Shown here: positions 1-64,000 of the stretch, in pieces
How positions within the stretch are numbered: the stretch's first letter is position 1
Layout of the letters: each line of letters starts with the position of its first letter
Assembly: GCA_042584585.1 (NCBI GenBank)
Contig: JBHOSQ010000003.1
Span: forward strand, 39,644 to 103,643
Origin: an archaeon
GTDB taxonomy: Archaea > B1Sed10-29 > WALL01
DNA length: 64,000 bases
Direction of reading: 5' to 3'
Position numbers and translations under genes: made by a program
The notes under the pieces: model-generated
Databases searched by the model: none
Seen by the model: the letters and a program-made list of their open reading frames with translations, nothing else
Told to the model about the DNA's origin: nothing

Positions 1-575
1 ATAGTGCCGTCACAAATGTAGCTCACCGTCGCCACGAACCGCGGCTCGTGCAAACCCTCCTCCAAAACAACAACTGCCGCCACATTAGACCCCTTGACTA
101 AGCCGACGAAAAGCTGGAGGAACTTGAACACACTCGACGGCTCGGCGTAAAGGAGCATGTCGGAAAGCGAGTCAAGCACTATGCGGGACCCAGTCTCAAG
201 GCCGGAAATCTCTTTTTTCAGGAGCCGAGTCAACTCGTTCAGCTCGGTGAGCGACGCGAGCCTCACCACGTTCTTCGGCGGCTCCGGCACATCGCCCGAA
301 ATCCGCCACGAATACCCGTCGATGAAGTAAATGTTGCTCAAGTCCTCAATGCCAACTGCCTTGAGGCCGTTGATTATCTGCTCCACCGGCTCCGAAGTAG
401 CGACGTAAATGCACCGCTGGCCTTTGTCCATTCCTTCCTTCGCGAACTGCCGGCAAAAGCTGGTCTTGCCGGTTCCCGGCGGCGCCTCCAAAAGCACAGT
501 TGCCTTCTGGGGGAACCCTCCGCCGAGCAGCTCATCAAGTCCCGGCACTCCAGTCAGTATTTTTGCTTCCGGCAA
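1..575 (-). CDS. KaiC/RecA-superfamily single-domain ATPase (paralog 1); 3' end runs off the window
   Basis: Absent from the ORF track because there is no stop in the window. Minus-strand translation from TTG at 575 gives (M)PEAKILTGVPGLDELLGGGFPQKATVLLEAPPGTGKTSFCRQF...SRIVLDSLSDML...HEPRFVATVSYICDGTI. Walker A is GTGKT and Walker B is hhhhD. A GGGAGGG Shine-Dalgarno-like motif lies about 8 nt upstream of the TTG. Confidence 0.7.
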   Translation of the reverse strand, partial: MPEAKILTGVPGLDELLGGGFPQKATVLLEAPPGTGKTSFCRQFAKEGMDKGQRCIYVATSEPVEQIINGLKAVGIEDLSNIYFIDGYSWRISGDVPEPPKNVVRLASLTELNELTRLLKKEISGLETGSRIVLDSLSDMLLYAEPSSVFKFLQLFVGLVKGSNVAAVVVLEEGLHEPRFVATVSYICDGT

Positions 576-633
576 GCGGTGTCCCTCCCAAGTAGATTAT
601 CCATCATATGACTAACGCACAAGGGGTTATTAT

Positions 634-1392
634 TTATTTGGCAAAGACGACTGCCCTGAACTGGCAAAAGTCGTGGCCTAGGCCCCAGCAGTTTTCTTCC
701 TTAACCTCAATGTTCTCCAACTCGTAAAACACCACGTACGCGCCACGCAGCAATCCGCGTACAAAATGGCAGTAGGTCGCGTTGATGGCTGGCATGCCAG
801 CCGCGAACGCGCTCTCCTCAAGCGTAAGGACCTGCGCGGGATAAGTGCTCTTCTCGACTTTTTCTTCCTTGAAGGACGCGACACCAACCCCCGCGTCGGC
901 CATGAACGAAACCAGTGCCGTGTTGAGATCGTTCACGTCCTTTGGGGTGGAAGCCTTTGCGATTCTTCTGCCAGCATTCTCTCCTGCCTGCACCGCGTTG
1001 CGCTCCAGCTGGAACTGCTGTGCCACTCCGTAAGGCGCGTAAGTCACCTCGTGCAGCAAGTCAATGCTGACCCCTTTGAAGCTTGGGCGCACGCCCTCGG
1101 GCGTGAGGTATTTGAACGGCATCTCGTGGCCCGATGACAGGACCACCTGCTCGTCAATGGCATACCCCGCGGCCTTCACTCCGGACAGTATCTCCAGTAT
1201 CTTGACGCTCGACGCCAAAAGCGCGGGCTGCAGCTTGTCAAGCTTCTGGCCCGGCGAAAACGCCCTCATCTCCCCAGTCGAAAACAAGTGAATCACCACG
1301 TCCCCAAGCCTAGCCTCCAGCAGGTCAAGCTTGCCGACCTTCTTCAGGAGCGGGACCTTGGACAGCTTTTTCAGGTCCAGCTTTACCCCCAA
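634..1392 (-). CDS. V4R-domain (4-vinyl-reductase-like, predicted small-molecule-binding) protein
   Basis: 252-aa ORF. The C-terminus CHFVRGLLRGAYVVFYELENIEVKEENCWGLGHDFCQFRAV matches the remembered V4R pattern C-h-f-x-G-x-l-x-G ... E-x-x-C-x-x-x-G-x-x-x-C-x-F. It sits between KaiC-like genes on the same strand. Confidence 0.55.
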   Translation of the reverse strand: MGVKLDLKKLSKVPLLKKVGKLDLLEARLGDVVIHLFSTGEMRAFSPGQKLDKLQPALLASSVKILEILSGVKAAGYAIDEQVVLSSGHEMPFKYLTPEGVRPSFKGVSIDLLHEVTYAPYGVAQQFQLERNAVQAGENAGRRIAKASTPKDVNDLNTALVSFMADAGVGVASFKEEKVEKSTYPAQVLTLEESAFAAGMPAINATYCHFVRGLLRGAYVVFYELENIEVKEENCWGLGHDFCQFRAVVFAK

Positions 1393-1418
1393 GTCATACT
1401 GGTAAGAGGTAGTATCAA

Positions 1419-2099
1419 TCAGATAATCTCCTCCCGGTAGACCACGATGCCCGACTTGGTTATTTTGAATGGGTACATTGCGTTTGAGTGCTGTACTCCA
1501 CGCATCTTGACTATTTCCAGCGCGCGGCGGCGCTCGTTCTTGATTGGGATGTTGTACAGCGAAATGACCCCGTCCACGATGAACTCTTCAAGAGTGTACT
1601 CCGCGCTCTCTCGCACCGCATAAGGCGCTTCCGCGGTGAACAGCACAGTGCAGTCAAGACCCTCCAGAAACTGGAGGAGCCCCATGATGTTTCGCCTGAA
1701 GTCGAACGGGTCCTGCGTGTTCATCTTGAGGAGTGTGAGTGTGTCAATCACAACGCGCTTCGTGTTGTGCCTTGTGATGTAGGCCTGGAGCACGTCGCTC
1801 AGCCGCTCCCAGTTGAAGCAGTCGACGGACACCAGCACAATGTTGCCGTTGTCGATTTGTCCCTTGAGGTCCCAGTCAAGGCCGGTCGAAAGGTTTTCCA
1901 CGAGCTTGTCCGGCTTTTCCTCGAGCATGACCATCAAGCCCTTCTCCCCCAAAAGCGCGCCGCGATAGAGGAACTCCATCGAAAAAGTTGTCTTGCCGGT
2001 CCCCGGGCCGCCAATCACCATTATGTGCCGCTTCTTGAGCAATCCGCCTCCAAGCATCTCGTCAAGGCCTTCGATTCCAGTGGGGACTCTGTCAACCAT
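1419..2099 (-). CDS. KaiC/RecA-superfamily single-domain ATPase (paralog 2)
   Basis: MVDRVPTGIEGLDEMLGGGLLKKRHIMVIGGPGTGKTTFSMEFLYRGA. Canonical Walker A, LEE after strand 2, Walker B RVVIDTLT, C-terminal IVKMRG motif. Confidence 0.85.
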   Translation of the reverse strand: MVDRVPTGIEGLDEMLGGGLLKKRHIMVIGGPGTGKTTFSMEFLYRGALLGEKGLMVMLEEKPDKLVENLSTGLDWDLKGQIDNGNIVLVSVDCFNWERLSDVLQAYITRHNTKRVVIDTLTLLKMNTQDPFDFRRNIMGLLQFLEGLDCTVLFTAEAPYAVRESAEYTLEEFIVDGVISLYNIPIKNERRRALEIVKMRGVQHSNAMYPFKITKSGIVVYREEII

Positions 2100-2160
2100 T
2101 TAAGCACCTAGTTGGGATAACTCGCAATACCTATAAAAGCGTTTAGCATGCGCAAGAGCC

Positions 2161-2796
2161 TTATTTCGTGCGCAGCCTGAAGCCTTTTGGGCCCAATTCA
2201 TAGAAAAAGTCCTTGGCCGGGACCTTGGTGTCGCGCATCTTTACTATGCGCAACCCTTTCTCCGAATCAAGGTTTACCACGCTGTCGCAAAGCGACCGGA
2301 AAGTGTTTTCCGCGTCCGAGGGATAAGTCCCAAGGTCAAGGGTGAACATGATGACTGACGACTTGGCCTTCACGATTGCGATTACCTGCTGCAGGAAGCG
2401 CTGGATTTCGTCGTCCGAGCTGTACAGCAGCAAAGGGGTCAGCGAGTCGAACAGCAGTATTGACCCCGGCTCAAGGGCGTCCTCGATGAGGAAAGTGATT
2501 TTGCTGAGGTTGGCAAGGGAGTCCACTGCCGCGGGCGCGCCGCTCAGCCACGAATAGCAGTCAATGAAAAACGCCTCGAACCCCAGCTTGAAGCTCGTCA
2601 TTTCCGCGCCGATTTCTTCCTGGGTGTTGTTGGTCAGCACAACGATTTTCTTGCCTTTTTCAGTGGTGTTCATCAGGGAAAGCGAGAAAATGGTTTTGCC
2701 GGCTCCGGGCGTGCCCTGCACGAGCACAGCCGACGCATTGGGCAGCCCAGGGACTATCTCGTTGAATTCCTTGATTCCGGTTTTGACGTGCGTCAT
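2161..2796 (-). CDS. KaiC/RecA-superfamily single-domain ATPase (paralog 3)
   Basis: TGIKEFNEIVPGLPNASAVLVQGTPGAGKTIFSLSL. Walker B is ILLFDSLT; C-terminal motif is RIVKMRD. Confidence 0.8.
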   Translation of the reverse strand: MTHVKTGIKEFNEIVPGLPNASAVLVQGTPGAGKTIFSLSLMNTTEKGKKIVVLTNNTQEEIGAEMTSFKLGFEAFFIDCYSWLSGAPAAVDSLANLSKITFLIEDALEPGSILLFDSLTPLLLYSSDDEIQRFLQQVIAIVKAKSSVIMFTLDLGTYPSDAENTFRSLCDSVVNLDSEKGLRIVKMRDTKVPAKDFFYELGPKGFRLRTK

Positions 2797-2823
2797 GTGC
2801 CATCACTTGTAGGAAGAGCATGC

Positions 2824-2839
2824 TTATATATTATATATT
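2824..2839. promoter_or_regulatory. AT-rich bidirectional TATA region in a 56-bp divergent intergenic spacer
   Basis: ttatatattatatatt is the only AT-rich block between divergent starts 2796 (-) and 2853 (+). It lies about 23-28 nt from each start, which fits leaderless archaeal transcripts. Confidence 0.4.
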
Positions 2840-2852
2840 CTTTTATTGAGTC

Positions 2853-5800
2853 ATGCGAGGGCAAGGTGCCTCAGAGTTCCTTTTGCTGCTGTCATTTATA
2901 TTGCTTTTGATACTGCCAGTGGGGTATTACATATTCACCAACACAACCGAGTCGTCCCGTGTCCTCGAGGCAGACCTCGCGGTGAGCGCGCTCACGAAGA
3001 CGGCGAATTACGTTTATTACCAGTCGCCCGGCGCAAAGCAGGTCGTGACAGTGTTCCTGCCCGGTGGAATCGAATGGGCTGATAGCTACATCGGCCACCC
3101 CACGGAAAGCGGCGGCGAGGAAATCAACCTAGCGCTCTACACCCAGACGGGTGGGACGACTGATATAATTGGCCTCACAGAGGGAGAAGTCCGCGGCACG
3201 TGGCCCGACAGCAACGGGAACTATAGGTTCATGGTGAGGAAAACTGCGGATGGCTATGTCATAATCGGGCCGTACGAACAGACCTTCCTCCTCGAGCCAC
3301 AATCCTACACCACGACAATGGTGGCTGGGGCATTGGACTCGTTCACAATTACGGCAACTGAGCTCGAAGGCTCGGATCGGACGCTTACGCTTACGCCGGG
3401 CGGCGAAATCGCGACGTGGCTGTCCCTTGGGACGAGCTCGCTCGACCTAGCGGCGGACGCCCAGAACACGACGCTTGTCAACATAACCGTCCCCGCCGCC
3501 ACGCCCGCTGGCGTCTACACAGGCACAGTCGACGCGACTGACGGCGAGGTGACTGACGTTGTCTACATCACGGTGATTTCCCTTGGGCCAGTCACGCCGC
3601 CCGGTGGCATCGAGGGCGGGCTGCTCGTCAACATAACCCACCCAACAAACACCACTTACACAGAATGGCCGATTGACCTCAACTACACCGTGAACGCGAC
3701 CCCCGCCTGGTGCGGCTACACGCTGGACGGAAGCGTGCTCACTACGATAGACGGAAACGTCACCATGCTGCCGACGAACGGCTCGCACTACGTTACAGTT
3801 TTGTGTGTCAGTGCGGACGGAAAATCGGGCACGGACGACGAATGGTTCTCCACGGACTTCGGGAACGAGCCGTGGTGCTTCAACCTGACCATGCTCTGGG
3901 CGTACAACAGCACTTACGACGATGTCATGCCCGAGATCTTCACGAGCAACGATGTATACGCCGATGAACACGGCATCTTAGAAGACGCGCTCACCTTCAT
4001 TGACGCCACTTTCGAGTTCGCCATCAACCCAAACGTCGATGACGTAGTGATTCACAACATGTCGCAGGGGTGGGAGCACTACGAATCAGACGCCCAGATA
4101 GACCCCGTCCTGCAGTGGCAGCTCAACAATGGGTGGGGCGGCACGGTATGCCAGCTGCCGGCATACTCAAACCCGGCCCAAGAAGCGCTTGACGTCTGCA
4201 CGCTCTCGGAAGAGGAGGTGCCCGCAACGCCTGGCGAAGTGCTAATCCTCTCCACAAGGGTGTACTACCTGTCACAGTCGGCGTCGGCACACGAGGCGCA
4301 TATCGACTGGACTTACCTCACGGTTTGTTACGGCGAGGCGATAACTGAGCTCAACATAATCTCTCCGACGAACACGAATTACTCAGAGGAAAACATTTGG
4401 TTCAACATCAGCTCGAACTCAATGATGGACGAGGCATGGTTCTCGCTTGACGGTGCTGCAAACCACTCGCTGGGTGACAGCGGGTTCACCGCGTCACACC
4501 TGACTGGCGTTGGGTTTGGCGAGCACAACGTCACGTTCTACGCCAACGACTCCAATGGCAACATTATGTCCAACTGGACCACGTTTAACAGGACCGGGGG
4601 CGCCGTCGGGGGCAGCGCGCCGACCCACTTGACTCCGATACTGAACGCGACTTCCGCGAACAACCTGACGGCGGACAACCTCACCTGCTGGAACCAGAGT
4701 ACTTCTGACCCGGACGGCGACGCGGTGAAGAACATCTTCAACTGGAAGAAGGACGGGGAGTGGGCCATGGGATTGAACATGCCGTTCGAGGGTGGAAGTA
4801 ATAGCACCTGGATGGAGGACTATTCCGGGAACGACAACCACGGCACCAACACTGGCTCGACGTGGGACAACACAACTGGCTACGACGGCTGGGGGTCCTA
4901 CCACTTCGATGGCGCGACTGACTACATCACTGTCGCAGACTCTGCGTCGATAAATTTCACTGGGCCGTTCACGGTCTCGCTGTGGGCCAAGGCGGAAGTT
5001 GCCCCGGACCAGTGGGACACATTGTTGGTGAAGGCCACGAGTGACTGGTGGGACGACGGCTACGCCCTGTTCTATGACAGTGCCTCTACTGTGAAGTTCT
5101 ACCTCAATGGGTTCGACGAGGACTTCGCCACCGCCTCGCTGACGCCGACGCAGTGGAACCACATTGTTGGCGTGTACAACGGAAGCGCGCTGAGGATATT
5201 CGTTAACGGCACGGAAGGCACTCCTGACACCAGCATCACCGGGACCGGGCCCACCAACGCTGCGCCAATCAGGATTGGGTCGCACGACGGGGGCTACGAG
5301 CACCAGGGATGGATTGACGACATCTTGGTGTTCAACCATTCGCTGTCGCCGGAACAGGTTACGGCGCTCTACAACAACCAGACCAATTTGATTGTGTCGC
5401 AGGAGACGGATGAGGGCGACGTCTGGCAGTGTGAGATTACTCCGAACGACGGTGGCCAGGACGGCTTGACCAAGACATCGAATACCTTGACTATCGCCGA
5501 CAGCGTCGCGCCAGTAATAACGATAGTATCGCCCACGAACACTACATACAACGAGACCTGGGTCTGGATGAACATCACGCTCGACGAGAGCGGAAGCTGG
5601 GCGGGCTATTCTCTGGACGGCGCGGCCAATGTGACAATGACCGGAAGCGGCACGAGCTGGTACTACAACGCGAGCGGCCTCGCGGAGACCGGGCATACCG
5701 TGGTGTTCTACGCCAATGACTCGTGGGGCAACATGGGTGTAAGCGCGATGCGGTGGTTCACAATCGACACTGCCGCGGTAAGCGCGTGCCCGTACACGAT

Positions 5801-6494
5801 TGACGCGTGGGAGCTTGACACTGACAAGCCGCAGCCCATCGAGTTCACCAGTGGGTTGAACACGACGGCGAACACGTTTGGAATTGGTGGCGCGAGCGAC
5901 GGATGGGACTGGGCGTGGGACGTTTACGACAGTGGCAGCACATGTGTGTACTTCAACGGAAACGCGTACGTGAGCGCGGCGAGCCCGACCACAGGTGCGG
6001 TGAACACCGGGGTTAATGCTGATGACTTGATACGCATAGACATCGGCGACTCGCACGAGGTAGGCGATAGCGTGTGCAACCTTGACGGCCACGGCAGCGG
6101 CGCTTACGCGGTCAAGCTGGACGTGACTGGTGATATGTGGAGTGAGATAGCCAGTGGCGGCACCGCGACTGTGTACTTCGACTGGTCGTTCACTGACTAC
6201 GCGCTTGACAGTGGGGACGACGCTTGGGTGAAGGCGCGGTTCGGGAACTCTACCACGATGACTTACCTAGGCACGCAGGTCGGCGGCGGCAACGACGACG
6301 CGGACGCGGACATAATGTTCCAGAGCAACCCGGCGGATACAAGCGGCTCCGAGGCGATTGACGTGACGAGCCTGATTACTGAAGCTGGAAGCCACTACTT
6401 GGAGCTTGGGGCGCGGGTCTTTGACTGGGACAACAACGAGGGCGGGAACTTCGAGTTCGATAACGTGGACTTGAACGTCAGCTGCGCACCGTGA
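2853..6494 (+). CDS. Giant pilin-like surface protein / putative adhesin with class III signal peptide, LamG (concanavalin-A-like lectin) domain and three repeated beta-rich modules
   Basis: N-terminus is MRGQGASEFLLLLSFILLLILPV. The LamG-like segment is YHFDGATDYITVADSASINFTGPFTVSLWAKA...WNHIVGVYNGSALRIFVNGTE...IRIGS...GWIDDILVFNHSLSPEQV (about nt 4770-5387). Repeats of the type SPTNT(T/N)Y...LDGAAN...V(T/V)FYANDS.GN occur at about 3621-3851, 4347-4589 and 5511-5765. I count roughly 40 N-x-S/T sequons by eye. Confidence 0.85.
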   Translation: MRGQGASEFLLLLSFILLLILPVGYYIFTNTTESSRVLEADLAVSALTKTANYVYYQSPGAKQVVTVFLPGGIEWADSYIGHPTESGGEEINLALYTQTGGTTDIIGLTEGEVRGTWPDSNGNYRFMVRKTADGYVIIGPYEQTFLLEPQSYTTTMVAGALDSFTITATELEGSDRTLTLTPGGEIATWLSLGTSSLDLAADAQNTTLVNITVPAATPAGVYTGTVDATDGEVTDVVYITVISLGPVTPPGGIEGGLLVNITHPTNTTYTEWPIDLNYTVNATPAWCGYTLDGSVLTTIDGNVTMLPTNGSHYVTVLCVSADGKSGTDDEWFSTDFGNEPWCFNLTMLWAYNSTYDDVMPEIFTSNDVYADEHGILEDALTFIDATFEFAINPNVDDVVIHNMSQGWEHYESDAQIDPVLQWQLNNGWGGTVCQLPAYSNPAQEALDVCTLSEEEVPATPGEVLILSTRVYYLSQSASAHEAHIDWTYLTVCYGEAITELNIISPTNTNYSEENIWFNISSNSMMDEAWFSLDGAANHSLGDSGFTASHLTGVGFGEHNVTFYANDSNGNIMSNWTTFNRTGGAVGGSAPTHLTPILNATSANNLTADNLTCWNQSTSDPDGDAVKNIFNWKKDGEWAMGLNMPFEGGSNSTWMEDYSGNDNHGTNTGSTWDNTTGYDGWGSYHFDGATDYITVADSASINFTGPFTVSLWAKAEVAPDQWDTLLVKATSDWWDDGYALFYDSASTVKFYLNGFDEDFATASLTPTQWNHIVGVYNGSALRIFVNGTEGTPDTSITGTGPTNAAPIRIGSHDGGYEHQGWIDDILVFNHSLSPEQVTALYNNQTNLIVSQETDEGDVWQCEITPNDGGQDGLTKTSNTLTIADSVAPVITIVSPTNTTYNETWVWMNITLDESGSWAGYSLDGAANVTMTGSGTSWYYNASGLAETGHTVVFYANDSWGNMGVSAMRWFTIDTAAVSACPYTIDAWELDTDKPQPIEFTSGLNTTANTFGIGGASDGWDWAWDVYDSGSTCVYFNGNAYVSAASPTTGAVNTGVNADDLIRIDIGDSHEVGDSVCNLDGHGSGAYAVKLDVTGDMWSEIASGGTATVYFDWSFTDYALDSGDDAWVKARFGNSTTMTYLGTQVGGGNDDADADIMFQSNPADTSGSEAIDVTSLITEAGSHYLELGARVFDWDNNEGGNFEFDNVDLNVSCAP

Positions 6495-7072
6495 TTGAAA
6501 TGGATGAGCTGGAGAATAGCATAGCTGCACTCGAGAAGGCGAGGGGTCAGCTGCATGTAAAGAAGCCGGGGCACGGCAAGACAATTGCAGTGATAGCAAT
6601 AGCTATAATCGCGGTGGCGGCGCTGCTCGCGCTCGCGGCGCTTGTTGTGGTACAGGCTGGGCTGCCGGAAATTGGGCTGCCTAGTATACCAGAAATCGAG
6701 CTGCCGGACATGGACTCGCCGGTGATTGAAGAGCCGGAAGCCCCAACCGCCCTTCCGGTTGATGCCTTCCCCCTCACTGGGTCTTACGTATGCACAGTAA
6801 CTGGCAATGATTACCATGTGTACGAGGAGTCGTACTTTTACCTTGAGGGGGAGAACCTTGCGATTGTTGGCGACGGGCAGAAGTTGATTGTAACGCCTGG
6901 ACGCAGGCAAGTAAGGGAAGCCGCGGCCCAGGACTTCTTCGTGTTCGCGCCAGGGGTGGTGTGCATTGAGGACGGTGAGCCAGAGCGGATAATGGAGGAG
7001 GCGGGAGAAACCGGCATCATTGCTTTCGGCGGCACGGACTACGTGGTCGAGCCGGGGAAGGTCGACGGATGA
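6491..7072 (+). CDS. Hypothetical bitopic membrane protein of the pilus operon
   Basis: 193 aa with a single TM segment (TIAVIAIAIIAVAALLALAALVVVQAG) after a short N-terminal helix. GTGA overlap with the upstream gene and ATGA overlap with the downstream gene. No family recognised. Confidence 0.6.
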   Translation: MIEMDELENSIAALEKARGQLHVKKPGHGKTIAVIAIAIIAVAALLALAALVVVQAGLPEIGLPSIPEIELPDMDSPVIEEPEAPTALPVDAFPLTGSYVCTVTGNDYHVYEESYFYLEGENLAIVGDGQKLIVTPGRRQVREAAAQDFFVFAPGVVCIEDGEPERIMEEAGETGIIAFGGTDYVVEPGKVDG

Positions 7073-7479
7073 GGGGGCAAGTCACTTTCGAGTTCCTTGG
7101 GACGGTAGTGGTGGCCATGCTGATTTACGCAATATTCAGCACGTACATATTCATACAGTTTGAGTCCCTGCTGCCGTGGCAAAACCAAAACTATGACGCG
7201 AGATTCTACGCCGAGCAAATAGCAGAAGCAATTGACTACGCCCACTTCGGCGGCGATGGCTACCACGACACTTTCGTGCTGCCGGAGCAAATACGCAGCC
7301 GGAACTACACTGTTTTCTACAGCAGCGGCATCATCGAGGTCGACATAGTGGACTTGGGGGATGTGGACAGCTACGGCATCGCTCATGTGGTCGCGCCGCA
7401 GGTCGGGATGTTCAGCGTGGGCAATGGCACTAACCACGTGGTGAACTCGAACGGCACTGTGGGGGTGTGGGTCCAGTGA
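7069..7479 (+). CDS. Pilin-like protein (class III signal peptide), minor pilin candidate
   Basis: MRGQVTFEFLGTVVVAMLIYAIF: a short basic leader, then G, then a hydrophobic helix. 4-nt ATGA overlap with the upstream stop. Confidence 0.7.
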   Translation: MRGQVTFEFLGTVVVAMLIYAIFSTYIFIQFESLLPWQNQNYDARFYAEQIAEAIDYAHFGGDGYHDTFVLPEQIRSRNYTVFYSSGIIEVDIVDLGDVDSYGIAHVVAPQVGMFSVGNGTNHVVNSNGTVGVWVQ

Positions 7480-7913
7480 AGAAGGGACAGGCGTTCACCA
7501 TGGACTTGTTCGTGGCGTACACGGTCTTCATGATTGTGATGCTGGTAATAACGCTGATGTCGCTGTGGGTCGGGAGCGCAATCCATGAGAAAGAAGAAGT
7601 GGATGCCATGAGCCTGAGGGCGATTGCGGGGCTTGACTACTTGTGCTACAGCGACAACTTCACTGACGAGCCGTACAAGCTGAAGACACCTGAAGTACAA
7701 TGGTTCTTCAGCCAGAGCGACGATGCCGTGCGTGACGCGCTGCGGCCGGGATGGAACTATTCGCTGGAGCTTAACTGGCTTAACGGCACGACTTTGCTTT
7801 CCGCGGGGGGGTACATGTCGAAGGCGGATAGGGTCGTGTCCTTCGAGCGCCTCGTGTACTACAATGACAACCGCGCAAAGCTGATAATGAGCGTGTGGGA
7901 GGAACGGAAGTGA
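7476..7913 (+). CDS. Pilin-like protein (class III signal peptide), minor pilin candidate
   Basis: I chose GTG at 7476 (GTGA overlap with the upstream stop), giving MKKGQAFTMDLFVAYTVFMIVMLVITL. The track start at 7467 is in frame and also possible. Confidence 0.65.
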   Translation: MKKGQAFTMDLFVAYTVFMIVMLVITLMSLWVGSAIHEKEEVDAMSLRAIAGLDYLCYSDNFTDEPYKLKTPEVQWFFSQSDDAVRDALRPGWNYSLELNWLNGTTLLSAGGYMSKADRVVSFERLVYYNDNRAKLIMSVWEERK

Positions 7914-8344
7914 GCCGCGGGTTCTACATGAGCATCGACATATCAATAGCCGTGGCCATGACGTTTCTCATCCTCATGGTGCTCATGATTACTTTTGGGA
8001 ACATCCCGAAGTCCGTTGTCGTGGAGACGGGGAACTACAAAGTGGGGGAAAGCACGCTCTACACCATGAAGCACGATGGCACGCTCGACCAAATCGTCGC
8101 GTATCTTGAGAATGGGCAGGAGGGCCGGGCGAAGGGGGAAGCGGTTTCGGCCATGGCTAATTACAATATCGTCATGAAGTCGCGGCTCACTGTCACGACG
8201 TACAACGAGTCTCTTGTCCCGGTTTATACCATGACCGCCAAGAAGGGCGCGATTAAGGAAAAGGCGTATGCGATGAGCATTCCATTCAAGGCGGACGGCA
8301 CTGACAGTGCTTTTGGGATAGCGACTCTGGTGGTGGGGGTATGA
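7910..8344 (+). CDS. Pilin-like protein (class III signal peptide), minor pilin candidate
   Basis: I chose GTG at 7910 (GTGA overlap), giving MSRGFYMSIDISIAVAMTFLILMVLMI. The track start at 7895 is in frame. Confidence 0.6.
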   Translation: MSRGFYMSIDISIAVAMTFLILMVLMITFGNIPKSVVVETGNYKVGESTLYTMKHDGTLDQIVAYLENGQEGRAKGEAVSAMANYNIVMKSRLTVTTYNESLVPVYTMTAKKGAIKEKAYAMSIPFKADGTDSAFGIATLVVGV

Positions 8345-9357
8345 AGAAGGGATTCGTGTTTTCGCTCTTGATTACTCTCTTGCTGGGATTCTTCATGCTT
8401 ACGGCGCAGTACTACCTTCTGGATCGGCCGGAGAGAAGCATATCCACGACGTTCAAGGTAACGAAGGAACTGGTGACTGGCGGCGTTGCCGCCGACATGG
8501 CGACAGATTTTCCGGCAGTGCATCGGGGGGCGCACATGGTTGTGACAGAGTCGATGCCGTCCAGCGGGTTGGACACGGGGGTTACGCTGTGGAGTGGCTT
8601 TCTCACGATTTACGAGAACAGCACGTTCCACAACGTGAGCATTGACACGACCAACTCTTCCACGCTGTCGACGAAGCTGTGGCTCGCGGGCAACGGGACT
8701 GATTACGTGCGTGACGGCAGCTCGTTTTCGCTCAGCCACACGGGGGGTTATCTGCTCGTCAATGACACTATGGACCTGAGCTTGAACTACAGCAGCTGCA
8801 GCCTTGACGCGGGAGGCAGTGTTGAAACGCGAATTATCCTCGGCCCGTTCGACACTGGAGTAAAATACACGACGCCGGGCAGCAGCTACTCGTGCTTCGT
8901 GAACTTCACAACAGGCGACGAGGTAAGCATAACGATTAACACGGCCAACACTCTGTCGATTGACTACTCGGGGTTTTCGGGGAACTACACGCAGCGCATT
9001 GGGTTCGACGGGCCGGAAAACCTTTACGTTGTTTTTGACAAGTATAACGTTACGCTTGGCGCGACCCAGGGGTGGACTGAGGAGTTCCCGGGCACCAAGA
9101 AGTACGGTGTCGTTGGGGGCATGAACTTTGTTGTGGCGGACATTGACAACGACACGAATTACGATTACGCGTTCGCGGACGTGGGGGCGGACACGCTCTT
9201 CAACTCAACGGACGACCGCTGGTACCTCAAGGAAGGCACTGTGGGGCTTGGCGGCAAAGTGTTTTATATTCGCTTTGATTTAGCTGGTAATTGGCTGGTG
9301 CTGTATAACGCACTTGGCGTGAGCTCCCTTAACTCTTGGAGAGGGGTGGTGTTGTAA
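8341..9357 (+). CDS. Large pilin-like protein (class III signal peptide), N-glycosylation-sequon rich
   Basis: MKKGFVFSLLITLLLGFFML at the N-terminus; 338 aa. Sequons include NSTF, NVSI, NSST, NGTD, NDTM, NYSS, NFTT, NYTQ, NVTL, NDTN and NSTD. ATGA overlap with the upstream gene. Confidence 0.7.
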   Translation: MKKGFVFSLLITLLLGFFMLTAQYYLLDRPERSISTTFKVTKELVTGGVAADMATDFPAVHRGAHMVVTESMPSSGLDTGVTLWSGFLTIYENSTFHNVSIDTTNSSTLSTKLWLAGNGTDYVRDGSSFSLSHTGGYLLVNDTMDLSLNYSSCSLDAGGSVETRIILGPFDTGVKYTTPGSSYSCFVNFTTGDEVSITINTANTLSIDYSGFSGNYTQRIGFDGPENLYVVFDKYNVTLGATQGWTEEFPGTKKYGVVGGMNFVVADIDNDTNYDYAFADVGADTLFNSTDDRWYLKEGTVGLGGKVFYIRFDLAGNWLVLYNALGVSSLNSWRGVVL

Positions 9358-9572
9358 TGGAAAAGAGGATTGAAACACAGGCGGACGACTTGCTGATGAT
9401 GCTCAGGAGGGAAAAGCGCATGAGTGTGCCGCAGCTCCAGAAGGCGCTCGGCGTTGAGTCGATGCTTCTGGAAAAATGGATTACAATATTTGAGGCGAAC
9501 GGGACGGTTGACCTGATTTATCCTGCCAACCCGATTGACCCGCCGTACGTGGTGATTAAGCATGACAAGTAA
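9357..9572 (+). CDS. Small hypothetical protein, possible winged-helix fold
   Basis: I chose ATG at 9357 (TAATG overlap with the upstream stop), giving MEKRIETQADDLLMMLRREKRMSVPQLQKALGVESMLLEKWITIFEANGTVDLIY. The helix-turn-helix-like pattern is a guess from sequence only. Confidence 0.45.
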   Translation: MEKRIETQADDLLMMLRREKRMSVPQLQKALGVESMLLEKWITIFEANGTVDLIYPANPIDPPYVVIKHDK

Positions 9573-11004
9573 GGACCCTAAAGAGTTGGACCCGCTGAAG
9601 GAGTTTGACGAGACAATCGGCGCGATGGACAAGCGGATTGCCGGGATGAAGGATCGCGGCTACTTGCCTAAGTACCTCGAAAAGCTCAAGGACCGGAGAG
9701 GTGAGCTTGTTTACGCTCTGAACCAGGGGGACAAGGAAAAGGCGGCCGAGATAATCGACTTGGCGATTGAGTTCGGCAAGGAAATCAACAAGATGAAGGA
9801 CGTGAAGCCCGCGCCACTGGGGTTCGTCAAGTCATTGATACCGAAGCGCAGGAAAAAGATTGAAGCCGCGCCCAAGAAGGAAGTGGTGGAAGCGAAGAAA
9901 GTGGTTGCCGAGAACACGAAGGTGTACGACAGCGAGCTGAACATGCTCACGGTCGAGCTGGCGAAGAGAGAGGTCGAGCTCGAGGGCCTGAAGGGCGCCT
10001 ACGCCAATTTATCCGCCGAGATGGGTGAGATGAGGCGGAAGATGGAGGAGAAGGAGGCAAAGGACGTCAAGGCGCTGTCGGCGCAGATTGTCGAGCTGAA
10101 GAAGGGCTTGGACGGCATGCACGGCACCATGGCCACGGAATTCAAGAACGGGAAGGCGGCTTACACTGATTTCGGGTCGGAATTGTTGAGCCTCGCGATA
10201 AAGGTGTCGGAGCTCGAGGACTTGATTGAGTCCGGTGACCTGGTGACTGAGGTCGACGTGATTGAACTGAACCACGCAGTGGGCTCGCTCGAGAAAAAGC
10301 TGGTCTTGGTCGAGGCCAGGCAAAAGACGGAGCGGCTTGCGTTGCTGGACAAGGTCCAAAACGACCAAAAGAAAATGATGAAGCAGCTGGCGGGCAAGGC
10401 GGACACACAGAAGATGGTGTCCGCGATGAAGCAGTACGTCAGCGAAATCAAGCACGACGTCGCGGAACAGGAGACGCGCCTGGCCGCAGAGATGCAGGTG
10501 GAGCTCAAGAGCTCTTACTACACGCTGGACCAGAAGCTCAAGAAGCTTGAGAAGGCATTGGGCAAGGCACGGACCAAAAAAGACTTGGTGTCTGTCCAGG
10601 CAAAGGTAGAGGAATTGGGCAAGCACGTCGAGAAGGTGCGGGGGGAGGAGATGCGGCTGAAGCGCGAGATGGACCAGCAGCACTTGAGCGACGACGCCAT
10701 CCTGCAGCGGATTAACAGCGTGTCGGAGCGCGTGAGGAAGAGCGGAGAAATGGACTCGCTCGCGATTGCGGACGTGTACAAGACGATTGACGCGCTTGAG
10801 GCGCAGGTGAGCATGAGTGACGCCGAAAGCAAGAAGGCCAAGGCAATGGCGCGGTCGATTAGCGCCATCAAGAAAGACTTGTCCGTGATAGAGGGCGAGG
10901 CGGAAGATGTTTCCCCGAAGGGCAAGCGCAAACCGTCTTCGGCGAAGCCGAAGACAAGGGCTAAGGCTGTCAAGAAAAAAGCCAAGGCGAAGAAAAGGCT
11001 GTGA
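9562..11004 (+). CDS. 480-aa K/E-rich coiled-coil protein with lysine-rich C-terminal tail, no TM segment
   Basis: Heptad-like K/E/L/A composition throughout. The tail is KGKRKPSSAKPKTRAKAVKKKAKAKKRL. Overlaps the upstream gene by 11 nt. No family recognised. Confidence 0.7.
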   Translation: MTSKDPKELDPLKEFDETIGAMDKRIAGMKDRGYLPKYLEKLKDRRGELVYALNQGDKEKAAEIIDLAIEFGKEINKMKDVKPAPLGFVKSLIPKRRKKIEAAPKKEVVEAKKVVAENTKVYDSELNMLTVELAKREVELEGLKGAYANLSAEMGEMRRKMEEKEAKDVKALSAQIVELKKGLDGMHGTMATEFKNGKAAYTDFGSELLSLAIKVSELEDLIESGDLVTEVDVIELNHAVGSLEKKLVLVEARQKTERLALLDKVQNDQKKMMKQLAGKADTQKMVSAMKQYVSEIKHDVAEQETRLAAEMQVELKSSYYTLDQKLKKLEKALGKARTKKDLVSVQAKVEELGKHVEKVRGEEMRLKREMDQQHLSDDAILQRINSVSERVRKSGEMDSLAIADVYKTIDALEAQVSMSDAESKKAKAMARSISAIKKDLSVIEGEAEDVSPKGKRKPSSAKPKTRAKAVKKKAKAKKRL

Positions 11005-11087
11005 AGAAAGCAAAGAAAAAGGCGAGCAAACGGTCTTCGACAAAGCCTAAGCCAAAGAAAAAGTTGTTCGGACTCCTCGGTGGTTAA

Positions 11088-11357
11088 ATGGAAGAAGTTG
11101 CGTACGGTGACAGTGAAAGGGTCAAGGAAGTGAAGGCCTGGCTAAAGAAAGGCATGAAGATAGCCGAGGTGCGCGAGAAACTGGAAAAGTTTGGGTACAG
11201 CAGCTATCACGTCGCGTTTTTGCTTGAGGAGGCGACCGGCAAGTCGTTCGTGCCGGCGAAGCCCATTGTGTTGATTGACACCACGAAGGTCAAGGCTGTG
11301 GTGATAATTGCCGTGGTCGCGGTAATCGCGTTCGTGTTGGTAACTTGGGTCCTGTAG
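11088..11357 (+). CDS. Small C-terminally membrane-anchored hypothetical protein
   Basis: 89 aa: a helical N-terminal domain followed by the TM segment AVVIIAVVAVIAFVLVTWVL. Lies immediately upstream of the secretion ATPase. Confidence 0.5.
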   Translation: MEEVAYGDSERVKEVKAWLKKGMKIAEVREKLEKFGYSSYHVAFLLEEATGKSFVPAKPIVLIDTTKVKAVVIIAVVAVIAFVLVTWVL

Positions 11358-11368
11358 GTGAATGAAAA

Positions 11369-13057
11369 ATGGTGACTGTTGACGAGCTGAAAAAGGCTTT
11401 GGAGGAGCTTGAGGAGAGCAAGAAAAACCTCAAGGGGAAGAAAAAGCGGGTGGAGAAGAAAATAGGTCCACTCAAGGAAGTCAAGCTCTCCAAGAAAGTC
11501 AAGGCCATGAAGGCCCAGGACTTGCCTGGCAGCGAGGTCTACGTCGCGACGCACTACGAGGGCAAGCTCATGAACGAGTATAACCTCACGACCGAGCGCA
11601 TCCCAGTCAACATAAAGATTGTGAGGCCGCCGAGCGGCTACAACCCGGTGTATGATGTTTACCTCCCTGACATCGGGGAGGGAACGTGGATTATGCTCAA
11701 GAAAATCCGCAACGAGATAACATCCGAGGTCGGCATCCGTGGCAGGGAAATCCTGGACGTGAAGCTGCAGAAGACCATTGAGGCAAAGTTCCGGGAGAGC
11801 GCGACCAAGAAGCTGATTAAGTACTTGCCCAAGACCGACGAGAAGTCATTGGTCGTGCTCACGGAGTACTTGATTAACGACATGCTTGGCCTTGGAAAGC
11901 TTGAGCTGTTGCTTGACGACGACGGGCTCGAAGAAATCGTGATTAACTCGTCGAAGGAGCCGGTGTGGGTCTACCACAAGATGCACGGCTGGCTCAAGAC
12001 CAACCTGATGGTCGAGGACGACGCGCAGATTGCGGACTACGCCAACGCCATTGGAAGGCGGGCGGAGAGGCAGATAAACACATTAAACCCATTGATGGAC
12101 GCGCACCTCAGCACAGGGGAGCGTGTCAACGCGACGCTGCTGCCGATTTCGACTGACGGCAACACCATAACAATCCGGAAGTTTTCGCACGACCCGTGGA
12201 CCATCACAGGGTTCATAGAGAACAAGACGGTTGACTCCAAGATTGCCGCGCTGCTGTGGACCGCGATGCAGTACGAGCTGAACATGATTGTCGCGGGTGG
12301 CACGGCAAGCGGAAAAACGTCGATGCTTAACTCGATGACCCCGTTCCTTCCGCCGAACCACCGGATCATATCGATTGAGGACACGAGGGAATTGAGGCTG
12401 CCGAGCTACCTGCACTGGGTGCCGATGGTGACGCGCCAGCCCAACCCCGAGGGCAAGGGCGGGGTCAGCATGCTTGACCTCATGGTGAACTCCCTGCGTA
12501 TGAGGCCAGACCGCGTGATAGTGGGTGAAATCAGGCGGCACGACGAGGCCGAAGTGTTGTTCGAGGCCATGCACACGGGGCACAGTGTTTACTCGACGCT
12601 TCACGCCAACACAGCCGACGAGGTTCGGCGGCGGCTGGTGACGCCTCCGCTGAGCATTCCCGAGACGCTGATGGAGTCTTTGCACTTGGTTAGTGTGCAG
12701 TTCAGGCACAGGAAGCTTGGGATTAGGCGGGTGCTTGAGATTGCGGAAGTGCTGCCGAGCGCTGAGGGTACGGTGTCGTTCAGGACGATTTACAAGTGGC
12801 GCGCGGGGCAGGACACGTTCGGGAAGCTCAAGGACTCTGTGCGCGTGATTCCAGAGATACAGCTGTTCACTGGCATGAGCCTCAGGGAGATAAACGAGGA
12901 GCTGAAGCAAAAGGAAAGCGTGCTGGACTGGCTTGTGAAGAACAAGGTCAACAGCACCGACCAGATTGGCAAGATAATAAGCGAGTATTACATCAATGAG
13001 GACGTAGTTGTCGGGGCAATGAAGAAGAACAAGGACCCGCAAGAGCTGATGAGATAA
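11369..13057 (+). CDS. Type IV pilus / archaellum-family assembly ATPase (FlaI/PilB/GspE/VirB11 superfamily)
   Basis: Walker A is AGGTASGKTSMLNSM. Other motifs are IISIEDTRELRL, RPDRVIVGEIRRHDEAEVLFEAMHTGHSVYSTLHANTADE and NTITIRKF. There is a K-rich coiled N-terminal extension. Confidence 0.9.
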   Translation: MVTVDELKKALEELEESKKNLKGKKKRVEKKIGPLKEVKLSKKVKAMKAQDLPGSEVYVATHYEGKLMNEYNLTTERIPVNIKIVRPPSGYNPVYDVYLPDIGEGTWIMLKKIRNEITSEVGIRGREILDVKLQKTIEAKFRESATKKLIKYLPKTDEKSLVVLTEYLINDMLGLGKLELLLDDDGLEEIVINSSKEPVWVYHKMHGWLKTNLMVEDDAQIADYANAIGRRAERQINTLNPLMDAHLSTGERVNATLLPISTDGNTITIRKFSHDPWTITGFIENKTVDSKIAALLWTAMQYELNMIVAGGTASGKTSMLNSMTPFLPPNHRIISIEDTRELRLPSYLHWVPMVTRQPNPEGKGGVSMLDLMVNSLRMRPDRVIVGEIRRHDEAEVLFEAMHTGHSVYSTLHANTADEVRRRLVTPPLSIPETLMESLHLVSVQFRHRKLGIRRVLEIAEVLPSAEGTVSFRTIYKWRAGQDTFGKLKDSVRVIPEIQLFTGMSLREINEELKQKESVLDWLVKNKVNSTDQIGKIISEYYINEDVVVGAMKKNKDPQELMR

Positions 13058-13941
13058 TGGATGACTACCTTCCGCCACTGCCCATGCCCCGGGACCGGGC
13101 GCTGAAGCTAGCAGGTTCGCTGGCGTTCATTGGGTACCAGGTGACGAGGATTCAGCCCGCCATAATCTCTGACCTTGCCGAGGCGGAAATGAAGTGGGAC
13201 CCTTCAGAGTACGCGACACTGGCGGTTATCTCGGCGCTGTACCAGGCAGTCCTTATCATGGGGCTGATGGCGGTGCTGGGCTACGTCATGCAGGACTGGG
13301 ACGTTGCGCTTTATGGCGTGGGAGTGGGCCTCGTGTTCGGGGGATTCATGTTCATGCGCGCCTTGTTTTACCCGTCCTACACGGTAAGGCGAAGGGTCCG
13401 CGAAATAGAAAAGAACTTCTTGTATGCCTTGAGGCACATGCTCATCCAGGTGATGGGCGGGACGCCCGTGTTCAACTCCATGGTGAGCATTTCCGAGGTT
13501 GGGTACGGGGAAATATCCGACGAGTTCCTGAGGGTGGTCCGCGAGATTAACTCGGGGCATTCGATGACTGACGCGCTTGAGGCCATGGCGCTGCGGAACC
13601 CATCCATTTACCTGCGGCGGATGATTTGGCAGATTGTGAACGCGCTGCGCACGGGGAGCGACATGGGCGAGACGCTGCGCGTGGTCGTGGAACAGTTCAC
13701 TGCCGAGCAGCGCGTGCTGCTCCAGAAGTTCTCGAAAGAGCTTGGGCCGTGGGCAATGATGTACATGATGGTGACAGTGATCTTCCCGACGCTTGGGATA
13801 ACCCTGTTCCTCATCCTTTCGTCGCTGTCGTCCATGCAGCTCAACGAGACCATGCTGTTGTCGTTCGTGATTATTTCGATTGTCATCCAGTACTTTTTCA
13901 TCCAGTTCCTGAAGACAAAGAGGCCGGTGATGAGGTGGTAG
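13057..13941 (+). CDS. Pilus platform membrane protein with one T2SF (GspF/TadB/TadC/FlaJ-type) domain
   Basis: FLYALRHMLIQVMGGTPVFNSMVSISEV.YGEISDEFLRVVREINSGHSMTDALEAMALRNPSIYLRRMIWQIVNALRTGSDMGETL, flanked by TM helices. TAATG overlap with the ATPase gene. Confidence 0.8.
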   Translation: MDDYLPPLPMPRDRALKLAGSLAFIGYQVTRIQPAIISDLAEAEMKWDPSEYATLAVISALYQAVLIMGLMAVLGYVMQDWDVALYGVGVGLVFGGFMFMRALFYPSYTVRRRVREIEKNFLYALRHMLIQVMGGTPVFNSMVSISEVGYGEISDEFLRVVREINSGHSMTDALEAMALRNPSIYLRRMIWQIVNALRTGSDMGETLRVVVEQFTAEQRVLLQKFSKELGPWAMMYMMVTVIFPTLGITLFLILSSLSSMQLNETMLLSFVIISIVIQYFFIQFLKTKRPVMRW

Positions 13942-14002
13942 CATAGAAACTTTCCAGGAAAGGGTCGCGAACCTCCTCGAGCGGAACCTCCCCAAGTTCC
14001 TC

Positions 14003-14971
14003 GTGGACGCAACGAACCAGGCATTGGTTTACGCAGGCATGGAAATGCGCCCGGGCCGCTGGCTCATGTTCTCGATAGCAAACTCTTTCCTGCTTGGCTT
14101 CGCCGTGGCAGTCGGCATACAGGCGTTCCTCGGGGAGGAGCTGCCAATGCTGTTCATAGGCGGGACAACGCTCTTCATTGGGGGGGCGTTCATCGGCGTG
14201 TTCCACAATATCCTGGTCTACTACGGGGGCAGGAGGGCGCTGCAGATAGAGCTGATGCTTCCGGACGCGCTGCAGCTGATTGCCGCGAACATTCGCGCAG
14301 ACATCCCAATCCACAAGTCCCTGTTGCTGGCTGCCAGGCCGGAATTCGGGCTGTTGGCCCAGGAAATAGAGAAAGTGGGGAACAGCATCCTAGGGGGAAT
14401 GCCGACGAGCAAGGCATTCACCGCGTTCGGGCTGCGCGTCAAGTCCCCAATGATTAGGAGGATTACGACGCTCATGGAGGAGGGCCTGCGGTCCGGGCAC
14501 GATTTGGCGGGCATGCTTGACCAGGTCGCGTATGACCTTCGGGTGTTCAAGATACTGGACGAGGAGGCCAAGGCCAACATCGGGTCCTACGTGATTTTCA
14601 TTGTTATGGCCGTGCTGGTTATTGCCCCGGTGCTGTACTCCATCTCAATTTCGTTCATTAGCCTGAACGAGCAGGTTAAAGAGACGCTGAACATTGGGGA
14701 ATTGGTGAGCCAGGTGTCGGTTGGGAGCAGCTCGACGCTCGTGGGCCTCGTGTCGGGGGACAGCGGGGTGAGTTCGGATACCCTGGCGTTTTTCGCGGCG
14801 CTTAACCTGGCGGCGAGCGCCGGCATAGCCGCCATACTGGTTTCCGTGCTTGAGACGGGCGAAGCGCTGCAGAAAATGCCGTATATCCCCACGTTTATAG
14901 TCGTGGCGGAGGCGATTTTCTTTGTCACACTCACGGTTTTGAGGATTGTATTGGGCGGAATCTTCGCTTAA
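14003..14971 (+). CDS. Second pilus platform membrane protein with one T2SF domain (start uncertain)
   Basis: LPDALQLIAANIRADIPIHKSLLLAARPEFGLLAQEIEKVGNSILGGMPTSKAFTAFGLRVKSPMIRRITTLMEEGLRSGHDLAGMLDQVAYDL. Its frame is open from 13934, upstream of the GTG at 14003. Confidence 0.75.
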   Translation: MDATNQALVYAGMEMRPGRWLMFSIANSFLLGFAVAVGIQAFLGEELPMLFIGGTTLFIGGAFIGVFHNILVYYGGRRALQIELMLPDALQLIAANIRADIPIHKSLLLAARPEFGLLAQEIEKVGNSILGGMPTSKAFTAFGLRVKSPMIRRITTLMEEGLRSGHDLAGMLDQVAYDLRVFKILDEEAKANIGSYVIFIVMAVLVIAPVLYSISISFISLNEQVKETLNIGELVSQVSVGSSSTLVGLVSGDSGVSSDTLAFFAALNLAASAGIAAILVSVLETGEALQKMPYIPTFIVVAEAIFFVTLTVLRIVLGGIFA

Positions 14972-14983
14972 AAAACCACAATC

Positions 14984-14991
14984 TTTATAAA
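14984..14991 (+). promoter_or_regulatory. TATA box (tttataaa) for the small pilin gene; GGAGG SD at 15025-15029
   Basis: tttataaa lies in a 65-bp intergenic spacer. GGAGG lies 7 nt upstream of ATG 15037. Confidence 0.45.
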
Positions 14992-15036
14992 TCGCTGTTC
15001 AGTAACAGGGGTAATTATCCTTTTGGAGGATTCAAC

Positions 15037-15489
15037 ATGAAAAAACGAGGACAAGGAGCAATGGAATACCTGATGACTTATGGGTGGGCAATACTTGTAG
15101 TCATCATTGTGGGAATAGTGCTTTGGCAGTCAGGTGTGTTTGGCACCGGTGCAGGCGGCGTAAGCGGCTTCAACCGTGTAAGGATTGAGGACCAAGCGTG
15201 GTCCAACACCACTGGATGGACAGCTAGCTACGAGAACGCAGCCGGCGGAACAATGAAGAAAGTCAACATAACATTGACTGGGGACCTCCCGCTCAATGGC
15301 AGTGTAGACGGCTACACAAACAACACTGGCACTAACTGGGCGCCTGGCAAGGAATACTTAATCTCCGCACCCAACGAATTTTGCCAAGAAGGCGAAGGAT
15401 ACGCCGTTGATGTAACGATTGAGTACGCATCCGAGGCTGGCATCACCCACACTGAAACAGGCACAGTCCGTGGCAAGTGCGAAGCATAA
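15037..15489 (+). CDS. Small pilin with class III signal peptide (candidate major pilin)
   Basis: MKKRGQGAMEYLMTYGWAILVVIIVGIVLW; 150 aa. It has its own promoter and SD, and is followed by a hairpin plus T-run. Confidence 0.8.
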   Translation: MKKRGQGAMEYLMTYGWAILVVIIVGIVLWQSGVFGTGAGGVSGFNRVRIEDQAWSNTTGWTASYENAAGGTMKKVNITLTGDLPLNGSVDGYTNNTGTNWAPGKEYLISAPNEFCQEGEGYAVDVTIEYASEAGITHTETGTVRGKCEA

Positions 15490-15517
15490 GGGCCTAAAAA
15501 GCCCTTAACCCCTTTTT
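15488..15517 (+). terminator. Hairpin (aagggc-N7-gccctt) followed by a T5 run
   Basis: AAGGGC (15488-15493) pairs with GCCCTT (15501-15506). ccccttttt follows directly after the pilin stop codon. Confidence 0.4.
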
Positions 15518-15549
15518 CTTATAGTTTTAAATAGCGTTGAGTGTTAACT

Positions 15550-16224
15550 ATGGCTGTGGAAGCAATAAAGACGGGAATTTCCGGGTTTGACGCGGTAACC
15601 GGTGGAGTGCCGAAGGGCCACACCCTGCTTTTGGCGGGCCCGACCGGGTCGTACACAGAGCTTTTTGGCCTGGAATTCCTTTACCGTGGGGCAATCCAGA
15701 AAGAAAACGTGGTTTACATCTCGTTCGAGAAGAAGGAAGAAGACCTGGTCGAGATGACTTCGGTCTTTGACTGGAACCTTTCGAATGTGATTGACGGCAA
15801 AAACTTCATTGTCATGAGCAGCGAGCTGTTCAACTACTCAAAATTCATTTCTTCGCTTGAGGACACGATTTTTTCGTACAAGGCGACGCGCCTCGTGCTG
15901 GACTCCATAAGCTTCCTCGGGGGGTTCTTTGACACCCCGTTCAAGTTCAGGACAAGCCTCGGCGAGCTCCGCACCATGCTGAACCGCCACGACTGCACAA
16001 GCATGCTGGTCTCGGAGTCGCGCGGCAATGAGTTAAGCCCGTACGGGGTCGAGGAATTCATCGCGGACGGCATAATCCAGCTGCACAACATAAAAAAGGG
16101 AAACAACGTGACCCACGCCCTGTCCGTCCCAGAAATGAGTGGAATGGAAATCAGCCCGAGGCTGTACCCGCTCGAGCTAACCAAAAAAGGGATGAAAGTG
16201 CGGGAAATCCCGTTGGTTCTCTAA
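15550..16224 (+). CDS. KaiC/RecA-like protein (paralog 4) with degenerate Walker A (predicted non-catalytic)
   Basis: MAVEAIKTGISGFDAVTGGVPKGHTLLLAGPTGSYTELFGLEFLYRGA. The P-loop reads AGPTGSYT instead of GxxGxGK[TS] (codons at 15637-15660). Walker B-like RLVLDSIS is retained. ttttaaat lies about 25 nt upstream of ATG 15550, suggesting a leaderless transcript. The track start GTG 15541 is in frame. Confidence 0.75.
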   Translation: MAVEAIKTGISGFDAVTGGVPKGHTLLLAGPTGSYTELFGLEFLYRGAIQKENVVYISFEKKEEDLVEMTSVFDWNLSNVIDGKNFIVMSSELFNYSKFISSLEDTIFSYKATRLVLDSISFLGGFFDTPFKFRTSLGELRTMLNRHDCTSMLVSESRGNELSPYGVEEFIADGIIQLHNIKKGNNVTHALSVPEMSGMEISPRLYPLELTKKGMKVREIPLVL

Positions 16225-16277
16225 ATAACAATCTAAAGCCTAGCCACAGCACAACTATTGAGCCCACCAGGACTATT

Positions 16278-16307
16278 GGGGGGTGACACCAATTGGTGTC
16301 ACCCCCC
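16278..16307. repeat. Perfect 30-bp palindrome GGGGGGTGACACCAATTGGTGTCACCCCCC between convergent genes
   Basis: Read directly from the sequence. It forms a 13-bp GC-rich stem plus an AATT centre. It lies 54 nt after the stop at 16224 (+) and 27 nt after the stop at 16334 (-). Confidence 0.9.
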
Positions 16308-16333
16308 GAGCTTAGTTGGTTTGCTTAGCTTGC

Positions 16334-17671
16334 TTAGAGCCAAAATAGCGTCGCCAATGTAGAGAGCACTGCCACGCTGATTACCGCCAGGACGGTGCCG
16401 GCAAAGGCCATGTCCTTCACCTTGATGTAGCCCGTGGAATAAGCGATTGCTGACGGCGGGGTGCCCACCGGAACGATGAAGTCCAGGCTCACGCCCAGTG
16501 CCGCGACAATGGTCAAGAGGCGCAGCGGCAGCCCGAGCCCAATCGCGAGAGGAATGGCGACGGGCACGATTATTGCCGCGGCAGCGGTGTTGGACGCGAA
16601 GATTGTGAGCGCGATTGACGCGGCCGCCACTCCCGCGAACACGATGAACGTTGGGTTGCCGTTCAATACCGCCACGACGAGCGACGCCAATAACTGGTCC
16701 AGGCCAACCATGGTGATTGCCGTGCCGAGCGCGAGCCCGCCGCCGAACAGGATTAATGTCGGCCAGTGCGCCTTCGCGAAGTCCTCGGTCGCGAGCAGCC
16801 CGAGCAAATAAAGCAATAGGATGGGCACGATTGACACCATTGACGACGACACGCCGTGGATGCTGGTGGTGAGCCACAGCAAGGCGGTGAATGCGAACAC
16901 TCCGAGGGTGAGCTTTTGCTGCTTGGATAGTTTCGTGCTCTGCTTCTTTATCTTCAACTCTTTCTGCGGGGGGGGAAAGAACTTTGTGAGCAGGAGCCAG
17001 CAAATCGGGAGCAGGATAATCACCATTGGCAGCCCGAAGGCCATCCAGTCCGTGAAGGACAATGCGATGCCCTGGTCCGCCAAGAACTTGGCCGCGATTG
17101 CGTTCGGGGTCGAGCCAATCAAGGTGCCCATGCCGCCGATTGTCGCCGCGTAGGCCACGCCGAGCACAACGCTTTTTCCGTACTTGGACGTCAATGGCTC
17201 GATGTTGTTTGCCTTGAGGACGACGATGGCGATTGGGATGATCAGCGCGGTGGACGCGGTGTTGGTCATCCAAAACGAGAGGAACGCTGTCACGGCCATC
17301 AGCCCCAATAGGAACCGTCCGGGCGTGTGGCCGAATTTGTTGATGAAAAAGAAAGCGATTTTTTTGTCGAGGGCGTGCTTTTGCATGGCCACTGCGAGGA
17401 CGAACCCGCCCAAAAGCAGTACGACTACGGGGTCGAAAAAGGGCTGGGTTGCGTCTGCCGGTGAAAACCCTGCGAGCACCACGAGCATAAGCGGTACCGC
17501 GAGCGCGGTGACGTGGAGAGGCACGGCTTCGGTGAACCACATTGCCCCCGCGAAGGCCATGATGCCAAGCACGGACTGCATTGCTGGGTCAATGCCCAGC
17601 GGGTAGAGCCAGAAGATTAGCCCGAACACAAGCGAAAGGCCTATGCTGCGCCAGCTCGTCCGCTCTTTCAT
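16334..17671 (-). CDS. DASS/SLC13-family anion:sodium symporter-like transporter
   Basis: I chose the internal ATG at 17671, giving MKERTSWRSIGLSLVFGLIFWLYPLG...MWFTEAVPLHVTALAVPLMLVVLAG. The protein is polytopic. The longer track ORF (to 17893) would overlap the divergent aminotransferase gene. Confidence 0.75.
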   Translation of the reverse strand: MKERTSWRSIGLSLVFGLIFWLYPLGIDPAMQSVLGIMAFAGAMWFTEAVPLHVTALAVPLMLVVLAGFSPADATQPFFDPVVVLLLGGFVLAVAMQKHALDKKIAFFFINKFGHTPGRFLLGLMAVTAFLSFWMTNTASTALIIPIAIVVLKANNIEPLTSKYGKSVVLGVAYAATIGGMGTLIGSTPNAIAAKFLADQGIALSFTDWMAFGLPMVIILLPICWLLLTKFFPPPQKELKIKKQSTKLSKQQKLTLGVFAFTALLWLTTSIHGVSSSMVSIVPILLLYLLGLLATEDFAKAHWPTLILFGGGLALGTAITMVGLDQLLASLVVAVLNGNPTFIVFAGVAAASIALTIFASNTAAAAIIVPVAIPLAIGLGLPLRLLTIVAALGVSLDFIVPVGTPPSAIAYSTGYIKVKDMAFAGTVLAVISVAVLSTLATLFWL

Positions 17672-17722
17672 GAATGGGATTATCCGGTAAGGATTATTAA
17701 GCCTAACTGCATAGGGCTGTTT

Positions 17723-18994
17723 ATGCGCGCGAAAGTGACGAACGTCCCTGGCCCGAAGAGCAAGCGGATGCTGGAGAAAATGCAGAAGCTGAACGGTGGC
17801 TGGGCGCTGCCGCTGCCAATGGTGTTCGAGTCGGGGCAGGGGAGCTACTTCAAGGACGTCGACGGCAACGTTTTCCTGGACTTCGCTTCGCAAGTCGCGT
17901 CAAGCCCGCTTGGGTACAACCACCCCGCACTCAATGCCGTGCTGAAGAAGTACAACCGCGCGCCCGTGAAGCTCGCGGGCCAGGACTTTACTTTGCCGGA
18001 GCACATCGAGCTCATTGAGGAACTGGTGAAGATTTCTCCGCCCGAGATGAACGCCGCGTTCCTCACGAACAGCGGCGCCGAGGCTGTGGAAAACGCAATC
18101 AAAAGCGCGCTTCGGAAGTGCCGTGGGTATTACGGCGCGTCGTTCGAGTACGCGTTCCACGGCAGGACGCTGGGCGCATTGTCGTGCACGAACTCGAAGA
18201 TTGTGCACAAGGCGGGGTACTGGACTTTTCCTATTCAAAGGCTGCCGTTCGACGAGCGCGCGCCCGAGCTCCTCGAGGAAATGATTAAGCGCGAGGGCGG
18301 CGCGGAAAACCTGTCGTTCGTGATTATGGAGACCGTGCAGGGAGAAGGCGGGTACAACATCGCGCCCGATTCCATGATGAAGGGCATCCGCAAGGTGACG
18401 CGGGAGCACAACATTTGCCTGATTTGTGACGAAGTGCAGAGTGGTTTGGGCCGCACGGGCAAGTGGTGGGCCTTCGAGCACTATGGGATTAAGCCGGACG
18501 TGTTTTCTTCGGCAAAGGCGCTTCAGGTCGGCGCGACCATTGCGAACAGGAGCTTCTTTCCCCCGGAGCCGGCGTCAATAAGCAGCACGTGGGGCGGCGG
18601 GAGCATGATTGACCTCGCGCTTGGAATCGCGACAATCAAGGCCATCAAAAAAGAGCAGCTGCTCTCGAACTGCAGGCGCATGGGTGATTACTTGTTGAAG
18701 CAGCTGCACGAATTGGCGGCGAAGCACCCCGAAGTCACTGGCCCGAGGGGCCTTGGGCTTATGTGCGCGTTTGACTTGCCGGACAAGAAGGCGCGGGACC
18801 ACGTGGCCGAGCACTTGATTAAGAATGGTTTGATTGCGCTTGGCGCGGGAAGGAAGTCCATTCGGTTGATTCCGCCTTATACTGTTTCGGAAAAAGAGAT
18901 TGACGAGGCAATCCAGATAATCGACCGGTCGCTCGTCGAGGTCCACAAGGAGCGGAAGCCGCGCGGGCTAAGCCCGATGGAGCACGCGGTGTGA
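17723..18994 (+). CDS. Class III PLP-dependent aminotransferase (GabT / Lat / ArgD-like)
   Basis: Motifs: FLDFASQVASSPLGYNHP, TNSGAEAVENAIK, DEVQSGLGRTGKWWAFEHYGIKPDVFSSAKALQVG (PLP lysine). Confidence 0.85.
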   Translation: MRAKVTNVPGPKSKRMLEKMQKLNGGWALPLPMVFESGQGSYFKDVDGNVFLDFASQVASSPLGYNHPALNAVLKKYNRAPVKLAGQDFTLPEHIELIEELVKISPPEMNAAFLTNSGAEAVENAIKSALRKCRGYYGASFEYAFHGRTLGALSCTNSKIVHKAGYWTFPIQRLPFDERAPELLEEMIKREGGAENLSFVIMETVQGEGGYNIAPDSMMKGIRKVTREHNICLICDEVQSGLGRTGKWWAFEHYGIKPDVFSSAKALQVGATIANRSFFPPEPASISSTWGGGSMIDLALGIATIKAIKKEQLLSNCRRMGDYLLKQLHELAAKHPEVTGPRGLGLMCAFDLPDKKARDHVAEHLIKNGLIALGAGRKSIRLIPPYTVSEKEIDEAIQIIDRSLVEVHKERKPRGLSPMEHAV

Positions 18995-19578
18995 AGATGG
19001 AGAAGCGGCACGAGTACGGGGTTTGGCTGGACATAAAGAAGGTTCGGGAGCAGCCAGGGAAAAAGGCCTTCAACGTCAATGTCATGGCGTCAAGGGATTG
19101 GGATAAGCACGAGCACTCTTTTTCGTCGGAAAAAATAAGCAAGGCAATACATGACGCTGGTGGCGAGAGCAAGATTGGGGGGACTATCCTCAAAATAACG
19201 CCGCCCGACCCCGGGCGCAAGCCCGCGCATAAGTTTATCTTGGAGAGTGGGAAAGGGGATGAAAACACACGGGTGCTCATGATAACATCTATGCCAACAA
19301 TGTACGTCAAGGGGGGCAAGAAGGAACACTTCCGCGGGACCCGCCTTGGGGCAAAGTCTTGGGTAAAACTACTCGAGAAAGCGCTGGAAGAAGGGTTTGA
19401 CATATTCCATATAGACAGCACTACCCCGGAAAGCAGGGGCTTGTTCGCAAAGCTTGGCTACACCAAACCGGATAGTGTTGTTGAGTACACCGGGGCATCA
19501 GAACACAATTTTTTCTTGACGCCCGAACAGGTCAAAGACGAGCTTATCCCAAAGCTGAAAGACTTCGCGGGGAGCTAG
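18991..19578 (+). CDS. Hypothetical protein (weak GNAT-like C-terminal pattern)
   Basis: 195 aa with an ATGA overlap onto the aminotransferase gene. FRGTRLGAKSWVKLLEKALEEGFDIFHIDSTTPESRGLFAKLGY loosely resembles a GNAT motif A/B region, but the canonical R-x-x-G-x-G/A is not exact. Confidence 0.4.
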   Translation: MKMEKRHEYGVWLDIKKVREQPGKKAFNVNVMASRDWDKHEHSFSSEKISKAIHDAGGESKIGGTILKITPPDPGRKPAHKFILESGKGDENTRVLMITSMPTMYVKGGKKEHFRGTRLGAKSWVKLLEKALEEGFDIFHIDSTTPESRGLFAKLGYTKPDSVVEYTGASEHNFFLTPEQVKDELIPKLKDFAGS

Positions 19579-21014
19579 TCAATCTGCGCGCGCTGCAGGC
19601 CGCCGGAGTAGTCGACGTACACTGTTTTTGTTTCGCTAAACTCGTTGATGCCCTCGATTCCGGCTTCGCGCGTGCCGTTGCCCGTGGCTTTGGTGCCGCC
19701 GAACGGCAGGTGGACTTCCGCGCCAATCGTCGGCGCGTTTATGTAAGTGATTCCCGCCTCGAGGTCGCGCATCGCGGTGAACGCGCTGTTGACGTCACGC
19801 GTGTAAATCGACGACGACAAGCCGTAGCCGATGTTGTTCGCGACAGTGATTGCCTCTTTCAAAGAAGAGACGGTGATGACCGATGTCACCGGCCCAAAAA
19901 TTTCTTCTTGCGCGATGCGTGCGTTGGGCTTTACCTTCGTGAAGATGGTCGGCTCGAAAAAGTTTCCTTCCAAGTGGTTGCCGCCGCAGAATAATTTGCC
20001 TTCCTTCTTTCCGATGGCGACGTAGTCCTTGGTCTTTTCGACTGCTGCGGCGTTCACGAGCGGGCCGACGTCCGCGCGCATGCCGTAGCCAATTGTGAGA
20101 TTGCCTGTTGCCTTCAAGAGCTTTGCCAGCAGCGGCTTTTCGACGGACTTATGCACGATGGCCCTGGACGCCGCGGTGCAGCGCTGGCCGGTGGTGCCGA
20201 ACGCGGCCCACACGATTCCGTCGACCGCCAGGTCTAGGTCGGCGTCGTCCATGACTATTATTGGGTTTTTTCCGCCGAGCTCAATCCCGACTTTTTTGAG
20301 GCCGGCGTTTTGCGTGACGAACTCGCCGACTTCCCGCGAGCCGGTGAAGGAGATGGCGTCGATGCCGTTGTGCTTGACGATTGGTGCGCCGACTTCGCGG
20401 CCGCTCCCGGTGACGAGGTTGACCACACCGGGCGGAACGCCTGCCTCGGAAAGGATTTTGACTAGTTCCATCGCGCACTTCGGTGTGTCGGAGGCTGGCT
20501 TGAACACTGCGGTGTTGCCTGCGACTAAGCAGGGCGCGAGCTTCCACGCGGGGATGGCAATGGGAAAGTTCCAGGGGGTGATGAGCCCGCACACGCCGAC
20601 TGGCACACGGAGGGTCATGGCGAACTTGTTGGGGAGTTCGCTGGGGGTGGTGTGGCCAAAGAATCGGCGGCCTTCGGCGGCCATGTATTCGAATACGTCA
20701 ATTGCTTCCTGGACGTCGCCGAGGCCTTCCGAGATTTGCTTGCCCATTTCGTCGGTGACTAAGCGGCCCAGGCGCTTCTTGTTTTTCTTGAGGATGCGGG
20801 CTGTCTCGAACAGGATTTCTCCGCGGTCCGGCGCGGGCATCAAGCGGTATTTTTTGTATGCCTTTCTGGCTGCTTTGGCAGCGAGGTCGACGTCTTTGGC
20901 GTTGCCGGCCTGGAACGTGCCGATGCTGCCTCCGGTCGCGGGGTTTTTGGAGGCAAAGGTCTTGCCACTCGTTGATTTTACCCATTTTCCGCCGATGAAG
21001 AGCTTTTCAGCCAT
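19575..21014 (-). CDS. NAD(P)+-dependent aldehyde dehydrogenase
   Basis: Motifs: ITPWNFP, FKPASDTP, ELGGKNP, GQRCTA (catalytic Cys), EEIFGPV. Confidence 0.9.
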   Translation of the reverse strand: MAEKLFIGGKWVKSTSGKTFASKNPATGGSIGTFQAGNAKDVDLAAKAARKAYKKYRLMPAPDRGEILFETARILKKNKKRLGRLVTDEMGKQISEGLGDVQEAIDVFEYMAAEGRRFFGHTTPSELPNKFAMTLRVPVGVCGLITPWNFPIAIPAWKLAPCLVAGNTAVFKPASDTPKCAMELVKILSEAGVPPGVVNLVTGSGREVGAPIVKHNGIDAISFTGSREVGEFVTQNAGLKKVGIELGGKNPIIVMDDADLDLAVDGIVWAAFGTTGQRCTAASRAIVHKSVEKPLLAKLLKATGNLTIGYGMRADVGPLVNAAAVEKTKDYVAIGKKEGKLFCGGNHLEGNFFEPTIFTKVKPNARIAQEEIFGPVTSVITVSSLKEAITVANNIGYGLSSSIYTRDVNSAFTAMRDLEAGITYINAPTIGAEVHLPFGGTKATGNGTREAGIEGINEFSETKTVYVDYSGGLQRAQID

Positions 21015-21079
21015 TTTGGACCACCGTGTGCAAAAAAGCAGGCGAAATATTTATTAGTATGGATGTGCCATTTTTTAGT

Positions 21080-21376
21080 ATGGACGAGAATGCCATTCTG
21101 GACCGCATTGATGAGCTGTGCGAGGACACTAAGCTGGTGGCCGAGCTGAAGAAGGAGCTTGTCAAGGACAATGCGTTGAAGGGGATGCTCGGGATTTTCG
21201 AGCTGGACGAGGCCGCGCGGGTGAACCCGATAGAGATTTACAACGCGCTCGAGAAATCGAAGCTTTCGAAGCAGGCCGAGGAGTTCCGGGACTTGTGCTT
21301 CAAGCTTGCTGATTCTGCACACGCTGTCGCCGCGAAGAAGAGGACCGAGCTCGGGCTAGAGGGCGGCGAGGACTAA
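21080..21376 (+). CDS. Small acidic hypothetical protein
   Basis: I chose ATG at 21080, about 27 nt downstream of aaatatttatta, giving MDENAILDRIDELCEDTKLVAELKKEL. The track start at 21026 and ATG 21059 are in-frame alternatives. Confidence 0.4.
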   Translation: MDENAILDRIDELCEDTKLVAELKKELVKDNALKGMLGIFELDEAARVNPIEIYNALEKSKLSKQAEEFRDLCFKLADSAHAVAAKKRTELGLEGGED

Positions 21377-21927
21377 AGGCGCGGCCCGTGCCCAGGCAAA
21401 AGAATTGAATAGTCTAAGCCGCGGAGCATTGCGAGGGACTGCTGCATTTGTTTTTCGTTTCCGCCGGGGAGGTCGGTGCGGCCGACACCGTCCGCGAACA
21501 GGCAGTCGCCGCTGATTAGGACGGAGTCTTTGTACAAGCACACCGAGCCTTCGGTGTGGCCGGGCGTGTGCAAAACGCTCCAGCCGTGAAAGTCTTTTGG
21601 GAGTGGAAGTGGATTGGATGGGGGCAGTTTTTCGCCGAACATTCCTGAAGCCGTGTGGTCCGGGTCGCCGCTCGCGAGGAACGAGAGGTCGCCTGTATGT
21701 ATATACACGGGGCAGTCGAAGAAGTGGTTGCCGCCGATGTGGTCGAAGTGGCAGTGCGTGTTCACGATTGCGTCGATGGAATGGCCGGCGACTTCTTTTT
21801 TCAAGTGCTCAATGTTTTCGCCGGTCCCTGTGTCGACGAGGAAAGTGATGTCTGAGACCACGAGGATTGAATTGGAGTCATAGCCCCGGCCGGGGATGAA
21901 AAACACTGAGTCGGTGATTTGTTGCAT
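21373..21927 (-). CDS. Metallo-beta-lactamase-fold hydrolase
   Basis: HCHFDHIGG (HxHxDH), with downstream HTPGHT and a DLPGG region. Confidence 0.8.
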   Translation of the reverse strand: MQQITDSVFFIPGRGYDSNSILVVSDITFLVDTGTGENIEHLKKEVAGHSIDAIVNTHCHFDHIGGNHFFDCPVYIHTGDLSFLASGDPDHTASGMFGEKLPPSNPLPLPKDFHGWSVLHTPGHTEGSVCLYKDSVLISGDCLFADGVGRTDLPGGNEKQMQQSLAMLRGLDYSILLPGHGPRL

Positions 21928-21936
21928 TTGTGCCAG

Positions 21937-22305
21937 CTACCTTTTGGGCTTGGTCGTGAAAATCAGGTGCCTGCCGCCTATGCTCAGGTCGGCGAACAGG
22001 TTGGGCTCCTTGAAGAACTCGTCCAGCTCCCCCAACTCTTCTGCGGAAAGCCCGAGCTCTTGCGCCAGGCCATTAATCCCTTTCGAGGCAACTAATTCAA
22101 GCAGGGCCTTTCGGGCAATGGGTTTCTTTGCCCTGATTTCGGCCACAAACTTTTTCACTTCCGGGTTGGCCGAGGGAAGCTCCTGCTTCCCCAAAACGGT
22201 TATGTGCTCCTTGGCCTCGGGAGTGAACTGGGTGTTTCCCAAGTGGAAGCGCGCGTGGAAAATACGGCCTTCCTCGCCGCGCTTGAAGTCAACAATTTCA
22301 GCCAA
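21937..22305 (-). CDS. Hypothetical protein
   Basis: 122 aa with a TTG start (the track start) and GGTGA 7 nt upstream. No family recognised. Confidence 0.5.
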   Translation of the reverse strand: MAEIVDFKRGEEGRIFHARFHLGNTQFTPEAKEHITVLGKQELPSANPEVKKFVAEIRAKKPIARKALLELVASKGINGLAQELGLSAEELGELDEFFKEPNLFADLSIGGRHLIFTTKPKR

Positions 22306-22397
22306 AATCAGGTCACCTGTGGTTGTTTAAGGGATTTGCTGGTTAAAAGGCTTTTGTCCTCGGCAGCAGCCAGCAGGGGAACTGGAAGCCCTTTCTC

Positions 22398-22428
22398 GGG
22401 GGGCTGCGTCGATTTGACGCTGCCCCCC
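22398..22428 (+). other. Strong GC-clamped hairpin GGGGGGCTGCGTC-GATTT-GACGCTGCCCCCC followed by AATTTTGT
   Basis: The stem is 7 bp, a T:T mismatch, then 5 bp, with a 5-nt loop. It lies in a 215-bp divergent intergenic region and has the same G6...C6 architecture as the palindrome at 16278. Confidence 0.8.
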
Positions 22429-22488
22429 AATTTTGTGGCGTTGGCCTCTGGTTTTATGGTTTCGTCCTCGGCAAGCCGTATGCCTCGC

Positions 22489-22496
22489 TTTATAAA
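22489..22496 (+). promoter_or_regulatory. TATA box (tttataaa) 25 nt upstream of the rpa ATG (leaderless)
   Basis: cgctttataaatgcc; the distance to ATG 22521 is about 25 nt. Confidence 0.45.
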
Positions 22497-22520
22497 TGCC
22501 CGTCTGGCGTTGCCTTACCC

Positions 22521-23774
22521 ATGGTCAACGAAGTGCTCGAGAACAAGGACGCGATTGTCGGGAAGCTGGTCGAGTCCGGAATGGCGCAGGACGAGATTGA
22601 CGCCAAAATCCGGGACAAGCAGGAGGAGTACGGCGGGTTGCTCACGGACGCCGGCGCGGCGTACGCAATCGCGAAAGAGGCAGGGGTGGACGTTGGCTTC
22701 GACCCCGAGCCAGTCATGGTCAAAATCAACGAGGTCAAGCCGGATGTTGAGGGCGTTGACGTCGAGGGGGAGGTCACGCAAGTCTTTCCAGTCAAGAACT
22801 GGGAAAAGAACGGCAAGAAAGGCAAGGTCGGAAGCGTCATAGTCAAAGACGGAACCGGCGAAATCCGAGTGACGCTGTGGAACAGCGACTGCGACATGAT
22901 TGAAAACGGGGAAATCCAGCGCGGGGCGAAAGTCAAGGCGATGAACTGCTCTGCGAAGGAGAGGAACGGCATGGTCGAGCTCAGCCTCGGCTACCGCGGG
23001 GAAATCAAGGTCACGGAAAAGGGAATGCCTGAACTGACGAAGCTCAGTGACGTGGCGGAGGGGATGAATGACGTTAACTTTGCCGCGAGGATTGAAAGGG
23101 TTTTTCCACTGACGGAGTTCGAGCGCCAGGGCAAGAAGGGCAAAGTGTTGTCGATGATTGTTTCGGACGGCGCCGAGTGCAGGCTCGCGCTGTGGGACGA
23201 CAACGCGAACTGGGACGGGAAGGTCCGCGAGGGCGACACGATTCTCGTCGAGGGTGCTTATGTCCGGGTCAACCGGGGAAAGCCGGAACTGAACCTGGGG
23301 TGGAGGGGGCGATTGATTCCGAACCCTGTGGGGGTTACACTTGCATTGAGTGGTGCGGCGAGGAGCGAGGTCTCGGGCCTGAAGGGCGGCGAGAAAAAAG
23401 AAATCCGCGCGACGGTTGTCAAGGTCTACCCGCCAAGCATTTACCAAGTGTGCGTGAACTGCGGGAAAAAACACGACGGTGAGTGCTGCGGCCCGGCCAA
23501 GCCAGCGATGGTGGTTAATGCCGAGCTTGATGACGGCACTGGCGTGGTGCGCGGAGTGTTTTTCCGCGAACAGGCAGAGAAGTTGGTTGGGTGCACGGCA
23601 GAAGAGTACAGCAAGGACTCGTCTGCTTTCGCCGAGGCCAAGCCACTTGGCATGGAAATGCTCTTCAATGGCACGGCTCGGAACAACGAGGCGTTCGACC
23701 GCGACGAGTTCATAGTACGCGAGTTCCACGACATAAATGTTGAACAGGAAATAGAAATGCTCAAAGGTGAATGA
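22521..23774 (+). CDS. rpa: Replication protein A-like ssDNA-binding protein (three OB folds, zinc-ribbon in the last)
   Basis: Repeated OB pattern V.GEVTQVFPVKNWEKNGKKGKVGSVIVKDGTGEIRVTLW / ARIERVFPLTEFERQGKKGKVLSMIVSDGAECRLALW. Zinc-ribbon segment is CVNCGKKHDGECCG. Confidence 0.85.
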   Translation: MVNEVLENKDAIVGKLVESGMAQDEIDAKIRDKQEEYGGLLTDAGAAYAIAKEAGVDVGFDPEPVMVKINEVKPDVEGVDVEGEVTQVFPVKNWEKNGKKGKVGSVIVKDGTGEIRVTLWNSDCDMIENGEIQRGAKVKAMNCSAKERNGMVELSLGYRGEIKVTEKGMPELTKLSDVAEGMNDVNFAARIERVFPLTEFERQGKKGKVLSMIVSDGAECRLALWDDNANWDGKVREGDTILVEGAYVRVNRGKPELNLGWRGRLIPNPVGVTLALSGAARSEVSGLKGGEKKEIRATVVKVYPPSIYQVCVNCGKKHDGECCGPAKPAMVVNAELDDGTGVVRGVFFREQAEKLVGCTAEEYSKDSSAFAEAKPLGMEMLFNGTARNNEAFDRDEFIVREFHDINVEQEIEMLKGE

Positions 23775-23777
23775 AAA

Positions 23778-24725
23778 ATGACGGAAAAAAAAACAGGAAT
23801 TGAAGACCTGCCCGGTGTCGGAACGGCTACGGCAGACAAGCTCCGCGAAGCCGGGTTCAGGGGCGTCGAGAGCATTGCGGTCGCAGCAGTCGGAGAATTA
23901 ATGGACGCGACCGGGATGGGGGAAAGCATCTGCAAGAAACTAATCAATGCCGCGAGCGATACGTGTGAAATGGGGTTCGAGACCGCGAACCAGTTAATGG
24001 AAAAGCGCGCGAGCGTCGGCAAGATAACCACGGGATCAAAGTCACTGGACGAATTAATGGGTGGCGGAATTGAGACGCGGTCCATCAGCGAGTTTTACGG
24101 CCGGTACGGCAGCGGGAAGACGCAGATTGCTCTTCAGTTGTGCATCAACGCGCAATTGCCTGTCGAGCAGGGTGGGCTCGACGGCGGCTCACTGTACATT
24201 GACACCGAGGGCTCGTTCAGGCCCGAGCGCGTGAGGCAAATGGCGGAGGCCGCTGGCCTGGACCAAACGGAAGCGCTCGACAAGATTTTCGTGGCGAGGG
24301 CGTTCAACTCGGATCACCAAATGCTATTGGCAGATAAAGCAAGTGAAATGATAGAAGAAAACAACATCAAGCTTGTTGTGGTGGACTCATTGACGAGCGC
24401 GTTCAGGGCGGAGTACGTGGGCCGCGGGACATTGGCTGGCAGGCAGCAGAAATTGAACCGGCACTTGCACACGCTGCAGAGGCTTGCGGACCTTAACAAC
24501 CTCGCGATTATTGTGACAAACCAGGTCATGGCAAACCCGGGACTGCTGTTCGGCGACCCGACGACGCCAATCGGCGGGCACATCGTGGGGCACCAGAGCA
24601 CTTACCGTGTTTACCTGCGGAACAGCCAGGGCGAAAAGCGGATTGCGCGGCTCGTTGACAGCCCGTGTTTGCCGGACGGAGAAACCGTGTTTAAGATAAC
24701 ACCGAGGGGGCTGGACGACGCATAA
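23778..24725 (+). CDS. radA: DNA repair and recombination protein RadA
   Basis: N-terminal HhH motif [18 protein letters not shown]. Walker A is GRYGSGKTQ; also [15 protein letters not shown] and the AIIVTNQV motif. Confidence 0.95.
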
Positions 24726-24768
24726 GCTTTAAAACCCGGACCGAGTTATTGCAAACCGGTGATCCTGA

Positions 24769-25329
24769 ATGATTGAATGGCTAGCACTTGGAGCAGTCTT
24801 GGTGGTGATTTTGGCGGTTGTAATCACTCTCGTAGTGGTATACAATTCGTTCATCAGCCTCAAGACCCAAATGGAAAACGCACTGGCACAGATTGACGTG
24901 CAAACCAAGCGGCGCTTTGACTTGGTTCCGAACCTCGTCGAGACCGTGAAGGGCTACGCAAAGCACGAGAAGGGCACGCTTACGGAAGTCACGAAGGCTC
25001 GCGCCGCGATTAGCAAGGCCTCGACTCCGGGCGGCAAGCTGGCCGCGGAAAACTTGTTGACCGGCGCACTGAAAAGCTTGTTCGCCGTGAGCGAGAACTA
25101 TCCCAAGCTTCAGGCGAACCAAAACTTTTTGATGCTGCAGGAAGAATTGTCTGGCATTGAGGGCAAGATTGCGTTCGCGAGGCAGTTCTACAACGACGCA
25201 ATCATGCGGTGGAACAAGCAAGTGCAGTCGTTCCCCAGCAACGTTGTGGCCGGATTGTTTGGCTTCAAGGCACAGACGCACCTCGAGGCAACGGCGGCTG
25301 AGCGCAAGGCAGTGAAAGTGAAGTTCTGA
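24769..25329 (+). CDS. lemA: LemA family membrane protein
   Basis: N-terminal TM, then YNSFISLKTQMENALAQIDVQTKRRFDLVPNLVETVKGYAKHEKGTLTEV...ENYPKLQANQNF. Confidence 0.85.
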   Translation: MIEWLALGAVLVVILAVVITLVVVYNSFISLKTQMENALAQIDVQTKRRFDLVPNLVETVKGYAKHEKGTLTEVTKARAAISKASTPGGKLAAENLLTGALKSLFAVSENYPKLQANQNFLMLQEELSGIEGKIAFARQFYNDAIMRWNKQVQSFPSNVVAGLFGFKAQTHLEATAAERKAVKVKF

Positions 25330-26243
25330 TGCAACAGGAGTACTACGACGCAATTGCCGCCAACAAGCGCGGCACTGTATTTCTGTTCGGGGCCTTTTTG
25401 GTATTGATTATACTGCTAGGGTTTTTCATCGGCATGTGGATGGGCTCGGAAATAATCGGGATGGTGCTTACTTTTTTCCTCGCTATAGTCTGGGGCTTAG
25501 TGAGCTGGTTCGCGGGCGACAAGATTGTGCTTGGTGTCAGCGGAGCGAAGAAAGTCAAGAAAACGGAGTACCCTTATTTGTATAACACAATAGAGGGGCT
25601 TGCGATTGCCGCGGGGGTGCCGACCCCGGAAATGTATGTGATCACTGATGATTCTCCGAACGCGTTTGCCACCGGGAGGGACCCGCAGCACTCCAAGATT
25701 GCCGTGACGACTGGGCTGCTGAAGATGATGAACCGGCAGGAGCTCGAAGGCGTGATTGCACACGAGATGAGCCACGTCAAGAACTATGACATTCGCACGA
25801 TGATGGTGGCGGCCGTGCTGGTCGGGATTGTCGCGCTGCTTGGGAACATGTTCATCAGAATGATGTTTTACTCGCGGGGGAACAACGACCGAAAGGGCGG
25901 GAACCCGGTACTACTGGTGATTGGGCTGGTGTTCATTGCCGCGTCGCCGGTCATCGCGCAAGTGATAAAGATGGCTGTTTCGCGGAAGCGGGAGTACTTG
26001 GCTGACGCGGGAGCTGTGGAATTGACGCGGAACCCGGACGGGCTGAAAATGGCGCTGCAGAAATTGGCGAAGGACCACACTCCATTGAGGCGGGCGAACG
26101 GCGCGACGGCACACTTGTACATCGAGGACCCGATGGACAAGGAAAACAAGGGATTCTTCAAGTCGCTTAACTCGCTGTTCAGCACGCACCCGCCGATGAA
26201 GGAAAGGATTAGCAGGCTCGCTGAGTACGGCGCGATGGGCTAG
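25329..26243 (+). CDS. htpX: HtpX-like M48 zinc metalloprotease
   Basis: HEMSHVKNYD (HExxH), NAFATGRDP, and C-terminal STHPPMKERI. Stop/start overlap with lemA. Confidence 0.85.
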   Translation: MQQEYYDAIAANKRGTVFLFGAFLVLIILLGFFIGMWMGSEIIGMVLTFFLAIVWGLVSWFAGDKIVLGVSGAKKVKKTEYPYLYNTIEGLAIAAGVPTPEMYVITDDSPNAFATGRDPQHSKIAVTTGLLKMMNRQELEGVIAHEMSHVKNYDIRTMMVAAVLVGIVALLGNMFIRMMFYSRGNNDRKGGNPVLLVIGLVFIAASPVIAQVIKMAVSRKREYLADAGAVELTRNPDGLKMALQKLAKDHTPLRRANGATAHLYIEDPMDKENKGFFKSLNSLFSTHPPMKERISRLAEYGAMG

Positions 26244-26914
26244 GTATTTATGCCGTGTTTTGCGAGGAAATAGTCCGCTATTTTTTTGTGTTCTTCCAAG
26301 TTCACGAGTTGGTGCTTTATGAGAGAATCCAAAAAGCGCTCGGTGTTTTCAGCGGTGAGTACTCGGGCTACTTCTTCTTCGTGGCCGGGATGGCTTGGAT
26401 TGGTTACTGTTGCCGTGGAATCGCTCCACACCATGCTGAGCAGGTCCCGTATGACAATGTTGCCGGTTTCGGGGTGCAGGCCAAAGTTTCCAACGAACGC
26501 GTCCAGGGAATAATGCTTGTCCGCCGCTTTCTTGAATATGTCTGCAAACGCGTCAAGCACTGCCTCGTTCGGCTTGCCGTCCTTGATGTAGTCTTCTTTC
26601 GTGAGGGAGTTGTAGCCCTCGCGGTGGAACCACGGCCTGCCCTTCATGTCCTCGTGCTTGTCGACTTTTTTCTGGGGGATCCGTTCCGGGAGCGGCGCGC
26701 ACTCCAGGCCGATTTCTTCGGTAAGGATTTTGTGCTCTTTCCTCATGTCTTTCAGGAATTCTTTTGCCAGCTTGTCCGGGTCTTTTTGGGGATAAAAGCT
26801 GGGGTCCGGGGTGATGAGGACGCGATGGCTCTTCCGCTCGTTGTATTCTGTGTGGCCCACTTTACTGAAGCTGCCGGCGGTCCAGTCGCGCTTGAAGAAG
26901 CGTTCTTTTGGCAT
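26240..26914 (-). CDS. Hypothetical protein
   Basis: I chose the internal ATG at 26914 (MPKERFFKRDW...). The 30-aa N-terminal extension in the track looks non-coding and would overlap dut. No family recognised. Confidence 0.5.
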   Translation of the reverse strand: MPKERFFKRDWTAGSFSKVGHTEYNERKSHRVLITPDPSFYPQKDPDKLAKEFLKDMRKEHKILTEEIGLECAPLPERIPQKKVDKHEDMKGRPWFHREGYNSLTKEDYIKDGKPNEAVLDAFADIFKKAADKHYSLDAFVGNFGLHPETGNIVIRDLLSMVWSDSTATVTNPSHPGHEEEVARVLTAENTERFLDSLIKHQLVNLEEHKKIADYFLAKHGINT

Positions 26915-27000
26915 TAACAATATTGAAGCAGGCAGGAGATAAAAAGTTATTTGAGGCCCCCGGATGCATCCTGGATTACGGTGCGATTGGGTGAGCGCCT

Positions 27001-27429
27001 TCATTCACCGGTGCTGCCGAACCCGCCTTCTCCGCGCAGGGTGGGGTCGAGCTCGTTTACCTCGCGGAACTGCGCTTCCTCGACTTTGTTGAACACCATC
27101 TGCGCGATTTTCATGCCTTTGGTAATCTGGATTTCGTCTGTGCTTAGGTTCACCGCGATTACCCCGACTTCGCCGCGGTAGCCGGCGTCGATTGTTCCAG
27201 GAGTGTTCACGATTGAGAGGCCTTTCTTCAGCGCGAGCCCGCTCTTGGGCCTTATTTGTGCCTCGAAGCCCTCCGGGAAAGAGATTTGGAGCCCGGTGGG
27301 CAGGAGCTTGCGCTCGCCAGCGAGAACGATCGTGTCCTCCACGGCGTAAAGGTCCACGCCCGCGTCACCCTCGTGTGCATAGGCAGGGATGACTGCGTCT
27401 GGATGGATTTTCTTCACAAAAACACGCAT
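27001..27429 (-). CDS. dut: dUTP diphosphatase (trimeric dUTPase)
   Basis: Motifs: AGVDL, NTPGTIDAGYRGEV, RGEGGFGSTG. Confidence 0.9.
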   Translation of the reverse strand: MRVFVKKIHPDAVIPAYAHEGDAGVDLYAVEDTIVLAGERKLLPTGLQISFPEGFEAQIRPKSGLALKKGLSIVNTPGTIDAGYRGEVGVIAVNLSTDEIQITKGMKIAQMVFNKVEEAQFREVNELDPTLRGEGGFGSTGE

Positions 27430-27461
27430 GGGCTAGTTGGGGGTTTTGGCTCTTTTATGCC

Positions 27462-28025
27462 TTACGGCTCTTCGCCATATTCTATTCCTTCCCAATCCCC
27501 GGAAACGCGCTCTTCCACGTACTTATCCTTTTTGTTCTTTTTGATTCCCTGTATCACGTGGACAATTTGGTCGCCCCGGAGTTTCGTCCCTTTAGGGACG
27601 ACGTAAAAAGGCTCCTGCACGTCAATGCCACCCGCAAACAATTTAGCCATTCCTTCGTGAGTCAACACTTGCCGGAGTTTCTTGAGCTCTTTCTTGTCAG
27701 TGATGCTCTCGGGGGGCTGAATGCGATTTCGGATCTCGCCGCCAGTCTCGTCCATCTTTTCGCGGGAACGGAGAGCGCGGACAAAACTAGTTACCGCCAT
27801 TGCGGCAGAAGTGACGTTCAAAAACAAGCCGTGTGCGGGTGACTCCCCCCTCATGATAGAGCTCACGGCATGGGCAAAGCCTCCACCCGCCCCCACCACT
27901 CCAACGGCTGTGGCGCCCATCCAGACCCACGAGCCCTTACGTGATTTGTGGATGTCGTCAAAAAATTTCTGGCCCTCTTCGTTGAAGTGCTCCCTCTGCA
28001 GCTCAACTGTTGGTTTCTTGGGCAT
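27462..28025 (-). CDS. Hypothetical membrane protein
   Basis: I chose ATG at 28025 (TAATG overlap with the epimerase stop), giving MPKKPTVELQ..., 187 aa, with two predicted TM helices (WVWMGATAVGVVGAGGGFAHAV; LFLNVTSAAMAVTSFV). The longer track ORF is a read-through of the epimerase gene in another frame. Confidence 0.5.
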   Translation of the reverse strand: MPKKPTVELQREHFNEEGQKFFDDIHKSRKGSWVWMGATAVGVVGAGGGFAHAVSSIMRGESPAHGLFLNVTSAAMAVTSFVRALRSREKMDETGGEIRNRIQPPESITDKKELKKLRQVLTHEGMAKLFAGGIDVQEPFYVVPKGTKLRGDQIVHVIQGIKKNKKDKYVEERVSGDWEGIEYGEEP

Positions 28026-28927
28026 TACCCCTTCAGCTCCTTGATGGTCTTCGCCAACCCCTTCTCGAGCTTGTACTTGGGCTTGAATCCGATGGACTTG
28101 GCTTTCGAGATGTCCACCACGCGGTTGCGTAGGAGGCGGCTGATGCTTGAGGGCAATAGGGTTACGTCTGACTCGCCCGGCGTTACTTTGGACTTCGCGA
28201 AGTACGCCAGGGCTGCTGCCTTTGCCGCAAGGGGATTGATTTCGTCTGACGGGAACCGCTTGTGCAGTAGCTTGCAAATGAGCTTGTACGTCTCGCGGTA
28301 AGTCAAGAAGTCCGGGCCCGCGATATTGAGAATTTGGTTGCGTGCCTCCGGGTTCAGGCACATGACCAGGAAATCGATTACGTCGTCGATGTATACCAAG
28401 TGGAAGTAGTTGTCGCCCTTGCCGATCATCGGGTAATTGTTTTTCGCGGCCTTGATGATTTGCCCCCAGAACCGGTTCGGGCCGTAAATGATTGTCGAGC
28501 GGACAATCGTGTAAGGGATTTGGTGCTTCAGGCGGTAGTCCATCACGATGCGCTCGGCCTCTTCCTTGGACTTTTCGTACTTTGTCTTGGGGTTGTACGC
28601 GTCGTCCTCGCGGGCTGGCTCCCTTGTCTCGCCGAGTACTCCGACTGGGCCGAGCATTATGAAGCGGTTGAGCTCCCGACGCTTGCACAGGTCGAGGAGG
28701 TTGCGGGTGCCCTCTACGTTCACGCGCCACAACGGCTTGGACTCGTCCAGTTCGGCTGCAAGGTGGTAGACCACGTCAAAGCGCTTTGACTGGATTCGGG
28801 AGAGGCCTTCCTCAGTCAGCAGGTTGGCCTCGCTGCCGAAGCCAATCACTTTATGGCCTTTCTTTTCGAGGGCCTTCACGAGGCGCGTTCCAACAAACCC
28901 AGTGGCTCCAGTGACGAGAATTCTCAT
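28025..28927 (-). CDS. NAD-dependent epimerase/dehydratase (SDR family)
   Basis: I chose ATG at 28927, giving MRILVTGATGFVGTRLV (Rossmann GxxGxxG). The YxxxK region YEKSK is present. Confidence 0.85.
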   Translation of the reverse strand: MRILVTGATGFVGTRLVKALEKKGHKVIGFGSEANLLTEEGLSRIQSKRFDVVYHLAAELDESKPLWRVNVEGTRNLLDLCKRRELNRFIMLGPVGVLGETREPAREDDAYNPKTKYEKSKEEAERIVMDYRLKHQIPYTIVRSTIIYGPNRFWGQIIKAAKNNYPMIGKGDNYFHLVYIDDVIDFLVMCLNPEARNQILNIAGPDFLTYRETYKLICKLLHKRFPSDEINPLAAKAAALAYFAKSKVTPGESDVTLLPSSISRLLRNRVVDISKAKSIGFKPKYKLEKGLAKTIKELKG

Positions 28928-28992
28928 CACCAATAATAACCCCCTCCGTATATAAAAAACTCCCCACTTAACTAGTTCAGGAGCTGGAGAAC

Positions 28993-29753
28993 ATGAAAAT
29001 GGGCAAAGTAGAGACGTACATAAACGACCACAAGGACCGTGGTGAGCCACTGCTCATGATACTCATAGACCCCTGTGACCACGCGTCGCCCGATGCTGCG
29101 GCAAAGACAGCCAAGGCGGCAGAGGAGGGCGGGTCGCAGCTGATACTCGTGGGCGGCTCGATTGGGGCGCAGGGCGCCCTGATGGAAGAGACCACGAAGC
29201 AGATAAAAGAAGCCGTTGGCGTGCCGGTAAACATTTTCCCGGGCAACAACGCTTCCATAACCAGTCACGCCGACTCGATTTACTTTTACTCGCTGCTCAA
29301 CTCGCGGAACGCGTACTGGACCACCATGGCCCAGACCACCGGCGCGCCGGTCATAAAGCGCATGGGGATTGAGCCCCTGCCCACGGGATACATTGTTGTG
29401 GAGCCCGGTGGGACAGTGGGATGGGTCGCGGACGTTAACTTGGTTCCGCGCAACAGGCCGCAGATTGCCGCGGCGCTCGCAATGGCGGGCGAGTACATGG
29501 GCAACCGCTTGATGCTCACAGACTCTGGCTCTGCCCCCGAGGAGGGGCACATGCCGCTTGAGATGATTAAAGCAGTCCGGCAGGCGATTTCAATCCCGTA
29601 CATTGTTGGTGGCGGGGTGCGCACGCCCGAAGAGGCGAAGAGTGTCATCAAGGCTGGTGCGGACGCAATCCAGGTTGGAACCGCAATCGAGAACAACGAA
29701 AAGGTGAGGGACACTGCCAGCAAGTTCCTCAAGGCGATGAAGGAAGGAAAGAA

Positions 29754-29757
<4 letters not shown>
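28993..29757 (+). CDS. Geranylgeranylglyceryl phosphate synthase (GGGPS / PcrB family)
   Basis: Motifs: LILVGGS, IFPGN, YIVVEPGG, YIVGGGVRTPEEA. tatataaaaaa TATA in the divergent spacer at 28928-28992. Confidence 0.85.
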
Positions 29758-32724
<2,967 letters not shown>

Positions 32725-32728
<4 letters not shown>

Positions 32729-33564
32729 TTGCGGCGCTCCTTCGCGGCCTCGAGCGTGTTGCGCATCAGGGAGGCGACGGTCATGGGACCCACGCCACCG
32801 GGGACCGGGGAAATTGCGGCTGCTTTTTCCTTGACTGCGTCGAAGTCAACGTCGCCGCACAATCCGGAGTCGGTCCGGTTCATGCCGACGTCGATTACTA
32901 CCGCGCCTTTTTTCACCATGTCGGTGGTTATGAGATTGGGCTTGCCGACCGCGGAGACGATTAAGTCGGCCTGGAGTGTTTCGGCGGAAAGGCCCTTGGT
33001 TTTGGAGTGGCAGACCGTGACCGTGCAGTTCTTCTGGAGGAGCATTATCGCCACGGGCTTTCCGACAATGTTGGAGCGGCCGACGACTACTGCCTTGGCA
33101 CCAGCATAGGGAAAGTTGATTGAGTCCAGCATCGCAATGATGCCTGTTGGTGTGGAGGGTGCGAGGCCTTTTTGCCCAGAGAGGAGGAGGCCCATGTTGA
33201 CTGGGTGGAAGCCGTCCACGTCTTTTGAGGGGTCGATGGCGCGGATTACCGCGTCTTCGTCGATTTGCTTGGGGAGTGGGAGCTGGACCAGGACGCCGTC
33301 GACTGCGTCGTCCGCGTTTAGCTTGGAGACTAGGGCGAGTAGGTCTGTTTGGGTGGTGGATTCGGGCAGGGAGTGCCTGACGGACTCTATCCCAACTTTT
33401 TCGCATGCCACGTTCTTCATTTTGACGTATACCTTGGAGGCGGGGTCTTCTCCCACGAGTACCACGTCCAGGCGTGGCTTGTAGGGCAGGGAAGCAATTT
33501 CTTCCGCGACTTTGGCTTTTGCCTCTGCTGCTAAGGCTTTTCCGTCAATAATTGAAGCTGGCAC
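32725..33564 (-). CDS. folD: Bifunctional methylene-THF dehydrogenase / methenyl-THF cyclohydrolase
   Basis: Motifs: VLVGEDPASKVYVKMK, GVLVQLPLP, VVVGRSNIVGKPVAMLL, PVPGGVGPMT. Confidence 0.9.
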
Positions 33565-33658
33565 GCAATCACCCCGATGTTATATAAAGATTAAAGGAGT
33601 TATAAAAGGTGTTGGGTGTAGTCTTGTTAGGCTCCCCACTCGGTTTGGTGCAACCTAT

Positions 33659-35026
33659 ATGTGTGGAATAGTGGCATTGAGCAATGGAGACGTCGCGTAT
33701 AAACTTTATTATGGACTTTATTCCATTCAGCACCGTGGCCAGGACTCCTGTGGCATAACCACTTACGACCCATCGAACAAGCGCTTCAGAATGCGGAAGA
33801 AGCAGGGGCTTGTCTCTAACGTTTTCAGCAAGCAGGAGATTGAAAACCTTTACGGCCAGCTTGGGATTGGCCACGTGAGGTACCCAACAATAGGCGGCGA
33901 CTTCGAGAGGGATGCGCAGCCTTTTGTGTACAACAAAGAGATGACACTGGCGCACAACGGGAACATCGCGAACTACATGGACGTCGTCAAAGGCCTGAAC
34001 ATAAAGCCGGGCTCGATGTGCGACAGCGAGGCGGTGATGAACCTGCTCGCGCAGGAGATGAAGAGCGAGGGCGGGCTGATGCCGGGGCTCGAGGCCATGA
34101 TGAACAAGCTCAATGGGGCTTATTCCGTGGTCGCAATCATTCCGGGAGAGGGGCTAGTGATTTTCCGTGACCCCCACGCCATAAGGCCATTGATACTCAG
34201 CAAGCATGGTGCTGCATCGGAGAGTGTTGCACTTGACATAATGGGCGAGGAAGTGGTCGACGACGTCAAGCCCGGCGAGTGCGTCGTGATAAAGGACGGG
34301 GAGATGGAGCGGAAGACCATTCTCAGCAAGGAACCGCGCCACTGCATGTTCGAGTGGGTGTACTTCAGCAGGCCGGACTCGACAATCGAAAACAAGAGCG
34401 TTTACCGCGTCAGGCTCCGCCTGGGCAAGGAGCTGGCGAAGCAGTGGGACCATGATGTTGACGTTGTCATGCCGGTCCCGGACACTGCAAGGGCAACGGC
34501 ACTCCGGTTCGCGAGGGCGATTGACGTCCCGTTCCGCGAGGGCCTGATAAAAAACCGCTACGTGGGAAGGACTTTCATAATGCCCGCGCAGGAGCTGCGG
34601 GAGACCGCGGTCAAGCTCAAGCTCAACCCAATCATCCGCGAAATCAAGGACAAGCGCGTCGCGGTCGTCGACGACAGCATAGTCCGCGGCACCACGAGCC
34701 GCAAGATAGTCAAGCTCATTCGGGACGCTGGCGCGAAGGAAGTGCACTTCGTCGTCGCTTGCCCACCAATAAAGTGGCCGTGCTTTTACGGGATTGACAT
34801 GACCAAAAAATCGGAGCTCGCCGCCTCGAAGTACGAGGACGTCGAGAAGGAGATGGCGGAGAAGATAGGCGCGGACTCCGTCACTTACCTCACAGTCAAG
34901 GGGCTGCGGCGTGCGATTGGCCTCAACGGCTTGTGCACCGCGTGCCTCGACGGCAACTACCCCACCGACGTCTCGGCTTTGCTTGAGAAGAAGGGTGAGG
35001 AGCGGCCCTACGAGGTGGATGAGTGA
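33659..35026 (+). CDS. purF: Amidophosphoribosyltransferase
   Basis: I chose ATG at 33659, giving MCGIVAL (N-terminal nucleophile Cys). Also LQHRGQDS, the VDDSIVRGTT PRTase motif, and C-terminal Cys residues. Confidence 0.9.
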   Translation: MCGIVALSNGDVAYKLYYGLYSIQHRGQDSCGITTYDPSNKRFRMRKKQGLVSNVFSKQEIENLYGQLGIGHVRYPTIGGDFERDAQPFVYNKEMTLAHNGNIANYMDVVKGLNIKPGSMCDSEAVMNLLAQEMKSEGGLMPGLEAMMNKLNGAYSVVAIIPGEGLVIFRDPHAIRPLILSKHGAASESVALDIMGEEVVDDVKPGECVVIKDGEMERKTILSKEPRHCMFEWVYFSRPDSTIENKSVYRVRLRLGKELAKQWDHDVDVVMPVPDTARATALRFARAIDVPFREGLIKNRYVGRTFIMPAQELRETAVKLKLNPIIREIKDKRVAVVDDSIVRGTTSRKIVKLIRDAGAKEVHFVVACPPIKWPCFYGIDMTKKSELAASKYEDVEKEMAEKIGADSVTYLTVKGLRRAIGLNGLCTACLDGNYPTDVSALLEKKGEERPYEVDE

Positions 35027-36363
35027 AGGTACTCCTGGTTGGTAACAGCGCTAGGGAGCACGCAATGGGCGAGGCACTGGCAAGGGACGCCGAGCTATAC
35101 TGCGTGATGACCGCGAAGAACCCCGGGCTCATGGACCTTTCCGCGGGAAGGGCAATTGGCGATATACTCGACCCCGAGTATGTGCTGAAGTGGGCGAAGA
35201 AGTGGGGTGTTGACTTTTGTGTTGTGGGGCCGGAAGCACCTCTTGGGGCGGGGGTCACTGATGTTCTTGAGGAAAACGGGATTCCGTGCGCCAGCCCAAG
35301 CAAAGCGGCGGCACAAATCGAGTTGGACAAGAGCTTCTGCAGGGAGCTCATGGAAAAATACGAGTGCAGTGGCAGGATAGTGTACAAGGTGTTCGACAAC
35401 GCCGCGGACGCCTCTGAATTTATTGATGTCTTCGGAAAGCCAGTGGCAATCAAGCCGCTTGGGCTTACTGGCGGCAAGGGGGTCAAGATAGTTGCCGACG
35501 TGCCCGGCCAGCTCAAGGACTTGGATGCCGCGAAGAAGTACGCCAAAAAAGTGCTGAAGGACGGGATTGGCGGCGCGAAGGTAATTGTCGAGGAAAAGCT
35601 TGAGGGGGAGGAGTTCACCATCCAGGCGTTTGTGGACGGAAGCTACGTGGCGCCTACGCCCGCGGTCCAGGACCACAAGTTCGCGAACGACGGCGACAAA
35701 GGCAGCTTCACCGGCGGAATGGGGAGCTATAGCAACATCGGGAACCTTCTGCCGTTCATGCAGCCCGAGGACTACGACACAGCGGTCGGGATTATGCGGG
35801 AAGTGGTCGGGGCACTAAAGCGGGAAGGCCACCCATACAAGGGAGTTATGTACGGGCAATTCATGCTTACTCCTGAGGGGCCGAAGGTCGTGGAGATTAA
35901 CGCGCGCTTCGGTGACCCCGAGGCCATGAACACGCTTGGCGTGCTCAAGACGTCTTACAGGGAAATTTGCGAGGCCATCAACGAGGGCGAGCTCGCCAAC
36001 CTCCCAATCGAGTTCGCGGAAACGGCGACCGTGTGCAAGTACATTGTCCCCAAGGGCTATCCCGGCCGCCCGGTGAAGGGCAAGCGGGTTAGGATTGAGG
36101 GCAAGCCGAAGTCGAAAGTGTACTACGCGTCCGTCGACAAGAAAAAAAACGGGCTGTTCATGTCGTCGAGCCGCGCGCTTGCGTTCGTTGGGACCGGGGG
36201 CACGATTGAAGAGGCCGAAAAGATGGCACGGCACGACCTGGCGCTCGTGAAGGGGCCGGTGCACTACCGGAAGGACATTGGCACACAAAAGCTGATTGAG
36301 AAGCGTATAACCCACATGGACGAGCTCAGGCTACGGCACGACAAACTCCCGTTAGAATTATAA
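35023..36363 (+). CDS. purD: Phosphoribosylamine-glycine ligase
   Basis: MKVLLVGNSAREHAMGEAL; ATP-grasp core VVEEKLEGEEFT; EINARFGDPE. Confidence 0.9.
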   Translation: MKVLLVGNSAREHAMGEALARDAELYCVMTAKNPGLMDLSAGRAIGDILDPEYVLKWAKKWGVDFCVVGPEAPLGAGVTDVLEENGIPCASPSKAAAQIELDKSFCRELMEKYECSGRIVYKVFDNAADASEFIDVFGKPVAIKPLGLTGGKGVKIVADVPGQLKDLDAAKKYAKKVLKDGIGGAKVIVEEKLEGEEFTIQAFVDGSYVAPTPAVQDHKFANDGDKGSFTGGMGSYSNIGNLLPFMQPEDYDTAVGIMREVVGALKREGHPYKGVMYGQFMLTPEGPKVVEINARFGDPEAMNTLGVLKTSYREICEAINEGELANLPIEFAETATVCKYIVPKGYPGRPVKGKRVRIEGKPKSKVYYASVDKKKNGLFMSSSRALAFVGTGGTIEEAEKMARHDLALVKGPVHYRKDIGTQKLIEKRITHMDELRLRHDKLPLEL

Positions 36364-36398
36364 ACAGCCCCGCATCTAACTAAAATAGGGTGGTTGGT

Positions 36399-36866
36399 AT
36401 GCAAATAACGGTTATTTTAGGGTCTTCTTCTGACGCCCCAATCGCTGAAAAATGCACGAAAATCCTCGATAAATTCGGGATTGGGTACGAGACTCGCGTT
36501 GCTTCGGCGCACCGTGCGCCGGAAATTGTTAAAGAAATCGTCGAGTCCTCGGAGTCAGAAGTATTTATTGCGATTGCCGGGTTAGCGGCTGCGTTGCCGG
36601 GAGTTGTTGCGTCGCACACCACGAAGCCGGTGATTGGAGTGCCGGTTGGCGTGAAGCTTGACGGATTGGACGCGTTCTTGGCGATTGCGCAGATGCCGCC
36701 GGGAATTCCCGTGGCAACGGTAGGCGTAGACAGGGGCGACAACGCGGCGGTGCTTGCGGCCGAGATTATTGCCGTGAAGGACACCACGTTGGCTGCGAAG
36801 CTTGGCAGTTACAGGGAAGAAATGAAAGAAAAAGTCAGGAAGCAGGACGCGGAGATGAGAAAGTGA
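36399..36866 (+). CDS. purE: PurE (N5-CAIR mutase-type signature)
   Basis: [18 protein letters not shown]...ASAHRAPE...[12 protein letters not shown]. The track start GTG 36390 is in frame. Confidence 0.85.
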
Positions 36867-38173
36867 TCCATCCAATCGAGTACAGGTACAGGTTCCCGGA
36901 AATGTACGCGCTGTTCGACGAGGAATCGAAGCTAAGGAAGATGCTGCAGGTCGAGGTTGCTCTCGCGAGGGCGCACGCCAAGATTGGGACGATACCGAAG
37001 AAGGACGCCAGGCGGATTGCCGCCGCAGCGAAGAAGGTAAAGCTCGAGCGAGTCAAGAAAATCGAAAGGAAGACGCACCACGACGTTATGGCCGTCGCGG
37101 ACGCGCTGGCCGAGAAGTCCGGCGCCGCCGGCAAGTGGGTCCACCTCGGCGCGACTTCGTACGACATTGTTGACACAATGTGGGCACTCATACTCAAGGA
37201 CGCAACGGTTTTGCTCGCGAAGGACTTGAAGGGTGTGAAGCGTGAGCTCCGGCGCCTCGCGAAAAGGCACAACAAGACTGTGATGGTCGGCAGGACGCAT
37301 GGCCAGCACGCGCTCCCAATTACGTTTGGCCTCAAGTGCGCGCTTTGGCTTAGCGAGGTCCACAACAACGAGGAGCGGCTGAAGCAGCTCCAGAAGCGCG
37401 TTCTCGTGGGGAAAATGAGCGGCGCGGTCGGGACGTTCGCCGGCTTCGGAAGCGCGCGGGTGCAGAAGCTCGTGATGAAGGAGCTCAAGATTGGCGAGCC
37501 GCGCGTGACCAACCAGGTCGTGCAGCGCGAGGGCATCGCGGAACTCATTGCATTTACTGCGATAGTCGCTGGCACCGTCGAAAGGATTGCGAAGGAAATC
37601 CGGAACCTTTCGCGGAGCGAGATAAAAGAGGTCGAGGAAAGCTTTGTCAAGGGACAGGTCGGCAGCTCTACAATGCCGCAGAAGCGGAACCCTCACAAGA
37701 GCGAGAACCTGTGTGGCATCGCGAAGGTGATAAGGAGCAACGTGCCCGTGGCAATGGAAAACATTGCGCTCGAGCACGAGCGGGACTTGACGAACTCCAG
37801 TTCGGAGCGGATTATTCTGCCGGAGAGCTTTGTGCTGACCGACTATTCGCTGCGGCAGATGGCATCGATTCTCAATGAGCTTAATGTTTACCCGAAGCGG
37901 ATGAAGGCGAACCTGGAGGAAGACCCGTACGTGATGAGCGAGTCCATAATGCTTGCGCTCGTGCGCAAGGGCGTGCCGCGCCAGAAGGCGCATGAGATGG
38001 TGAAGAAGGCCGCAATGCGCGCGTTCACCAAAGGGAAGGACTACAGGGCCACGGTCGCAAGGGCGACTTCGGCGTGGCTCTCTGAAAAAGAACTGGGCAA
38101 GGCGATGGACCCGTACTCCTACCTCGGGCAAAGCGAGAGGCTGGTCGGCAAGGTCTTGAGGGAATGCAAATGA
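36863..38173 (+). CDS. purB: Adenylosuccinate lyase
   Basis: [19 protein letters not shown], and the signature [15 protein letters not shown] overlap with purE. Confidence 0.9.
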
Positions 38174-39195
38174 AGTTGACGTACGCTGAGAGTGGTGTTG
38201 ATCGGGGCACAAGGGACAAGGCCAAAAGCGTGTTCTCTGCGTTCGAGTCGACGTATTCGCTCTCGAAGTACGGCGCCCCAATCCGGCTTCCGTTCAACAC
38301 TGTTTATCCGGTGGGCGACAAGCTCAACGTTAAGACTTGCGACGGCATCGGGACAAAAGTCATGCTGGCCGAGCTGAGCAAAAAGCACGACACGATTGGC
38401 GTCGACGCGGTCGCGATGGTCACCAATGACGCGATACGCTGTGGGGCGGAGCCGATTGCGCTCACCAACATAATTGACGCGAAGAAGTCTACGCCGGAAC
38501 TGCTTAAGGAAATCCAAAAAGGGTTGCAAACAGGGGCAGAAGAGTCTAATTGCCCGATGGTCGGCGGGGAGACCGCGGACGTTCCCGAACTTATGAGCAC
38601 TCTTTACCACATCAACTGCGACTGTATAGGGGAAGTCGAGAAGAGCAATGTTGTGGACGGCACTGGGTTACAAGAGGGTGACGTTGTTGTCGGGATTCCG
38701 AGCAGCGGCGTGCACAGCAACGGGATTAGTTTAGTGAGAAAGGCACTGTTCAAGGAGTGGGGCGGCAAGTTCGATGCGTTCGACAAGCCAGACGGCTTCG
38801 ACAAGGACTTGGTGTATACGGCACTTGAGCCGACTAAGATTTACGTGAAGACTGTGCTGAAGGCGATTACTGAGTACAATGTCAAGGCCGCGGTGCATAT
38901 CACTGGAGACGCTTACCTGAAGTTTGGCGGGCTGTTCAAGTCCTCGCCGGGGATTGGCTTCAATTTCGACAAGTTCGAGCCGCAGCCGATTTTTGGTTTA
39001 ATCCAGCAGCAGGGCGTCGAGTGGGAAGAAATGTTTAAGACATTCAACATGGGCTGGGGCTTTGCCCTGGTCGTGCCAAAGGAAGAGGCGGATGGGGCCG
39101 CGCAGCTCGTTGGCGGCACGAAAATCGGGGGAGTGACCGGCAAGAAGGGCGAGATAGTTGTCTCGCACAACGGCAACGACATGAGGCTGGTCTAA
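38170..39195 (+). CDS. purM: Phosphoribosylformylglycinamidine cyclo-ligase (AIR synthetase)
   Basis: [32 protein letters not shown] 38170 overlaps the purB stop (ATGA). ATG 38164 is in frame. Confidence 0.9.
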   Translation: MKLTYAESGVDRGTRDKAKSVFSAFESTYSLSKYGAPIRLPFNTVYPVGDKLNVKTCDGIGTKVMLAELSKKHDTIGVDAVAMVTNDAIRCGAEPIALTNIIDAKKSTPELLKEIQKGLQTGAEESNCPMVGGETADVPELMSTLYHINCDCIGEVEKSNVVDGTGLQEGDVVVGIPSSGVHSNGISLVRKALFKEWGGKFDAFDKPDGFDKDLVYTALEPTKIYVKTVLKAITEYNVKAAVHITGDAYLKFGGLFKSSPGIGFNFDKFEPQPIFGLIQQQGVEWEEMFKTFNMGWGFALVVPKEEADGAAQLVGGTKIGGVTGKKGEIVVSHNGNDMRLV

Positions 39196-42080
39196 TGGCG
39201 ACACGAGTGCTGGTTCGTTTCAGGAAAGAGTATCCAGACGACAGGGCGAGCTATGCCGAGAAGAAGATACGGTCTTACCTCGGGCTTGAGGCAAAGGTGG
39301 AGAGGGTTGATGTTTACACTATTGACGGCGAGTGCGACGAAGGCCTGATTAAGTCGCTGTTCGTCGACCCCGTGACGCAGGAAATCGCTGGCGCGAGTGA
39401 ATACGATTCATTGATTGAGGTCGGGTTCCTTCCAGGGGTGAAAGACACGGTGGGCGAGACTTCGGCGAAAGCGCTTGCGGAGCTCGCCGGAAAAGAAATC
39501 GGGGTGGTATACACTTCTGTCCAGTACCGGCTCACAGGGGTGGGCAAGGACGGCGCGAATCGCATTGCGGAAGAGCTGCTGGCCAACCCGATGATACAGC
39601 ACTGGAAGATTTTTAGGCCAGGCGAGGCAGTGGAAATGCCTTTGCCGAAGGTGGAACTCAAACACGTTGGAGAGGCAAAGGCAATTAGCTTGGACTTGGC
39701 GGACGAGGAGCTTGAGAAGCTTAGCGCAGAATGCTCGCTTGCGCTTAGCCTTGCGGACATGAAAACGATTAAGTCCTATTACGACCGGGAAGAAGTCCGC
39801 GCGAAGCGGAAGGAAAACGCCCTGCCCGAAAGCCCGACGGACACGGAACTGGAAATAATCGCGCAGACACAAAGCGAGCACTGCAAGCACAGGATATTCA
39901 ACGGCTTGATAAGCTACAAAGGGGAAAAGATTGACAGCCTGTTCAAGAGCTACATCAAAAAGTCAAGCGAGGAAATCGCGAAGGAAAAGAATTGGATTGT
40001 CTCTATGTTCTGGGACAACGCCGGAGTAGCAAGCTTGAACGATGACTGGAATTACGTCGTGAAGTGCGAGACGCACAACAGCCCGAGCGCGATGGACCCG
40101 TACGGCGGGGCAATCACCGGGATTGTTGGAGTGTACAGGGACCCTATGGGGACGGGGCTCGGCAGCAAGATAATCGCGAGCACTTACGGGTTCTGCACCG
40201 CAAGCCCGTTTTACAACGGCGGGTTGAAGCCACGGATGCCGCCGAAGCGGCTGCTGGACGGCGTTGTGGAAGGCGTGAAGGACGGCGGCAACAAGAGTGG
40301 AATTCCGACTGCGGGCGGCACTGTGTTCTTTGACAACGGGTGGCTCGGGAAGCCATTGGTTTACGTGTCAGCGGTTGGGCTCATGCCGAAAGTGGTTGCG
40401 GGCAGGAAGTCGCACGAAAAGCACATTGACGGGGGCGACCGTGTGGTAATGGCCGGCGGCCGTGTTGGCAAGGACGGGATACACGGCGCGACCGAGAGCA
40501 GCCTTGAGGGCGGGTCATGGATTACCGCGGGGCACGTTCAGATTGGTGATCCCTTTACCCAAAAGAAGGTCCAGGACTTTATTCTTGAGGCGAGGGACGA
40601 GGGATTGTATAATGCTATAACCGACATGGGCGCGGGAGGGATTTCTTCTGCTGCCGGCGAGAGCGCACTCATGAGCAACGGGTGCACGCTTGAGCTTGAC
40701 AACATTCCGCTCAAGTACGAGGGTATGGAGCCATGGGAGATGATGGTTTCGGAGTCACAGGAGCGGATGCTTCTCGCGGTTCCGGAGAAGAACATGGCGC
40801 GCATGCGAGAGCTCGCCGAAAAGCACGACGCCGAAATTACTGACATCGGCGTGTTCGAGGGCACTGGGTACTTCACCGCGAACTACCACGGGAAAAAAGT
40901 GTGCTTCTTGGAAATGGATTTCCTGCACTCCGGGTTTCCCAAGCTTGAGCTTGAGGCAGAGTGGGCGCCGAAAGAGTGGGAGGAGCCGCAGCTGCCGGGG
41001 GAGGACCACGGGAAGCTGTTGCATGAGATGGTCGCGCGGGAAAACATCGCGAGCAAGGAGTGGGTGCAGCGGCAGTACGACCACGAGGTGCAGGGCGGCA
41101 GCGTGATAAAGCCGTTCATCGGCGCGAAGAACGACGGTGCGGGAGATGCTTCGGTGGTTAAGCCCGTGCTCGACCGGAAGGAAGGCCTGGCAATCGGGGC
41201 CGGGTTCAACCCAAAGTACAGCCAAATTGACGCCTACCACATGGCGGCGATGGCATTGGACGAGGCATTGCGCCGCGTGATTTCGGTTGGGGCGACGCTG
41301 GAACAGGTTGCGCTCAACGACAACTTCTGCTGGCCGAACTCAGTGTACAGCGAAAAAAACCCGGGCGGCAAGCATAAGCTTGCGCAACTGGTGCGGGCGA
41401 ACAAGGCGCTGTACGAATACACTACTTACTTCGGGACGCCGTGCATCTCCGGCAAGGACAGCATGTTCATTGACGGGACCGCCACCGATGAAGGCGGAAA
41501 GGAGCACAAGGTCAGCGGCCTTGAGGCGCTGATGTTCAGCGCGGTCGCGAAGGTAAATGACGTCGGGAAGTGCGTTTCGATGGACTTCAAGGACGCCGGG
41601 GACTATGTCTACATTGTTGGGGATACCAACGCGGAGATGGGGGCAAGTGAGTATTACGAGGCGCGGGGCGCGGTTGGGAACTCCGTGCCCAAGGTAGACA
41701 AGAAAAAGGCGAAAGCGATTTACGGGAGCGCCGAAAAAGCGATTGCCGCAGGGCTCGTGAAGTCGTGCCACGGGTGCTACCGCGGCGGGCTAGGTGTCGC
41801 GCTCGCGATGTGCTGCATTGCGGGGGACACTGGCGCGGAAATCGGGCTGGAGCTGCCGGGCGATGCAAAGAGTGATGTTGAGAAGTTGTATTCAGAGAGT
41901 GGCAGCCGGTTTGTTGTTTCGGTCGCGCCGGACAAGGCGGGGGAGTTTGAGGCGGCTGTGCCGGGCGCGAAGAAAATTGGTGTGGTCGGCGGGGGCTCGC
42001 TGAAGATTGGGGGCGTGCTTGACGAGGCGGTCGGGGCGCTGCGCGAGAGCTGGCAAAATACGTTCAGGGGGTTCTGGTGA
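39195..42080 (+). CDS. purL: FGAM synthase II (PurL) with about 165-aa N-terminal tandem PurS-like extension
   Basis: Core motifs: SEHCKHRIF, ETHNSPSA, GDPF. The N-terminal residues include ...LFVDPVTQE and ...GFLPGVKDTVGETSAKAL...ELLANPMIQHWKI, which resemble two PurS units. Confidence 0.9.
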   Translation: MATRVLVRFRKEYPDDRASYAEKKIRSYLGLEAKVERVDVYTIDGECDEGLIKSLFVDPVTQEIAGASEYDSLIEVGFLPGVKDTVGETSAKALAELAGKEIGVVYTSVQYRLTGVGKDGANRIAEELLANPMIQHWKIFRPGEAVEMPLPKVELKHVGEAKAISLDLADEELEKLSAECSLALSLADMKTIKSYYDREEVRAKRKENALPESPTDTELEIIAQTQSEHCKHRIFNGLISYKGEKIDSLFKSYIKKSSEEIAKEKNWIVSMFWDNAGVASLNDDWNYVVKCETHNSPSAMDPYGGAITGIVGVYRDPMGTGLGSKIIASTYGFCTASPFYNGGLKPRMPPKRLLDGVVEGVKDGGNKSGIPTAGGTVFFDNGWLGKPLVYVSAVGLMPKVVAGRKSHEKHIDGGDRVVMAGGRVGKDGIHGATESSLEGGSWITAGHVQIGDPFTQKKVQDFILEARDEGLYNAITDMGAGGISSAAGESALMSNGCTLELDNIPLKYEGMEPWEMMVSESQERMLLAVPEKNMARMRELAEKHDAEITDIGVFEGTGYFTANYHGKKVCFLEMDFLHSGFPKLELEAEWAPKEWEEPQLPGEDHGKLLHEMVARENIASKEWVQRQYDHEVQGGSVIKPFIGAKNDGAGDASVVKPVLDRKEGLAIGAGFNPKYSQIDAYHMAAMALDEALRRVISVGATLEQVALNDNFCWPNSVYSEKNPGGKHKLAQLVRANKALYEYTTYFGTPCISGKDSMFIDGTATDEGGKEHKVSGLEALMFSAVAKVNDVGKCVSMDFKDAGDYVYIVGDTNAEMGASEYYEARGAVGNSVPKVDKKKAKAIYGSAEKAIAAGLVKSCHGCYRGGLGVALAMCCIAGDTGAEIGLELPGDAKSDVEKLYSESGSRFVVSVAPDKAGEFEAAVPGAKKIGVVGGGSLKIGGVLDEAVGALRESWQNTFRGFW

Positions 42081-42805
42081 TGGTCAGAGCCATTGTTGTT
42101 ACTGGCTACGGGATTAACTGCGAGTACGAGACAGCGCACGCTTTTGAATTGGCCGGCGCTGAGGCCGAGAAGGTCCACATCAACAGGCTTGGCAGCCTGG
42201 ATGACTACCAGATTCTTGCGGTGCCGGGTGGGTTTTCGTTCGGAGACGACATTTCGGCCGGAAAAATGCTGGCGCAGAAGCTTAAGATGGCCGCAGAGAA
42301 AGAGATTGAAAAGTTCATCGCGGACGGAAAGCTGGTGATTGGAATTTGTAACGGGTTCCAGGCGCTTGTGAAGTACGCGCTTTTGCCGGAAGTTGGGGAG
42401 CAGTCGCTGACGCTTACGTTCAACGAGTCGGGGCGGTTCGAGGACAGGTGGGTCCCACTGAAGCCGGAGGGCGAGTGCGTGTGGACTAAAGGGATTGAAG
42501 AATTGTATTTGCCTGTGCGGCACGGCGAGGGAAAGCTCGTGGCGCCGAAGGAAGTTATTGACTCGCTTGAGGCCAAGGGGCTGGTCGCGCTGAGGTATGG
42601 GCATGGCTATCCCGACAACCCGAACGGGTCGACGAATGATATTGCTGGGATTTGCGACGCGAGTGGCAGGGTGTTTGGCTTGATGCCGCATCCAGAAGGG
42701 CATTTGTACAGGACGAACCACCCACGATGGACGCGTGGGGAACAGTCGACGCTGGGGCTCGAAGTGTTCAAGAACGCGGTGAAGTATGCGGAGGCGAAGC
42801 TGTGA
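42080..42805 (+). CDS. purQ: FGAM synthase glutaminase subunit
   Basis: VPGGFSFGDD, ICNGFQAL (nucleophile Cys), MPHPE. The track start GTG 42077 is in frame. Confidence 0.9.
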   Translation: MVRAIVVTGYGINCEYETAHAFELAGAEAEKVHINRLGSLDDYQILAVPGGFSFGDDISAGKMLAQKLKMAAEKEIEKFIADGKLVIGICNGFQALVKYALLPEVGEQSLTLTFNESGRFEDRWVPLKPEGECVWTKGIEELYLPVRHGEGKLVAPKEVIDSLEAKGLVALRYGHGYPDNPNGSTNDIAGICDASGRVFGLMPHPEGHLYRTNHPRWTRGEQSTLGLEVFKNAVKYAEAKL

Positions 42806-43653
42806 TTGTAACGAAGACCGAACTGCCGTACCCGAAGAAGGAGGGAAAAGTGCGGGACGTTTATGACCTCGGCGACAGGATGCTGATTGTCGCGACGGAC
42901 CGGGTGTCTGCGTTTGATGTTGTTTTCAGCGAGGGCATTCCCGACAAGGGAAAGGTATTGACCGGGGTTTCTGATTATTGGTTTAAGCGGATGACTGGCA
43001 TCACCAAGAACGCGAACATCGCGGAATGGCCCGAGGAATTGAAAAAACCGGAGCTTGAGGGCAGGGCAGTGCTGCAGAAGAAGGCCGAGGTCTTGCCCTT
43101 GGAATTCATTGTGCGCGGGTACCTAGTGGGGTCGGCGTGGAGGAGCTACCAAAAGGACGGCCGGGTGCACGGTGTCGAGCTTCCTGCTGGCCTAAAGGAG
43201 AACCACCGGTTTGACGAGCCAATGTTCACGCCGTCGACAAAGGCTGAAGTGGGGCACGACGAGAACATCACGATTGCACAGGCGCGCGAAATCAGTGAAT
43301 ACACTGACGAGGTCATGGAAAAGTCGCTTAGGATTTACGAAGAGGCTTACAAGCACGCGGAAGGCAAGGGGATAATCATTTGTGACACGAAGTTCGAGTT
43401 CGGGCTGGTGGACGGTGAGGTTGTGCTGGTTGACGAGCTGTTGACGCCTGACTCGTCGCGGTTTTGGTACAAGGGCAGCTATGAGTCCGGGGAACCGAAG
43501 TCGATGGACAAGGAATACCTGCGGAAGTATTTGCTTGGCTTGGACTGGGACCGGAAGCCGCCGGCGCCCGCGTTGCCTGAAGAGGTTGTCAACGAGTTAA
43601 GCAAGCGCTACACGGATATTTACGAAGCAATTACGGGTGAGAAAATTGTTTAA
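42802..43653 (+). CDS. purC: SAICAR synthetase
   Basis: I chose GTG at 42802 (GTGA overlap with the purQ stop), giving (M)IVTKTELPYPKKEGKVRDVYDLGDRMLIVATDRVSAFD. Also LTPDSSRFW. Confidence 0.85.
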   Translation: MIVTKTELPYPKKEGKVRDVYDLGDRMLIVATDRVSAFDVVFSEGIPDKGKVLTGVSDYWFKRMTGITKNANIAEWPEELKKPELEGRAVLQKKAEVLPLEFIVRGYLVGSAWRSYQKDGRVHGVELPAGLKENHRFDEPMFTPSTKAEVGHDENITIAQAREISEYTDEVMEKSLRIYEEAYKHAEGKGIIICDTKFEFGLVDGEVVLVDELLTPDSSRFWYKGSYESGEPKSMDKEYLRKYLLGLDWDRKPPAPALPEEVVNELSKRYTDIYEAITGEKIV

Positions 43654-44599
43654 CGCCAATAAGTTTATTGAAGAGCAAACCACGTGGATGAAGAGCGAGC
43701 TCGCGGGCGAGGCCGTGATAGCCACTTCCGGGGGGGTTGACTCTACTGTTGCCGCTGTGATTGCGCACAAGGCGCTCGGAAAAAAGCTGCACTGCATTTA
43801 CGTGAACACTGGCTACATGCGGAAGGGCGAGTCAGAGCAGGTGAAGGAATTATTCGGTGCATTGGGCATTGATGTAGAGGTCATTGACGCGAGCCAGCGT
43901 TTTTACGGCGCGCTTAAGGGCGTTACAGAGCCAGAGGAAAAGCGGAAGATAATCGGTGAGACGTTCATTCGTGTTTTTGAGGACCGTGCGAAGGAAACCG
44001 GCGCGACTTTCCTGGTGCAGGGCACAATCGCACCGGATTGGATTGAGAGCGGGTCCGGGATCAGGGACAACATCAAAAGCCACCACAATGTCGGCGGGTT
44101 GCCCGAGAAGCATGGGTTCAAGCTTGTCGAGCCGCTGAGGGACTTGTACAAGGACGAGGTGCGCAAGGTGGGCGAGGCTCTTGGCATTCCAAAAGACACT
44201 TACAACCGGCAGCCGTTCCCAGGGCCTGGGCTTGCAGTAAGGATTATGGGCGAGGCGACTCCGGAGAGGACGAAGATCCTCCAGGAGGCAGTGCATATCG
44301 CTGAAGAAGAGATTGAGCAGGCGGCTGCGAAGGGTGAGTGTGAGATTCCGTGGCAGTACTTTGCCGTTCTCTTGCCGACGAAAACTGTTGGCGTGCTGGG
44401 GGACAAGCGGGCGTATGGGTATACTATTGGCGTGCGTGCGGTGCAGAGCATTGACGGCATGACCGCGAAGTATTCCGAGCTTCCGCACAGCGTGCTGGGG
44501 AGGATTTCGAACAGGATTACGCGCGAGCTGAAGGATGATGTTAACAGGGTGGTGTACGACATTACGTCGAAGCCGCCTGGGACAATTGAGTGGGAATAA
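43637..44599 (+). CDS. guaA: GMP synthase subunit B (ATP pyrophosphatase, PP-loop)
   Basis: SGGVDSTV PP-loop; QGTIAPDWIES; C-terminal KPPGTIEWE. Confidence 0.9.
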   Translation: MRKLFNANKFIEEQTTWMKSELAGEAVIATSGGVDSTVAAVIAHKALGKKLHCIYVNTGYMRKGESEQVKELFGALGIDVEVIDASQRFYGALKGVTEPEEKRKIIGETFIRVFEDRAKETGATFLVQGTIAPDWIESGSGIRDNIKSHHNVGGLPEKHGFKLVEPLRDLYKDEVRKVGEALGIPKDTYNRQPFPGPGLAVRIMGEATPERTKILQEAVHIAEEEIEQAAAKGECEIPWQYFAVLLPTKTVGVLGDKRAYGYTIGVRAVQSIDGMTAKYSELPHSVLGRISNRITRELKDDVNRVVYDITSKPPGTIEWE

Positions 44600-45160
44600 A
44601 TGAAGATACTTGTCGTGAACTTCGGGTCACAGTGGACGCACCGGATTTGGCGGCGGCTCAGGGACATGGGCTGCGAGACCGAGATAGTTGACGTCAGCAC
44701 CCCGGTTGAAGAGATGAAGTGCGACGGCGTGATTCTGTCTGGCGGAGCGATGAGCATTGGCTCTGGCGGCGAGGAAGACGTCGGGCACGCGCACGAGTAT
44801 TTAGACAAGCTGAACGTGCCGATCCTTGGGATTTGCGCGGGCCAGCAGTTTATTGCACTGCACTTTGGCGGCAAGGCCGAGCCTGCCGAGCACCCCGAGT
44901 ACGGGGAAGTCGAAATAATTGTTGAAGAAGAAAACGACTTGTTTAAGGGGGTGCCCAAGCGGTTCAAGGCGTGGGCGTCGCACAACGACGAGATTACAGA
45001 GTGCCCGGGGTTCAAGATCCTCGCCCGGTCGACTAAGGGCGTGAACCACGCGATGAAGCACGAGAAAAAGCCGATTTACGGGACGCTGTTTCACCCTGAA
45101 GTGGAGCACACGGAGCATGGCGAGGAAATCCTCGGAAACTTCGTTAAAGTGTGCAAATAA
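44600..45160 (+). CDS. guaA: GMP synthase subunit A (class I glutamine amidotransferase)
   Basis: GICAGQQF nucleophile elbow; FHPEVEHT. Confidence 0.9.
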   Translation: MKILVVNFGSQWTHRIWRRLRDMGCETEIVDVSTPVEEMKCDGVILSGGAMSIGSGGEEDVGHAHEYLDKLNVPILGICAGQQFIALHFGGKAEPAEHPEYGEVEIIVEEENDLFKGVPKRFKAWASHNDEITECPGFKILARSTKGVNHAMKHEKKPIYGTLFHPEVEHTEHGEEILGNFVKVCK

Positions 45161-45198
45161 GTGAAAAGAATATATATACGTACTTTCACAGCTATTAC

Positions 45199-46606
45199 AT
45201 GGGGTTCAAAGAAAAACTTGAGACGGCGAAGGAATCCTTCGCTTTTGACGACTTTTTGCTGGTTCCTAACTATACCACTGTAAATCCGGCTGAGGCTGTG
45301 ACTTCAACCAAAATAGCGGGAATTGAGCTGGCCACCCCCATAATGAGTGCCGCAATGGACACTGTGACCGAGTCAGACATGGCGATTGAGCTGGCCAGGC
45401 ACGGCGGCATCGGGGTCATCCACCGCAACCTAGGCATCGATGAGCAGGTCGCGGAAGTCACGAAGGTCAAGCGCGCCGAATCAGTCGTAATCCGGGACGT
45501 ACAGACCATCCCCTCGTCAATCATGCTCAAGGATATCCTGGCGCTCACAAAAGAGCTTTCGTTTTCTACTTTTCCTGTCATAGACAAGGGAAAGCTCGTC
45601 GGCATTGTGAGCAGCAGGGACATACAGTTCGAGACCGACAACAAGAAAAAAGCGTCGGAAATCATGACAAAAAAACCCGATTACTGTTAAGGAAGGGACT
45701 TCAGTCACGGAAGTCATGAAAGTCCTCCACAAGAACAAAATTGAAAAAGTCCCCGTGATGAAGGGCGGGAAGCTCGTCGGCATCATAACGGTCCGGGACA
45801 TCCTTTCGCGGAAGGAATACCCACAAGCGACGAGGGACAAGAAGGGTAGGCTCATGGTCGGGGCCGCAACAGGCCTGGACATGAAGCGCGTCGAGGCGCT
45901 TGTTGAGGCCGAAGCGGACCTGATAGTCATTGACACCGCGCACGGGCACAACACTGCGGTCGTGAAGTTCACGAAGGACGTCAAGAAAGAGTTCGACTGC
46001 AAGGTGTGCGCCGGAAACATTTCCACTCCAGAAGCGGCGAAGGACTTGATTGCCGCTGGCGCCGACTGCCTGAAGGTTGGCGTGGGCCCGGGCTCGATTT
46101 GCACCACCCGCGTTGTGGCGGGAGTCGGGGTCGCGCAGCTTACCGCAATTGCGACTGTTGCCGACGTGGCCGGAAAAACAAGCGTCATTGCGGACGGTGG
46201 GATACGAAACTCGGCTGACGTGGCGAAAGCGATTGCCGTTGGGGCGAACGCCGTCATGGTCGGCAACATGCTGGCCGGGACTGACGAGGCGCCTGGCGAA
46301 GTTGTGGTCAGGGGCAACAAAAAGTACAAGCGCTACCGCGGAATGGGCTCCAAAAAGGCGGTCGCGGACAGGTATTTCCAGGAGCAGTCAAAATTCACCC
46401 CTGAAGGCGTTGAGGGGCTTGTCCCGTACAAGGGGCACGTCAGCGACATACTCGACTCGCTGGTCGGGGGCCTAAGGTCGTCGATGGGCTACACCGGCGC
46501 GAAGAATCTGGAAGAGATGCGCAAGAAGGCGAAGATGGTCAAGATTACTTCAGCCGGCGCGGTCGAGAGCGCGCCCCACGACCTCGAGTACGTGGAGGAA
46601 AGCTGA
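45199..46606 (+). pseudogene. guaB: IMP dehydrogenase reading frame split by a 1-nt frameshift in an A7 run (45669-45675), inside the CBS subdomain; may be a sequencing error
   Basis: Fragment 1 (45199-45690) reads MGFKEKLETAKESFAFDDFLLVPN...GIGVIHRN...EIMTKKPDYC*. The +1 frame continues as (P)ITVKEGTSVTEVMKVLHKNKIEKVPV...GPGSICTTR (catalytic Cys)...GGIRNSADV...YRGMGS, to 46606. Removing one A gives IMTKNPITVKEG. Confidence 0.8.
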
Positions 46607-48124
46607 ATGAAGGCGCTGCTCAGCGTTTCTGACAAGACAGGAATAACTGATTTTGCCAAGGGCCTTGTTGCACAGGGCTACGAGATTCTTTCGACTGGTG
46701 GGACCGCTAAGGCATTGAGGGATGCGGGCATCAAGGTAACTGACGTTTCTGACTACACCGGCTTCCCGGAAATAATGGACGGGCGAGTCAAGACACTGCA
46801 CCCCCGGGTCCATGGTGGACTGCTTGCGTTGCGTGGTAACGCAGAACACGAGAAGCAGATGAAGGAAAATGGGATTGATGCGATTGACTTGGTCGCGGTA
46901 AACTTGTACCCATTCGAGGAAACGGTGAAGAAGGGCGGCAAGCTTGGGGAAATTATTGAAAACATTGACATTGGCGGGCCTTCGATGCTTAGGAGCGCGG
47001 CCAAGAATTACGAGAGTGTTGTTGTGGTTTGCAACCCGGAAAACTACGCGAGTGTTTTGGAAGAGATAAAGGCGGGCGGCGTTTCCGCTGAAACCAAAAA
47101 GAAGCTTGCTGTCGATGCGTTCACGCACACTGCCAGGTACGACACGATTATTTCCAATTGCTTGAATGACGACTCCCTGCCACAAACACTTAACTTGACT
47201 TACGAGAAAGCGCAGGGCCTACGGTACGGCGAAAACCCGCACCAGAAGGCCGTTTTCTACAGGGAACCGTTTGCGTCTGGAGCGAGTATTTCTACCGCGA
47301 AGCAACTGCACGGCAAGGAGCTGTCGTTCAACAATATTTATGACTTGAATTCCGCGCTTGAATTGGTGAAGGAGTTTGAGGAGACTGCGGTTGTTATTTT
47401 GAAGCACAACAACCCGTGTGGTGTCGGGGTCGGGGACAAGCAGGGCGGCGCGTACAAAAAAGCAATGGCGTGCGACCCGGTTTCTGCGTTCGGCGGGATA
47501 GTTGCGGTGAACACGCCGGTTGAAGTTGAGACTGCTCAAGAAATCGTGAAGACGTTTATTGAGTGCGTTATTGCTCCAAGTTATAACGAAGACGCGCTTG
47601 CAGTGTTAAAGGGGAAAAAGAACATTCGGTTGATGGAAACCGGGAAATTCACGAAAGGCGCCAAAGACGTTAACATGAAAAAAGTTGTTGGTGGAATGCT
47701 TGTTCAGGATCGTGACAACTCATTGTTCGCGGAACTGAAGGTTGTGACGAAGCGCAAGCCGACCGACGAAGAGATGCGGGCCCTGGAGTTCGCGATGAAG
47801 GTTTGCAAGCACGTGAAGAGCAACGCGATTATTTACGCACTTGCCGACAGGACGGTTGGGATTGGCGCGGGGCAGATGAGCCGTGTTGACTCGGCTGTGG
47901 TCGGTGTTATGAAAGCCGAGAAGGCGGGACTGGACACGAAGGGCTCGGTACTGGCGAGCGACGCGTTTTTCCCGTTCAGGGACGCGGTGGATGCCGCGGC
48001 AGAGGCAGGTGTTACGGCGGTAATTCAGCCGGGGGGTTCCATAAGGGACCAAGAGGTTATTGACGCTTGCGACGGGCACGGGATTGCCATGGTTTTCACT
48101 GGGATGAGGCATTTTAACCACTAA
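46607..48124 (+). CDS. purH: Bifunctional AICAR transformylase / IMP cyclohydrolase
   Basis: [45 protein letters not shown]-terminal GMRHFNH. Confidence 0.9.
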
Positions 48125-48230
48125 TTTTTGGCCATAAAAAGCGGTTATAAACGTCATCTGACGGTAAAATGAAAGCTTTTTAAGGGAGTAGAAACAGAAA
48201 TAAAGCCCAATTCTTAGGTAGGGACAGCCA

Positions 48231-48539
48231 ATGCAGGATATAAAGCAGCTAATCAAACTTGAGGACGGCCAAGAGGCCAAACTCGAGAAAAAGCGCCTTG
48301 AGCTGGAGGGAAACCTAGCCAAGGAAGTCGAGAATGCCAAGGCTGCCGTCGAAAAGACCAAGGCCGCTATTGAGGGAGAAGAGAAAAAAGCGGCGCAAAA
48401 GGGCCAGGCTGATGGCGTCACGGCTGCTAAGCAGGTAAAGCAGGACTATAAGAAGAAAATGTCTGCCATCAAGGCAGCTTACACGAAAAACAAGAAATCA
48501 GCGGTTGACAAAGCAATTAAGGCCGTAATACAAGGGTGA
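48231..48539 (+). CDS. atpH: A-type ATPase subunit H (small K/E/A-rich coiled coil)
   Basis: 102 aa. Called from its first position in the operon and its composition. Confidence 0.55.
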   Translation: MQDIKQLIKLEDGQEAKLEKKRLELEGNLAKEVENAKAAVEKTKAAIEGEEKKAAQKGQADGVTAAKQVKQDYKKKMSAIKAAYTKNKKSAVDKAIKAVIQG

Positions 48540-48543
48540 TTTA

Positions 48544-50427
48544 GTGTTCTCTCCCGCCAAAATCAGGCATGTGACCCTACTCGTCCCCAAACAAGGGGTC
48601 GACTCATTCATGCTCAAGCTCCATGCCAAAGGCCTCTGCCAAATCAAGCAGAGCGAGCGGGTGCCAGAAGAGCAAGTTGAGCTTTTCAGGCTTAATTCTG
48701 ACGTAAAGGGAGTGCGCGACAGGCTTTACAAGCACCAGCCCGCGGTAGGCAACATCGGAAAAATGCTTTTCCCCAGGCCGGCGCCAAAAGTTGTTGTCGA
48801 AAAGCGCGGGGACGAAGAAATCATTGGGGAGACCCGGACAAAGTTCGAGAAGCTGAAGGCTGGCTTGGAGACGAGCATCGACGGCCTCGACAAAAAAAAG
48901 CAGGGAATCGAGGAAAAGATTGAGCTGCTTAAGCTTTTCCCACCGCAAATGGACTTTGCGCACTTGAGGCGAGGCTGGGAAATCAGTGCACACGCCGGCC
49001 TGGTCCGCGCACAGAACGAAGTGGAGCTGAAGAAGCTGCCGGGAGTCAAAGTGCTGAGTCCGGTCGACAAGAAAACGCTTTTCATTGCGGTCTACACGAC
49101 GATGGAGACCGAAGAAAAAACACTCGCCAAGCTTCACGAGATGGGGTTCGAGGAGCTGGAATTGCCTGCGCCAAAAGGGACTCCGGAACAGGTGCGCAGG
49201 GAATTGAAGAAAAAGCTTGGGCAAGTCAGGGACGACATGTCCAAGGAGCGGGCGCGGCTGCGCGCGCTGTGGGAGAGCGAGCACCAGAAGATTGACGCGC
49301 TCACCGAAGAAATCGAGATAGTCACTGACCGCGCGAAGGCAGAGACCGCAGTCGAAACGGGTTACGCGATTGCGCGGCTTGAGGCGTGGGTGCCCGAAAA
49401 GAACTGGGGCAAGTTCAAGGCGCTCGTGAAGCGGAGCTTCAAGGAGCATTACATTGTGCCGGAAGAACGCGACGACGCGCCGACACTGCTTGAAAACCCA
49501 CAGCCGATAAAGGCTTATGAGCTGATCACGGGATTGTACGGGCTTCCGAAGTATGGGATGACCGACCCGACGCCAATTCTCGCGTTCACTTTTGCGCTGT
49601 TTTTCGGGTTCATGCTTACGGACGCCGTTTACGGGATTGTGCTTGCGCTGCTTGGTCTTCTGCTCGTGGGTGGAATTGGCAGGGTCAACGAGGGCATGAA
49701 GAACTTTGGCGTGATACTCGCGGTGAACGGGCTGTTCACGGCCATGCTTGGGGCGCTGTTCGGCAGCTGGGCCGGCTCATTGGTCACGGAATGGCTGAAC
49801 ATACCGTTCTGGATTGACCCGATGAAAGAAGCGATGATCGTGCTGATTATTTCGCTCGTGATTGGGTTCATTCACTTGACTAGTGGATATTTGATTGGGG
49901 TCAAGGACAAGCGCAAGAGCTTGCTTGCCGTCGCGCGGCCGAGCGGGGTCATGCTCATGATGATGATTGGAATAGTCTTCATTGTCCTGTCGATGATGGG
50001 AATGGGCTACCTGCAGATGGTGGGGATTGGGCTGATTCTGCTTTCTGTGGTCGTGAACTTTGTGGCCGCTTACAAGCAGGACGGACCGATTATGTCCGCG
50101 CTTTCAATCTTTGACTTCACCGGGTGGCTGGGGGACTGGTTCTCGTACGCGAGGCTGATGTCACTGGCACTTGGCACAGCAGGAATCGCGCTCGCCGTGA
50201 ACTTTATGGCGGGCATGATGGGGGAAATGGTCCCCATCGTCGGGCCGCTCGTCGCGGCAGTAATACTCATCGGAGGCCACGCTTTCAACCTTGGCGTCAA
50301 CGCCCTGGGCTCGTTCGTTCACAGCCTGAGGCTGCATTTCTTGGAGTTCTTCTCCAAGTTTTATGACGCAGGGGGAGTGGCCTATCAACCATTTTATGCT
50401 AAACGCAAGTTAACGGAGGTAAAATAA
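48544..50427 (+). CDS. atpI: A-type ATPase subunit I (membrane a-subunit)
   Basis: 627 aa: a soluble coiled N-terminal half plus a C-terminal polytopic half with ARLMSLALGTAG and the HSLRLHFLEF motif. Confidence 0.85.
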   Translation: MFSPAKIRHVTLLVPKQGVDSFMLKLHAKGLCQIKQSERVPEEQVELFRLNSDVKGVRDRLYKHQPAVGNIGKMLFPRPAPKVVVEKRGDEEIIGETRTKFEKLKAGLETSIDGLDKKKQGIEEKIELLKLFPPQMDFAHLRRGWEISAHAGLVRAQNEVELKKLPGVKVLSPVDKKTLFIAVYTTMETEEKTLAKLHEMGFEELELPAPKGTPEQVRRELKKKLGQVRDDMSKERARLRALWESEHQKIDALTEEIEIVTDRAKAETAVETGYAIARLEAWVPEKNWGKFKALVKRSFKEHYIVPEERDDAPTLLENPQPIKAYELITGLYGLPKYGMTDPTPILAFTFALFFGFMLTDAVYGIVLALLGLLLVGGIGRVNEGMKNFGVILAVNGLFTAMLGALFGSWAGSLVTEWLNIPFWIDPMKEAMIVLIISLVIGFIHLTSGYLIGVKDKRKSLLAVARPSGVMLMMMIGIVFIVLSMMGMGYLQMVGIGLILLSVVVNFVAAYKQDGPIMSALSIFDFTGWLGDWFSYARLMSLALGTAGIALAVNFMAGMMGEMVPIVGPLVAAVILIGGHAFNLGVNALGSFVHSLRLHFLEFFSKFYDAGGVAYQPFYAKRKLTEVK

Positions 50428-50931
50428 ATGGGAATCAGTGAATTTCTCGCTGGAATGATAACAGGGCAGACACTGGCTATGCTTGGTGCTGCACTGGCTT
50501 TAGGAACAGCAGGGTTTGGCACCGCCATGGGTGTCCACGCAGCAGGCGTTTCGGCCGCTGGTGCAGTCGCGGAGAACAAAGACAACTTCAAGAACGCGCT
50601 TGTGCTGCAGGCCATGCCGCAGACCCAGACCATCTACGGGTTTATCATCGCGCTTTTGATTGCGATGGGCGCAGGCCTGCTTGGGGCTGCCAAAGAGATT
50701 ACCGTCTCACAAGGCGGAGTAATGCTCGCGGCTGGCCTCGTGGTTGCTTTGACGGGCCTTAGTGCTGCATTCCAAGGCAAGATTTCAGCGGCAGGCATCG
50801 CAGCAACGGCCAAGAACCAGGGCGCGTTTGTCCCGAGCATCATATTCTCGGGCCAGGCAGAGACCCCGGCAATCTTCGGGTTCGTTATTGCGCTGATTGT
50901 GCTGGTAGTCGGACTTGGAGTGCTTGGATAA
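50428..50931 (+). CDS. atpK: A-type ATPase proteolipid subunit K, duplicated (4-TM) form
   Basis: 167 aa with two hairpins. Helix 2 reads AMPQTQTIYGF (no carboxylate; Q65 codon at 50620). Helix 4 reads GQAETPAIFGF (E145 codon at 50860). Confidence 0.85.
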   Translation: MGISEFLAGMITGQTLAMLGAALALGTAGFGTAMGVHAAGVSAAGAVAENKDNFKNALVLQAMPQTQTIYGFIIALLIAMGAGLLGAAKEITVSQGGVMLAAGLVVALTGLSAAFQGKISAAGIAATAKNQGAFVPSIIFSGQAETPAIFGFVIALIVLVVGLGVLG

Positions 50932-50940
50932 GGTGCTCGT

Positions 50941-51483
50941 ATGCAAGTGGTTGGAAACCTCCGCGGCCTCGAAAAGGCCGTGAAGGAACGCTACCGCTCG
51001 GACGCGAAGTCCCTAGACTCGGAAGCGAAAGCCAGGATAAAGAAAATCCGGGACTGGCAATCCACGCAGGTCAAGGAAATAAAGGCCTCGAGGAAAGCCA
51101 GGCTTGAGTCTGTGCAGGAGACGGCGAAGCGGCGCGTTATCAACGAGGCCAACATGGCCGCACGAATGGAGTACCAGCGCGAGAAAGAGAAATACATCTC
51201 GTCGGTAGTTGATGAGGCAGACAAGGGCCTGAAAAAGCTCAGCGAGTCCAAGGAGTATTTGGACTACGTGAAGGCTCATCTGCCGAAGCTGAAGGACTAC
51301 ACCGCGTATTGCGGCAGCGCCAAGTACACGGACTTGTTCGGCGACAAGGCAAAGCTGGACAAGACAATTGTTGGCGTGAAGATAGTCTCAGGCGAAACAA
51401 CGTATGACTTCACCCTAGACAGCCTTATGGAGTCAAGGGTAAGCGAAGTCAAGATGGCGGCAAGCAAAGCATTGTTCGGGTAG
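50941..51483 (+). CDS. atpE: A-type ATPase subunit E
   Basis: 180 aa with a charged helical N-terminus. Called from its position between K and C. Confidence 0.65.
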   Translation: MQVVGNLRGLEKAVKERYRSDAKSLDSEAKARIKKIRDWQSTQVKEIKASRKARLESVQETAKRRVINEANMAARMEYQREKEKYISSVVDEADKGLKKLSESKEYLDYVKAHLPKLKDYTAYCGSAKYTDLFGDKAKLDKTIVGVKIVSGETTYDFTLDSLMESRVSEVKMAASKALFG

Positions 51484-51489
51484 AAAGAA

Positions 51490-52548
51490 ATGGTTGCAGT
51501 AGTGCTGTTTTCAGTTGCATTCGTTGTTGCCTTGGCGGGCTACACCTTTTACAAGGTGTTCCCGATGTCGGCGTACCTGTACGCGGACGCCAGGGTTAGC
51601 GCAAGGTCTGCGTCACTGCTGAAGAAAGAAGACTACGACCGGCTTTCGTCGGCAGAGTCTTTCCCGGACTTCATCACCAGGCTGAAGGGCAGTGCCTACG
51701 ACTGTGAGTGCACAAATGCGCGTGACTTCCACCTCTTCATCGAGAAGCATTATCTCAGGGAAGCGGAGGAGATTGCGAAAAACACCCCCGACGCTTACAA
51801 GGCAGTGCTCGACGCGCAGATGATGAGGCACGAGGCGAGCTGCATAAAGCTGCTGATGAAGAGCAAGCTCAAGGGCACGCCCTTGGCCGAGGAATTGGTT
51901 TTGCCGGTTGGCACCATAACCCCCTCGCTGCTGGAAAGCCTCAAGGAAGCAGACACAGTTGGCGACATGGCAGTGATGCTACAGCGCACTGGCTTTGCGG
52001 ACTTGTTCGCCAGTGACTTCTGGAAGGACAAGACGTGGGAAGAAGCCGAAATGGAAATTGACGGCTTCATTTCCAAGCGGCTGCGGGAGGCTGTCGCAAA
52101 AGCAAAGATTCCGGAGGGCATGGAGCTACTCGCGCTGATGGAAGAGGCAATGGCCGCGGAAGACGTGCTGTTGCTCATCCGTGCGAAGCTGCGGGGCCTC
52201 GGAGAAGAAGAGCAGGCCACGCTGGCAGATGCCACGGAGATGGGCGAGGTGCGCTCGCTTGTCAAAGTCCCGCTGGAAGACATTACACCAGAAACACTTC
52301 CGCCGATAAGGGTGATTAGGGACAACAGTGCCCTCGTCGCCGAAGGAAAAGTGGTTGAACTCGAGAAAGCTGTTGGCGAGCACATTGCCTCAAGGACGAA
52401 GCACCTCGCGATGTTCCATCCAGAAGGCGCTTATCCCATTGCGCTTTACCTCATGGAAAAAAACAGCGAGAAGAAGGCGCTCCAGCTCATCAGCAAGGCT
52501 GTTGAGGAAGGGATGCCGAAGCAAAGAATAACGGAGCTGATGGCGTGA
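51490..52548 (+). CDS. atpC: A-type ATPase subunit C (d-type)
   Basis: 352 aa, helical. Called from its operon position. Confidence 0.7.
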   Translation: MVAVVLFSVAFVVALAGYTFYKVFPMSAYLYADARVSARSASLLKKEDYDRLSSAESFPDFITRLKGSAYDCECTNARDFHLFIEKHYLREAEEIAKNTPDAYKAVLDAQMMRHEASCIKLLMKSKLKGTPLAEELVLPVGTITPSLLESLKEADTVGDMAVMLQRTGFADLFASDFWKDKTWEEAEMEIDGFISKRLREAVAKAKIPEGMELLALMEEAMAAEDVLLLIRAKLRGLGEEEQATLADATEMGEVRSLVKVPLEDITPETLPPIRVIRDNSALVAEGKVVELEKAVGEHIASRTKHLAMFHPEGAYPIALYLMEKNSEKKALQLISKAVEEGMPKQRITELMA

Positions 52549-52823
52549 TAATACTCGGGAACCCAAGGTTCGCGACTGCGATGCTTCTCGCAGGCATAAG
52601 CAACAGCCATCGCGTCACAAGCCGGGCGGAATGGCTTGCCCGCGTGCGCGAGCTCCCGAAAGAAGAGACCATAATCGCAAACACGAGCGTCGTGGGAATG
52701 CTCCCCGAGCTCAAAGAATTCAAGAACCTGATAACGCTTCCTGACAGCGCATCAGAATTTGGCAGCATCGATGACCTAAAGGAAATCGTGAAGTCTGCCG
52801 TAGGAATAGAAATAGAGGTGTGA
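52545..52823 (+). CDS. atpF: A-type ATPase subunit F
   Basis: 92 aa, [18 protein letters not shown]. Called from its operon position. ATGA overlaps on both sides. Confidence 0.7.
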
Positions 52824-54571
52824 AAATGCCAAAGATAAAAAGAATATCCGGTCCAGTAGTGGTTGCTGACGGAATGAAGGGCTCACGAATGTACGACATG
52901 GTACGCGTGGGCGAAGAGCAGCTGATTGGTGAAATCATCCAGCTGCACGGAGACACTGCAACCATTCAAGTATACGAAGACACAAACGGGGTAAAGCCCG
53001 GCGAACCCGTCAACCCGACGGGCATGCCGCTGAGCATACAGCTCGGCCCAGGCCTGCTCAAGTCGATTTACGACGGAATTGCCCGGCCGCTGGAGTCAAT
53101 CGCCAGCCAATCCGGCGACTTTATTGGCCGCGGGATAAACGTGCCTTCGCTTGACAAGAAAAAGGCGTGGGACTTCAAGCCCATCGTCAACAAAGGCGCG
53201 GCCATCACTCCCGGGCAGATAGTCGGTGAAGTGAAGGAGACCAGCGTGATTACGCACAAAGTGCTATGCCCCCCGAGCATAAGCGGCAAAGTGATTGACG
53301 TCACTGAGGGAAAGCGCAAGGTCGACGACGTTGTAGTTAAAGTGCAGTCAGGAAAAACTGTTGAGGAAATCAAGCTTGCCCAGGACTGGCCTGTCAGGAT
53401 CGGAAGGCCATACTCTGAGAAGCTGTTCCCGGACGTCCCACTGGTTACGGGGCAAAGGATTCTGGACACTTTCTTCCCGCTCGCGAAGGGTGGGGCAGCA
53501 GCGATTCCGGGGCCGTTCGGCTCTGGGAAGACGATTACGCAGCACCAGCTTGCGAAGTGGAGTGACGCGGACATCGTTGTGTACATTGGGTGCGGAGAGC
53601 GCGGGAACGAGATGACTGAAGTCCTCGAAGAGTTCCCGAAGCTGAAGGACCCCAGGAGCGGTAAGCCGCTCATGGAAAGGACCGTGCTTATCGCCAACAC
53701 CTCGAACATGCCTGTGGCAGCGAGGGAGGCAAGTGTGTACACCGGAATTACTATTGCGGAGTACTACCGTGACATGGGATACGACGTCGCATTGATGGCT
53801 GACTCCACCTCACGGTGGGCTGAGGCAATGCGTGAGATTTCCAGTAGGCTTGAGGAGATGCCTGGTGAAGAGGGGTATCCTGCTTACTTGGCGTCGAAGC
53901 TCGCCGCGTTTTACGAGCGCGCTGGAAGGGTAAAGGCATTGAACAACAAGAGTGGCTCTGTCAGTGTTATTGGGGCCGTGTCGCCTCCGGGCGGAGACTT
54001 CTCCGAGCCGGTGACGCAGAACACGCTCAGGATCACCAAGGTGTTCTGGGCGCTGGATGCCAGCCTGGCTTACAGGAGGCACTTCCCGGCGATTAACTGG
54101 CTGACCTCTTACTCGCTTTACGAGCGGTACCTGGAAGAGCACTTCAAGACAGAAGTGTCGCCGGAGTTTGTTGAGCTGCGGAAAGAATCCATGGTTTTAC
54201 TGCAGAAGGAAGCGGAGCTCAAGGAAATCGTGCAGCTTGTGGGGCCTGACGCTTTGCCCCCAGAGGAGCGGCTGGTGCTGGACACCACGAAATCTATTCG
54301 TGAGGACTTCCTGCAGCAGAACGCGTTCCACGATGTTGACTCGTACTGCAGCCTCGAAAAGCAGCACGGGATGCTTGGGCTGATTCTTCACTTCCACGAG
54401 GAAGCGAAGAAGGCAATGGCGTCCGGAGCGAAAATCGGGAAGCTGACTACGCTGCCGGTCAAGGAAAAGCTTGCGAGGATGAAGTACGACGAGGAATTCA
54501 TCAAGAATATCCCCAAGATGAGGAAGCAGATTGAAAAGGAGACTGCTTCGGCAGTGGAGGTGCTGGAATGA
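52820..54571 (+). CDS. atpA: A-type ATPase catalytic subunit A
   Basis: GPFGSGKT Walker A; GERGNEM; [10 protein letters not shown]; [10 protein letters not shown]. Confidence 0.95.
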
Positions 54572-56064
54572 TTAGTGAATACAAGTCCATTAGGGAAGTC
54601 GCCGGCCCGCTGCTGGTGGTAGATGGGATTGACGACGCCGCATACGGTGAGATGGTCAGGATTAAGACGGGCAGCGGCGAGGACAAAATGGGTCAAGTGC
54701 TTGAGACCGCAAAAGGGTACGCGGTTGTGCAGGTGTTCGAGGGGACCAAGGGGATTGACACCAAGAACACGAGCGTCAGGTTCACTGGCGAGACGGTGAA
54801 GCTGAGCCTTTCCCCGGATATGCTCGGGAGGGTGTTCAACGGCCGTGGTGACCCAATCGACAAGGGCCCGGAAATCGTTCCCGAGAAGAAGATGGACATC
54901 AACGGCGAGGCGATTAACCCATCTAGGAGGGACGTGCCACTGGACTTTATCCAGACCGGCGTTTCAACGATTGATGGGATGAACACGCTTGTACGTGGGC
55001 AGAAGCTCCCGATTTTTTCGGGGGCTGGATTGCCGCACAACTTGCTTGCTGCGCAGATTGCAAGACAGGCAAAAACCACTAAAACCGGCGAGCAGTTCGC
55101 AATTGTGTTCGCCGCGATGGGAATCACGAACGAAGAGGCACTGTTCTTCCAAAAGGAGTTCGAGCGCACGGGCGCCTTGAGTAACGTGGTGATGTTCCTG
55201 AACATGGCGGACGACCCTGCCATTGAAAGGATTATCACGCCGAGGATGGCGCTGACCACGGCTGAGTTTCTGGCGTACGAAAAGGACATGCACATTCTGG
55301 TTATCCTGACGGACATGACGAACTACTGCGAGGCGCTGCGTGAGATTGCGGCGGCACGCGAAGAAGTTCCGGGCCGAAGGGGCTATCCTGGATACATGTA
55401 CACCGACCTCTCGAACATTTACGAGCGGGCGGGAAGGATTATCGGCAGGAAGGGCTCGGTGACGCAGCTTCCAATCCTGACGATGCCTGACGACGACATT
55501 ACGCACCCGATTGCGGACTTGACTGGGTATATTACTGAGGGGCAGATTGTGCTCAGCAGGGAGCTGCACCGCAAGGGCGTTTACCCGCCAATCAACCCAT
55601 TGCCGTCGCTGTCGAGGCTGATGAAAAACGGCATTGGCTCTGGCAAGACCAGGGGCGACCACCCCGACATCTCGAACCAGCTTTACGCGGGATACGCGCA
55701 GGGCATTGAGGTAAGGGAATTGGTTGCTGTTGTTGGCGAAGAGTCGCTCGGGGACTTGGACAAGCTGTACCTGAAGTTCGCTGACGACTTCGAGGGCAAG
55801 TTCATCCAGCAGGACTATTCCGAAGAGCGGGGAATCGAAGAGACCCTCGGCTTGACGTGGGGCTTGCTGGCTATGCTGCCTGAGAGTGAGCTGAAGCGGG
55901 TTCGGGACGAGTACATCGAGAAGTACCACCCGCACAAGGCCAAGGGCGAAGGCAAGCTCGCGGTCGACGCAAGGGTGTCTGGTGGGCTTACGGACCTTGA
56001 CTTGGTTGGAAGCGACTTGGTTAGCCTCGGCGGGCTGAAGCCAAAGAAAAAACCGAGATTGTGA
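54568..56064 (+). CDS. atpB: A-type ATPase subunit B (with about 35-aa C-terminal extension)
   Basis: Motifs: [38 protein letters not shown]. The tail is [39 protein letters not shown]. Confidence 0.95.
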
Positions 56065-56068
56065 AGCA

Positions 56069-56683
56069 ATGCAGATAAAGCCAACCCGGATGGAGCTTCT
56101 TCGCACCAAGAAGAAGCTGAAGCTGGCCGCGAAGGGCCACAAGCTCCTAAAGGAAAAAAGGGACACGCTAGTGCTGGAGTTCTTCAAGACCCTAAAGGAA
56201 GTGAAGACGATTCGCGCCGGCATCAGCGAGGAGCTTGGTGAGGCAGAGGACCGGCTGTTCATGGCCGAGGCGCACATGGGGATACAAGAGATAGAAAGGG
56301 TTGCGCAAGGTCTTTCCGGCGAGACAAAGATTAGCTTCAAGACCAAGAACATCATGGGCGTTAAGGTGCCTGAGCTTGACGAGCTCGAGATTAGCCCGGA
56401 GTGGTATTCCGTGATTTCGAGCTCGACTTACCTCGAGGCCGCTGTGAACAAGTACAGGGCATTGGCGCCGCGGATTCTGAAGCTCGCGGAGCTGGAGCTC
56501 AAGCTGAATAGGCTGGCCGAGGAGATTAAGGCGACGAAGCGGAGGGTGAACTCACTTGAGTACATCACAATCCCAATACTCGAGGAGATAAAGAAGGAAG
56601 TTTCGTTCAAGCTCGAGGAGCGCGAGAGGGAAAACTTCACCCGGCTCAAGAAAATCAAGTCAAAGGCGACCAAAAATGCCTAA
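56069..56683 (+). CDS. atpD: A-type ATPase subunit D (central stalk)
   Basis: MQIKPTRMELLRTKKKLKLAAKGHKLLKEKRD...ATKRRVNSLEYITIP. Confidence 0.9.
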   Translation: MQIKPTRMELLRTKKKLKLAAKGHKLLKEKRDTLVLEFFKTLKEVKTIRAGISEELGEAEDRLFMAEAHMGIQEIERVAQGLSGETKISFKTKNIMGVKVPELDELEISPEWYSVISSSTYLEAAVNKYRALAPRILKLAELELKLNRLAEEIKATKRRVNSLEYITIPILEEIKKEVSFKLEERERENFTRLKKIKSKATKNA

Positions 56684-56801
56684 AAAAGACGAGCGGCTTG
56701 TTTTGGTGGCTCTGCTGGCGGGCCAGATCTCCTCGCTGGTCATGATTTTAGGGGCGTTTATCTTTCTTTTTCTGGTGTTTCAGAGCATTGGTTGGCTTTG
56801 A
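56676..56801 (+). CDS. Possible 41-aa single-TM micro-protein overlapping the atpD stop
   Basis: Below the track's size cutoff. ATG 56676 gives MPKKDERLVLVALLAGQISSLVMILGAFIFLFLVFQSIGWL*. There is only compositional support. Confidence 0.3.
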   Translation: MPKKDERLVLVALLAGQISSLVMILGAFIFLFLVFQSIGWL

Positions 56802-56843
56802 AGCACCCAAACGCATTTAAAGGCGTGGCGCTTGATTGGGTCT

Positions 56844-56996
56844 ATGGAAGCTTACTGCGTCAAGTGCAAAGCTAAGGTCGAGATTAAGGACGGCGGAGAA
56901 GTCATTATCGACACCAAGCGCGGCAAGAAAAAGTTCATGATGGGCCTGTGTAGTGTCTGTGGCACCAAAGTGTCCCGCGTGCTAGGTAATGCTTAA
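56844..56996 (+). CDS. Small zinc-ribbon protein (two CxxC pairs)
   Basis: Below the track's size cutoff. The sequence is MEAYCVKCKAKVEIKDGGEVIIDTKRGKKKFMMGLCSVCGTKVSRVLGNA*. The pattern CxxC...N23...CxxC resembles a widespread about 50-aa zinc-ribbon family (I recall it as DUF5679-like; unverified). Confidence 0.5.
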   Translation: MEAYCVKCKAKVEIKDGGEVIIDTKRGKKKFMMGLCSVCGTKVSRVLGNA

Positions 56997-57862
56997 GCGA
57001 ACAAGAGCCACAGTAGGGTGTCACCGACCAATAGGTTCAGCAATAGCGAGATAATGATGTAGGGCCCGAACTTCGGCAAGTATTCCTGGACAATAACCTG
57101 CTTTATCCCGTGCTTGCGCGCGTTCTTTTTGAGTGTCTTTAGCTCCATTTCCAAGAGGGTTTTCCTGCTCCCGAGGCCGAGCTTTTTCTTCATTGACTGG
57201 CTCATCAGCTCAAGCGCTATTACGTCGTCGTCGTTCAGCTTGCTCACCGCTTTTTTCTCAACGACATAAAGACGCAGGATGTCTTCCTTGAACGCCAGCA
57301 CGAACGCGCCGAGCGCAAGCGGAAGCGCGATAATCAGCATCCGGGGGCTCAAGTAAAACCAGATTATCCCGAGTGGAAGAGTCATGGCGGAGTAGAGGAT
57401 GCCCTTGAACGACTTCGTCCTGAAGTGCTTGACTTTCTTGTGGTCACGGTAGAGGCTGTGGAGATAGCCCACTGAAACAAACGCCATGGCCAGCACAGCC
57501 GACGTGAAAAAGACACTCACGACAAAAGGATAAGGCGCCACCACCGGATTCAAGCCAAACACCGCGAGCGACATCGGGTAAGTCGGGAGCAAAAGCGCGA
57601 GCGCGGTGAATAGCTTCACGTCGCCCCCGCCAAGCTGACCGAAAGTATAGAACACAAAAGAAACCGCGGCAACTATGCCTGCGGCGATATAGAACGGGAT
57701 TGCGGCCTCCCAGCCACTATAGAGCGGGAGCAGCAATGCGCCGAGCACAATCATTGCGTGCGTGTACTTGTCCGGCATGTACCCCGTCTTGTAATCAGTG
57801 TGTGCGACCATCGCGGTCCCAATAACCGCTACCGTGGCTCCCAACAGTTCAAACATCGTCAT
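56993..57862 (-). CDS. Archaeal type IV prepilin/preflagellin peptidase (A24 aspartyl protease; PibD/FlaK/EppA-like)
   Basis: First catalytic Asp is in HTDYKTGYMPD. The second is in the GxGD motif QLGGGDVKLF. The protein is polytopic, 289 aa, with an extra C-terminal region. Confidence 0.85.
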   Translation of the reverse strand: MTMFELLGATVAVIGTAMVAHTDYKTGYMPDKYTHAMIVLGALLLPLYSGWEAAIPFYIAAGIVAAVSFVFYTFGQLGGGDVKLFTALALLLPTYPMSLAVFGLNPVVAPYPFVVSVFFTSAVLAMAFVSVGYLHSLYRDHKKVKHFRTKSFKGILYSAMTLPLGIIWFYLSPRMLIIALPLALGAFVLAFKEDILRLYVVEKKAVSKLNDDDVIALELMSQSMKKKLGLGSRKTLLEMELKTLKKNARKHGIKQVIVQEYLPKFGPYIIISLLLNLLVGDTLLWLLFA

Positions 57863-59099
57863 GCACCTCTAAAACATTCAATTCAACGCATTTGCAAGGC
57901 CCAAGGAACTCACTGAACGCCGGCTTCGTCCTCTCCGAATCGCCGCTGATCAGCTCCTTGATATAGGTCCCGGCCTCGGCGGTTATGACCGCGCGGAGCC
58001 TGTTTTGTCCAACGCGCTCCAGTGAGGTCTTGTGGACCACTCGCTTGCGGACCAGGTCCGCCCTGCGGTGGGCCACCCTCTCAGGCGTGCGCTGCTCTAG
58101 TTCTTTTTCCTGGAACACCTTGATTAACTTTTCTATTGCCTCGTCGCTTGGCTCGGACTCGCACTCGATAATTGCCTCGTAGGTCTTGTCGTGCCTCACC
58201 GTTTTGATGTGGCGGACCTCTTCCTTTGAAGACACGCGCAGGCCACGGGCCTCGACCTTGCCATCTGCGGACTTGTTGACCTTTGGCTCAAGCCCCCCCC
58301 AGTCCACAAACCGCTTGACCGGCTCCTGGAGCTCCAGGACAAACGGCCTCCAGCCGAGCATCTTTGCGTCAATGTCTTCCCTCCCCGCGCCGTGGAATTT
58401 TTCGTCTTTGGCGCCCGTCTCTTCGAGTAGGAGCTTGGCGATTAGCTCTTCCACGCTTTCCTCGTACATCTTGCCTGTGAAGCTGCATTGCTTGCAGCCC
58501 CGGCCACGGCACTTCCTGCAGAACCACTTTGTCTGAGGGATGCCTCTGACGAGCTTGCGGTACTCGCCGTAGACGAAGAGGGGATGTACCTGTAGCGAGA
58601 CTTTTCCGGTCGTGAAGTCGGCGAGCACGGTAACGTCTGGGTTGGAAAAGTCCGCTTCCTTGCCCGTCGTTTTTTCTAGCGCGATGCCGATTTGCCGGAC
58701 GGCGTTTTTCTTTAATGGCTCGCAGTGCATTACACCGATTTCTTCCCAAAGCGATTCTTCCTTGCCCATCAATTCTTTTTTTATTCTGCAGCCGACGAGA
58801 AAGGTGTTGAATTCCCGGGCCTTCAGCAGCTCGGCTGCTTTCTCGGTCATTGAGCCAATCTCAAGGAAAAGGCCGGCACAAAGCGGGCAGTCCTTTTTCA
58901 GGACTGTTTTGCCTGGGGTGGCTTGGTGTGCCTCGGCAAGTGATTCTGATTCCCTAACGCGGGCGCCAATCGTGCCGTTGCCCATGCCCTCGAACAAGCG
59001 ATGGAACTGCCGGCCAATGCAGCAGTCGCAGGCGCCGATGGAAAGCAAATGGTTGCGGGCGGAAGAATAGTCGAAGTCCAGCTTAAATCCCCCCACCAA
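57849..59099 (-). CDS. pus10: tRNA pseudouridine synthase Pus10
   Basis: N-terminal zinc motifs CDCCIGRQF and CPLCAGLF. A THUMP-like middle region. Catalytic region GAGREDIDAKMLGWRPFVLEL. Confidence 0.85.
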   Translation of the reverse strand: MVGGFKLDFDYSSARNHLLSIGACDCCIGRQFHRLFEGMGNGTIGARVRESESLAEAHQATPGKTVLKKDCPLCAGLFLEIGSMTEKAAELLKAREFNTFLVGCRIKKELMGKEESLWEEIGVMHCEPLKKNAVRQIGIALEKTTGKEADFSNPDVTVLADFTTGKVSLQVHPLFVYGEYRKLVRGIPQTKWFCRKCRGRGCKQCSFTGKMYEESVEELIAKLLLEETGAKDEKFHGAGREDIDAKMLGWRPFVLELQEPVKRFVDWGGLEPKVNKSADGKVEARGLRVSSKEEVRHIKTVRHDKTYEAIIECESEPSDEAIEKLIKVFQEKELEQRTPERVAHRRADLVRKRVVHKTSLERVGQNRLRAVITAEAGTYIKELISGDSERTKPAFSEFLGPCKCVELNVLEVHDDV

Positions 59100-60408
59100 A
59101 TTTGCCCATCATCTTGGAAAGCCCCTTGGGAAGGCGCTTTCCCTTCTTGAACTTCTTGAACATTTTTTTGGTGGCGTTGAACTGCTTCAGCAACTCGCGG
59201 ACTTCTTTTTCTTCTCTGCCCGAGCCCTTTGCGATGCGGCGGATGCGTGAAGCGCTTATCACGTCCGGGTTCTCGAGCTCGTGGTTGGTCATTGAGTCCA
59301 TGATGAACTTGTAGGTCTTCATCTTTTCCTCGCTCTGCTCGACCACGTCGTCAGGCAGCTGTGCGCTCAATCCCAGCTGCTCGAAGACCTTTGAGAGCGA
59401 ACCCATCTTTTTCGTTGCCTCAAGCTGCTTGTAGAACTTCTTGAGCGTGAACTCGCCCTTCATCAGCTCTTCGGGAGAAATGTCTTCCTCTTCCACAACC
59501 TCCTGTACTTTCTCCATCAGTGCGCCGATGTCAGGATAGCCAAGAAGGCGGGACAGGTAAGTGTTCGGGTCGTAGGCCTCGAAGTCCTCGGGCTTTTCCC
59601 CCGTGCCAATGAACGTTATTGGGACTCCAGCTTCAGCGCACGCGGAAAGGGCTCCGCCGCCTTTTGCCGACGAGTCCATGCGCGTCACGATTACGCCCGT
59701 GAGGCCGATGGCGTCATTGAATTCCTTTGCCTGCTTGCCTGCGGTCTGGCCCATGTCCGCGCCGAGCACAAGGAATTTCTGGTCTGGCTTGAGGAGTGCA
59801 GATAGCTCCTTGACCTCGTCAATTAGCTCTTTGGTGAGCGAGTCACGGCCGGCGGAGTCGACTATGAGGAAGTCCTGGTCTTTTACTTGCTTGAGGCCCT
59901 CGCGCAGGATTTTTACCGCGTCTTTCTCTCCCTTGATGCCAAACATCGGGGTGTTTACCTTTGCTGCGAGCTGCTCGACCTGCTCGTAGGCCGCTGGCCG
60001 CCAGGTGTCGGTGGTTATGATGAATGGCTTGAGCCCCCGCTTCGAGAAGTACTTGGAAAGCTTTGCCGTGGTCGTGGTCTTGCCGTGGCCGTATGTGCCG
60101 ACTAGGAGGACCCTCTGGGGCTTCACTTCTGGCGGGGAAGGTTCGCCCATGAGCGCGACCAATTCGTCGTAGACCATGCTGATGAACTGCTCTTTTTGGG
60201 ACAGGCCGGTCGCCAATTCTTTTTCTTTCATGCTGGACTCTAGGCGCTTGGACAAATCAAACACCAGCTTTACGTTGACGTCCGAAGAAATGAGGGTTCG
60301 CTGAAGCTCCTTGATGCTGGACTTGAGCAGGGCCTCGTCAACCACTGCCGCACCCGAGATTTTCTTGATGACCCCCCTTAACCCGGAAGCCAACTTGGAT
60401 ACTACCAT
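59083..60408 (-). CDS. srp54: Signal recognition particle protein SRP54
   Basis: GTYGHGKTTT, DTWRPAA, DSAGR, TRMD, and a Met-rich M domain. Confidence 0.95.
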   Translation of the reverse strand: MVVSKLASGLRGVIKKISGAAVVDEALLKSSIKELQRTLISSDVNVKLVFDLSKRLESSMKEKELATGLSQKEQFISMVYDELVALMGEPSPPEVKPQRVLLVGTYGHGKTTTTAKLSKYFSKRGLKPFIITTDTWRPAAYEQVEQLAAKVNTPMFGIKGEKDAVKILREGLKQVKDQDFLIVDSAGRDSLTKELIDEVKELSALLKPDQKFLVLGADMGQTAGKQAKEFNDAIGLTGVIVTRMDSSAKGGGALSACAEAGVPITFIGTGEKPEDFEAYDPNTYLSRLLGYPDIGALMEKVQEVVEEEDISPEELMKGEFTLKKFYKQLEATKKMGSLSKVFEQLGLSAQLPDDVVEQSEEKMKTYKFIMDSMTNHELENPDVISASRIRRIAKGSGREEKEVRELLKQFNATKKMFKKFKKGKRLPKGLSKMMGKFGGGI

Positions 60409-60442
60409 TGCATAACCTTTTCTGCGGCTTTGTTTTTATGGG

Positions 60443-61681
60443 TTAGCCGAAGATCCTGTCCAACAGGTCGTCGGCACTGAATTTCACTAGGTCGTCGTAG
60501 GACTGCCCCACGCCGTAGTAAACAATGGGCACGCCCGTCACCCTGGCAATGCTTATCGCGCCACCGCCCTTGACGTCCATGTCCATCTTTGAAAGGATTA
60601 CTCCGTCGACACCGATTTCTGTCTTGAACTTCTCGACCCGCTCGACCAAGACATTCCCGGCCAGTGCCTCGTCGAGATAGACCAAGAGGTTGGGGTTTGC
60701 GACGCGCTTGATTTTCTTGAGTTCTTCCATCAAGTTCTTGTTTGTTTCTTGGCGGCCGGCGGTGTCAATCAAAACGCAGTCGACCCCCTTTGCCTTCGCG
60801 CTTTTGACGGTGTCGAACGCGACTGCCGCGGGGTCGGCGCCGTAAGTGTGCTTGACCATGTTTATTCCGAGCGCGTCCGCGTGGTACTGGAGCTGCTCGA
60901 TTGATGCGGCGCGGAAAGTGTCGGAGGCGGCGAACACAGAGGACAAGTTGTTTTTCTTGAGCATGTTGGCGACCTTGGCCACTGTTGTTGTTTTGCCGGC
61001 GCCGTTTGGCCCCAAAAACATTACCACGAAAGGCTTTTCAGCCTTCTTCACCTCTTCCACCAAGTCGAAGCCGGGAAGGACGATTATGTCCTTTATCGCG
61101 GCACGGACCTGGGCCTCTATTTGGGCCTGGATGTCCTTGCCGCTCGAGAGCTTTGCTGTTGTCAGGCGTTTCTTGAGCGAAGAGATTATTTCGTCCGCGA
61201 CAGGCTGTGCGACGTCTGCCTCGAGCAGCGCGAGCTCGAACTCCCACATGAACTCGTCGACTTCTTTTTCTGAAAGGGATACTTCTTGGACCACTGCGCG
61301 CTTGAGCCGGGTCATGAGGCCGAGCTTTGGCTTCTTTTCTGGCTCGGCGGCAGGTTTTTCTTCAATGATTGGTTCCGGCTCTTCTTCAATGATTGGCTCT
61401 GGCTCAGCAATTGGTGTTGGCTCGGGCTCAGCAACTGGCTCGGGCTCAGCAACTTGGGGTTCAGGAGTAGGGGCCGCTTGTGGCGTCACCGGTTCCGGTG
61501 ATGCCACGACTTTAGTGATTGCTTTAGACTTCTTTGGCTTGCGCTCTTCCTTATTTGCTTTGGGCTTCGGCTCTGCCGGAGCCTCTGGCTGGGTGGGACT
61601 TTCTTCCTCGATTTTTTCTTTTGCCTTTTCTGTTATCTTCGAGGCGAAGTCGTCAATTTTTTTCTTGAGGAAGCCAAACAT
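60443..61681 (-). CDS. ftsY: SRP receptor FtsY with about 110-aa P/E-rich N-terminal region
   Basis: MFGFLKKKI N-terminus; GPNGAGKTTT, DTFRAA, DTAGR, SKMD. The N-terminal region contains AEPEPVAEPEPTPIAEPEPIIEEEPEPIIEE. Confidence 0.95.
   Translation of the reverse strand: MFGFLKKKIDDFASKITEKAKEKIEEESPTQPEAPAEPKPKANKEERKPKKSKAITKVVASPEPVTPQAAPTPEPQVAEPEPVAEPEPTPIAEPEPIIEEEPEPIIEEKPAAEPEKKPKLGLMTRLKRAVVQEVSLSEKEVDEFMWEFELALLEADVAQPVADEIISSLKKRLTTAKLSSGKDIQAQIEAQVRAAIKDIIVLPGFDLVEEVKKAEKPFVVMFLGPNGAGKTTTVAKVANMLKKNNLSSVFAASDTFRAASIEQLQYHADALGINMVKHTYGADPAAVAFDTVKSAKAKGVDCVLIDTAGRQETNKNLMEELKKIKRVANPNLLVYLDEALAGNVLVERVEKFKTEIGVDGVILSKMDMDVKGGGAISIARVTGVPIVYYGVGQSYDDLVKFSADDLLDRIFG
61358..61454. 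repeat. Short in-frame tandem repeats inside ftsY (24 nt x2 with 2 mismatches; 18 nt x2 perfect)
   Basis: ttcttcaatgattggttccggctc / ttcttcaatgattggctctggctc at 61358-61405. ggctcgggctcagcaact x2 at 61419-61454. Confidence 0.85.
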
Positions 61682-61682
61682 G

Positions 61683-62108
61683 TTAACCGCTAATCACGGG
61701 CACGTCAGGCTGCTGTGCCTGCTGCGCTTCCATGAGCTTTTTCTTTATCTCATTGGACTCGGTGTTAATCACTCTTCCCAACGCCTGGAGTCGCTCAATG
61801 TCTTTCTGGAGAAGCTCTTCGCGCTTCTTAAGCATTTCGACCGCTTCCATGCGGGTCTTGTCGACCACGACACCGGCACCCACGTCGACCTTGATGGTCG
61901 TCGCGTTGGCCTTGATGGGCAGGAACACGCCGCCGATTGGCGCCAGGCCCTCCGTCTCAGCGTCGGGCATCTGATCCAGGGTTATTCGGGTCGCACCAAG
62001 CGCCTCAAGCGTCTGTACGACTGTGCGAATCTGGTTGTTCAGCTGGTTTACCTGTGCCTCGTTCGATCGTATTTTGGCAATTGCCTGTTCTGCAGTAACT
62101 TCTACCAT
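61683..62108 (-). CDS. pfdA: Prefoldin alpha subunit
   Basis: I chose ATG at 62108, preceded by GAGGTG with a 7-nt spacer. Coiled coil, then beta hairpins (LAPIGGVFLPIKA...VDVGAGVVV), then coiled coil. The track start GTG 62123 is in frame. Confidence 0.8.
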   Translation of the reverse strand: MVEVTAEQAIAKIRSNEAQVNQLNNQIRTVVQTLEALGATRITLDQMPDAETEGLAPIGGVFLPIKANATTIKVDVGAGVVVDKTRMEAVEMLKKREELLQKDIERLQALGRVINTESNEIKKKLMEAQQAQQPDVPVISG

Positions 62109-62109
62109 G

Positions 62110-62340
62110 TTATTCCACCTCACTAAGCTGCTTCACGAGAAGGGACTTTGTGTCTTCCGAAGGGATCTCCTCGACAGAATTGATTATGATTTGAGGGCGC
62201 TTGCACTTGTGCTTGGAGCCAACTTCAGTATACACCGTTTCTTTCGCGTCCTCTGGCTTCGTCGCCCGGACGTCAATTGTGAAACCCTGCTTCTCGCCTT
62301 TCTGGCCAAAAATCCCGTTTATCCTGTAAACTTTTACCAT
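62110..62340 (-). CDS. rplX: Ribosomal protein LX (L18Ae family)
   Basis: I chose ATG at 62340, preceded by GGTGA, giving MVKVYRINGIFGQKGEKQGFTIDVRA. The track start at 62349 is in frame. Supported by conserved archaeal synteny with eif6 and pfdA. Confidence 0.8.
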   Translation of the reverse strand: MVKVYRINGIFGQKGEKQGFTIDVRATKPEDAKETVYTEVGSKHKCKRPQIIINSVEEIPSEDTKSLLVKQLSEVE

Positions 62341-62349
62341 ACTTGTCAC

Positions 62350-63012
62350 CTACTTTTTGAAGAACAATGCGTCGTCGACCCGCCCCATTTCAAACGGCGT
62401 GCTGGTCGAACCGACTATCGCGCCGTTCGAGTTTGCGATTATGCTTCCCTTGACAAACTGGTTGCCGTAGTTGAGGGAACCGACTTCTCCCTCGACACCG
62501 AATACTTCCGAAAGCGTTTCAATGTCCTCTTTTGACGAGTTCGGGTTCACGAGGAATCCCTTGTTCGTCGCAACGACACACGACCCGGTCGTCTCGAGGC
62601 CCGCGAGTGGTATTGATTTCGGCTTCACGCCGAACGACTTGGTGATTTGCTTTTTGTCGTCAGCGCCCAGCAGCGGGCTGACCGCGGCGCCATTGTCGTT
62701 CACCGTCATCATGTTCCCGACCGCCGTGAACGTCTGCAGGACCACTGTTTCGAGGTAGCTCGCGAGAGCCTCTTTCTCTTCCTTGTACACGATTCGTGGC
62801 AGCGCGATGCACTTCGAGTTCGCCGCTGTCATCACCCCGATGAGGGGGGAGCTCGCCACCGACACCTTGACTGCTTCGGTCTTGAGCACGTCTTCCACGA
62901 GGGTGATGAATTCTTCGCCAGTGTTCTGTGGGAGAAATGTAATCTTGTCGTTCGTCGCCGCAAACACGCCTATGAAGGCGGTTCCCAGCAAGTCGCTTTG
63001 CTCGATGTACAT
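62350..63012 (-). CDS. eif6: Translation initiation factor 6 (aIF6)
   Basis: I chose ATG at 63012, giving MYIEQSDLLGTAFIGVFAATNDKITFLP. Repeated pentein-like GS.(V/I)G motifs. Confidence 0.9.
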   Translation of the reverse strand: MYIEQSDLLGTAFIGVFAATNDKITFLPQNTGEEFITLVEDVLKTEAVKVSVASSPLIGVMTAANSKCIALPRIVYKEEKEALASYLETVVLQTFTAVGNMMTVNDNGAAVSPLLGADDKKQITKSFGVKPKSIPLAGLETTGSCVVATNKGFLVNPNSSKEDIETLSEVFGVEGEVGSLNYGNQFVKGSIIANSNGAIVGSTSTPFEMGRVDDALFFKK

Positions 63013-63023
63013 TCTGACCCCAC

Positions 63024-63413
63024 CTAAGCAATCACTGCTGTTGCCTTGTTTTCCTCTTCCTGGATTTTGACACGGATTTTGCGCGGGGGCTTCTGGATGC
63101 CTTTTGCCCACAGCGCCTCGTTTACCGACGGGTCGACGACCGCTTCTTTCCGCGTGTGCTTCTTGACGTAGTCCTTCACTTCCCTCGCGGCGTACTTGAC
63201 ACGGGACGTCCGTGGGTGCTCAAACGCCTTGCGCAGGTTAATGGTGTGGACTGACTCCTTGATTATTTTCTTTTCCTCTTTTTCTTCATCCTGGTCCCCT
63301 TTGGGCTCGCCTTTCTTCGGCTCTTCTTTCTTCTTGGGCTCCTTTGCCGGGGGCTTCTCGGTCTCTTCTTTTTTTGCGGGAGCCGCTTCTTTTTCTTCTT
63401 TCTTTTCAGCCAT
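63024..63413 (-). CDS. rpl31e: Ribosomal protein L31e with about 45-aa K/E-rich N-terminal extension
   Basis: HTINLRKAFEHPRTSRVKYAAREVKDYVKKH...DPSVNEALWAKGIQKPPRKIRVKI. Confidence 0.9.
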   Translation of the reverse strand: MAEKKEEKEAAPAKKEETEKPPAKEPKKKEEPKKGEPKGDQDEEKEEKKIIKESVHTINLRKAFEHPRTSRVKYAAREVKDYVKKHTRKEAVVDPSVNEALWAKGIQKPPRKIRVKIQEEENKATAVIA

Positions 63414-63418
63414 TGCAA

Positions 63419-63601
63419 TCAGTCCTTAACTCCCTTTGCCCTGAGCGTCTTTGCCAATGAGTTGCGCCTCCAGTGCCTCTGCTTTGGATTGACAGAGACC
63501 GCGCGGTTAGTCTTAAGCATGACCCATAGCGGGACTCGCTTGTTGCTCTTCCCCGCCTTCGCCAGAACTGCCTTGGTTTTTGTGTCCTTCCTGCTCGTCA
63601 T
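63419..63601 (-). CDS. rpl39e: Ribosomal protein L39e
   Basis: [26 protein letters not shown]...RHWRR. Confidence 0.9.
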
Positions 63602-63607
63602 GGTACT

Positions 63608-63925
63608 TCACTTCCTCTTAATTGTTATCTTGTGTTTTTTTCCGCTGATTTTTTGGAGGACTTGCTTCAAAGTAGTGTCATCGATTTTTGAGACCTGCCC
63701 CGACTGCGCGAGGTAAACCACGAGCTTCTCGACTTGCTCGCCCAGCGTTGGGTTGCCGAGCTTGAGTGTCGTGAGCCGCGATTTGGCTTCCGGGGTCAAT
63801 ATGCTTTTGAGCACGCTGTCCTTTTGGAGCTCGTGCACCTGCTGAGCCTCCTGCTCCACCTGCCTGTCGGCAAGCTGGGCCTGTAACTCAGCAGCACGCT
63901 TTTGTCTCAAAGCCTCGATATCCAT
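63608..63925 (-). CDS. PDCD5/TFAR19-like dsDNA-binding protein
   Basis: ILTPEAKSRLTTLKLGNPTLGEQVEKLVVYLAQSGQVSKIDDTTLKQVL. Supported by conserved archaeal synteny with rpl39e and rpl31e. Confidence 0.8.
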   Translation of the reverse strand: MDIEALRQKRAAELQAQLADRQVEQEAQQVHELQKDSVLKSILTPEAKSRLTTLKLGNPTLGEQVEKLVVYLAQSGQVSKIDDTTLKQVLQKISGKKHKITIKRK

Positions 63926-64000
63926 CTACTTTGTTTCCTCCTTCCCAATCTCGGGCTCTGCCTGGACCTCCGGCTCTGCCTCGGGCTTTTTCTTGGCCTT
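63926..64000 (-). CDS. 3' end of an upstream CDS (partial); by conserved synteny possibly rps19e, not verifiable here
   Basis: The minus-strand frame reads ...KAKKKPEAEPEVQAEPEIGKEETK*, with its stop at 63926-63928. Only 24 codons are visible. Confidence 0.3.
   Translation of the reverse strand, partial: KAKKKPEAEPEVQAEPEIGKEETK

Follow-up and report, generated by a model that had tools for sequence, protein, structure and literature searches.

The locus at positions 1-16224 of the window (the whole 64-kb stretch of DNA that was analysed) is best read, with fair confidence, as a type IV pilus (T4P) cluster of the adhesion type, with two KaiC-superfamily proteins as its dedicated accessories and an adjoining, separable KaiC sensory module. 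The host is a small DPANN archaeon of the Iainarchaeota/Diapherotrites. The pilus core is a common DPANN pilus type that has already been noted, and the only unusual trait is the lineage-restricted KaiC/V4R module nearby.

The distribution of the core was obtained from a DPANN-wide scan, which gave 599 confirmed stretches, of which 80 loci were inspected. The ATPase-TadC1-TadC2-pilin core with a 5′ wHTH was found in Woese-, Nano-, Micr-, Aenigm-, Parv-, and Iainarchaeota. Published work already covers DPANN T4P islands in which the TadB/TadC platform is split and the pilins are 'dark matter' (PMC6393860), and the association of KaiC with T4P was published in 2016 (PMC4858521). The initial annotation had proposed a candidate undescribed surface-filament system; given a core present in hundreds of DPANN species and these publications, that proposal is not supported.

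Organization of the locus

The gene content of the locus is given in Table 1. The genes of the initial annotation were recovered almost one for one, with open reading frames at the coordinates it listed. The stop/start overlaps at 6491, 7069, 8341, 9562, and 13057 were correct using the first start codon, and those at 7476, 7910, and 9357 were correct using in-frame internal GTG/ATG starts, which matched the ortholog lengths. The plus strand encodes six class-III-signal-peptide proteins, the wHTH, coiled-coil, and tail-anchored proteins, the ATPase, the split platform, the major pilin, and KaiC_d. On the minus strand, two KaiC-like genes are followed by the V4R gene and then a further KaiC-like gene. 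The ATPase, the two-gene platform, and the six class-III-signal proteins, together with an A24 peptidase encoded 41 kb from the locus and required for pilin processing, make up a complete pilus machinery. The N-termini of the six proteins are of the class III type, with [KR]G[QF] and then a hydrophobic helix.

Table 1. Coordinates of the features discussed, in window positions, with the main evidence for each.
Feature	Position	Strand	Evidence
KaiC_c, single-domain KaiC-like/DUF7504 ATPase	3..596	-	KaiC 4.5e-25, DUF7504 1.4e-10 (Pfam)
Two-domain V4R protein	634..1419	-	V4R 1.2e-10, 41.7 bits vs cutoff 31 (Pfam)
KaiC_b, canonical single-domain KaiC-like ATPase	1419..2099	-	KaiC 3.9e-61 (Pfam)
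KaiC_a	2161..2796	-	KaiC 2.5e-18 and DUF7504 (Pfam)
Putative divergent promoter region, 56 bp	2797..2852	.	palindromic A/T element CTTATATATTATATA
LamG giant, 1213 aa	2853..6494	+	Laminin_G_3, 5.5e-23 (Pfam)
p193, bitopic membrane protein	6491..7072	+	TM at about residues 26-64
Four class-III-signal-peptide proteins, 136/148/149/338 aa	7069..9357	+	N-termini, hydrophobic helices
wHTH-like protein, 71 aa	9357..9572	+	motif LEKWITIFEANGTVDLIYP; weak MarR match, 0.0074
Coiled-coil protein, soluble, 480 aa	9562..11004	+	38% charged; no TM segment
Tail-anchored protein, 89 aa	11088..11357	+	C-terminal TM, residues 59-89
T4P secretion ATPase, TadA/GspE2/FlaI superfamily	11369..13057	+	T2SSE 7e-35, weak PilB3_C (Pfam)
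Split platform, TadC1 (294 aa; 13057-13941) and TadC2 (322 aa; 14003-14971)	13057..14971	+	single T2SSF domain apiece, 2.4e-18 / 2.6e-12 (Pfam)
PilA-type major pilin candidate (PilA150), 150 aa	15037..15489	+	N-terminus KRGQGAMEYLMTYGWAILV
KaiC_d, single-domain KaiC-like	15541..16224	+	KaiC 5e-43 (Pfam)
A24-family prepilin (class III signal) peptidase	56993..57862	-	Peptidase_A24 5.4e-13, 49.7 bits vs cutoff 26.5 (Pfam)

KaiC_a and KaiC_d flank the pilus operon in relatives

KaiC_a retains an intact Walker A motif, and its catalytic EE is changed to NN, a substitution kept in orthologs. Its best NCBIfam matches were FlaH/ArlH, all under their cutoffs (59 vs 194 bits; 47 vs 215). The sole full-length match among PDB sequences was S. 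acidocaldarius FlaH (4YDS, 2.9e-7), which was also the top Foldseek match (TM 0.80, rmsd 3.0) of the AF2 model (pTM 0.82). KaiC_a is a divergent, ArlH/FlaH-like member of the KaiC superfamily. KaiC_d probably starts at the ATG at 15550. It had been described as having a dead P-loop, and this was borne out: its Walker A motif reads GPTGSYTE, without Lys, and GP[TV]GSY[TKR] in orthologs of 43-75% identity. The degenerate motif is kept in L001, L003, and L007.

The shared 56-bp intergenic gap between KaiC_a and the LamG giant was confirmed. The element CTTATATATTATATA is ~27 nt away from the ATG of KaiC_a and ~14-22 nt away from that of the giant, which makes it probable that both transcripts are leaderless. 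Its palindrome is kept in four relatives, L001, L005, and L091 among them, and the region is predicted to act as a divergent promoter. Throughout the relatives compared, KaiC_a was paired divergently with the pilin operon (facing away from the giant in L001/L008, L003, L005, L091, L093, and L094), and KaiC_d took the terminal position in L001, L003/L004, and L007. Every relative with enough contig had the pilus operon flanked by KaiC_a and KaiC_d. The association of KaiC-like genes with the pilus locus is non-random, with the positions of these two genes kept in relatives.

The KaiC_b-V4R-KaiC_c unit is separable from the pilus

KaiC_b carries a Walker A motif (GGPGTGKT), the catalytic EE, and Walker B, and matches KaiC / KaiC_arch_3 in NCBIfam. 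Its gene overlaps or abuts the V4R gene in L005, L007, L091, L094, L093, and L095, and the two are translationally coupled in relatives. The canonical start of the V4R gene is a TTG at 1392, with conserved codons reaching up to the KaiC_b stop. The N-terminal part of the V4R protein is a small beta/alpha domain with no assigned family, and the C-terminal part is a V4R/H-NOX/Bet3-fold sensor domain in which C208, E232, C235, and C243 were invariant in the alignment. The AF2 model (pLDDT 76.5) matched MopR 5KBI, PoxR 5FRW, and MJ1460 2OSO in Foldseek, and NCBIfam gave a match to the MsvR C-terminus (1.6e-8). The 3′ part of KaiC_c falls beyond the window start; its full-length orthologs have 236-238 aa. 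Its Walker A motif (PPGTGKT) is intact, but of the catalytic Glu pair only a single residue remains (TSEP). Downstream of KaiC_c in L008, L005, and L092 are a histidine kinase, a REC protein, and a fifth KaiC (KaiC_e).

A TATA-like element (TTTTATAGG) in the 61-bp gap between KaiC_a and KaiC_b suggests that the minus strand may be transcribed as two units. The gene order of the minus-strand operon proposed in the initial annotation stands, but its unity does not: there are two separable units, KaiC_a and KaiC_b-V4R-KaiC_c. In four genomes the latter directly adjoins KaiC_a. In L005 and L093 it lies 4-6 kb off, with unrelated opposite-strand genes in between, and in L007 it is on the opposite (downstream) side of the pilus locus, after unrelated metabolic genes. 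In the distant genome L095 its neighbours at a distance of 2-5 kb are three pilin genes in tandem, with no ATPase or platform found within 10 kb. Judged by these gene orders, the KaiC_b-V4R unit can be separated in evolution from KaiC_a and the pilus. In relatives, KaiC_a and KaiC_d kept their places at the pilus and the V4R unit was near and separable. None of the 80 wider DPANN T4P loci yielded a V4R gene.

These observations bear on a tentative alternative, in which the pilus cluster, including KaiC_a and KaiC_d, is genuine and the KaiC_b-V4R-KaiC_c(-HK-REC-KaiC_e) unit is an independent general signalling module, like the 'KaiC hubs' proposed for archaea, that does not control the pilus, the adjacency having arisen from local deletion and slow decay of gene order. 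The separate TATA-like element, the intervening genes in L005 and L093, the arrangements in L007 and L095, and the wider DPANN result are consistent with such independence. Moreover, unrelated genes (symporter, aminotransferase, aldehyde dehydrogenase) are also syntenic at equal divergence in the same lineage; lasting closeness therefore says little about function and may be inherited rather than selected. On the other hand, the V4R unit was no more than 6 kb away from the pilus locus in 7/7 informative genomes, through at least three different rearrangements, and even in L095 it is close to pilin genes. The KaiC paralogs of the window also cluster around the pilus, all four within the first 16.2 kb, and the only other RecA-superfamily gene in the window is RadA (23778-24725). 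The initial annotation suggested that the KaiC set and the V4R domain could gate the pilus; from proximity alone, it is plausible that the V4R module has a regulatory connection to the pilus.

Pilins, motor, and type of filament

The LamG giant has an N-terminal class III signal peptide, a LamG domain at residues 686-836, three [SH]PTNT[TN]Y beta-sandwich-type repeats, and 39 N-glycosylation sequons. Its orthologs range from 807 to 1469 aa, indicating that its size changes rapidly. By analogy, it is a probable pilus-tip adhesin. The next four class-III-signal-peptide proteins, whose genes overlap one another by 4-19 nt, begin with MRGQVTFEFL, KKGQAFTMDL, SRGFYMSIDI, and MKKGFVFSLL, each followed by the hydrophobic helix. 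They are kept in L001, L003, L005, and L094 and were read as putative minor pilins; the 148-aa protein has a weak DUF7287 match (Pfam). The PilA150 gene has its own TATA-like element and SD, with a stem-loop and T-run directly 3′ of the stop codon, and PilA150 homologs adjoin the 3′ side of TadC2 in many of the 80 DPANN loci.

Four genes (6491, 9357, 9562, and 11088) had been called unrecognisable. For p193 (6491), no Pfam family match was found, and homologs were limited to close relatives (L001, L091, and L094). The genes at 9357 and 9562 could be assigned: the wHTH and the coiled coil are the split version of a protein that is fused in other DPANN. The wHTH domain lies directly 5′ of the ATPase across DPANN, and in many of the 80 loci it is fused with ~300-aa coiled coils, TM segments, or CBS pairs. 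Orthologs of the 480-aa coiled-coil protein were found in L001, L003, and L094, and those of the tail-anchored protein (11088) in L001 and L003.

The ATPase has a lineage-specific, K/E-rich N-terminal extension of ~65 aa. Among PDB sequences it matched A. fulgidus GspE (2OAP, 8e-68) better than FlaI (1e-56) and CpaF (~1e-53), and most of its 7730 homologs are from DPANN. The two-gene platform is kept across the 80 DPANN loci.

A pseudopilus, bindosome-like or DNA-uptake system, which would present the LamG giant or import host DNA, was considered improbable. DNA import has been proposed for DPANN pili (PMC9563170), and the LamG domain of the giant is of the carbohydrate-binding type. However, the ATPase scored 129 bits against the BasE model (cutoff 1000), Pfam revealed neither class-III-signal substrate-binding proteins nor DNA-translocation genes in the locus, and the presence of a dedicated major pilin of the PilA type, with a promoter and terminator to itself, points to a long filament. 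A divergent archaellum, a filament that rotates for swimming, is more improbable still; in this reading KaiC_a, the ATPase, and the split platform would be ArlH, ArlI, and ArlJ, respectively. In its favour, JGI labels homologs FlaI and FlaH, FlaH is the nearest relative of KaiC_a, and, by analogy, the ArlX scaffold could have a mimic in the coiled-coil and tail-anchored proteins. Against it, the ATPase is nearer to A. fulgidus GspE than to FlaI and reached 274 bits against the NCBIfam FlaI (ArlI equivalog) cutoff of 550, TadC2 reached 19.8 against the ArlJ cutoff of 400, no family match to archaellin, ArlF/G, ArlC/D/E, or ArlX was found in the locus (E≤0.01), and the giant LamG pilin and PilA-type pilin suit adhesion more than swimming. 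The ATPase score, the split platform, and the missing archaellum matches uphold the original description as type IV pilus-like and not an archaellum.

Proposed mechanism

For an adhesion-type pilus, we propose that the A24 peptidase would trim the pilins and that a hexameric ATPase, docked on TadC1/TadC2, would polymerise PilA150, which would be expressed separately and probably highly. By analogy, the four small pilin-like proteins and the LamG giant, as adhesin, may prime and tip the filament, and the wHTH, coiled-coil, and tail-anchored proteins may serve at the motor as a scaffold that is cytoplasmic but tethered to the membrane. KaiC_a, with its ATP-binding P-loop kept and its catalytic Glu pair lost, probably binds the ATPase in a nucleotide-dependent manner and would be co-expressed with the pilin operon via the single palindromic TATA element. 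KaiC_d, predicted to be unable to bind ATP in the usual way, is probably a constitutive adaptor or competitor. Through its Zn/Cys site, the V4R domain may sense a small molecule or redox state, and the V4R protein would be coupled 1:1 to KaiC_b, apparently the sole catalytically intact KaiC. The signal could pass from the V4R/KaiC unit to the two-component pair (histidine kinase and CheY-like REC protein), and pilus assembly or expression would be its likeliest target.

KaiC genes at other DPANN pilus loci

DPANN Tad clusters carrying two kaiC genes were published in 2022 (PMC9563170). In our scan, a same-strand KaiC gene was present within 2.5 kb after TadC2 in 8/45 loci, compared with ~1.2 expected from the overall KaiC density of 0.22 genes per 10 kb. 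Moreover, a second Iainarchaeum T4P locus carries KaiC-like genes inside the operon.

A type IV pilus gene set flanked by KaiC-like ATPases

The gene layout described for this locus in the initial annotation was borne out by the open reading frame map. Thirteen plus-strand genes lie between positions 2853 and 14971, with junctions that overlap or nearly abut (at most 11 nt, except for gaps of 83 and 61 nt), and two more plus-strand genes follow, each after a short A/T-rich gap. The domain matches are listed with the positions in the table below. Class III signal peptides were called by inspection of the N-termini, and six proteins showed a short basic N-terminus, the motif [KR]G[QF] and then a hydrophobic helix of about 20 residues; a weak Class_IIIsignal Pfam match was obtained for the paralogous giant of locus L055. 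The 193-aa protein (p193) was confirmed as bitopic and the 480-aa protein (cc480) as soluble, with 38% charged residues. The 89-aa protein (ta89) is tail-anchored.

Positions of genes and elements (window coordinates, or those of the named locus of another genome)
Feature	Position	Strand	Match or remark
KaiC_c	3-596	-	KaiC, Pfam 4.5e-25; cut by window start
V4R protein	634-1419	-	V4R (PF02830), 1.2e-10, 41.7 bits (cutoff 31), exceeds gathering score
Codons upstream of V4R TTG (1392)	1393-1422	-	
KaiC_b	1419-2099	-	KaiC, Pfam 4e-61
KaiC_a	2161-2796	-	KaiC with DUF7504, Pfam 2.5e-18
1213-aa giant	2853-6494	+	Laminin_G_3 (LamG), Pfam 5.5e-23
p193	6491-7072	+	
wHTH71 (71 aa)	9357-9572	+	
cc480	9562-11004	+	
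ta89	11088-11357	+	
ATPase (562 aa)	11369-13057	+	T2SSE, Pfam 7.3e-35, 120.7 bits (cutoff 24.9)
ATPase N-terminal extension	11369-11560	+	
TadC1 and TadC2, adjacent membrane proteins	13057-14971	+	T2SSF, one domain per protein, Pfam 66.7 and 47.3 bits (cutoff 25.2)
PilA150 (150 aa)	15037-15489	+	
KaiC_d, last plus-strand gene	15541-16224	+	KaiC, Pfam 5e-43
Purine/GMP cluster	30769-48124		
IMP dehydrogenase, two ORFs	45151-45690; 45716-46606		
A-type ATP synthase operon	48544-56683		
A24 prepilin peptidase	56993-57862	-	Peptidase_A24, 49.7 bits (cutoff 26.5)
wHTH-like domain 5' of ATPase	L011:940-2106; L016:8544-9728; L020:8534-9829; L029:8699-9850; L071:4870-6078; L077:47-1330		
wHTH-like domain 5' of ATPase, further loci (L064, L033, L027)			
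Canonical KaiC gene	L055:1074-1781		
1228-aa class-III-signal giant	L055:1750-5433		
ORF directly 5' of ATPase	L055:7437-9914		
Pieces of L095	L095:4933-6368; L095:8538-11317		
PAS-domain proteins after V4R unit	L005:12026-14958; L092:3714-5817; L007:6611-8434		

A prepilin peptidase of the A24 family is also encoded in the window and supplies the processing enzyme otherwise absent from the pilus locus. Its gene is 41 kb away, beside Pus10 and SRP54/FtsY genes. With a VirB11/TadA-family ATPase, a T2SSF platform, class III pilins and the A24 peptidase, the features of archaeal type IV pili (TFF superfamily) are all found, and a complete type IV pilus (T4P) gene set is present in the window; the filament itself is predicted from these genes.

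The 56-bp divergent intergenic region carries a palindromic CTTATATATTATATA element, which is conserved in four relatives. PilA150, the major pilin candidate, is preceded by a promoter-like element of its own and followed, after its stop codon, by a stem-loop and T-run. A sigma-70 promoter scan gave 9 matches versus 6.9 expected, which is chance level for a consensus not meaningful in an archaeon, and the promoter/terminator scan was relied on solely for the stem-loop and T-run that follow the pilin gene. No tRNA was found in a scan of the window.

The core and its accessory proteins across DPANN

The ATPase is identical to an NCBI entry labelled 'archaeon' and is 80% identical to a homolog from 'Candidatus Diapherotrites archaeon'; homologs of about 55% identity come from Aenigm-, Micr- and other DPANN archaea, and 7730 homologs were scored in total. 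The closest PDB match was A. fulgidus GspE (8e-68), followed by FlaI and CpaF (about 1e-53 for CpaF). The ATPase carries about 65 additional N-terminal residues, rich in K/E, that the DPANN homologs of about 513 aa lack, and the start of this extension (DELKKALEELE) resembles the N-terminus of p193 (DELENSIAALE).

The DPANN scan, with one genome per GTDB species, yielded 599 confirmed stretches, of which the best 80 (41-53% identical) were inspected; these come from Iainarchaeum, Woese-, Nano-, Micr-, Aenigm-, Parv- and Pacearchaeota. Almost all of these best 80 of 599 loci have the order ATPase-TadC1-TadC2, usually with one to three PilA150-like pilins next, indicating that the split platform and core order represent a DPANN-wide pilus type. 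DPANN T4P islands with TadB/TadC and unrecognisable pilins have been described before (PMC6393860). The proposal of an undescribed surface-filament system is therefore not supported, because the core is of this DPANN-wide type and both such islands and the KaiC association are already published (PMC6393860, PMC4858521, PMC9563170). With its core and its KaiC association both known, the locus is not a new kind of system.

The locus was compared with the DPANN/euryarchaeal Tad-like (Epd/PilB3-type) T4P catalogued by Makarova et al. in 2016 (PMC4858521) and 2019 (PMC6393860). Common to both are a TadA/VirB11-family ATPase, a T2SSF platform (likewise split into TadB/TadC-like halves in other DPANN T4P), a PilA-type pilin, fast-evolving class-III pilins, a surface/adhesin-like giant, an intracellular coiled-coil protein, and KaiC-family genes in or next to the operon. 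In contrast, the present locus has two fixed KaiC accessories, the ArlH-like KaiC_a (EE to NN) and the P-loop-dead KaiC_d; its wHTH and coiled-coil genes are separate, a tail-anchored protein is added, and a KaiC-V4R-HK-REC module is kept nearby.

Several genes of the operon had been reported to have no recognisable family. This stands for p193 and ta89, which are confined to close relatives, but not for the genes at 9357 and 9562, which encode a wHTH and a coiled-coil protein. The 71-aa wHTH protein bears the motif ..EEWAxxLExxGLVxIxYP.., which is found directly 5' of the ATPase in many of the best 80 of 599 DPANN loci with varying partners. In Woese- and Micrarchaeota the wHTH domain is the N-terminal part of a protein of about 380-430 aa, in which it is joined to a coiled coil of about 300 aa; in other DPANN loci its fusion partners are TM segments or a CBS pair. 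Given the fusion of wHTH to coiled coil elsewhere, wHTH71 and cc480, encoded by genes with an 11-nt overlap, represent a widespread DPANN pilus accessory in split form. A wHTH protein directly 5' of the ATPase, often coiled-coil-fused, is thus a widespread unnamed component of DPANN pilus loci and appears to be a core accessory of these pili. An intracellular coiled-coil protein has been noted in haloarchaeal T4P, with an ATPase clade shared with nanoarchaea (Makarova et al., 2016; PMC4858521).

KaiC paralogs and their positions at the pilus

The four KaiC-like genes of the 64-kb window all lie within its first 16 kb, and the only other RecA-superfamily gene is RadA. All four paralogs are single-domain proteins of 211-249 aa and exceed the PF06745 gathering cutoff of 26.6 (66.7, 206.8, 88.8 and 147.6 bits). 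Their motifs differ. KaiC_b is fully canonical and is the only paralog with an intact Walker A and catalytic Glu pair; KaiC_a keeps Walker A, and its catalytic EE is replaced by a conserved NN; KaiC_c keeps one catalytic Glu. KaiC_d lacks the Walker A lysine, and the dead P-loop ascribed to it proved real: the degenerate Walker A, GPTGSYTE, recurs as GP[TV]GSY[TKR] in orthologs with as little as 43% identity. When 28 KaiC-like sequences were placed in a neighbour-joining tree, it separated a DUF7504/ArlH-like group (KaiC_a, KaiC_c) from a classical KaiC-like group (KaiC_b, KaiC_d and KaiC_e, a fifth KaiC encoded in relatives); KaiC_b and KaiC_d are of the classical single-domain KaiC-like kind.

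Of the paralogs, KaiC_a diverges the most. Its best NCBIfam matches were FlaH/ArlH, under the cutoffs (59.1 versus 194 for the FlaH subfamily, 47.4 versus 215 for ArlH), and its sole full-length PDB sequence match was S. acidocaldarius FlaH (4YDS). The AF2 model (pTM 0.82) also had 4YDS as its top Foldseek match (TM 0.80, rmsd 3.0 A). By sequence and predicted fold, KaiC_a resembles FlaH/ArlH most, yet falls outside the ArlH family.

KaiC_a and the giant pilin gene formed a divergent pair in all relatives whose contigs reached far enough, namely L001/L008 (ATPase 80%), L094 (KaiC_a 70%), L091 (68%), L005 (67%), L093 (58%) and L003 (56%), and KaiC_d terminates the locus in L001, L003/L004 and L007. 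Two lineage-fixed KaiC accessories therefore flank the T4P gene set. In the wider DPANN, 8 of 45 loci had a same-strand KaiC no more than 2.5 kb past TadC2, compared with about 1.2 expected from overall density; the 28-sequence tree did not support orthology between KaiC_d and the intact KaiC genes found after TadC2 in other DPANN. These positions fit the published KaiC-T4P association (PMC4858521; PMC9563170), the latter having noted kaiC genes with T4P in Nanohaloarchaeota. Iainarchaeum GCA_016939415 has another T4P locus, L055, where the start of the giant is overlapped by a canonical KaiC gene, and the ORF directly 5' of the ATPase encodes a C2H2 zinc finger and two DUF7504/KaiC-like segments.

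A separable KaiC-V4R module

The minus-strand genes had been described as one KaiC-KaiC-V4R-KaiC operon. An exact-sequence look-up of the KaiC_b and V4R proteins of the window returned no record, so a relative with 77-80% identity served to infer what lies beyond the window start. In L008 the minus-strand order is KaiC_a, KaiC_b, V4R, KaiC_c, a HisKA/HATPase_c kinase, a 117-aa REC protein and a fifth KaiC, and L091 and L094 share this contiguous order as far as their contigs reach. In four other relatives, on the other hand, the V4R unit is set apart. In L005 and L093, the genes after KaiC_a encode a 110-aa protein, another KaiC and, on the other strand, UbiA, and the KaiC_b-V4R unit begins 4-6 kb further on with an upstream KaiC of its own. 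In L007 it lies 4.3 kb downstream of KaiC_d, past three metabolic genes also syntenic with the window. L095, from a distant member of the family, has a KaiC-KaiC_b-V4R-170 aa unit on a 1.08-Mb contig; three tandem pilin genes are 2-5 kb away from it, and no ATPase or platform occurs within 10 kb. These three pilins are Pilin_N-type.

The described gene order is kept in part of the lineage, and the KaiC-V4R(-HK-REC) module next to the pilus is separable from it. That the module is functionally unrelated to the pilus is a reading to which its separate positions lend weight; we regard it as the main alternative, though less likely than the overall picture proposed below. If it were true, what remains would be a common DPANN pilus cluster that happens to be well annotated.

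In L091, L094, L005, L093, L007 and L095 the genes for KaiC_b and V4R overlap or directly adjoin, which suggests that the two products may form a 1:1 complex. Upstream of KaiC_b the window has a 61-bp gap with a TATA-like element. A histidine kinase (HK) and a receiver domain are encoded with KaiC-family genes in L008, L005 and L092. PAS-domain proteins also occur after the V4R unit in L005, L092 and L007, besides HK, REC and the fifth KaiC, and L005 and L092 additionally have, inserted after V4R, a protein of about 215 aa that weakly matches HisKA_7TM. The two-domain V4R family is of modest size, with about 30 full-length clusters at 50% identity found among 1.84 billion representatives; a metagenome-contig scan with the V4R alignment found only two contigs, both under 2.2 kb and without usable context.

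In its AF2 model (pLDDT 76.5) the V4R protein has a small beta/alpha domain at the N-terminus, which a disordered linker joins to the C-terminal domain. For the N-terminal one, about 90 aa long, no family match was obtained. The C-terminal domain matched the MopR and PoxR sensor domains, MJ1460, H-NOX and Bet3 in Foldseek, and also the V4R domain of the redox-responsive regulator MsvR. C208, E232, C235 and C243 are invariant in 14 sequences, with the spacing C-x23-E-x2-C-x7-C, which we take to be that of the MopR zinc site. The PF02830 match, the V4R/H-NOX-like fold and the conserved Cys/Glu cluster are those of a V4R sensor domain, and fold, residue pattern and MsvR match make a small-molecule or redox input plausible for this putative sensor. 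Fold and invariant residue pattern are shared with the phenol sensors MopR/PoxR and the redox-sensing methanogen regulator MsvR. Unlike these, the V4R protein has no AAA+ or DNA-binding output domain and instead has the N-terminal domain and a coupled KaiC partner.

The nine codons that precede the V4R TTG encode DTTSYQYD, homologous to the N-terminus MDTACYQY of the relatives. The codon aligned with their Met is ATT, after a CTG, overlapping the KaiC_b stop, which suggests a putative non-canonical start or a recent start shift in the window.

Comparison with the archaellum, Tad pili and KaiC clocks

The locus shares with the archaellum (ArlH-ArlI-ArlJ, or FlaH/FlaI/FlaJ) a single-domain KaiC-like protein encoded with a FlaI-superfamily ATPase and a T2SSF platform. 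ArlH binds ATP and barely hydrolyses it, and KaiC_a likewise keeps Walker A without the catalytic Glu pair, with FlaH 4YDS as its best structural match. However, the KaiC_a gene runs divergently instead of lying immediately 5' of the ATPase gene, and the platform is split between two genes, whereas ArlJ is one polypeptide with two T2SSF domains (NF004705, 19.8 bits versus a cutoff of 400). The ATPase falls far under the NCBIfam cutoffs for ArlI (NF058587, 274 versus 550 bits) and BasE, and no Pfam/NCBIfam match at E<=0.01 to archaellins, ArlF/G, ArlC/D/E or ArlX was found among the locus proteins. The earlier impression that this is not an obvious archaellum was therefore correct, and the archaellum reading is ruled out at the level of family cutoffs and absent components; an archaellum is unlikely here. 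A bindosome/uptake system is unlikely as well.

A platform of two separate single-T2SSF proteins and an ATPase matching CpaF are shared with the bacterial Tad/Flp pilus (TadA/CpaF, TadB, TadC). Only these parts were present, and TadZ/CpaE, the secretin RcpA, TadD/E/F/G and Flp pilin were not found at the locus by Pfam. The pilins here are archaeal class-III types, and KaiC-like accessories are not part of Tad systems.

KaiC ATPases encoded with HK and receiver, as seen in relatives, are common to cyanobacterial KaiC output (KaiC-SasA/CikA-RpaA) and to the archaeal 'KaiC signalling hubs' proposed by Makarova, Galperin and Koonin in 2017, as far as these are outlined in PMC5847659 and PMC6393860. 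In contrast to these, all KaiCs at this locus are single-domain, the motifs of several paralogs are inactivated, and a V4R protein is coupled to the canonical-motif paralog. A KaiABC circadian clock was ruled out since all KaiCs are single-domain (no CI+CII) and neither KaiA nor KaiB was found in the window locus or in the loci of relatives; nothing suggests an oscillator at the locus.

Proposed working of the locus

A dependence on contact between cells is assumed for DPANN archaea, whose pili are leading candidates for attachment to hosts. The ArlH-like KaiC_a, the inactivated KaiC_d and the KaiC-V4R-HK-REC module form a compact and conserved candidate set, with which the idea from 2016-2017 that KaiC-like ATPases regulate archaeal type IV filaments can be tested outside the archaellum.

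The locus is probably best read as a T4P with KaiC accessories and the V4R module as its sensory input. PilA150 would be the major pilin, and the minor pilins and LamG giant would make a tip complex. The wHTH, coiled-coil and tail-anchored proteins may make a motor-side scaffold. KaiC_a would bind the ATPase in an ArlH-like manner, KaiC_d would be an inactive adaptor, and the V4R module would provide the input.

A far more specific proposal, which we put forward as a long shot, is that a multi-paralog KaiC cascade acts post-translationally on the T4P motor in one Iainarchaeota lineage. It would comprise an active KaiC_b bound 1:1 to a Zn/Cys V4R sensor, the degenerate KaiC_c and KaiC_e, the HK and a CheY-like receiver, and would reach the motor via KaiC_a and KaiC_d docked on the ATPase. 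No signalling route from KaiC to a pilus would, if the proposal is true, have been defined earlier, and attachment in DPANN might be switched by it in response to host contact or redox state. In the literature collection searched, no paper joins V4R, KaiC and T4P.

Other genes in the window

IMP dehydrogenase is encoded in two adjacent ORFs, an N-terminal part with the CBS domain and the catalytic remainder, which may reflect a true gene split, a frameshift or a fault in the assembly. It belongs to a near-complete de novo purine/GMP cluster (purA, purN, folD, purF, purD, purE, purB, purM, purL, purQ, purC, guaA, IMPDH and purH), after which an A-type ATP synthase operon follows. The purine cluster and ATP synthase amount to more metabolic autonomy than is typical of DPANN.

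Follow-up and report, generated by a model that had tools for sequence, protein, structure and literature searches.

A modular pilin-like protein with a LamG domain as a candidate adhesin of a DPANN type IV pilus

A 1213-aa protein, designated here as P0001, is encoded by the first gene of a pilus operon in the window (the whole stretch of 64,000 nucleotides that was analyzed), and it is probably a modular minor pilin, with which this DPANN archaeon would equip a type IV pilus of the Epd-like ("system 1") kind as an adhesin. The reading frame is intact and starts with ATG, as initially annotated. The initial annotation had proposed a class III signal on a multi-domain, lectin-bearing adhesin candidate at the head of a pilus operon, and every test run supported this proposal. 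The pilin module (aa 1-145) is followed by ~1,070 residues of stalk and lectin-like domains, in the order of IgN, repeat A, DomX, repeat B, a cassette with LamG, repeat C, and CTD (Table 1). P0001 is a good candidate for the attachment of DPANN cells to hosts or surfaces. The modular-pilin design itself is not new: it is known from bacteria, has been predicted for archaea, and recurs in DPANN. New are the cassette-borne LamG domain missing from a same-genus ortholog, and the fused giant as opposed to the split pilin and Sec-signal DomX protein of a sister family.

Table 1. Features of P0001 and its surroundings, in positions of the window.
Feature	Position	Strand	Remarks
Whole gene, modular pilin-like adhesin P0001	2853..6494	+	Open frame; orthologs at the same operon position in relatives
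Class III (prepilin) signal	2853..2936	+	Leader MRG, predicted cut after G3, Gln+1, Glu+5, hydrophobic to ~aa 28
Pilin module (aa 1-145)	2853..3287	+	End-to-end alignment with stand-alone 122-150-aa proteins
IgN, Ig-like/CARDB-like beta-sandwich (aa 146-250)	3288..3602	+	AlphaFold2 block pLDDT ~80-90
Ig-like repeat A (aa 255-336)	3615..3860	+	Related to repeats B and C; AlphaFold2 beta-sandwich
DomX (aa 337-498)	3861..4346	+	Conserved block; AlphaFold2 block pLDDT mostly 80-89
Ig-like repeat B (aa 499-579)	4347..4589	+	Related to repeat C; AlphaFold2 beta-sandwich, pLDDT 82-93
299-aa cassette (aa 580-878): DPDGD flank, LamG, second flank	4590..5486	+	Absent from the G002 ortholog
Laminin_G_3/concanavalin A-like lectin domain (aa 686-836)	4908..5360	+	Pfam PF13385, E 5.5e-23
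Ig-like repeat C (aa 885-974)	5505..5774	+	Local alignment; weak Big_13 match, E 0.021
CTD (aa 975-1213), predicted jelly-roll, invariant DGWDW motif	5775..6491	+	Conserved; found in only ~15-20 proteins
193-aa single-pass membrane protein	6491..7072	+	Start overlaps the stop of the 1213-aa gene
Four overlapping pilin-like genes, candidate minor pilins	7069-7479, 7467-7913, 7895-8344, 8341-9357	+	Class III-like N-termini
480-aa K/E-rich protein, conserved accessory gene	9562-11004	+	
89-aa protein with hydrophobic C-terminal stretch, conserved accessory gene	11088-11357	+	
Pilus assembly ATPase (FlaI/TadA/VirB11 family)	11369..13057	+	Pfam T2SSE, E 7e-35
Two platform-protein genes	13057-13941, 14003-14971	+	One T2SSF domain each
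150-aa class III protein, candidate major pilin	15037..15489	+	MKKRG/QGAMEY...
A24 prepilin peptidase homologue, 289-aa ORF	56993..57862	-	Peptidase_A24, 52.2 bits, above cut-off

The N-terminus of P0001 is MRGQGASEFLLLLSFILLLILPVGYYIF, where the prepilin signal MRG/QGASEF (the slash indicates the predicted cleavage site) is followed by ~20 hydrophobic residues. The residues G3, Q4, E8, F9, and L10 are invariant across 9 homologues, and among 32 aligned pilin-sized relatives E8 is invariant and Q4 is conserved in at least 90%. The prepilin-type signal recognized in the initial annotation thus holds as a G/Q...E(F/Y) signature, and the K/R-G-hydrophobic pattern, whose presence in homologues it had proposed to check, is retained. 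The homology to free-standing pilin-sized proteins (~130 aa) covers the full length of aa 1-145. A representative search revealed 409 members of this pilin-module family at E<=1e-3, with lengths from ~100 to 1444 aa among the 150 matches listed. Two A24 peptidases are encoded in the genome, one of them inside the window.

A surface protein of the ordinary Sec-exported or N-terminally anchored kind, with a coincidental resemblance to class III proteins, is scarcely probable for P0001. The Pfam model Class_IIIsignal stays below its threshold in P0001 (10-14 bits against the cut-off of 23.7), which would agree with such a protein; the same model matches 16 of the 32 pilin-sized relatives, with the best E of 3.2e-6. 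The pilin fold is also without a confident model: the best match of the pilin-module profile in PDB was archaeal flagellin (E 0.056), PAK pilin followed with E 0.55, neither being significant, and AlphaFold2 predicted aa 19-142 with low confidence (pLDDT ~30), so that the pilin fold of aa 1-145 is only a candidate. An ordinary signal or anchor is opposed, however, by the invariance of G3, Q4, and E8 across divergent homologues, the family-wide homology to pilin-sized proteins, and the pilus operon context, as well as by the clearly different, ordinary signal peptide of the split-form adhesins described below.

The gene order of the locus is conserved across 10 related genomes, and the relatives bear Aenigmatarchaeota and Iainarchaeum labels. 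Besides the giant, the operon encodes an ATPase, two platform proteins, and five further class III proteins, in agreement with the initial annotation, which had placed the giant as the first gene of a pilus operon. The 193-aa membrane protein has a counterpart in G002, whereas G001, G003, and G004 lack it at the next-gene position. The set of four small pilin-like genes is syntenic throughout the class; their N-termini are, in order, MRG/QVTFEF, KKG/QAFTMD, SRG/FYMSID, and KKG/FVFSLL, and Glu+5 is absent from three of the four. The first of them (7069-7479) and the pilin module are distant paralogs (hhalign 87.5%, E 3.6e-6). The operon ATPase shows sub-threshold matches to FlaI and TadA in NCBIfam and is related to at least 591 stretches, of which those with titles are from DPANN archaea. 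The presence of two platform genes is the stated hallmark of the archaeal T4F "system 1" (PMC13705601).

The position as the first operon gene and the retained Glu+5 would also be consistent with P0001 as the major structural subunit, its extension decorating the entire shaft. This is very improbable: the ~1,070 extra residues per subunit would be hard to pack helically, the architecture of the giant varies within one genus, which is unexpected for a shaft subunit, and the 150-aa class III protein, which all the complete loci examined have at their end, would suit the shaft better.

For P0001 as a minor pilin adhesin, processing, tip position, and ligand can be inferred as follows. From established pilin biology, the class III signal would be inserted in the membrane, and an A24 prepilin peptidase would cleave MRG/QGASEF after Gly3, leaving Gln+1 and Glu+5; the N-terminal hydrophobic helix would then be pulled into the filament by the products of the downstream ATPase gene and two platform genes. 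P0001 is so bulky that it would most likely be assembled with the four small pilin-like proteins, as part of a priming complex located at the tip or close to it, and the filament shaft would be built from the 150-aa class III protein (15037-15489). Judged from the domain content, the ~1,070 residues would make up a string of beta-sandwiches with heavy N-glycosylation, on which DomX, LamG, and the CTD jelly-roll would be held out as three lectin-like modules; these may attach to a partner cell or a surface through its glycans or proteins. Bacterial tip-capping pilins are typically without Glu+5. Since P0001 keeps this residue, it need not be the capping subunit, and may have its place beneath the cap or along the shaft.

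The retained Glu+5 is also compatible with a membrane-anchored display protein, in which the signal is cut and the helix stays in the membrane or in a short pseudopilus stub, with no long filament; in that case, P0001 would act at the cell surface, as an adhesin or in catching substrates. Class III signals serve archaeal surface proteins outside filaments too, such as the sugar-binding proteins of the Sulfolobus bindosome, whose class III signal is cut without a long filament being formed. The operon ATPase weakly matches the NCBIfam bindosome ATPase model. In the genome, the class III motif is found in 16-17 ORFs, of which seven are 490 aa or longer; these seem too many for one pilus tip. T4F machineries adapted for substrate binding have also been discussed (PMC13705601). 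Against this, aa 1-145 are homologous to pilin-sized proteins throughout, beyond the signal alone, and the translational coupling to small pilins and the assembly machinery is conserved class-wide. Membrane display is therefore considered unlikely.

The stalk is composed mainly of Ig-like domains, and AlphaFold2 gave beta-sandwich models across aa 146-580. An Ig-like segment had been noticed from the sequence alone; it falls within aa 146-250 and was modelled as a beta-sandwich. This IgN domain accompanies the pilin module throughout the class, shows weak hints to NPCBM_assoc and GH123_N_2 in Pfam, and in local alignment has no sequence relationship to the three repeats. The three repeated modules that had been proposed at nt 3621-3851, 4347-4589, and 5511-5765 lie in frame (aa 257-333, 499-579, and 887-971) and are truly related, with alignment z-scores above shuffles of 7.0 (A-B), 12.8 (A-C), and 19.0 (B-C); the observed scores were reached by 0 of 500 shuffles. 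Repeats akin to C are present in other large proteins. About 40 N-glycosylation sequons had been estimated, and 39 N-x-S/T sequons were counted, compared with 15.8 +/- 3.4 expected (2000 shuffles; shuffle maximum 29). With 3.2 sequons per 100 aa, P0001 is 7th in sequon density among 444 genome ORFs of at least 300 aa (median 0.27). An AglB/STT3 homologue is encoded in the genome.

The LamG domain expected from the sequence was recognized by Pfam as a predicted Laminin_G_3 domain with 82.2 bits (cut-off 27.6) over profile positions 1-150 of 151, and the DPDGD motif ahead of it is at aa 619. The stretch aa 580-878 is exactly what is missing from the 76.3%-identical G002 ortholog of the same genus. 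Other archaeal LamG proteins have the flank-LamG-flank unit as well, often as tandem copies, and the closest cassette match (67% identical) is within a Sec-signal protein. On sequence comparison, LamG is a lineage-specific cassette and not a conserved part of the family, and together with its flanks it is a single mobile cassette, inserted relative to the same-genus ortholog. The cassette nature of LamG and its flanks had been overlooked in the initial annotation.

DomX is an undescribed, beta-rich domain of 160 aa with invariant SDD and EHxE motifs, two invariant Cys, and one invariant Asp; it has no match in Pfam, and is duplicated in some homologues. It was absent from the initially listed domains. 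In a sister family, DomX is at the head of a protein of its own, which has a Sec signal and is encoded directly after a short pilin: in G016, G018, and G019, a protein matched by the DomX profile (E 1e-20 to 1e-44) is encoded just after a pilin of 357-420 aa, and its DomX occupies aa ~21-170, immediately behind an ordinary signal peptide. The DomX protein of G019 also bears Laminin_G_3. Thus, the 1213-aa giant joins parts that are separate elsewhere, and the ordinary signal peptide of the split-form adhesins indicates that both types of N-terminus are distinguishable in these organisms.

The C-terminal domain is a real conserved unit as annotated, but its length is 239 aa (975-1213), not 260. 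Its AlphaFold2 model (pTM 0.76) is confident only in the C-terminal two thirds, and Foldseek revealed weak matches (TM ~0.3) to MAM, CBM27/4/11/16, the Fbs1 sugar-binding domain, and phage tail-fibre tips. CTD is also found in vWA-carrying giants with class III-like N-termini, one of which, P0212, heads another gene cluster of an ATPase and two T2SSF proteins. LamG and the CBM-like fold predicted for CTD make sugar binding a candidate role, without proving it.

If nutrient capture were the main role, P0001 would be a pilus- or surface-borne binder of polysaccharides or glycoproteins, with LamG, DomX, and CTD as carbohydrate-binding modules. The resemblance of the CTD model to CBM27, CBM4, CBM11, and CBM16, the weak match of the LamG region to an extracellular arabinanase domain (5hon, E 0.0033), and the place of Laminin_G_3 in the lectin/glucanase superfamily are consistent with this role. 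It is nevertheless quite improbable, as CTD is equally like phage receptor-binding tips and MAM domains, and no catalytic domain was found in P0001 (Pfam) or among the scanned operon proteins. Small genomes of this sort are also commonly taken to indicate dependence on partner cells (PMC6393860), which is background and no test.

The adhesin reading of P0001 is paralleled by several known systems. PilB (with a vWA module) and PilC (with a concanavalin A-like lectin module) of Streptococcus sanguinis likewise combine a class III signal, a pilin, and a C-terminal adhesive module (PMC9934059, PMC8179133), and the PilC module belongs to the same ConA-like superfamily as LamG of P0001. As for P0001, their genes lie beside those of other minor pilins; these form a tip complex with a proposed role in adhesion, and the two modular pilins make up a tip complex together (PMC9934059). 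PilB and PilC are bacterial, bimodular, and ~50 kDa, whereas P0001 is archaeal and has approximately nine modules after the pilin, three of them lectin-like; their adhesive function is proven, and that of P0001 is inferred. For archaeal Epd loci, adhesins of class III have been predicted (PMC4858521, PMC13705601). Like the P0001 locus, these "system 1" loci combine an ATPase gene and a pair of platform genes with several minor pilins and with large class III proteins of lectin type, and T4F system 1 was reported in Nanobdellati (DPANN). Unlike the Epd loci compared, the P0001 operon has no prepilin peptidase gene, and its 150-aa candidate major pilin is not obviously of the short Epd type without a globular domain.

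In bacterial type IVa pili, the non-pilin adhesins PilY1/PilC are large and are presented at the tip by minor pilins, as proposed for P0001, and the arCOG03511 PilY-like proteins of archaeal subsystem 4A/B follow the same logic (PMC13705601). The split forms of the sister family agree with it, while in P0001 the adhesin is covalently fused to the pilin, and no PilY1 beta-propeller was detected by Pfam. TafC, a minor subunit of haloarchaeal Tat-fimbriae, is a LamG-bearing archaeal filament subunit modelled at the filament end (PMC11821415). The NCBIfam model of TafC matches aa 660-843 of P0001 (E 2.1e-17, 63 bits against the cut-off of 410), a similarity of the LamG part only. TafC is Tat-exported and assembled by donor-strand exchange, whereas P0001 has no twin-arginine motif. 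TadG/CpaL, large adhesive pilin-like minor pilins of bacterial Tad pili, share with P0001 the Flp/Tad-type processing motif G/xxxxE(Y/F) and loci with a TadA-like ATPase and a split TadB/TadC-like platform. They carry vWA, which is absent from the 1213-aa adhesin, though present in other CTD proteins.

Pilins with lectin domains of this size had been regarded as unusual in the initial annotation. In this setting, the view is contradicted by the proven design of S. sanguinis PilC (PMC9934059) and the predictions for archaeal Epd loci (PMC4858521, PMC13705601), and also by the seven large ORFs with a class III motif in the same genome. Several of the ORFs with this motif are clustered on contigs C7 and C9.

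The giant protein encoded at the head of the pilus operon starts with a short basic leader ending in Gly, followed by about 20 hydrophobic residues (MRG/QGASEF, LLLLSFILLLILPVGYYIF), and its N-terminus is MRGQGASEFLLLLSFILLLILPVGYYIF. Cleavage is predicted after Gly3 (slash), and the mature protein would start with Gln, with Glu at +5 and Phe or Tyr at +6. This G/xxxxE(Y/F) pattern is that of Flp/Tad-type pilins. The N-terminus is nearly unchanged among homologues of 817-1469 aa, and G3, Q4, E8, F9, and L10 are invariant in nine of them; the class III signal, whose retention in homologues had been left to be checked, is thus kept. Among 32 relatives of the N-terminal module, E8 is invariant and Q4 is at least 90% conserved. 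The Pfam model Class_IIIsignal (PF04021) gave the giant 10.2-13.8 bits, under the gathering score of 23.7, and matched 16 of the 32 aligned relatives at E ≤ 0.1 (best E 3.2e-6). The miss on the giant carries little weight because the model is short (27 positions). With this score on one side and the conserved Gly-Gln-Glu pattern on the other, it is scarcely credible that the giant is an ordinary Sec-exported protein.

Residues 1-256, searched against 1.84 billion representative proteins, gave 409 relatives at E ≤ 1e-3. Many of the matches listed are whole proteins of 122-150 aa, aligned end to end with residues 1 to about 140 (E 1e-7 to 1e-18), while others are longer: about 230-250 aa where one Ig-like domain is added, about 355 aa, and at most 1444 aa. 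The family therefore includes the pilin alone, the pilin with an Ig-like domain, and the pilin with many modules, and residues 1-145 constitute a pilin-sized module that is found alone and with varied additions. A back-translated pattern scan of genome contigs with the whole giant found no relative, while a genome search did. AlphaFold2 with a 9-sequence alignment predicted helices at residues 4-20 and 33-47, and the pLDDT for residues 19-142 was about 30. In PDB, the pilin family profile came closest to an archaeal flagellin (E 0.056) and to PAK pilin (E 0.55); these matches are below significance and may be read as suggestive.

Modules of the giant and genes associated with it (aa, residues of the giant; nt, window)
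Feature	Position	Strand or frame	Remark
Giant	nt 2853-6494	+	1213 residues, open frame, ATG start
Pilin module	aa 1-145		
Ig/CARDB-like domain	aa 146-250		first of the aa 146-580 string, followed by repeat A, DomX and repeat B
Repeat A	aa 257-333	in frame	related to B and C by local alignment
DomX	aa 337-498		160 residues
Repeat B	aa 499-579	in frame	related to A and C by local alignment
LamG cassette	aa 580-878		DPDGD flank, LamG, second flank
Laminin_G_3 (PF13385)	aa 686-836		
Repeat C	aa 887-971	in frame	related to A and B by local alignment; occupies aa 885-974, after the cassette
CTD	aa 975-1213		found in only about 15-20 proteins
Membrane protein, 193 aa			directly after the giant
Four small pilin-like proteins			overlapping genes downstream; MRG/QVTFEF, KKG/QAFTMD, SRG/FYMSID, KKG/FVFSLL
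K/E-rich protein with basic tail, 480 aa, and 89-aa protein with hydrophobic C-terminal stretch	nt 9562-11357	+	directly upstream of the ATPase
FlaI/TadA-type ATPase (T2SSE)	nt 11369-13057		
Two platform genes	nt 13057-13941 and 14003-14971		one T2SSF domain each
Class III protein, 150 aa	nt 15037-15489	+	MKKRG/QGAMEYLMTYGWAILVV (begins MKKRG/QGAMEY)
Four KaiC-like ATPase genes and a V4R-domain gene	nt 3-2796 and 15541-16224	- and +	flank the operon
Peptidase_A24	nt 56993-57862	-	about 40 kb from the operon, outside it

All features listed in the initial annotation were recovered in the ORF. The three repeated modules are in frame and related to each other, with pairwise local alignment scores exceeding 500 shuffles by 7.0, 12.8, and 19.0 standard deviations; none of the shuffles reached the observed score. 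AlphaFold2 modelled residues 146-580 as a string of beta-sandwiches, with block pLDDT mostly 77-93. The proposed LamG domain is matched by Laminin_G_3 over the whole profile (positions 1-150 of 151) with E 5.5e-23 and 82.2 bits against a cut-off of 27.6. Among PDB sequences, the single credible match of the LamG cassette was 5hon (E 0.0033). TAL-effector repeats came top of that search (nt 4599-5504 of the + strand, aa 796-842, stretch IRIGSHDGGYEHQGWIDDILVFNHSLSPEQVTALYNN) with a summed E-value of 1e-11, but not a single stretch was significant; many sub-threshold matches were summed, and the result is taken as an artefact because the targets carry repeats. The sequons, estimated at about 40, number 39, against 15.8 ± 3.4 in shuffled sequences. 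In sequon density the giant ranks seventh among the 444 long ORFs of the genome, and most of the other top-ranked ORFs start with signal-peptide-like N-termini. The genome also encodes an AglB/STT3 homologue.

DomX was overlooked by that annotation. It contains invariant SDD and EHxE motifs, two invariant Cys, and one invariant Asp. Neither DomX nor the C-terminal domain (CTD) has a significant Pfam match. The giant has no C-terminal membrane anchor. A word-index search with DomX alone returned only the query, while profile HMM and related-genome searches found more. Foldseek with a 600-residue multi-domain model returned generic Ig-like strings (ciliary proteins, complement, NCAM), with nothing specific to DomX. 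The CTD was modelled as a jelly-roll (pTM 0.76, confident in the C-terminal two thirds). The model shows weak similarity (E 1e-5 to 1e-3, TM about 0.3) to MAM domains, CBM27/4/11/16, and the Fbs1 sugar-binding domain, and further weak matches are phage tail-fibre tips and two proteins of Bdellovibrio, Bd1399 and Bd2734. Among PDB sequences, the CTD profile had no significant match. The modelled structure supports a binding-type fold and indicates no particular ligand. With carbohydrate-binding modules and tail-fibre tips alike among these matches, substrate capture instead of cell adhesion is considered an improbable role for the giant. The CTD is also present in vWA-containing giants with class III-like N-termini. 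One of them, P0212, heads another gene cluster with an ATPase and two T2SSF genes. On a JGI metagenome contig (L108:8001-16586), a 1071-aa protein combines vWA-like sequence and the CTD with an N-terminus of class III type; downstream of it come two genes without assignment, an ATPase gene, and two T2SSF genes. Two other proteins, P0214 and P0036, contain the CTD twice in tandem.

The giant is the first gene of an overlapping or closely spaced run on the + strand, and the gene order of this operon is kept in ten related genomes across the class. The 480-aa and 89-aa proteins have no family assignment, and both are conserved in related loci. Divergent KaiC-like and V4R genes upstream of the giant and a KaiC-like gene after the 150-aa protein complete the locus; the divergent KaiC gene adjoining the giant and the KaiC gene at the other end recur in related loci throughout the class. 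The cognate machinery is present: the operon encodes the T2SSE ATPase and two T2SSF proteins, and Peptidase_A24 genes occur twice in the genome. This genome has a size of about 1.0 Mb (84% complete), and relatives of the ATPase are labelled Aenigmatarchaeota, Iainarchaeum, Micrarchaeota, Nanohaloarchaeota, and Woesearchaeota, all DPANN. At least five T2SSE-family ATPase genes were found in this genome, with contigs C2, C3, and C5 among the sites, and therefore several type IV filament systems are probable.

Of the four small pilins, the first is distantly paralogous to the giant's pilin module (hhalign 87.5%, E 3.6e-6). The acidic +5 residue is missing in the other three (KKG/QAFTMD, SRG/FYMSID, and KKG/FVFSLL; nt 7467-9357, + strand), while the giant keeps Glu at +5; therefore, the giant need not be the capping subunit. 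Among these three, the 338-aa protein is a candidate for that role; its sequon density is 3.25 per 100 aa, and the region near its N-terminus is free of acidic residues. The 150-aa class III protein, which has no family match, closes every complete locus and is likely the major pilin, for which it is the best candidate. The giant carries a class III N-terminus as well, and beside this small protein it is very improbable that the giant is the major shaft subunit.

The archaeal type IV filament "system 1" of Epd-like pili has two platform genes as its published hallmark, and its reported occurrence covers methanogens, Thermococcales, and DPANN (PMC13705601). The present locus resembles system 1 in having the platform split into two T2SSF genes beside a FlaI/TadA-like ATPase. 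System 1 also includes a dedicated class III peptidase in the cluster and an Epd-type major pilin that has no globular domain; here the peptidase lies away from the operon, and the candidate major pilin, 150 aa long, is not obviously of the Epd type. Among predicted analogues, the giant comes closest to the class III adhesins encoded in archaeal Epd loci (PMC4858521, PMC13705601). Among proven ones, it comes closest to PilB and PilC, the modular pilins of S. sanguinis, which likewise have one or more modules grafted C-terminal of the pilin moiety. A tip complex with minor pilins and the binding of host ligands belong to the PilB/PilC type; for the giant, the gene context shows four overlapping pilin-like genes downstream, whose products could take part in such a complex. 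With TafC, from haloarchaeal Tat-fimbriae, the giant has the LamG domain alone in common (PMC11821415). The TafC family model (NCBIfam NF052521) gave 63.3 bits against a cut-off of 410, in the LamG region only, and the N-terminus has a single Arg and the class III pattern with no Tat signal.

What is established for pilins, together with the PilA/PilB/PilC model of S. sanguinis (PMC9934059), allows a sketch of processing, placement, and binding. An A24 peptidase would cut the giant after Gly3, and the ATPase and platform proteins would extract it into the filament. This would most likely involve the four small pilins, forming a priming complex with it at the tip or close by. The 150-aa pilin would then build the shaft, and the glycosylated beta-sandwich stalk may hold out DomX, LamG, and the CTD for binding. 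The giant could instead be a membrane-anchored, bindosome-like display protein outside the filament. The motif [KR]GQxxxE[YF] occurs in 16-17 ORFs of this genome, seven of which are at least 490 aa, more than one tip would need. The display reading is considered unlikely, though less so than the other alternatives.

The association of the pilin with DomX is also seen in a split form. In the family f8, found in three related genomes (G016, G018, and G019), the first gene encodes only 357-420 aa with the pilin module and Ig-like domain. Directly after it comes a protein of 679-743 aa whose signal peptide is of the ordinary kind (by inspection) and is followed immediately by DomX at residues about 21-170 (profile E 1e-20 to 1e-44); the protein of G019 also carries Laminin_G_3. 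The giant thus unites in one polypeptide what f8 has as a pilin and a neighboring secreted adhesin, and the existence of both forms is genomic evidence that the pilin and the DomX adhesin work together. A PilY1-like non-pilin tip adhesin has a Sec signal and no pilin module; the giant has the pilin module and was not assigned to this type, and it is the f8 DomX proteins, unlike the giant, that show the PilY1-like Sec signal. The fused form was considered as the derived state and this was set aside, since in another family (contig C19 of G014) an 802-aa ORF encodes the pilin module together with, in the same frame, a sequence that weakly matches DomX. With this possible fused form, either fusion or fission is possible. 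A second paralogous giant of 1206 aa, with the pilin module and a DomX-like domain, was found in a same-family genome (L107, G005:C20:11500-15120), adjoining a KaiC-like gene and another ATPase.

Among close relatives of the giant, variation is in architecture, not in sequence. The ortholog in the same-genus genome G002 is 76.3% identical over all its 913 residues and lacks exactly the residues 580-878. The LamG cassette is thus, as judged by this alignment, an insertion relative to the G002 ortholog. The counterpart in another genome of the genus, G001, is also without repeat C. Per-gene identities of the operon between this genome and G002 are 53-80%, most of them 66-80%, and the giant is no outlier. 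The cassette unit of flank, LamG, and flank recurs in other archaeal LamG proteins, often in tandem, and its best match (67% identity) is a LamG protein with a Sec signal labelled Nanoarchaeota. No compositional anomaly was seen in the cassette. As a donor within the same genome, only a distant LamG protein on contig C6 was found.

DPANN archaea are thought to live attached to other cells. The giant is a concrete candidate for this attachment, as an adhesin tied to a pilin at the head of a class-conserved pilus operon, with binding modules that vary even within the genus. It might tentatively be viewed as a host-specificity determinant of an episymbiotic DPANN archaeon, in which the heads (DomX, the LamG cassette, vWA, and the CTD) would be swapped as cassettes between Sec-secreted adhesins and pilins, re-aiming the same pilus at new partners. 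If true, this would be akin to the exchange of tail-fibre tips among phages, and the split and fused forms would represent a tip adhesin as either a docked protein, following the PilY1 logic, or a covalent part of the pilin. Bacteria provide established cases of this general design, and archaea predicted ones; what the giant adds is detail and a useful test case, with no new principle. As a variant of this design, the giant stands out by its unusually large and multi-modular composition, two domains with no significant Pfam match, clear cassette turnover, and a split counterpart. DomX, LamG, and the CTD are lectin-like modules that can be expressed and tested on glycan arrays without culturing the organism, which makes the giant a good experimental entry point to DPANN attachment.

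A second class III family, with the common N-terminus MKRGQGSLEYLLILAAILAI, is encoded outside the window on contigs C5, C7, and C9. On C5, a 121-aa pilin of this family lies beside an ATPase and an A24 peptidase, and giants of 490-1572 aa are found in clusters on C7 and C9 (e.g., C7:45538-59490 and C9:26818-34671).
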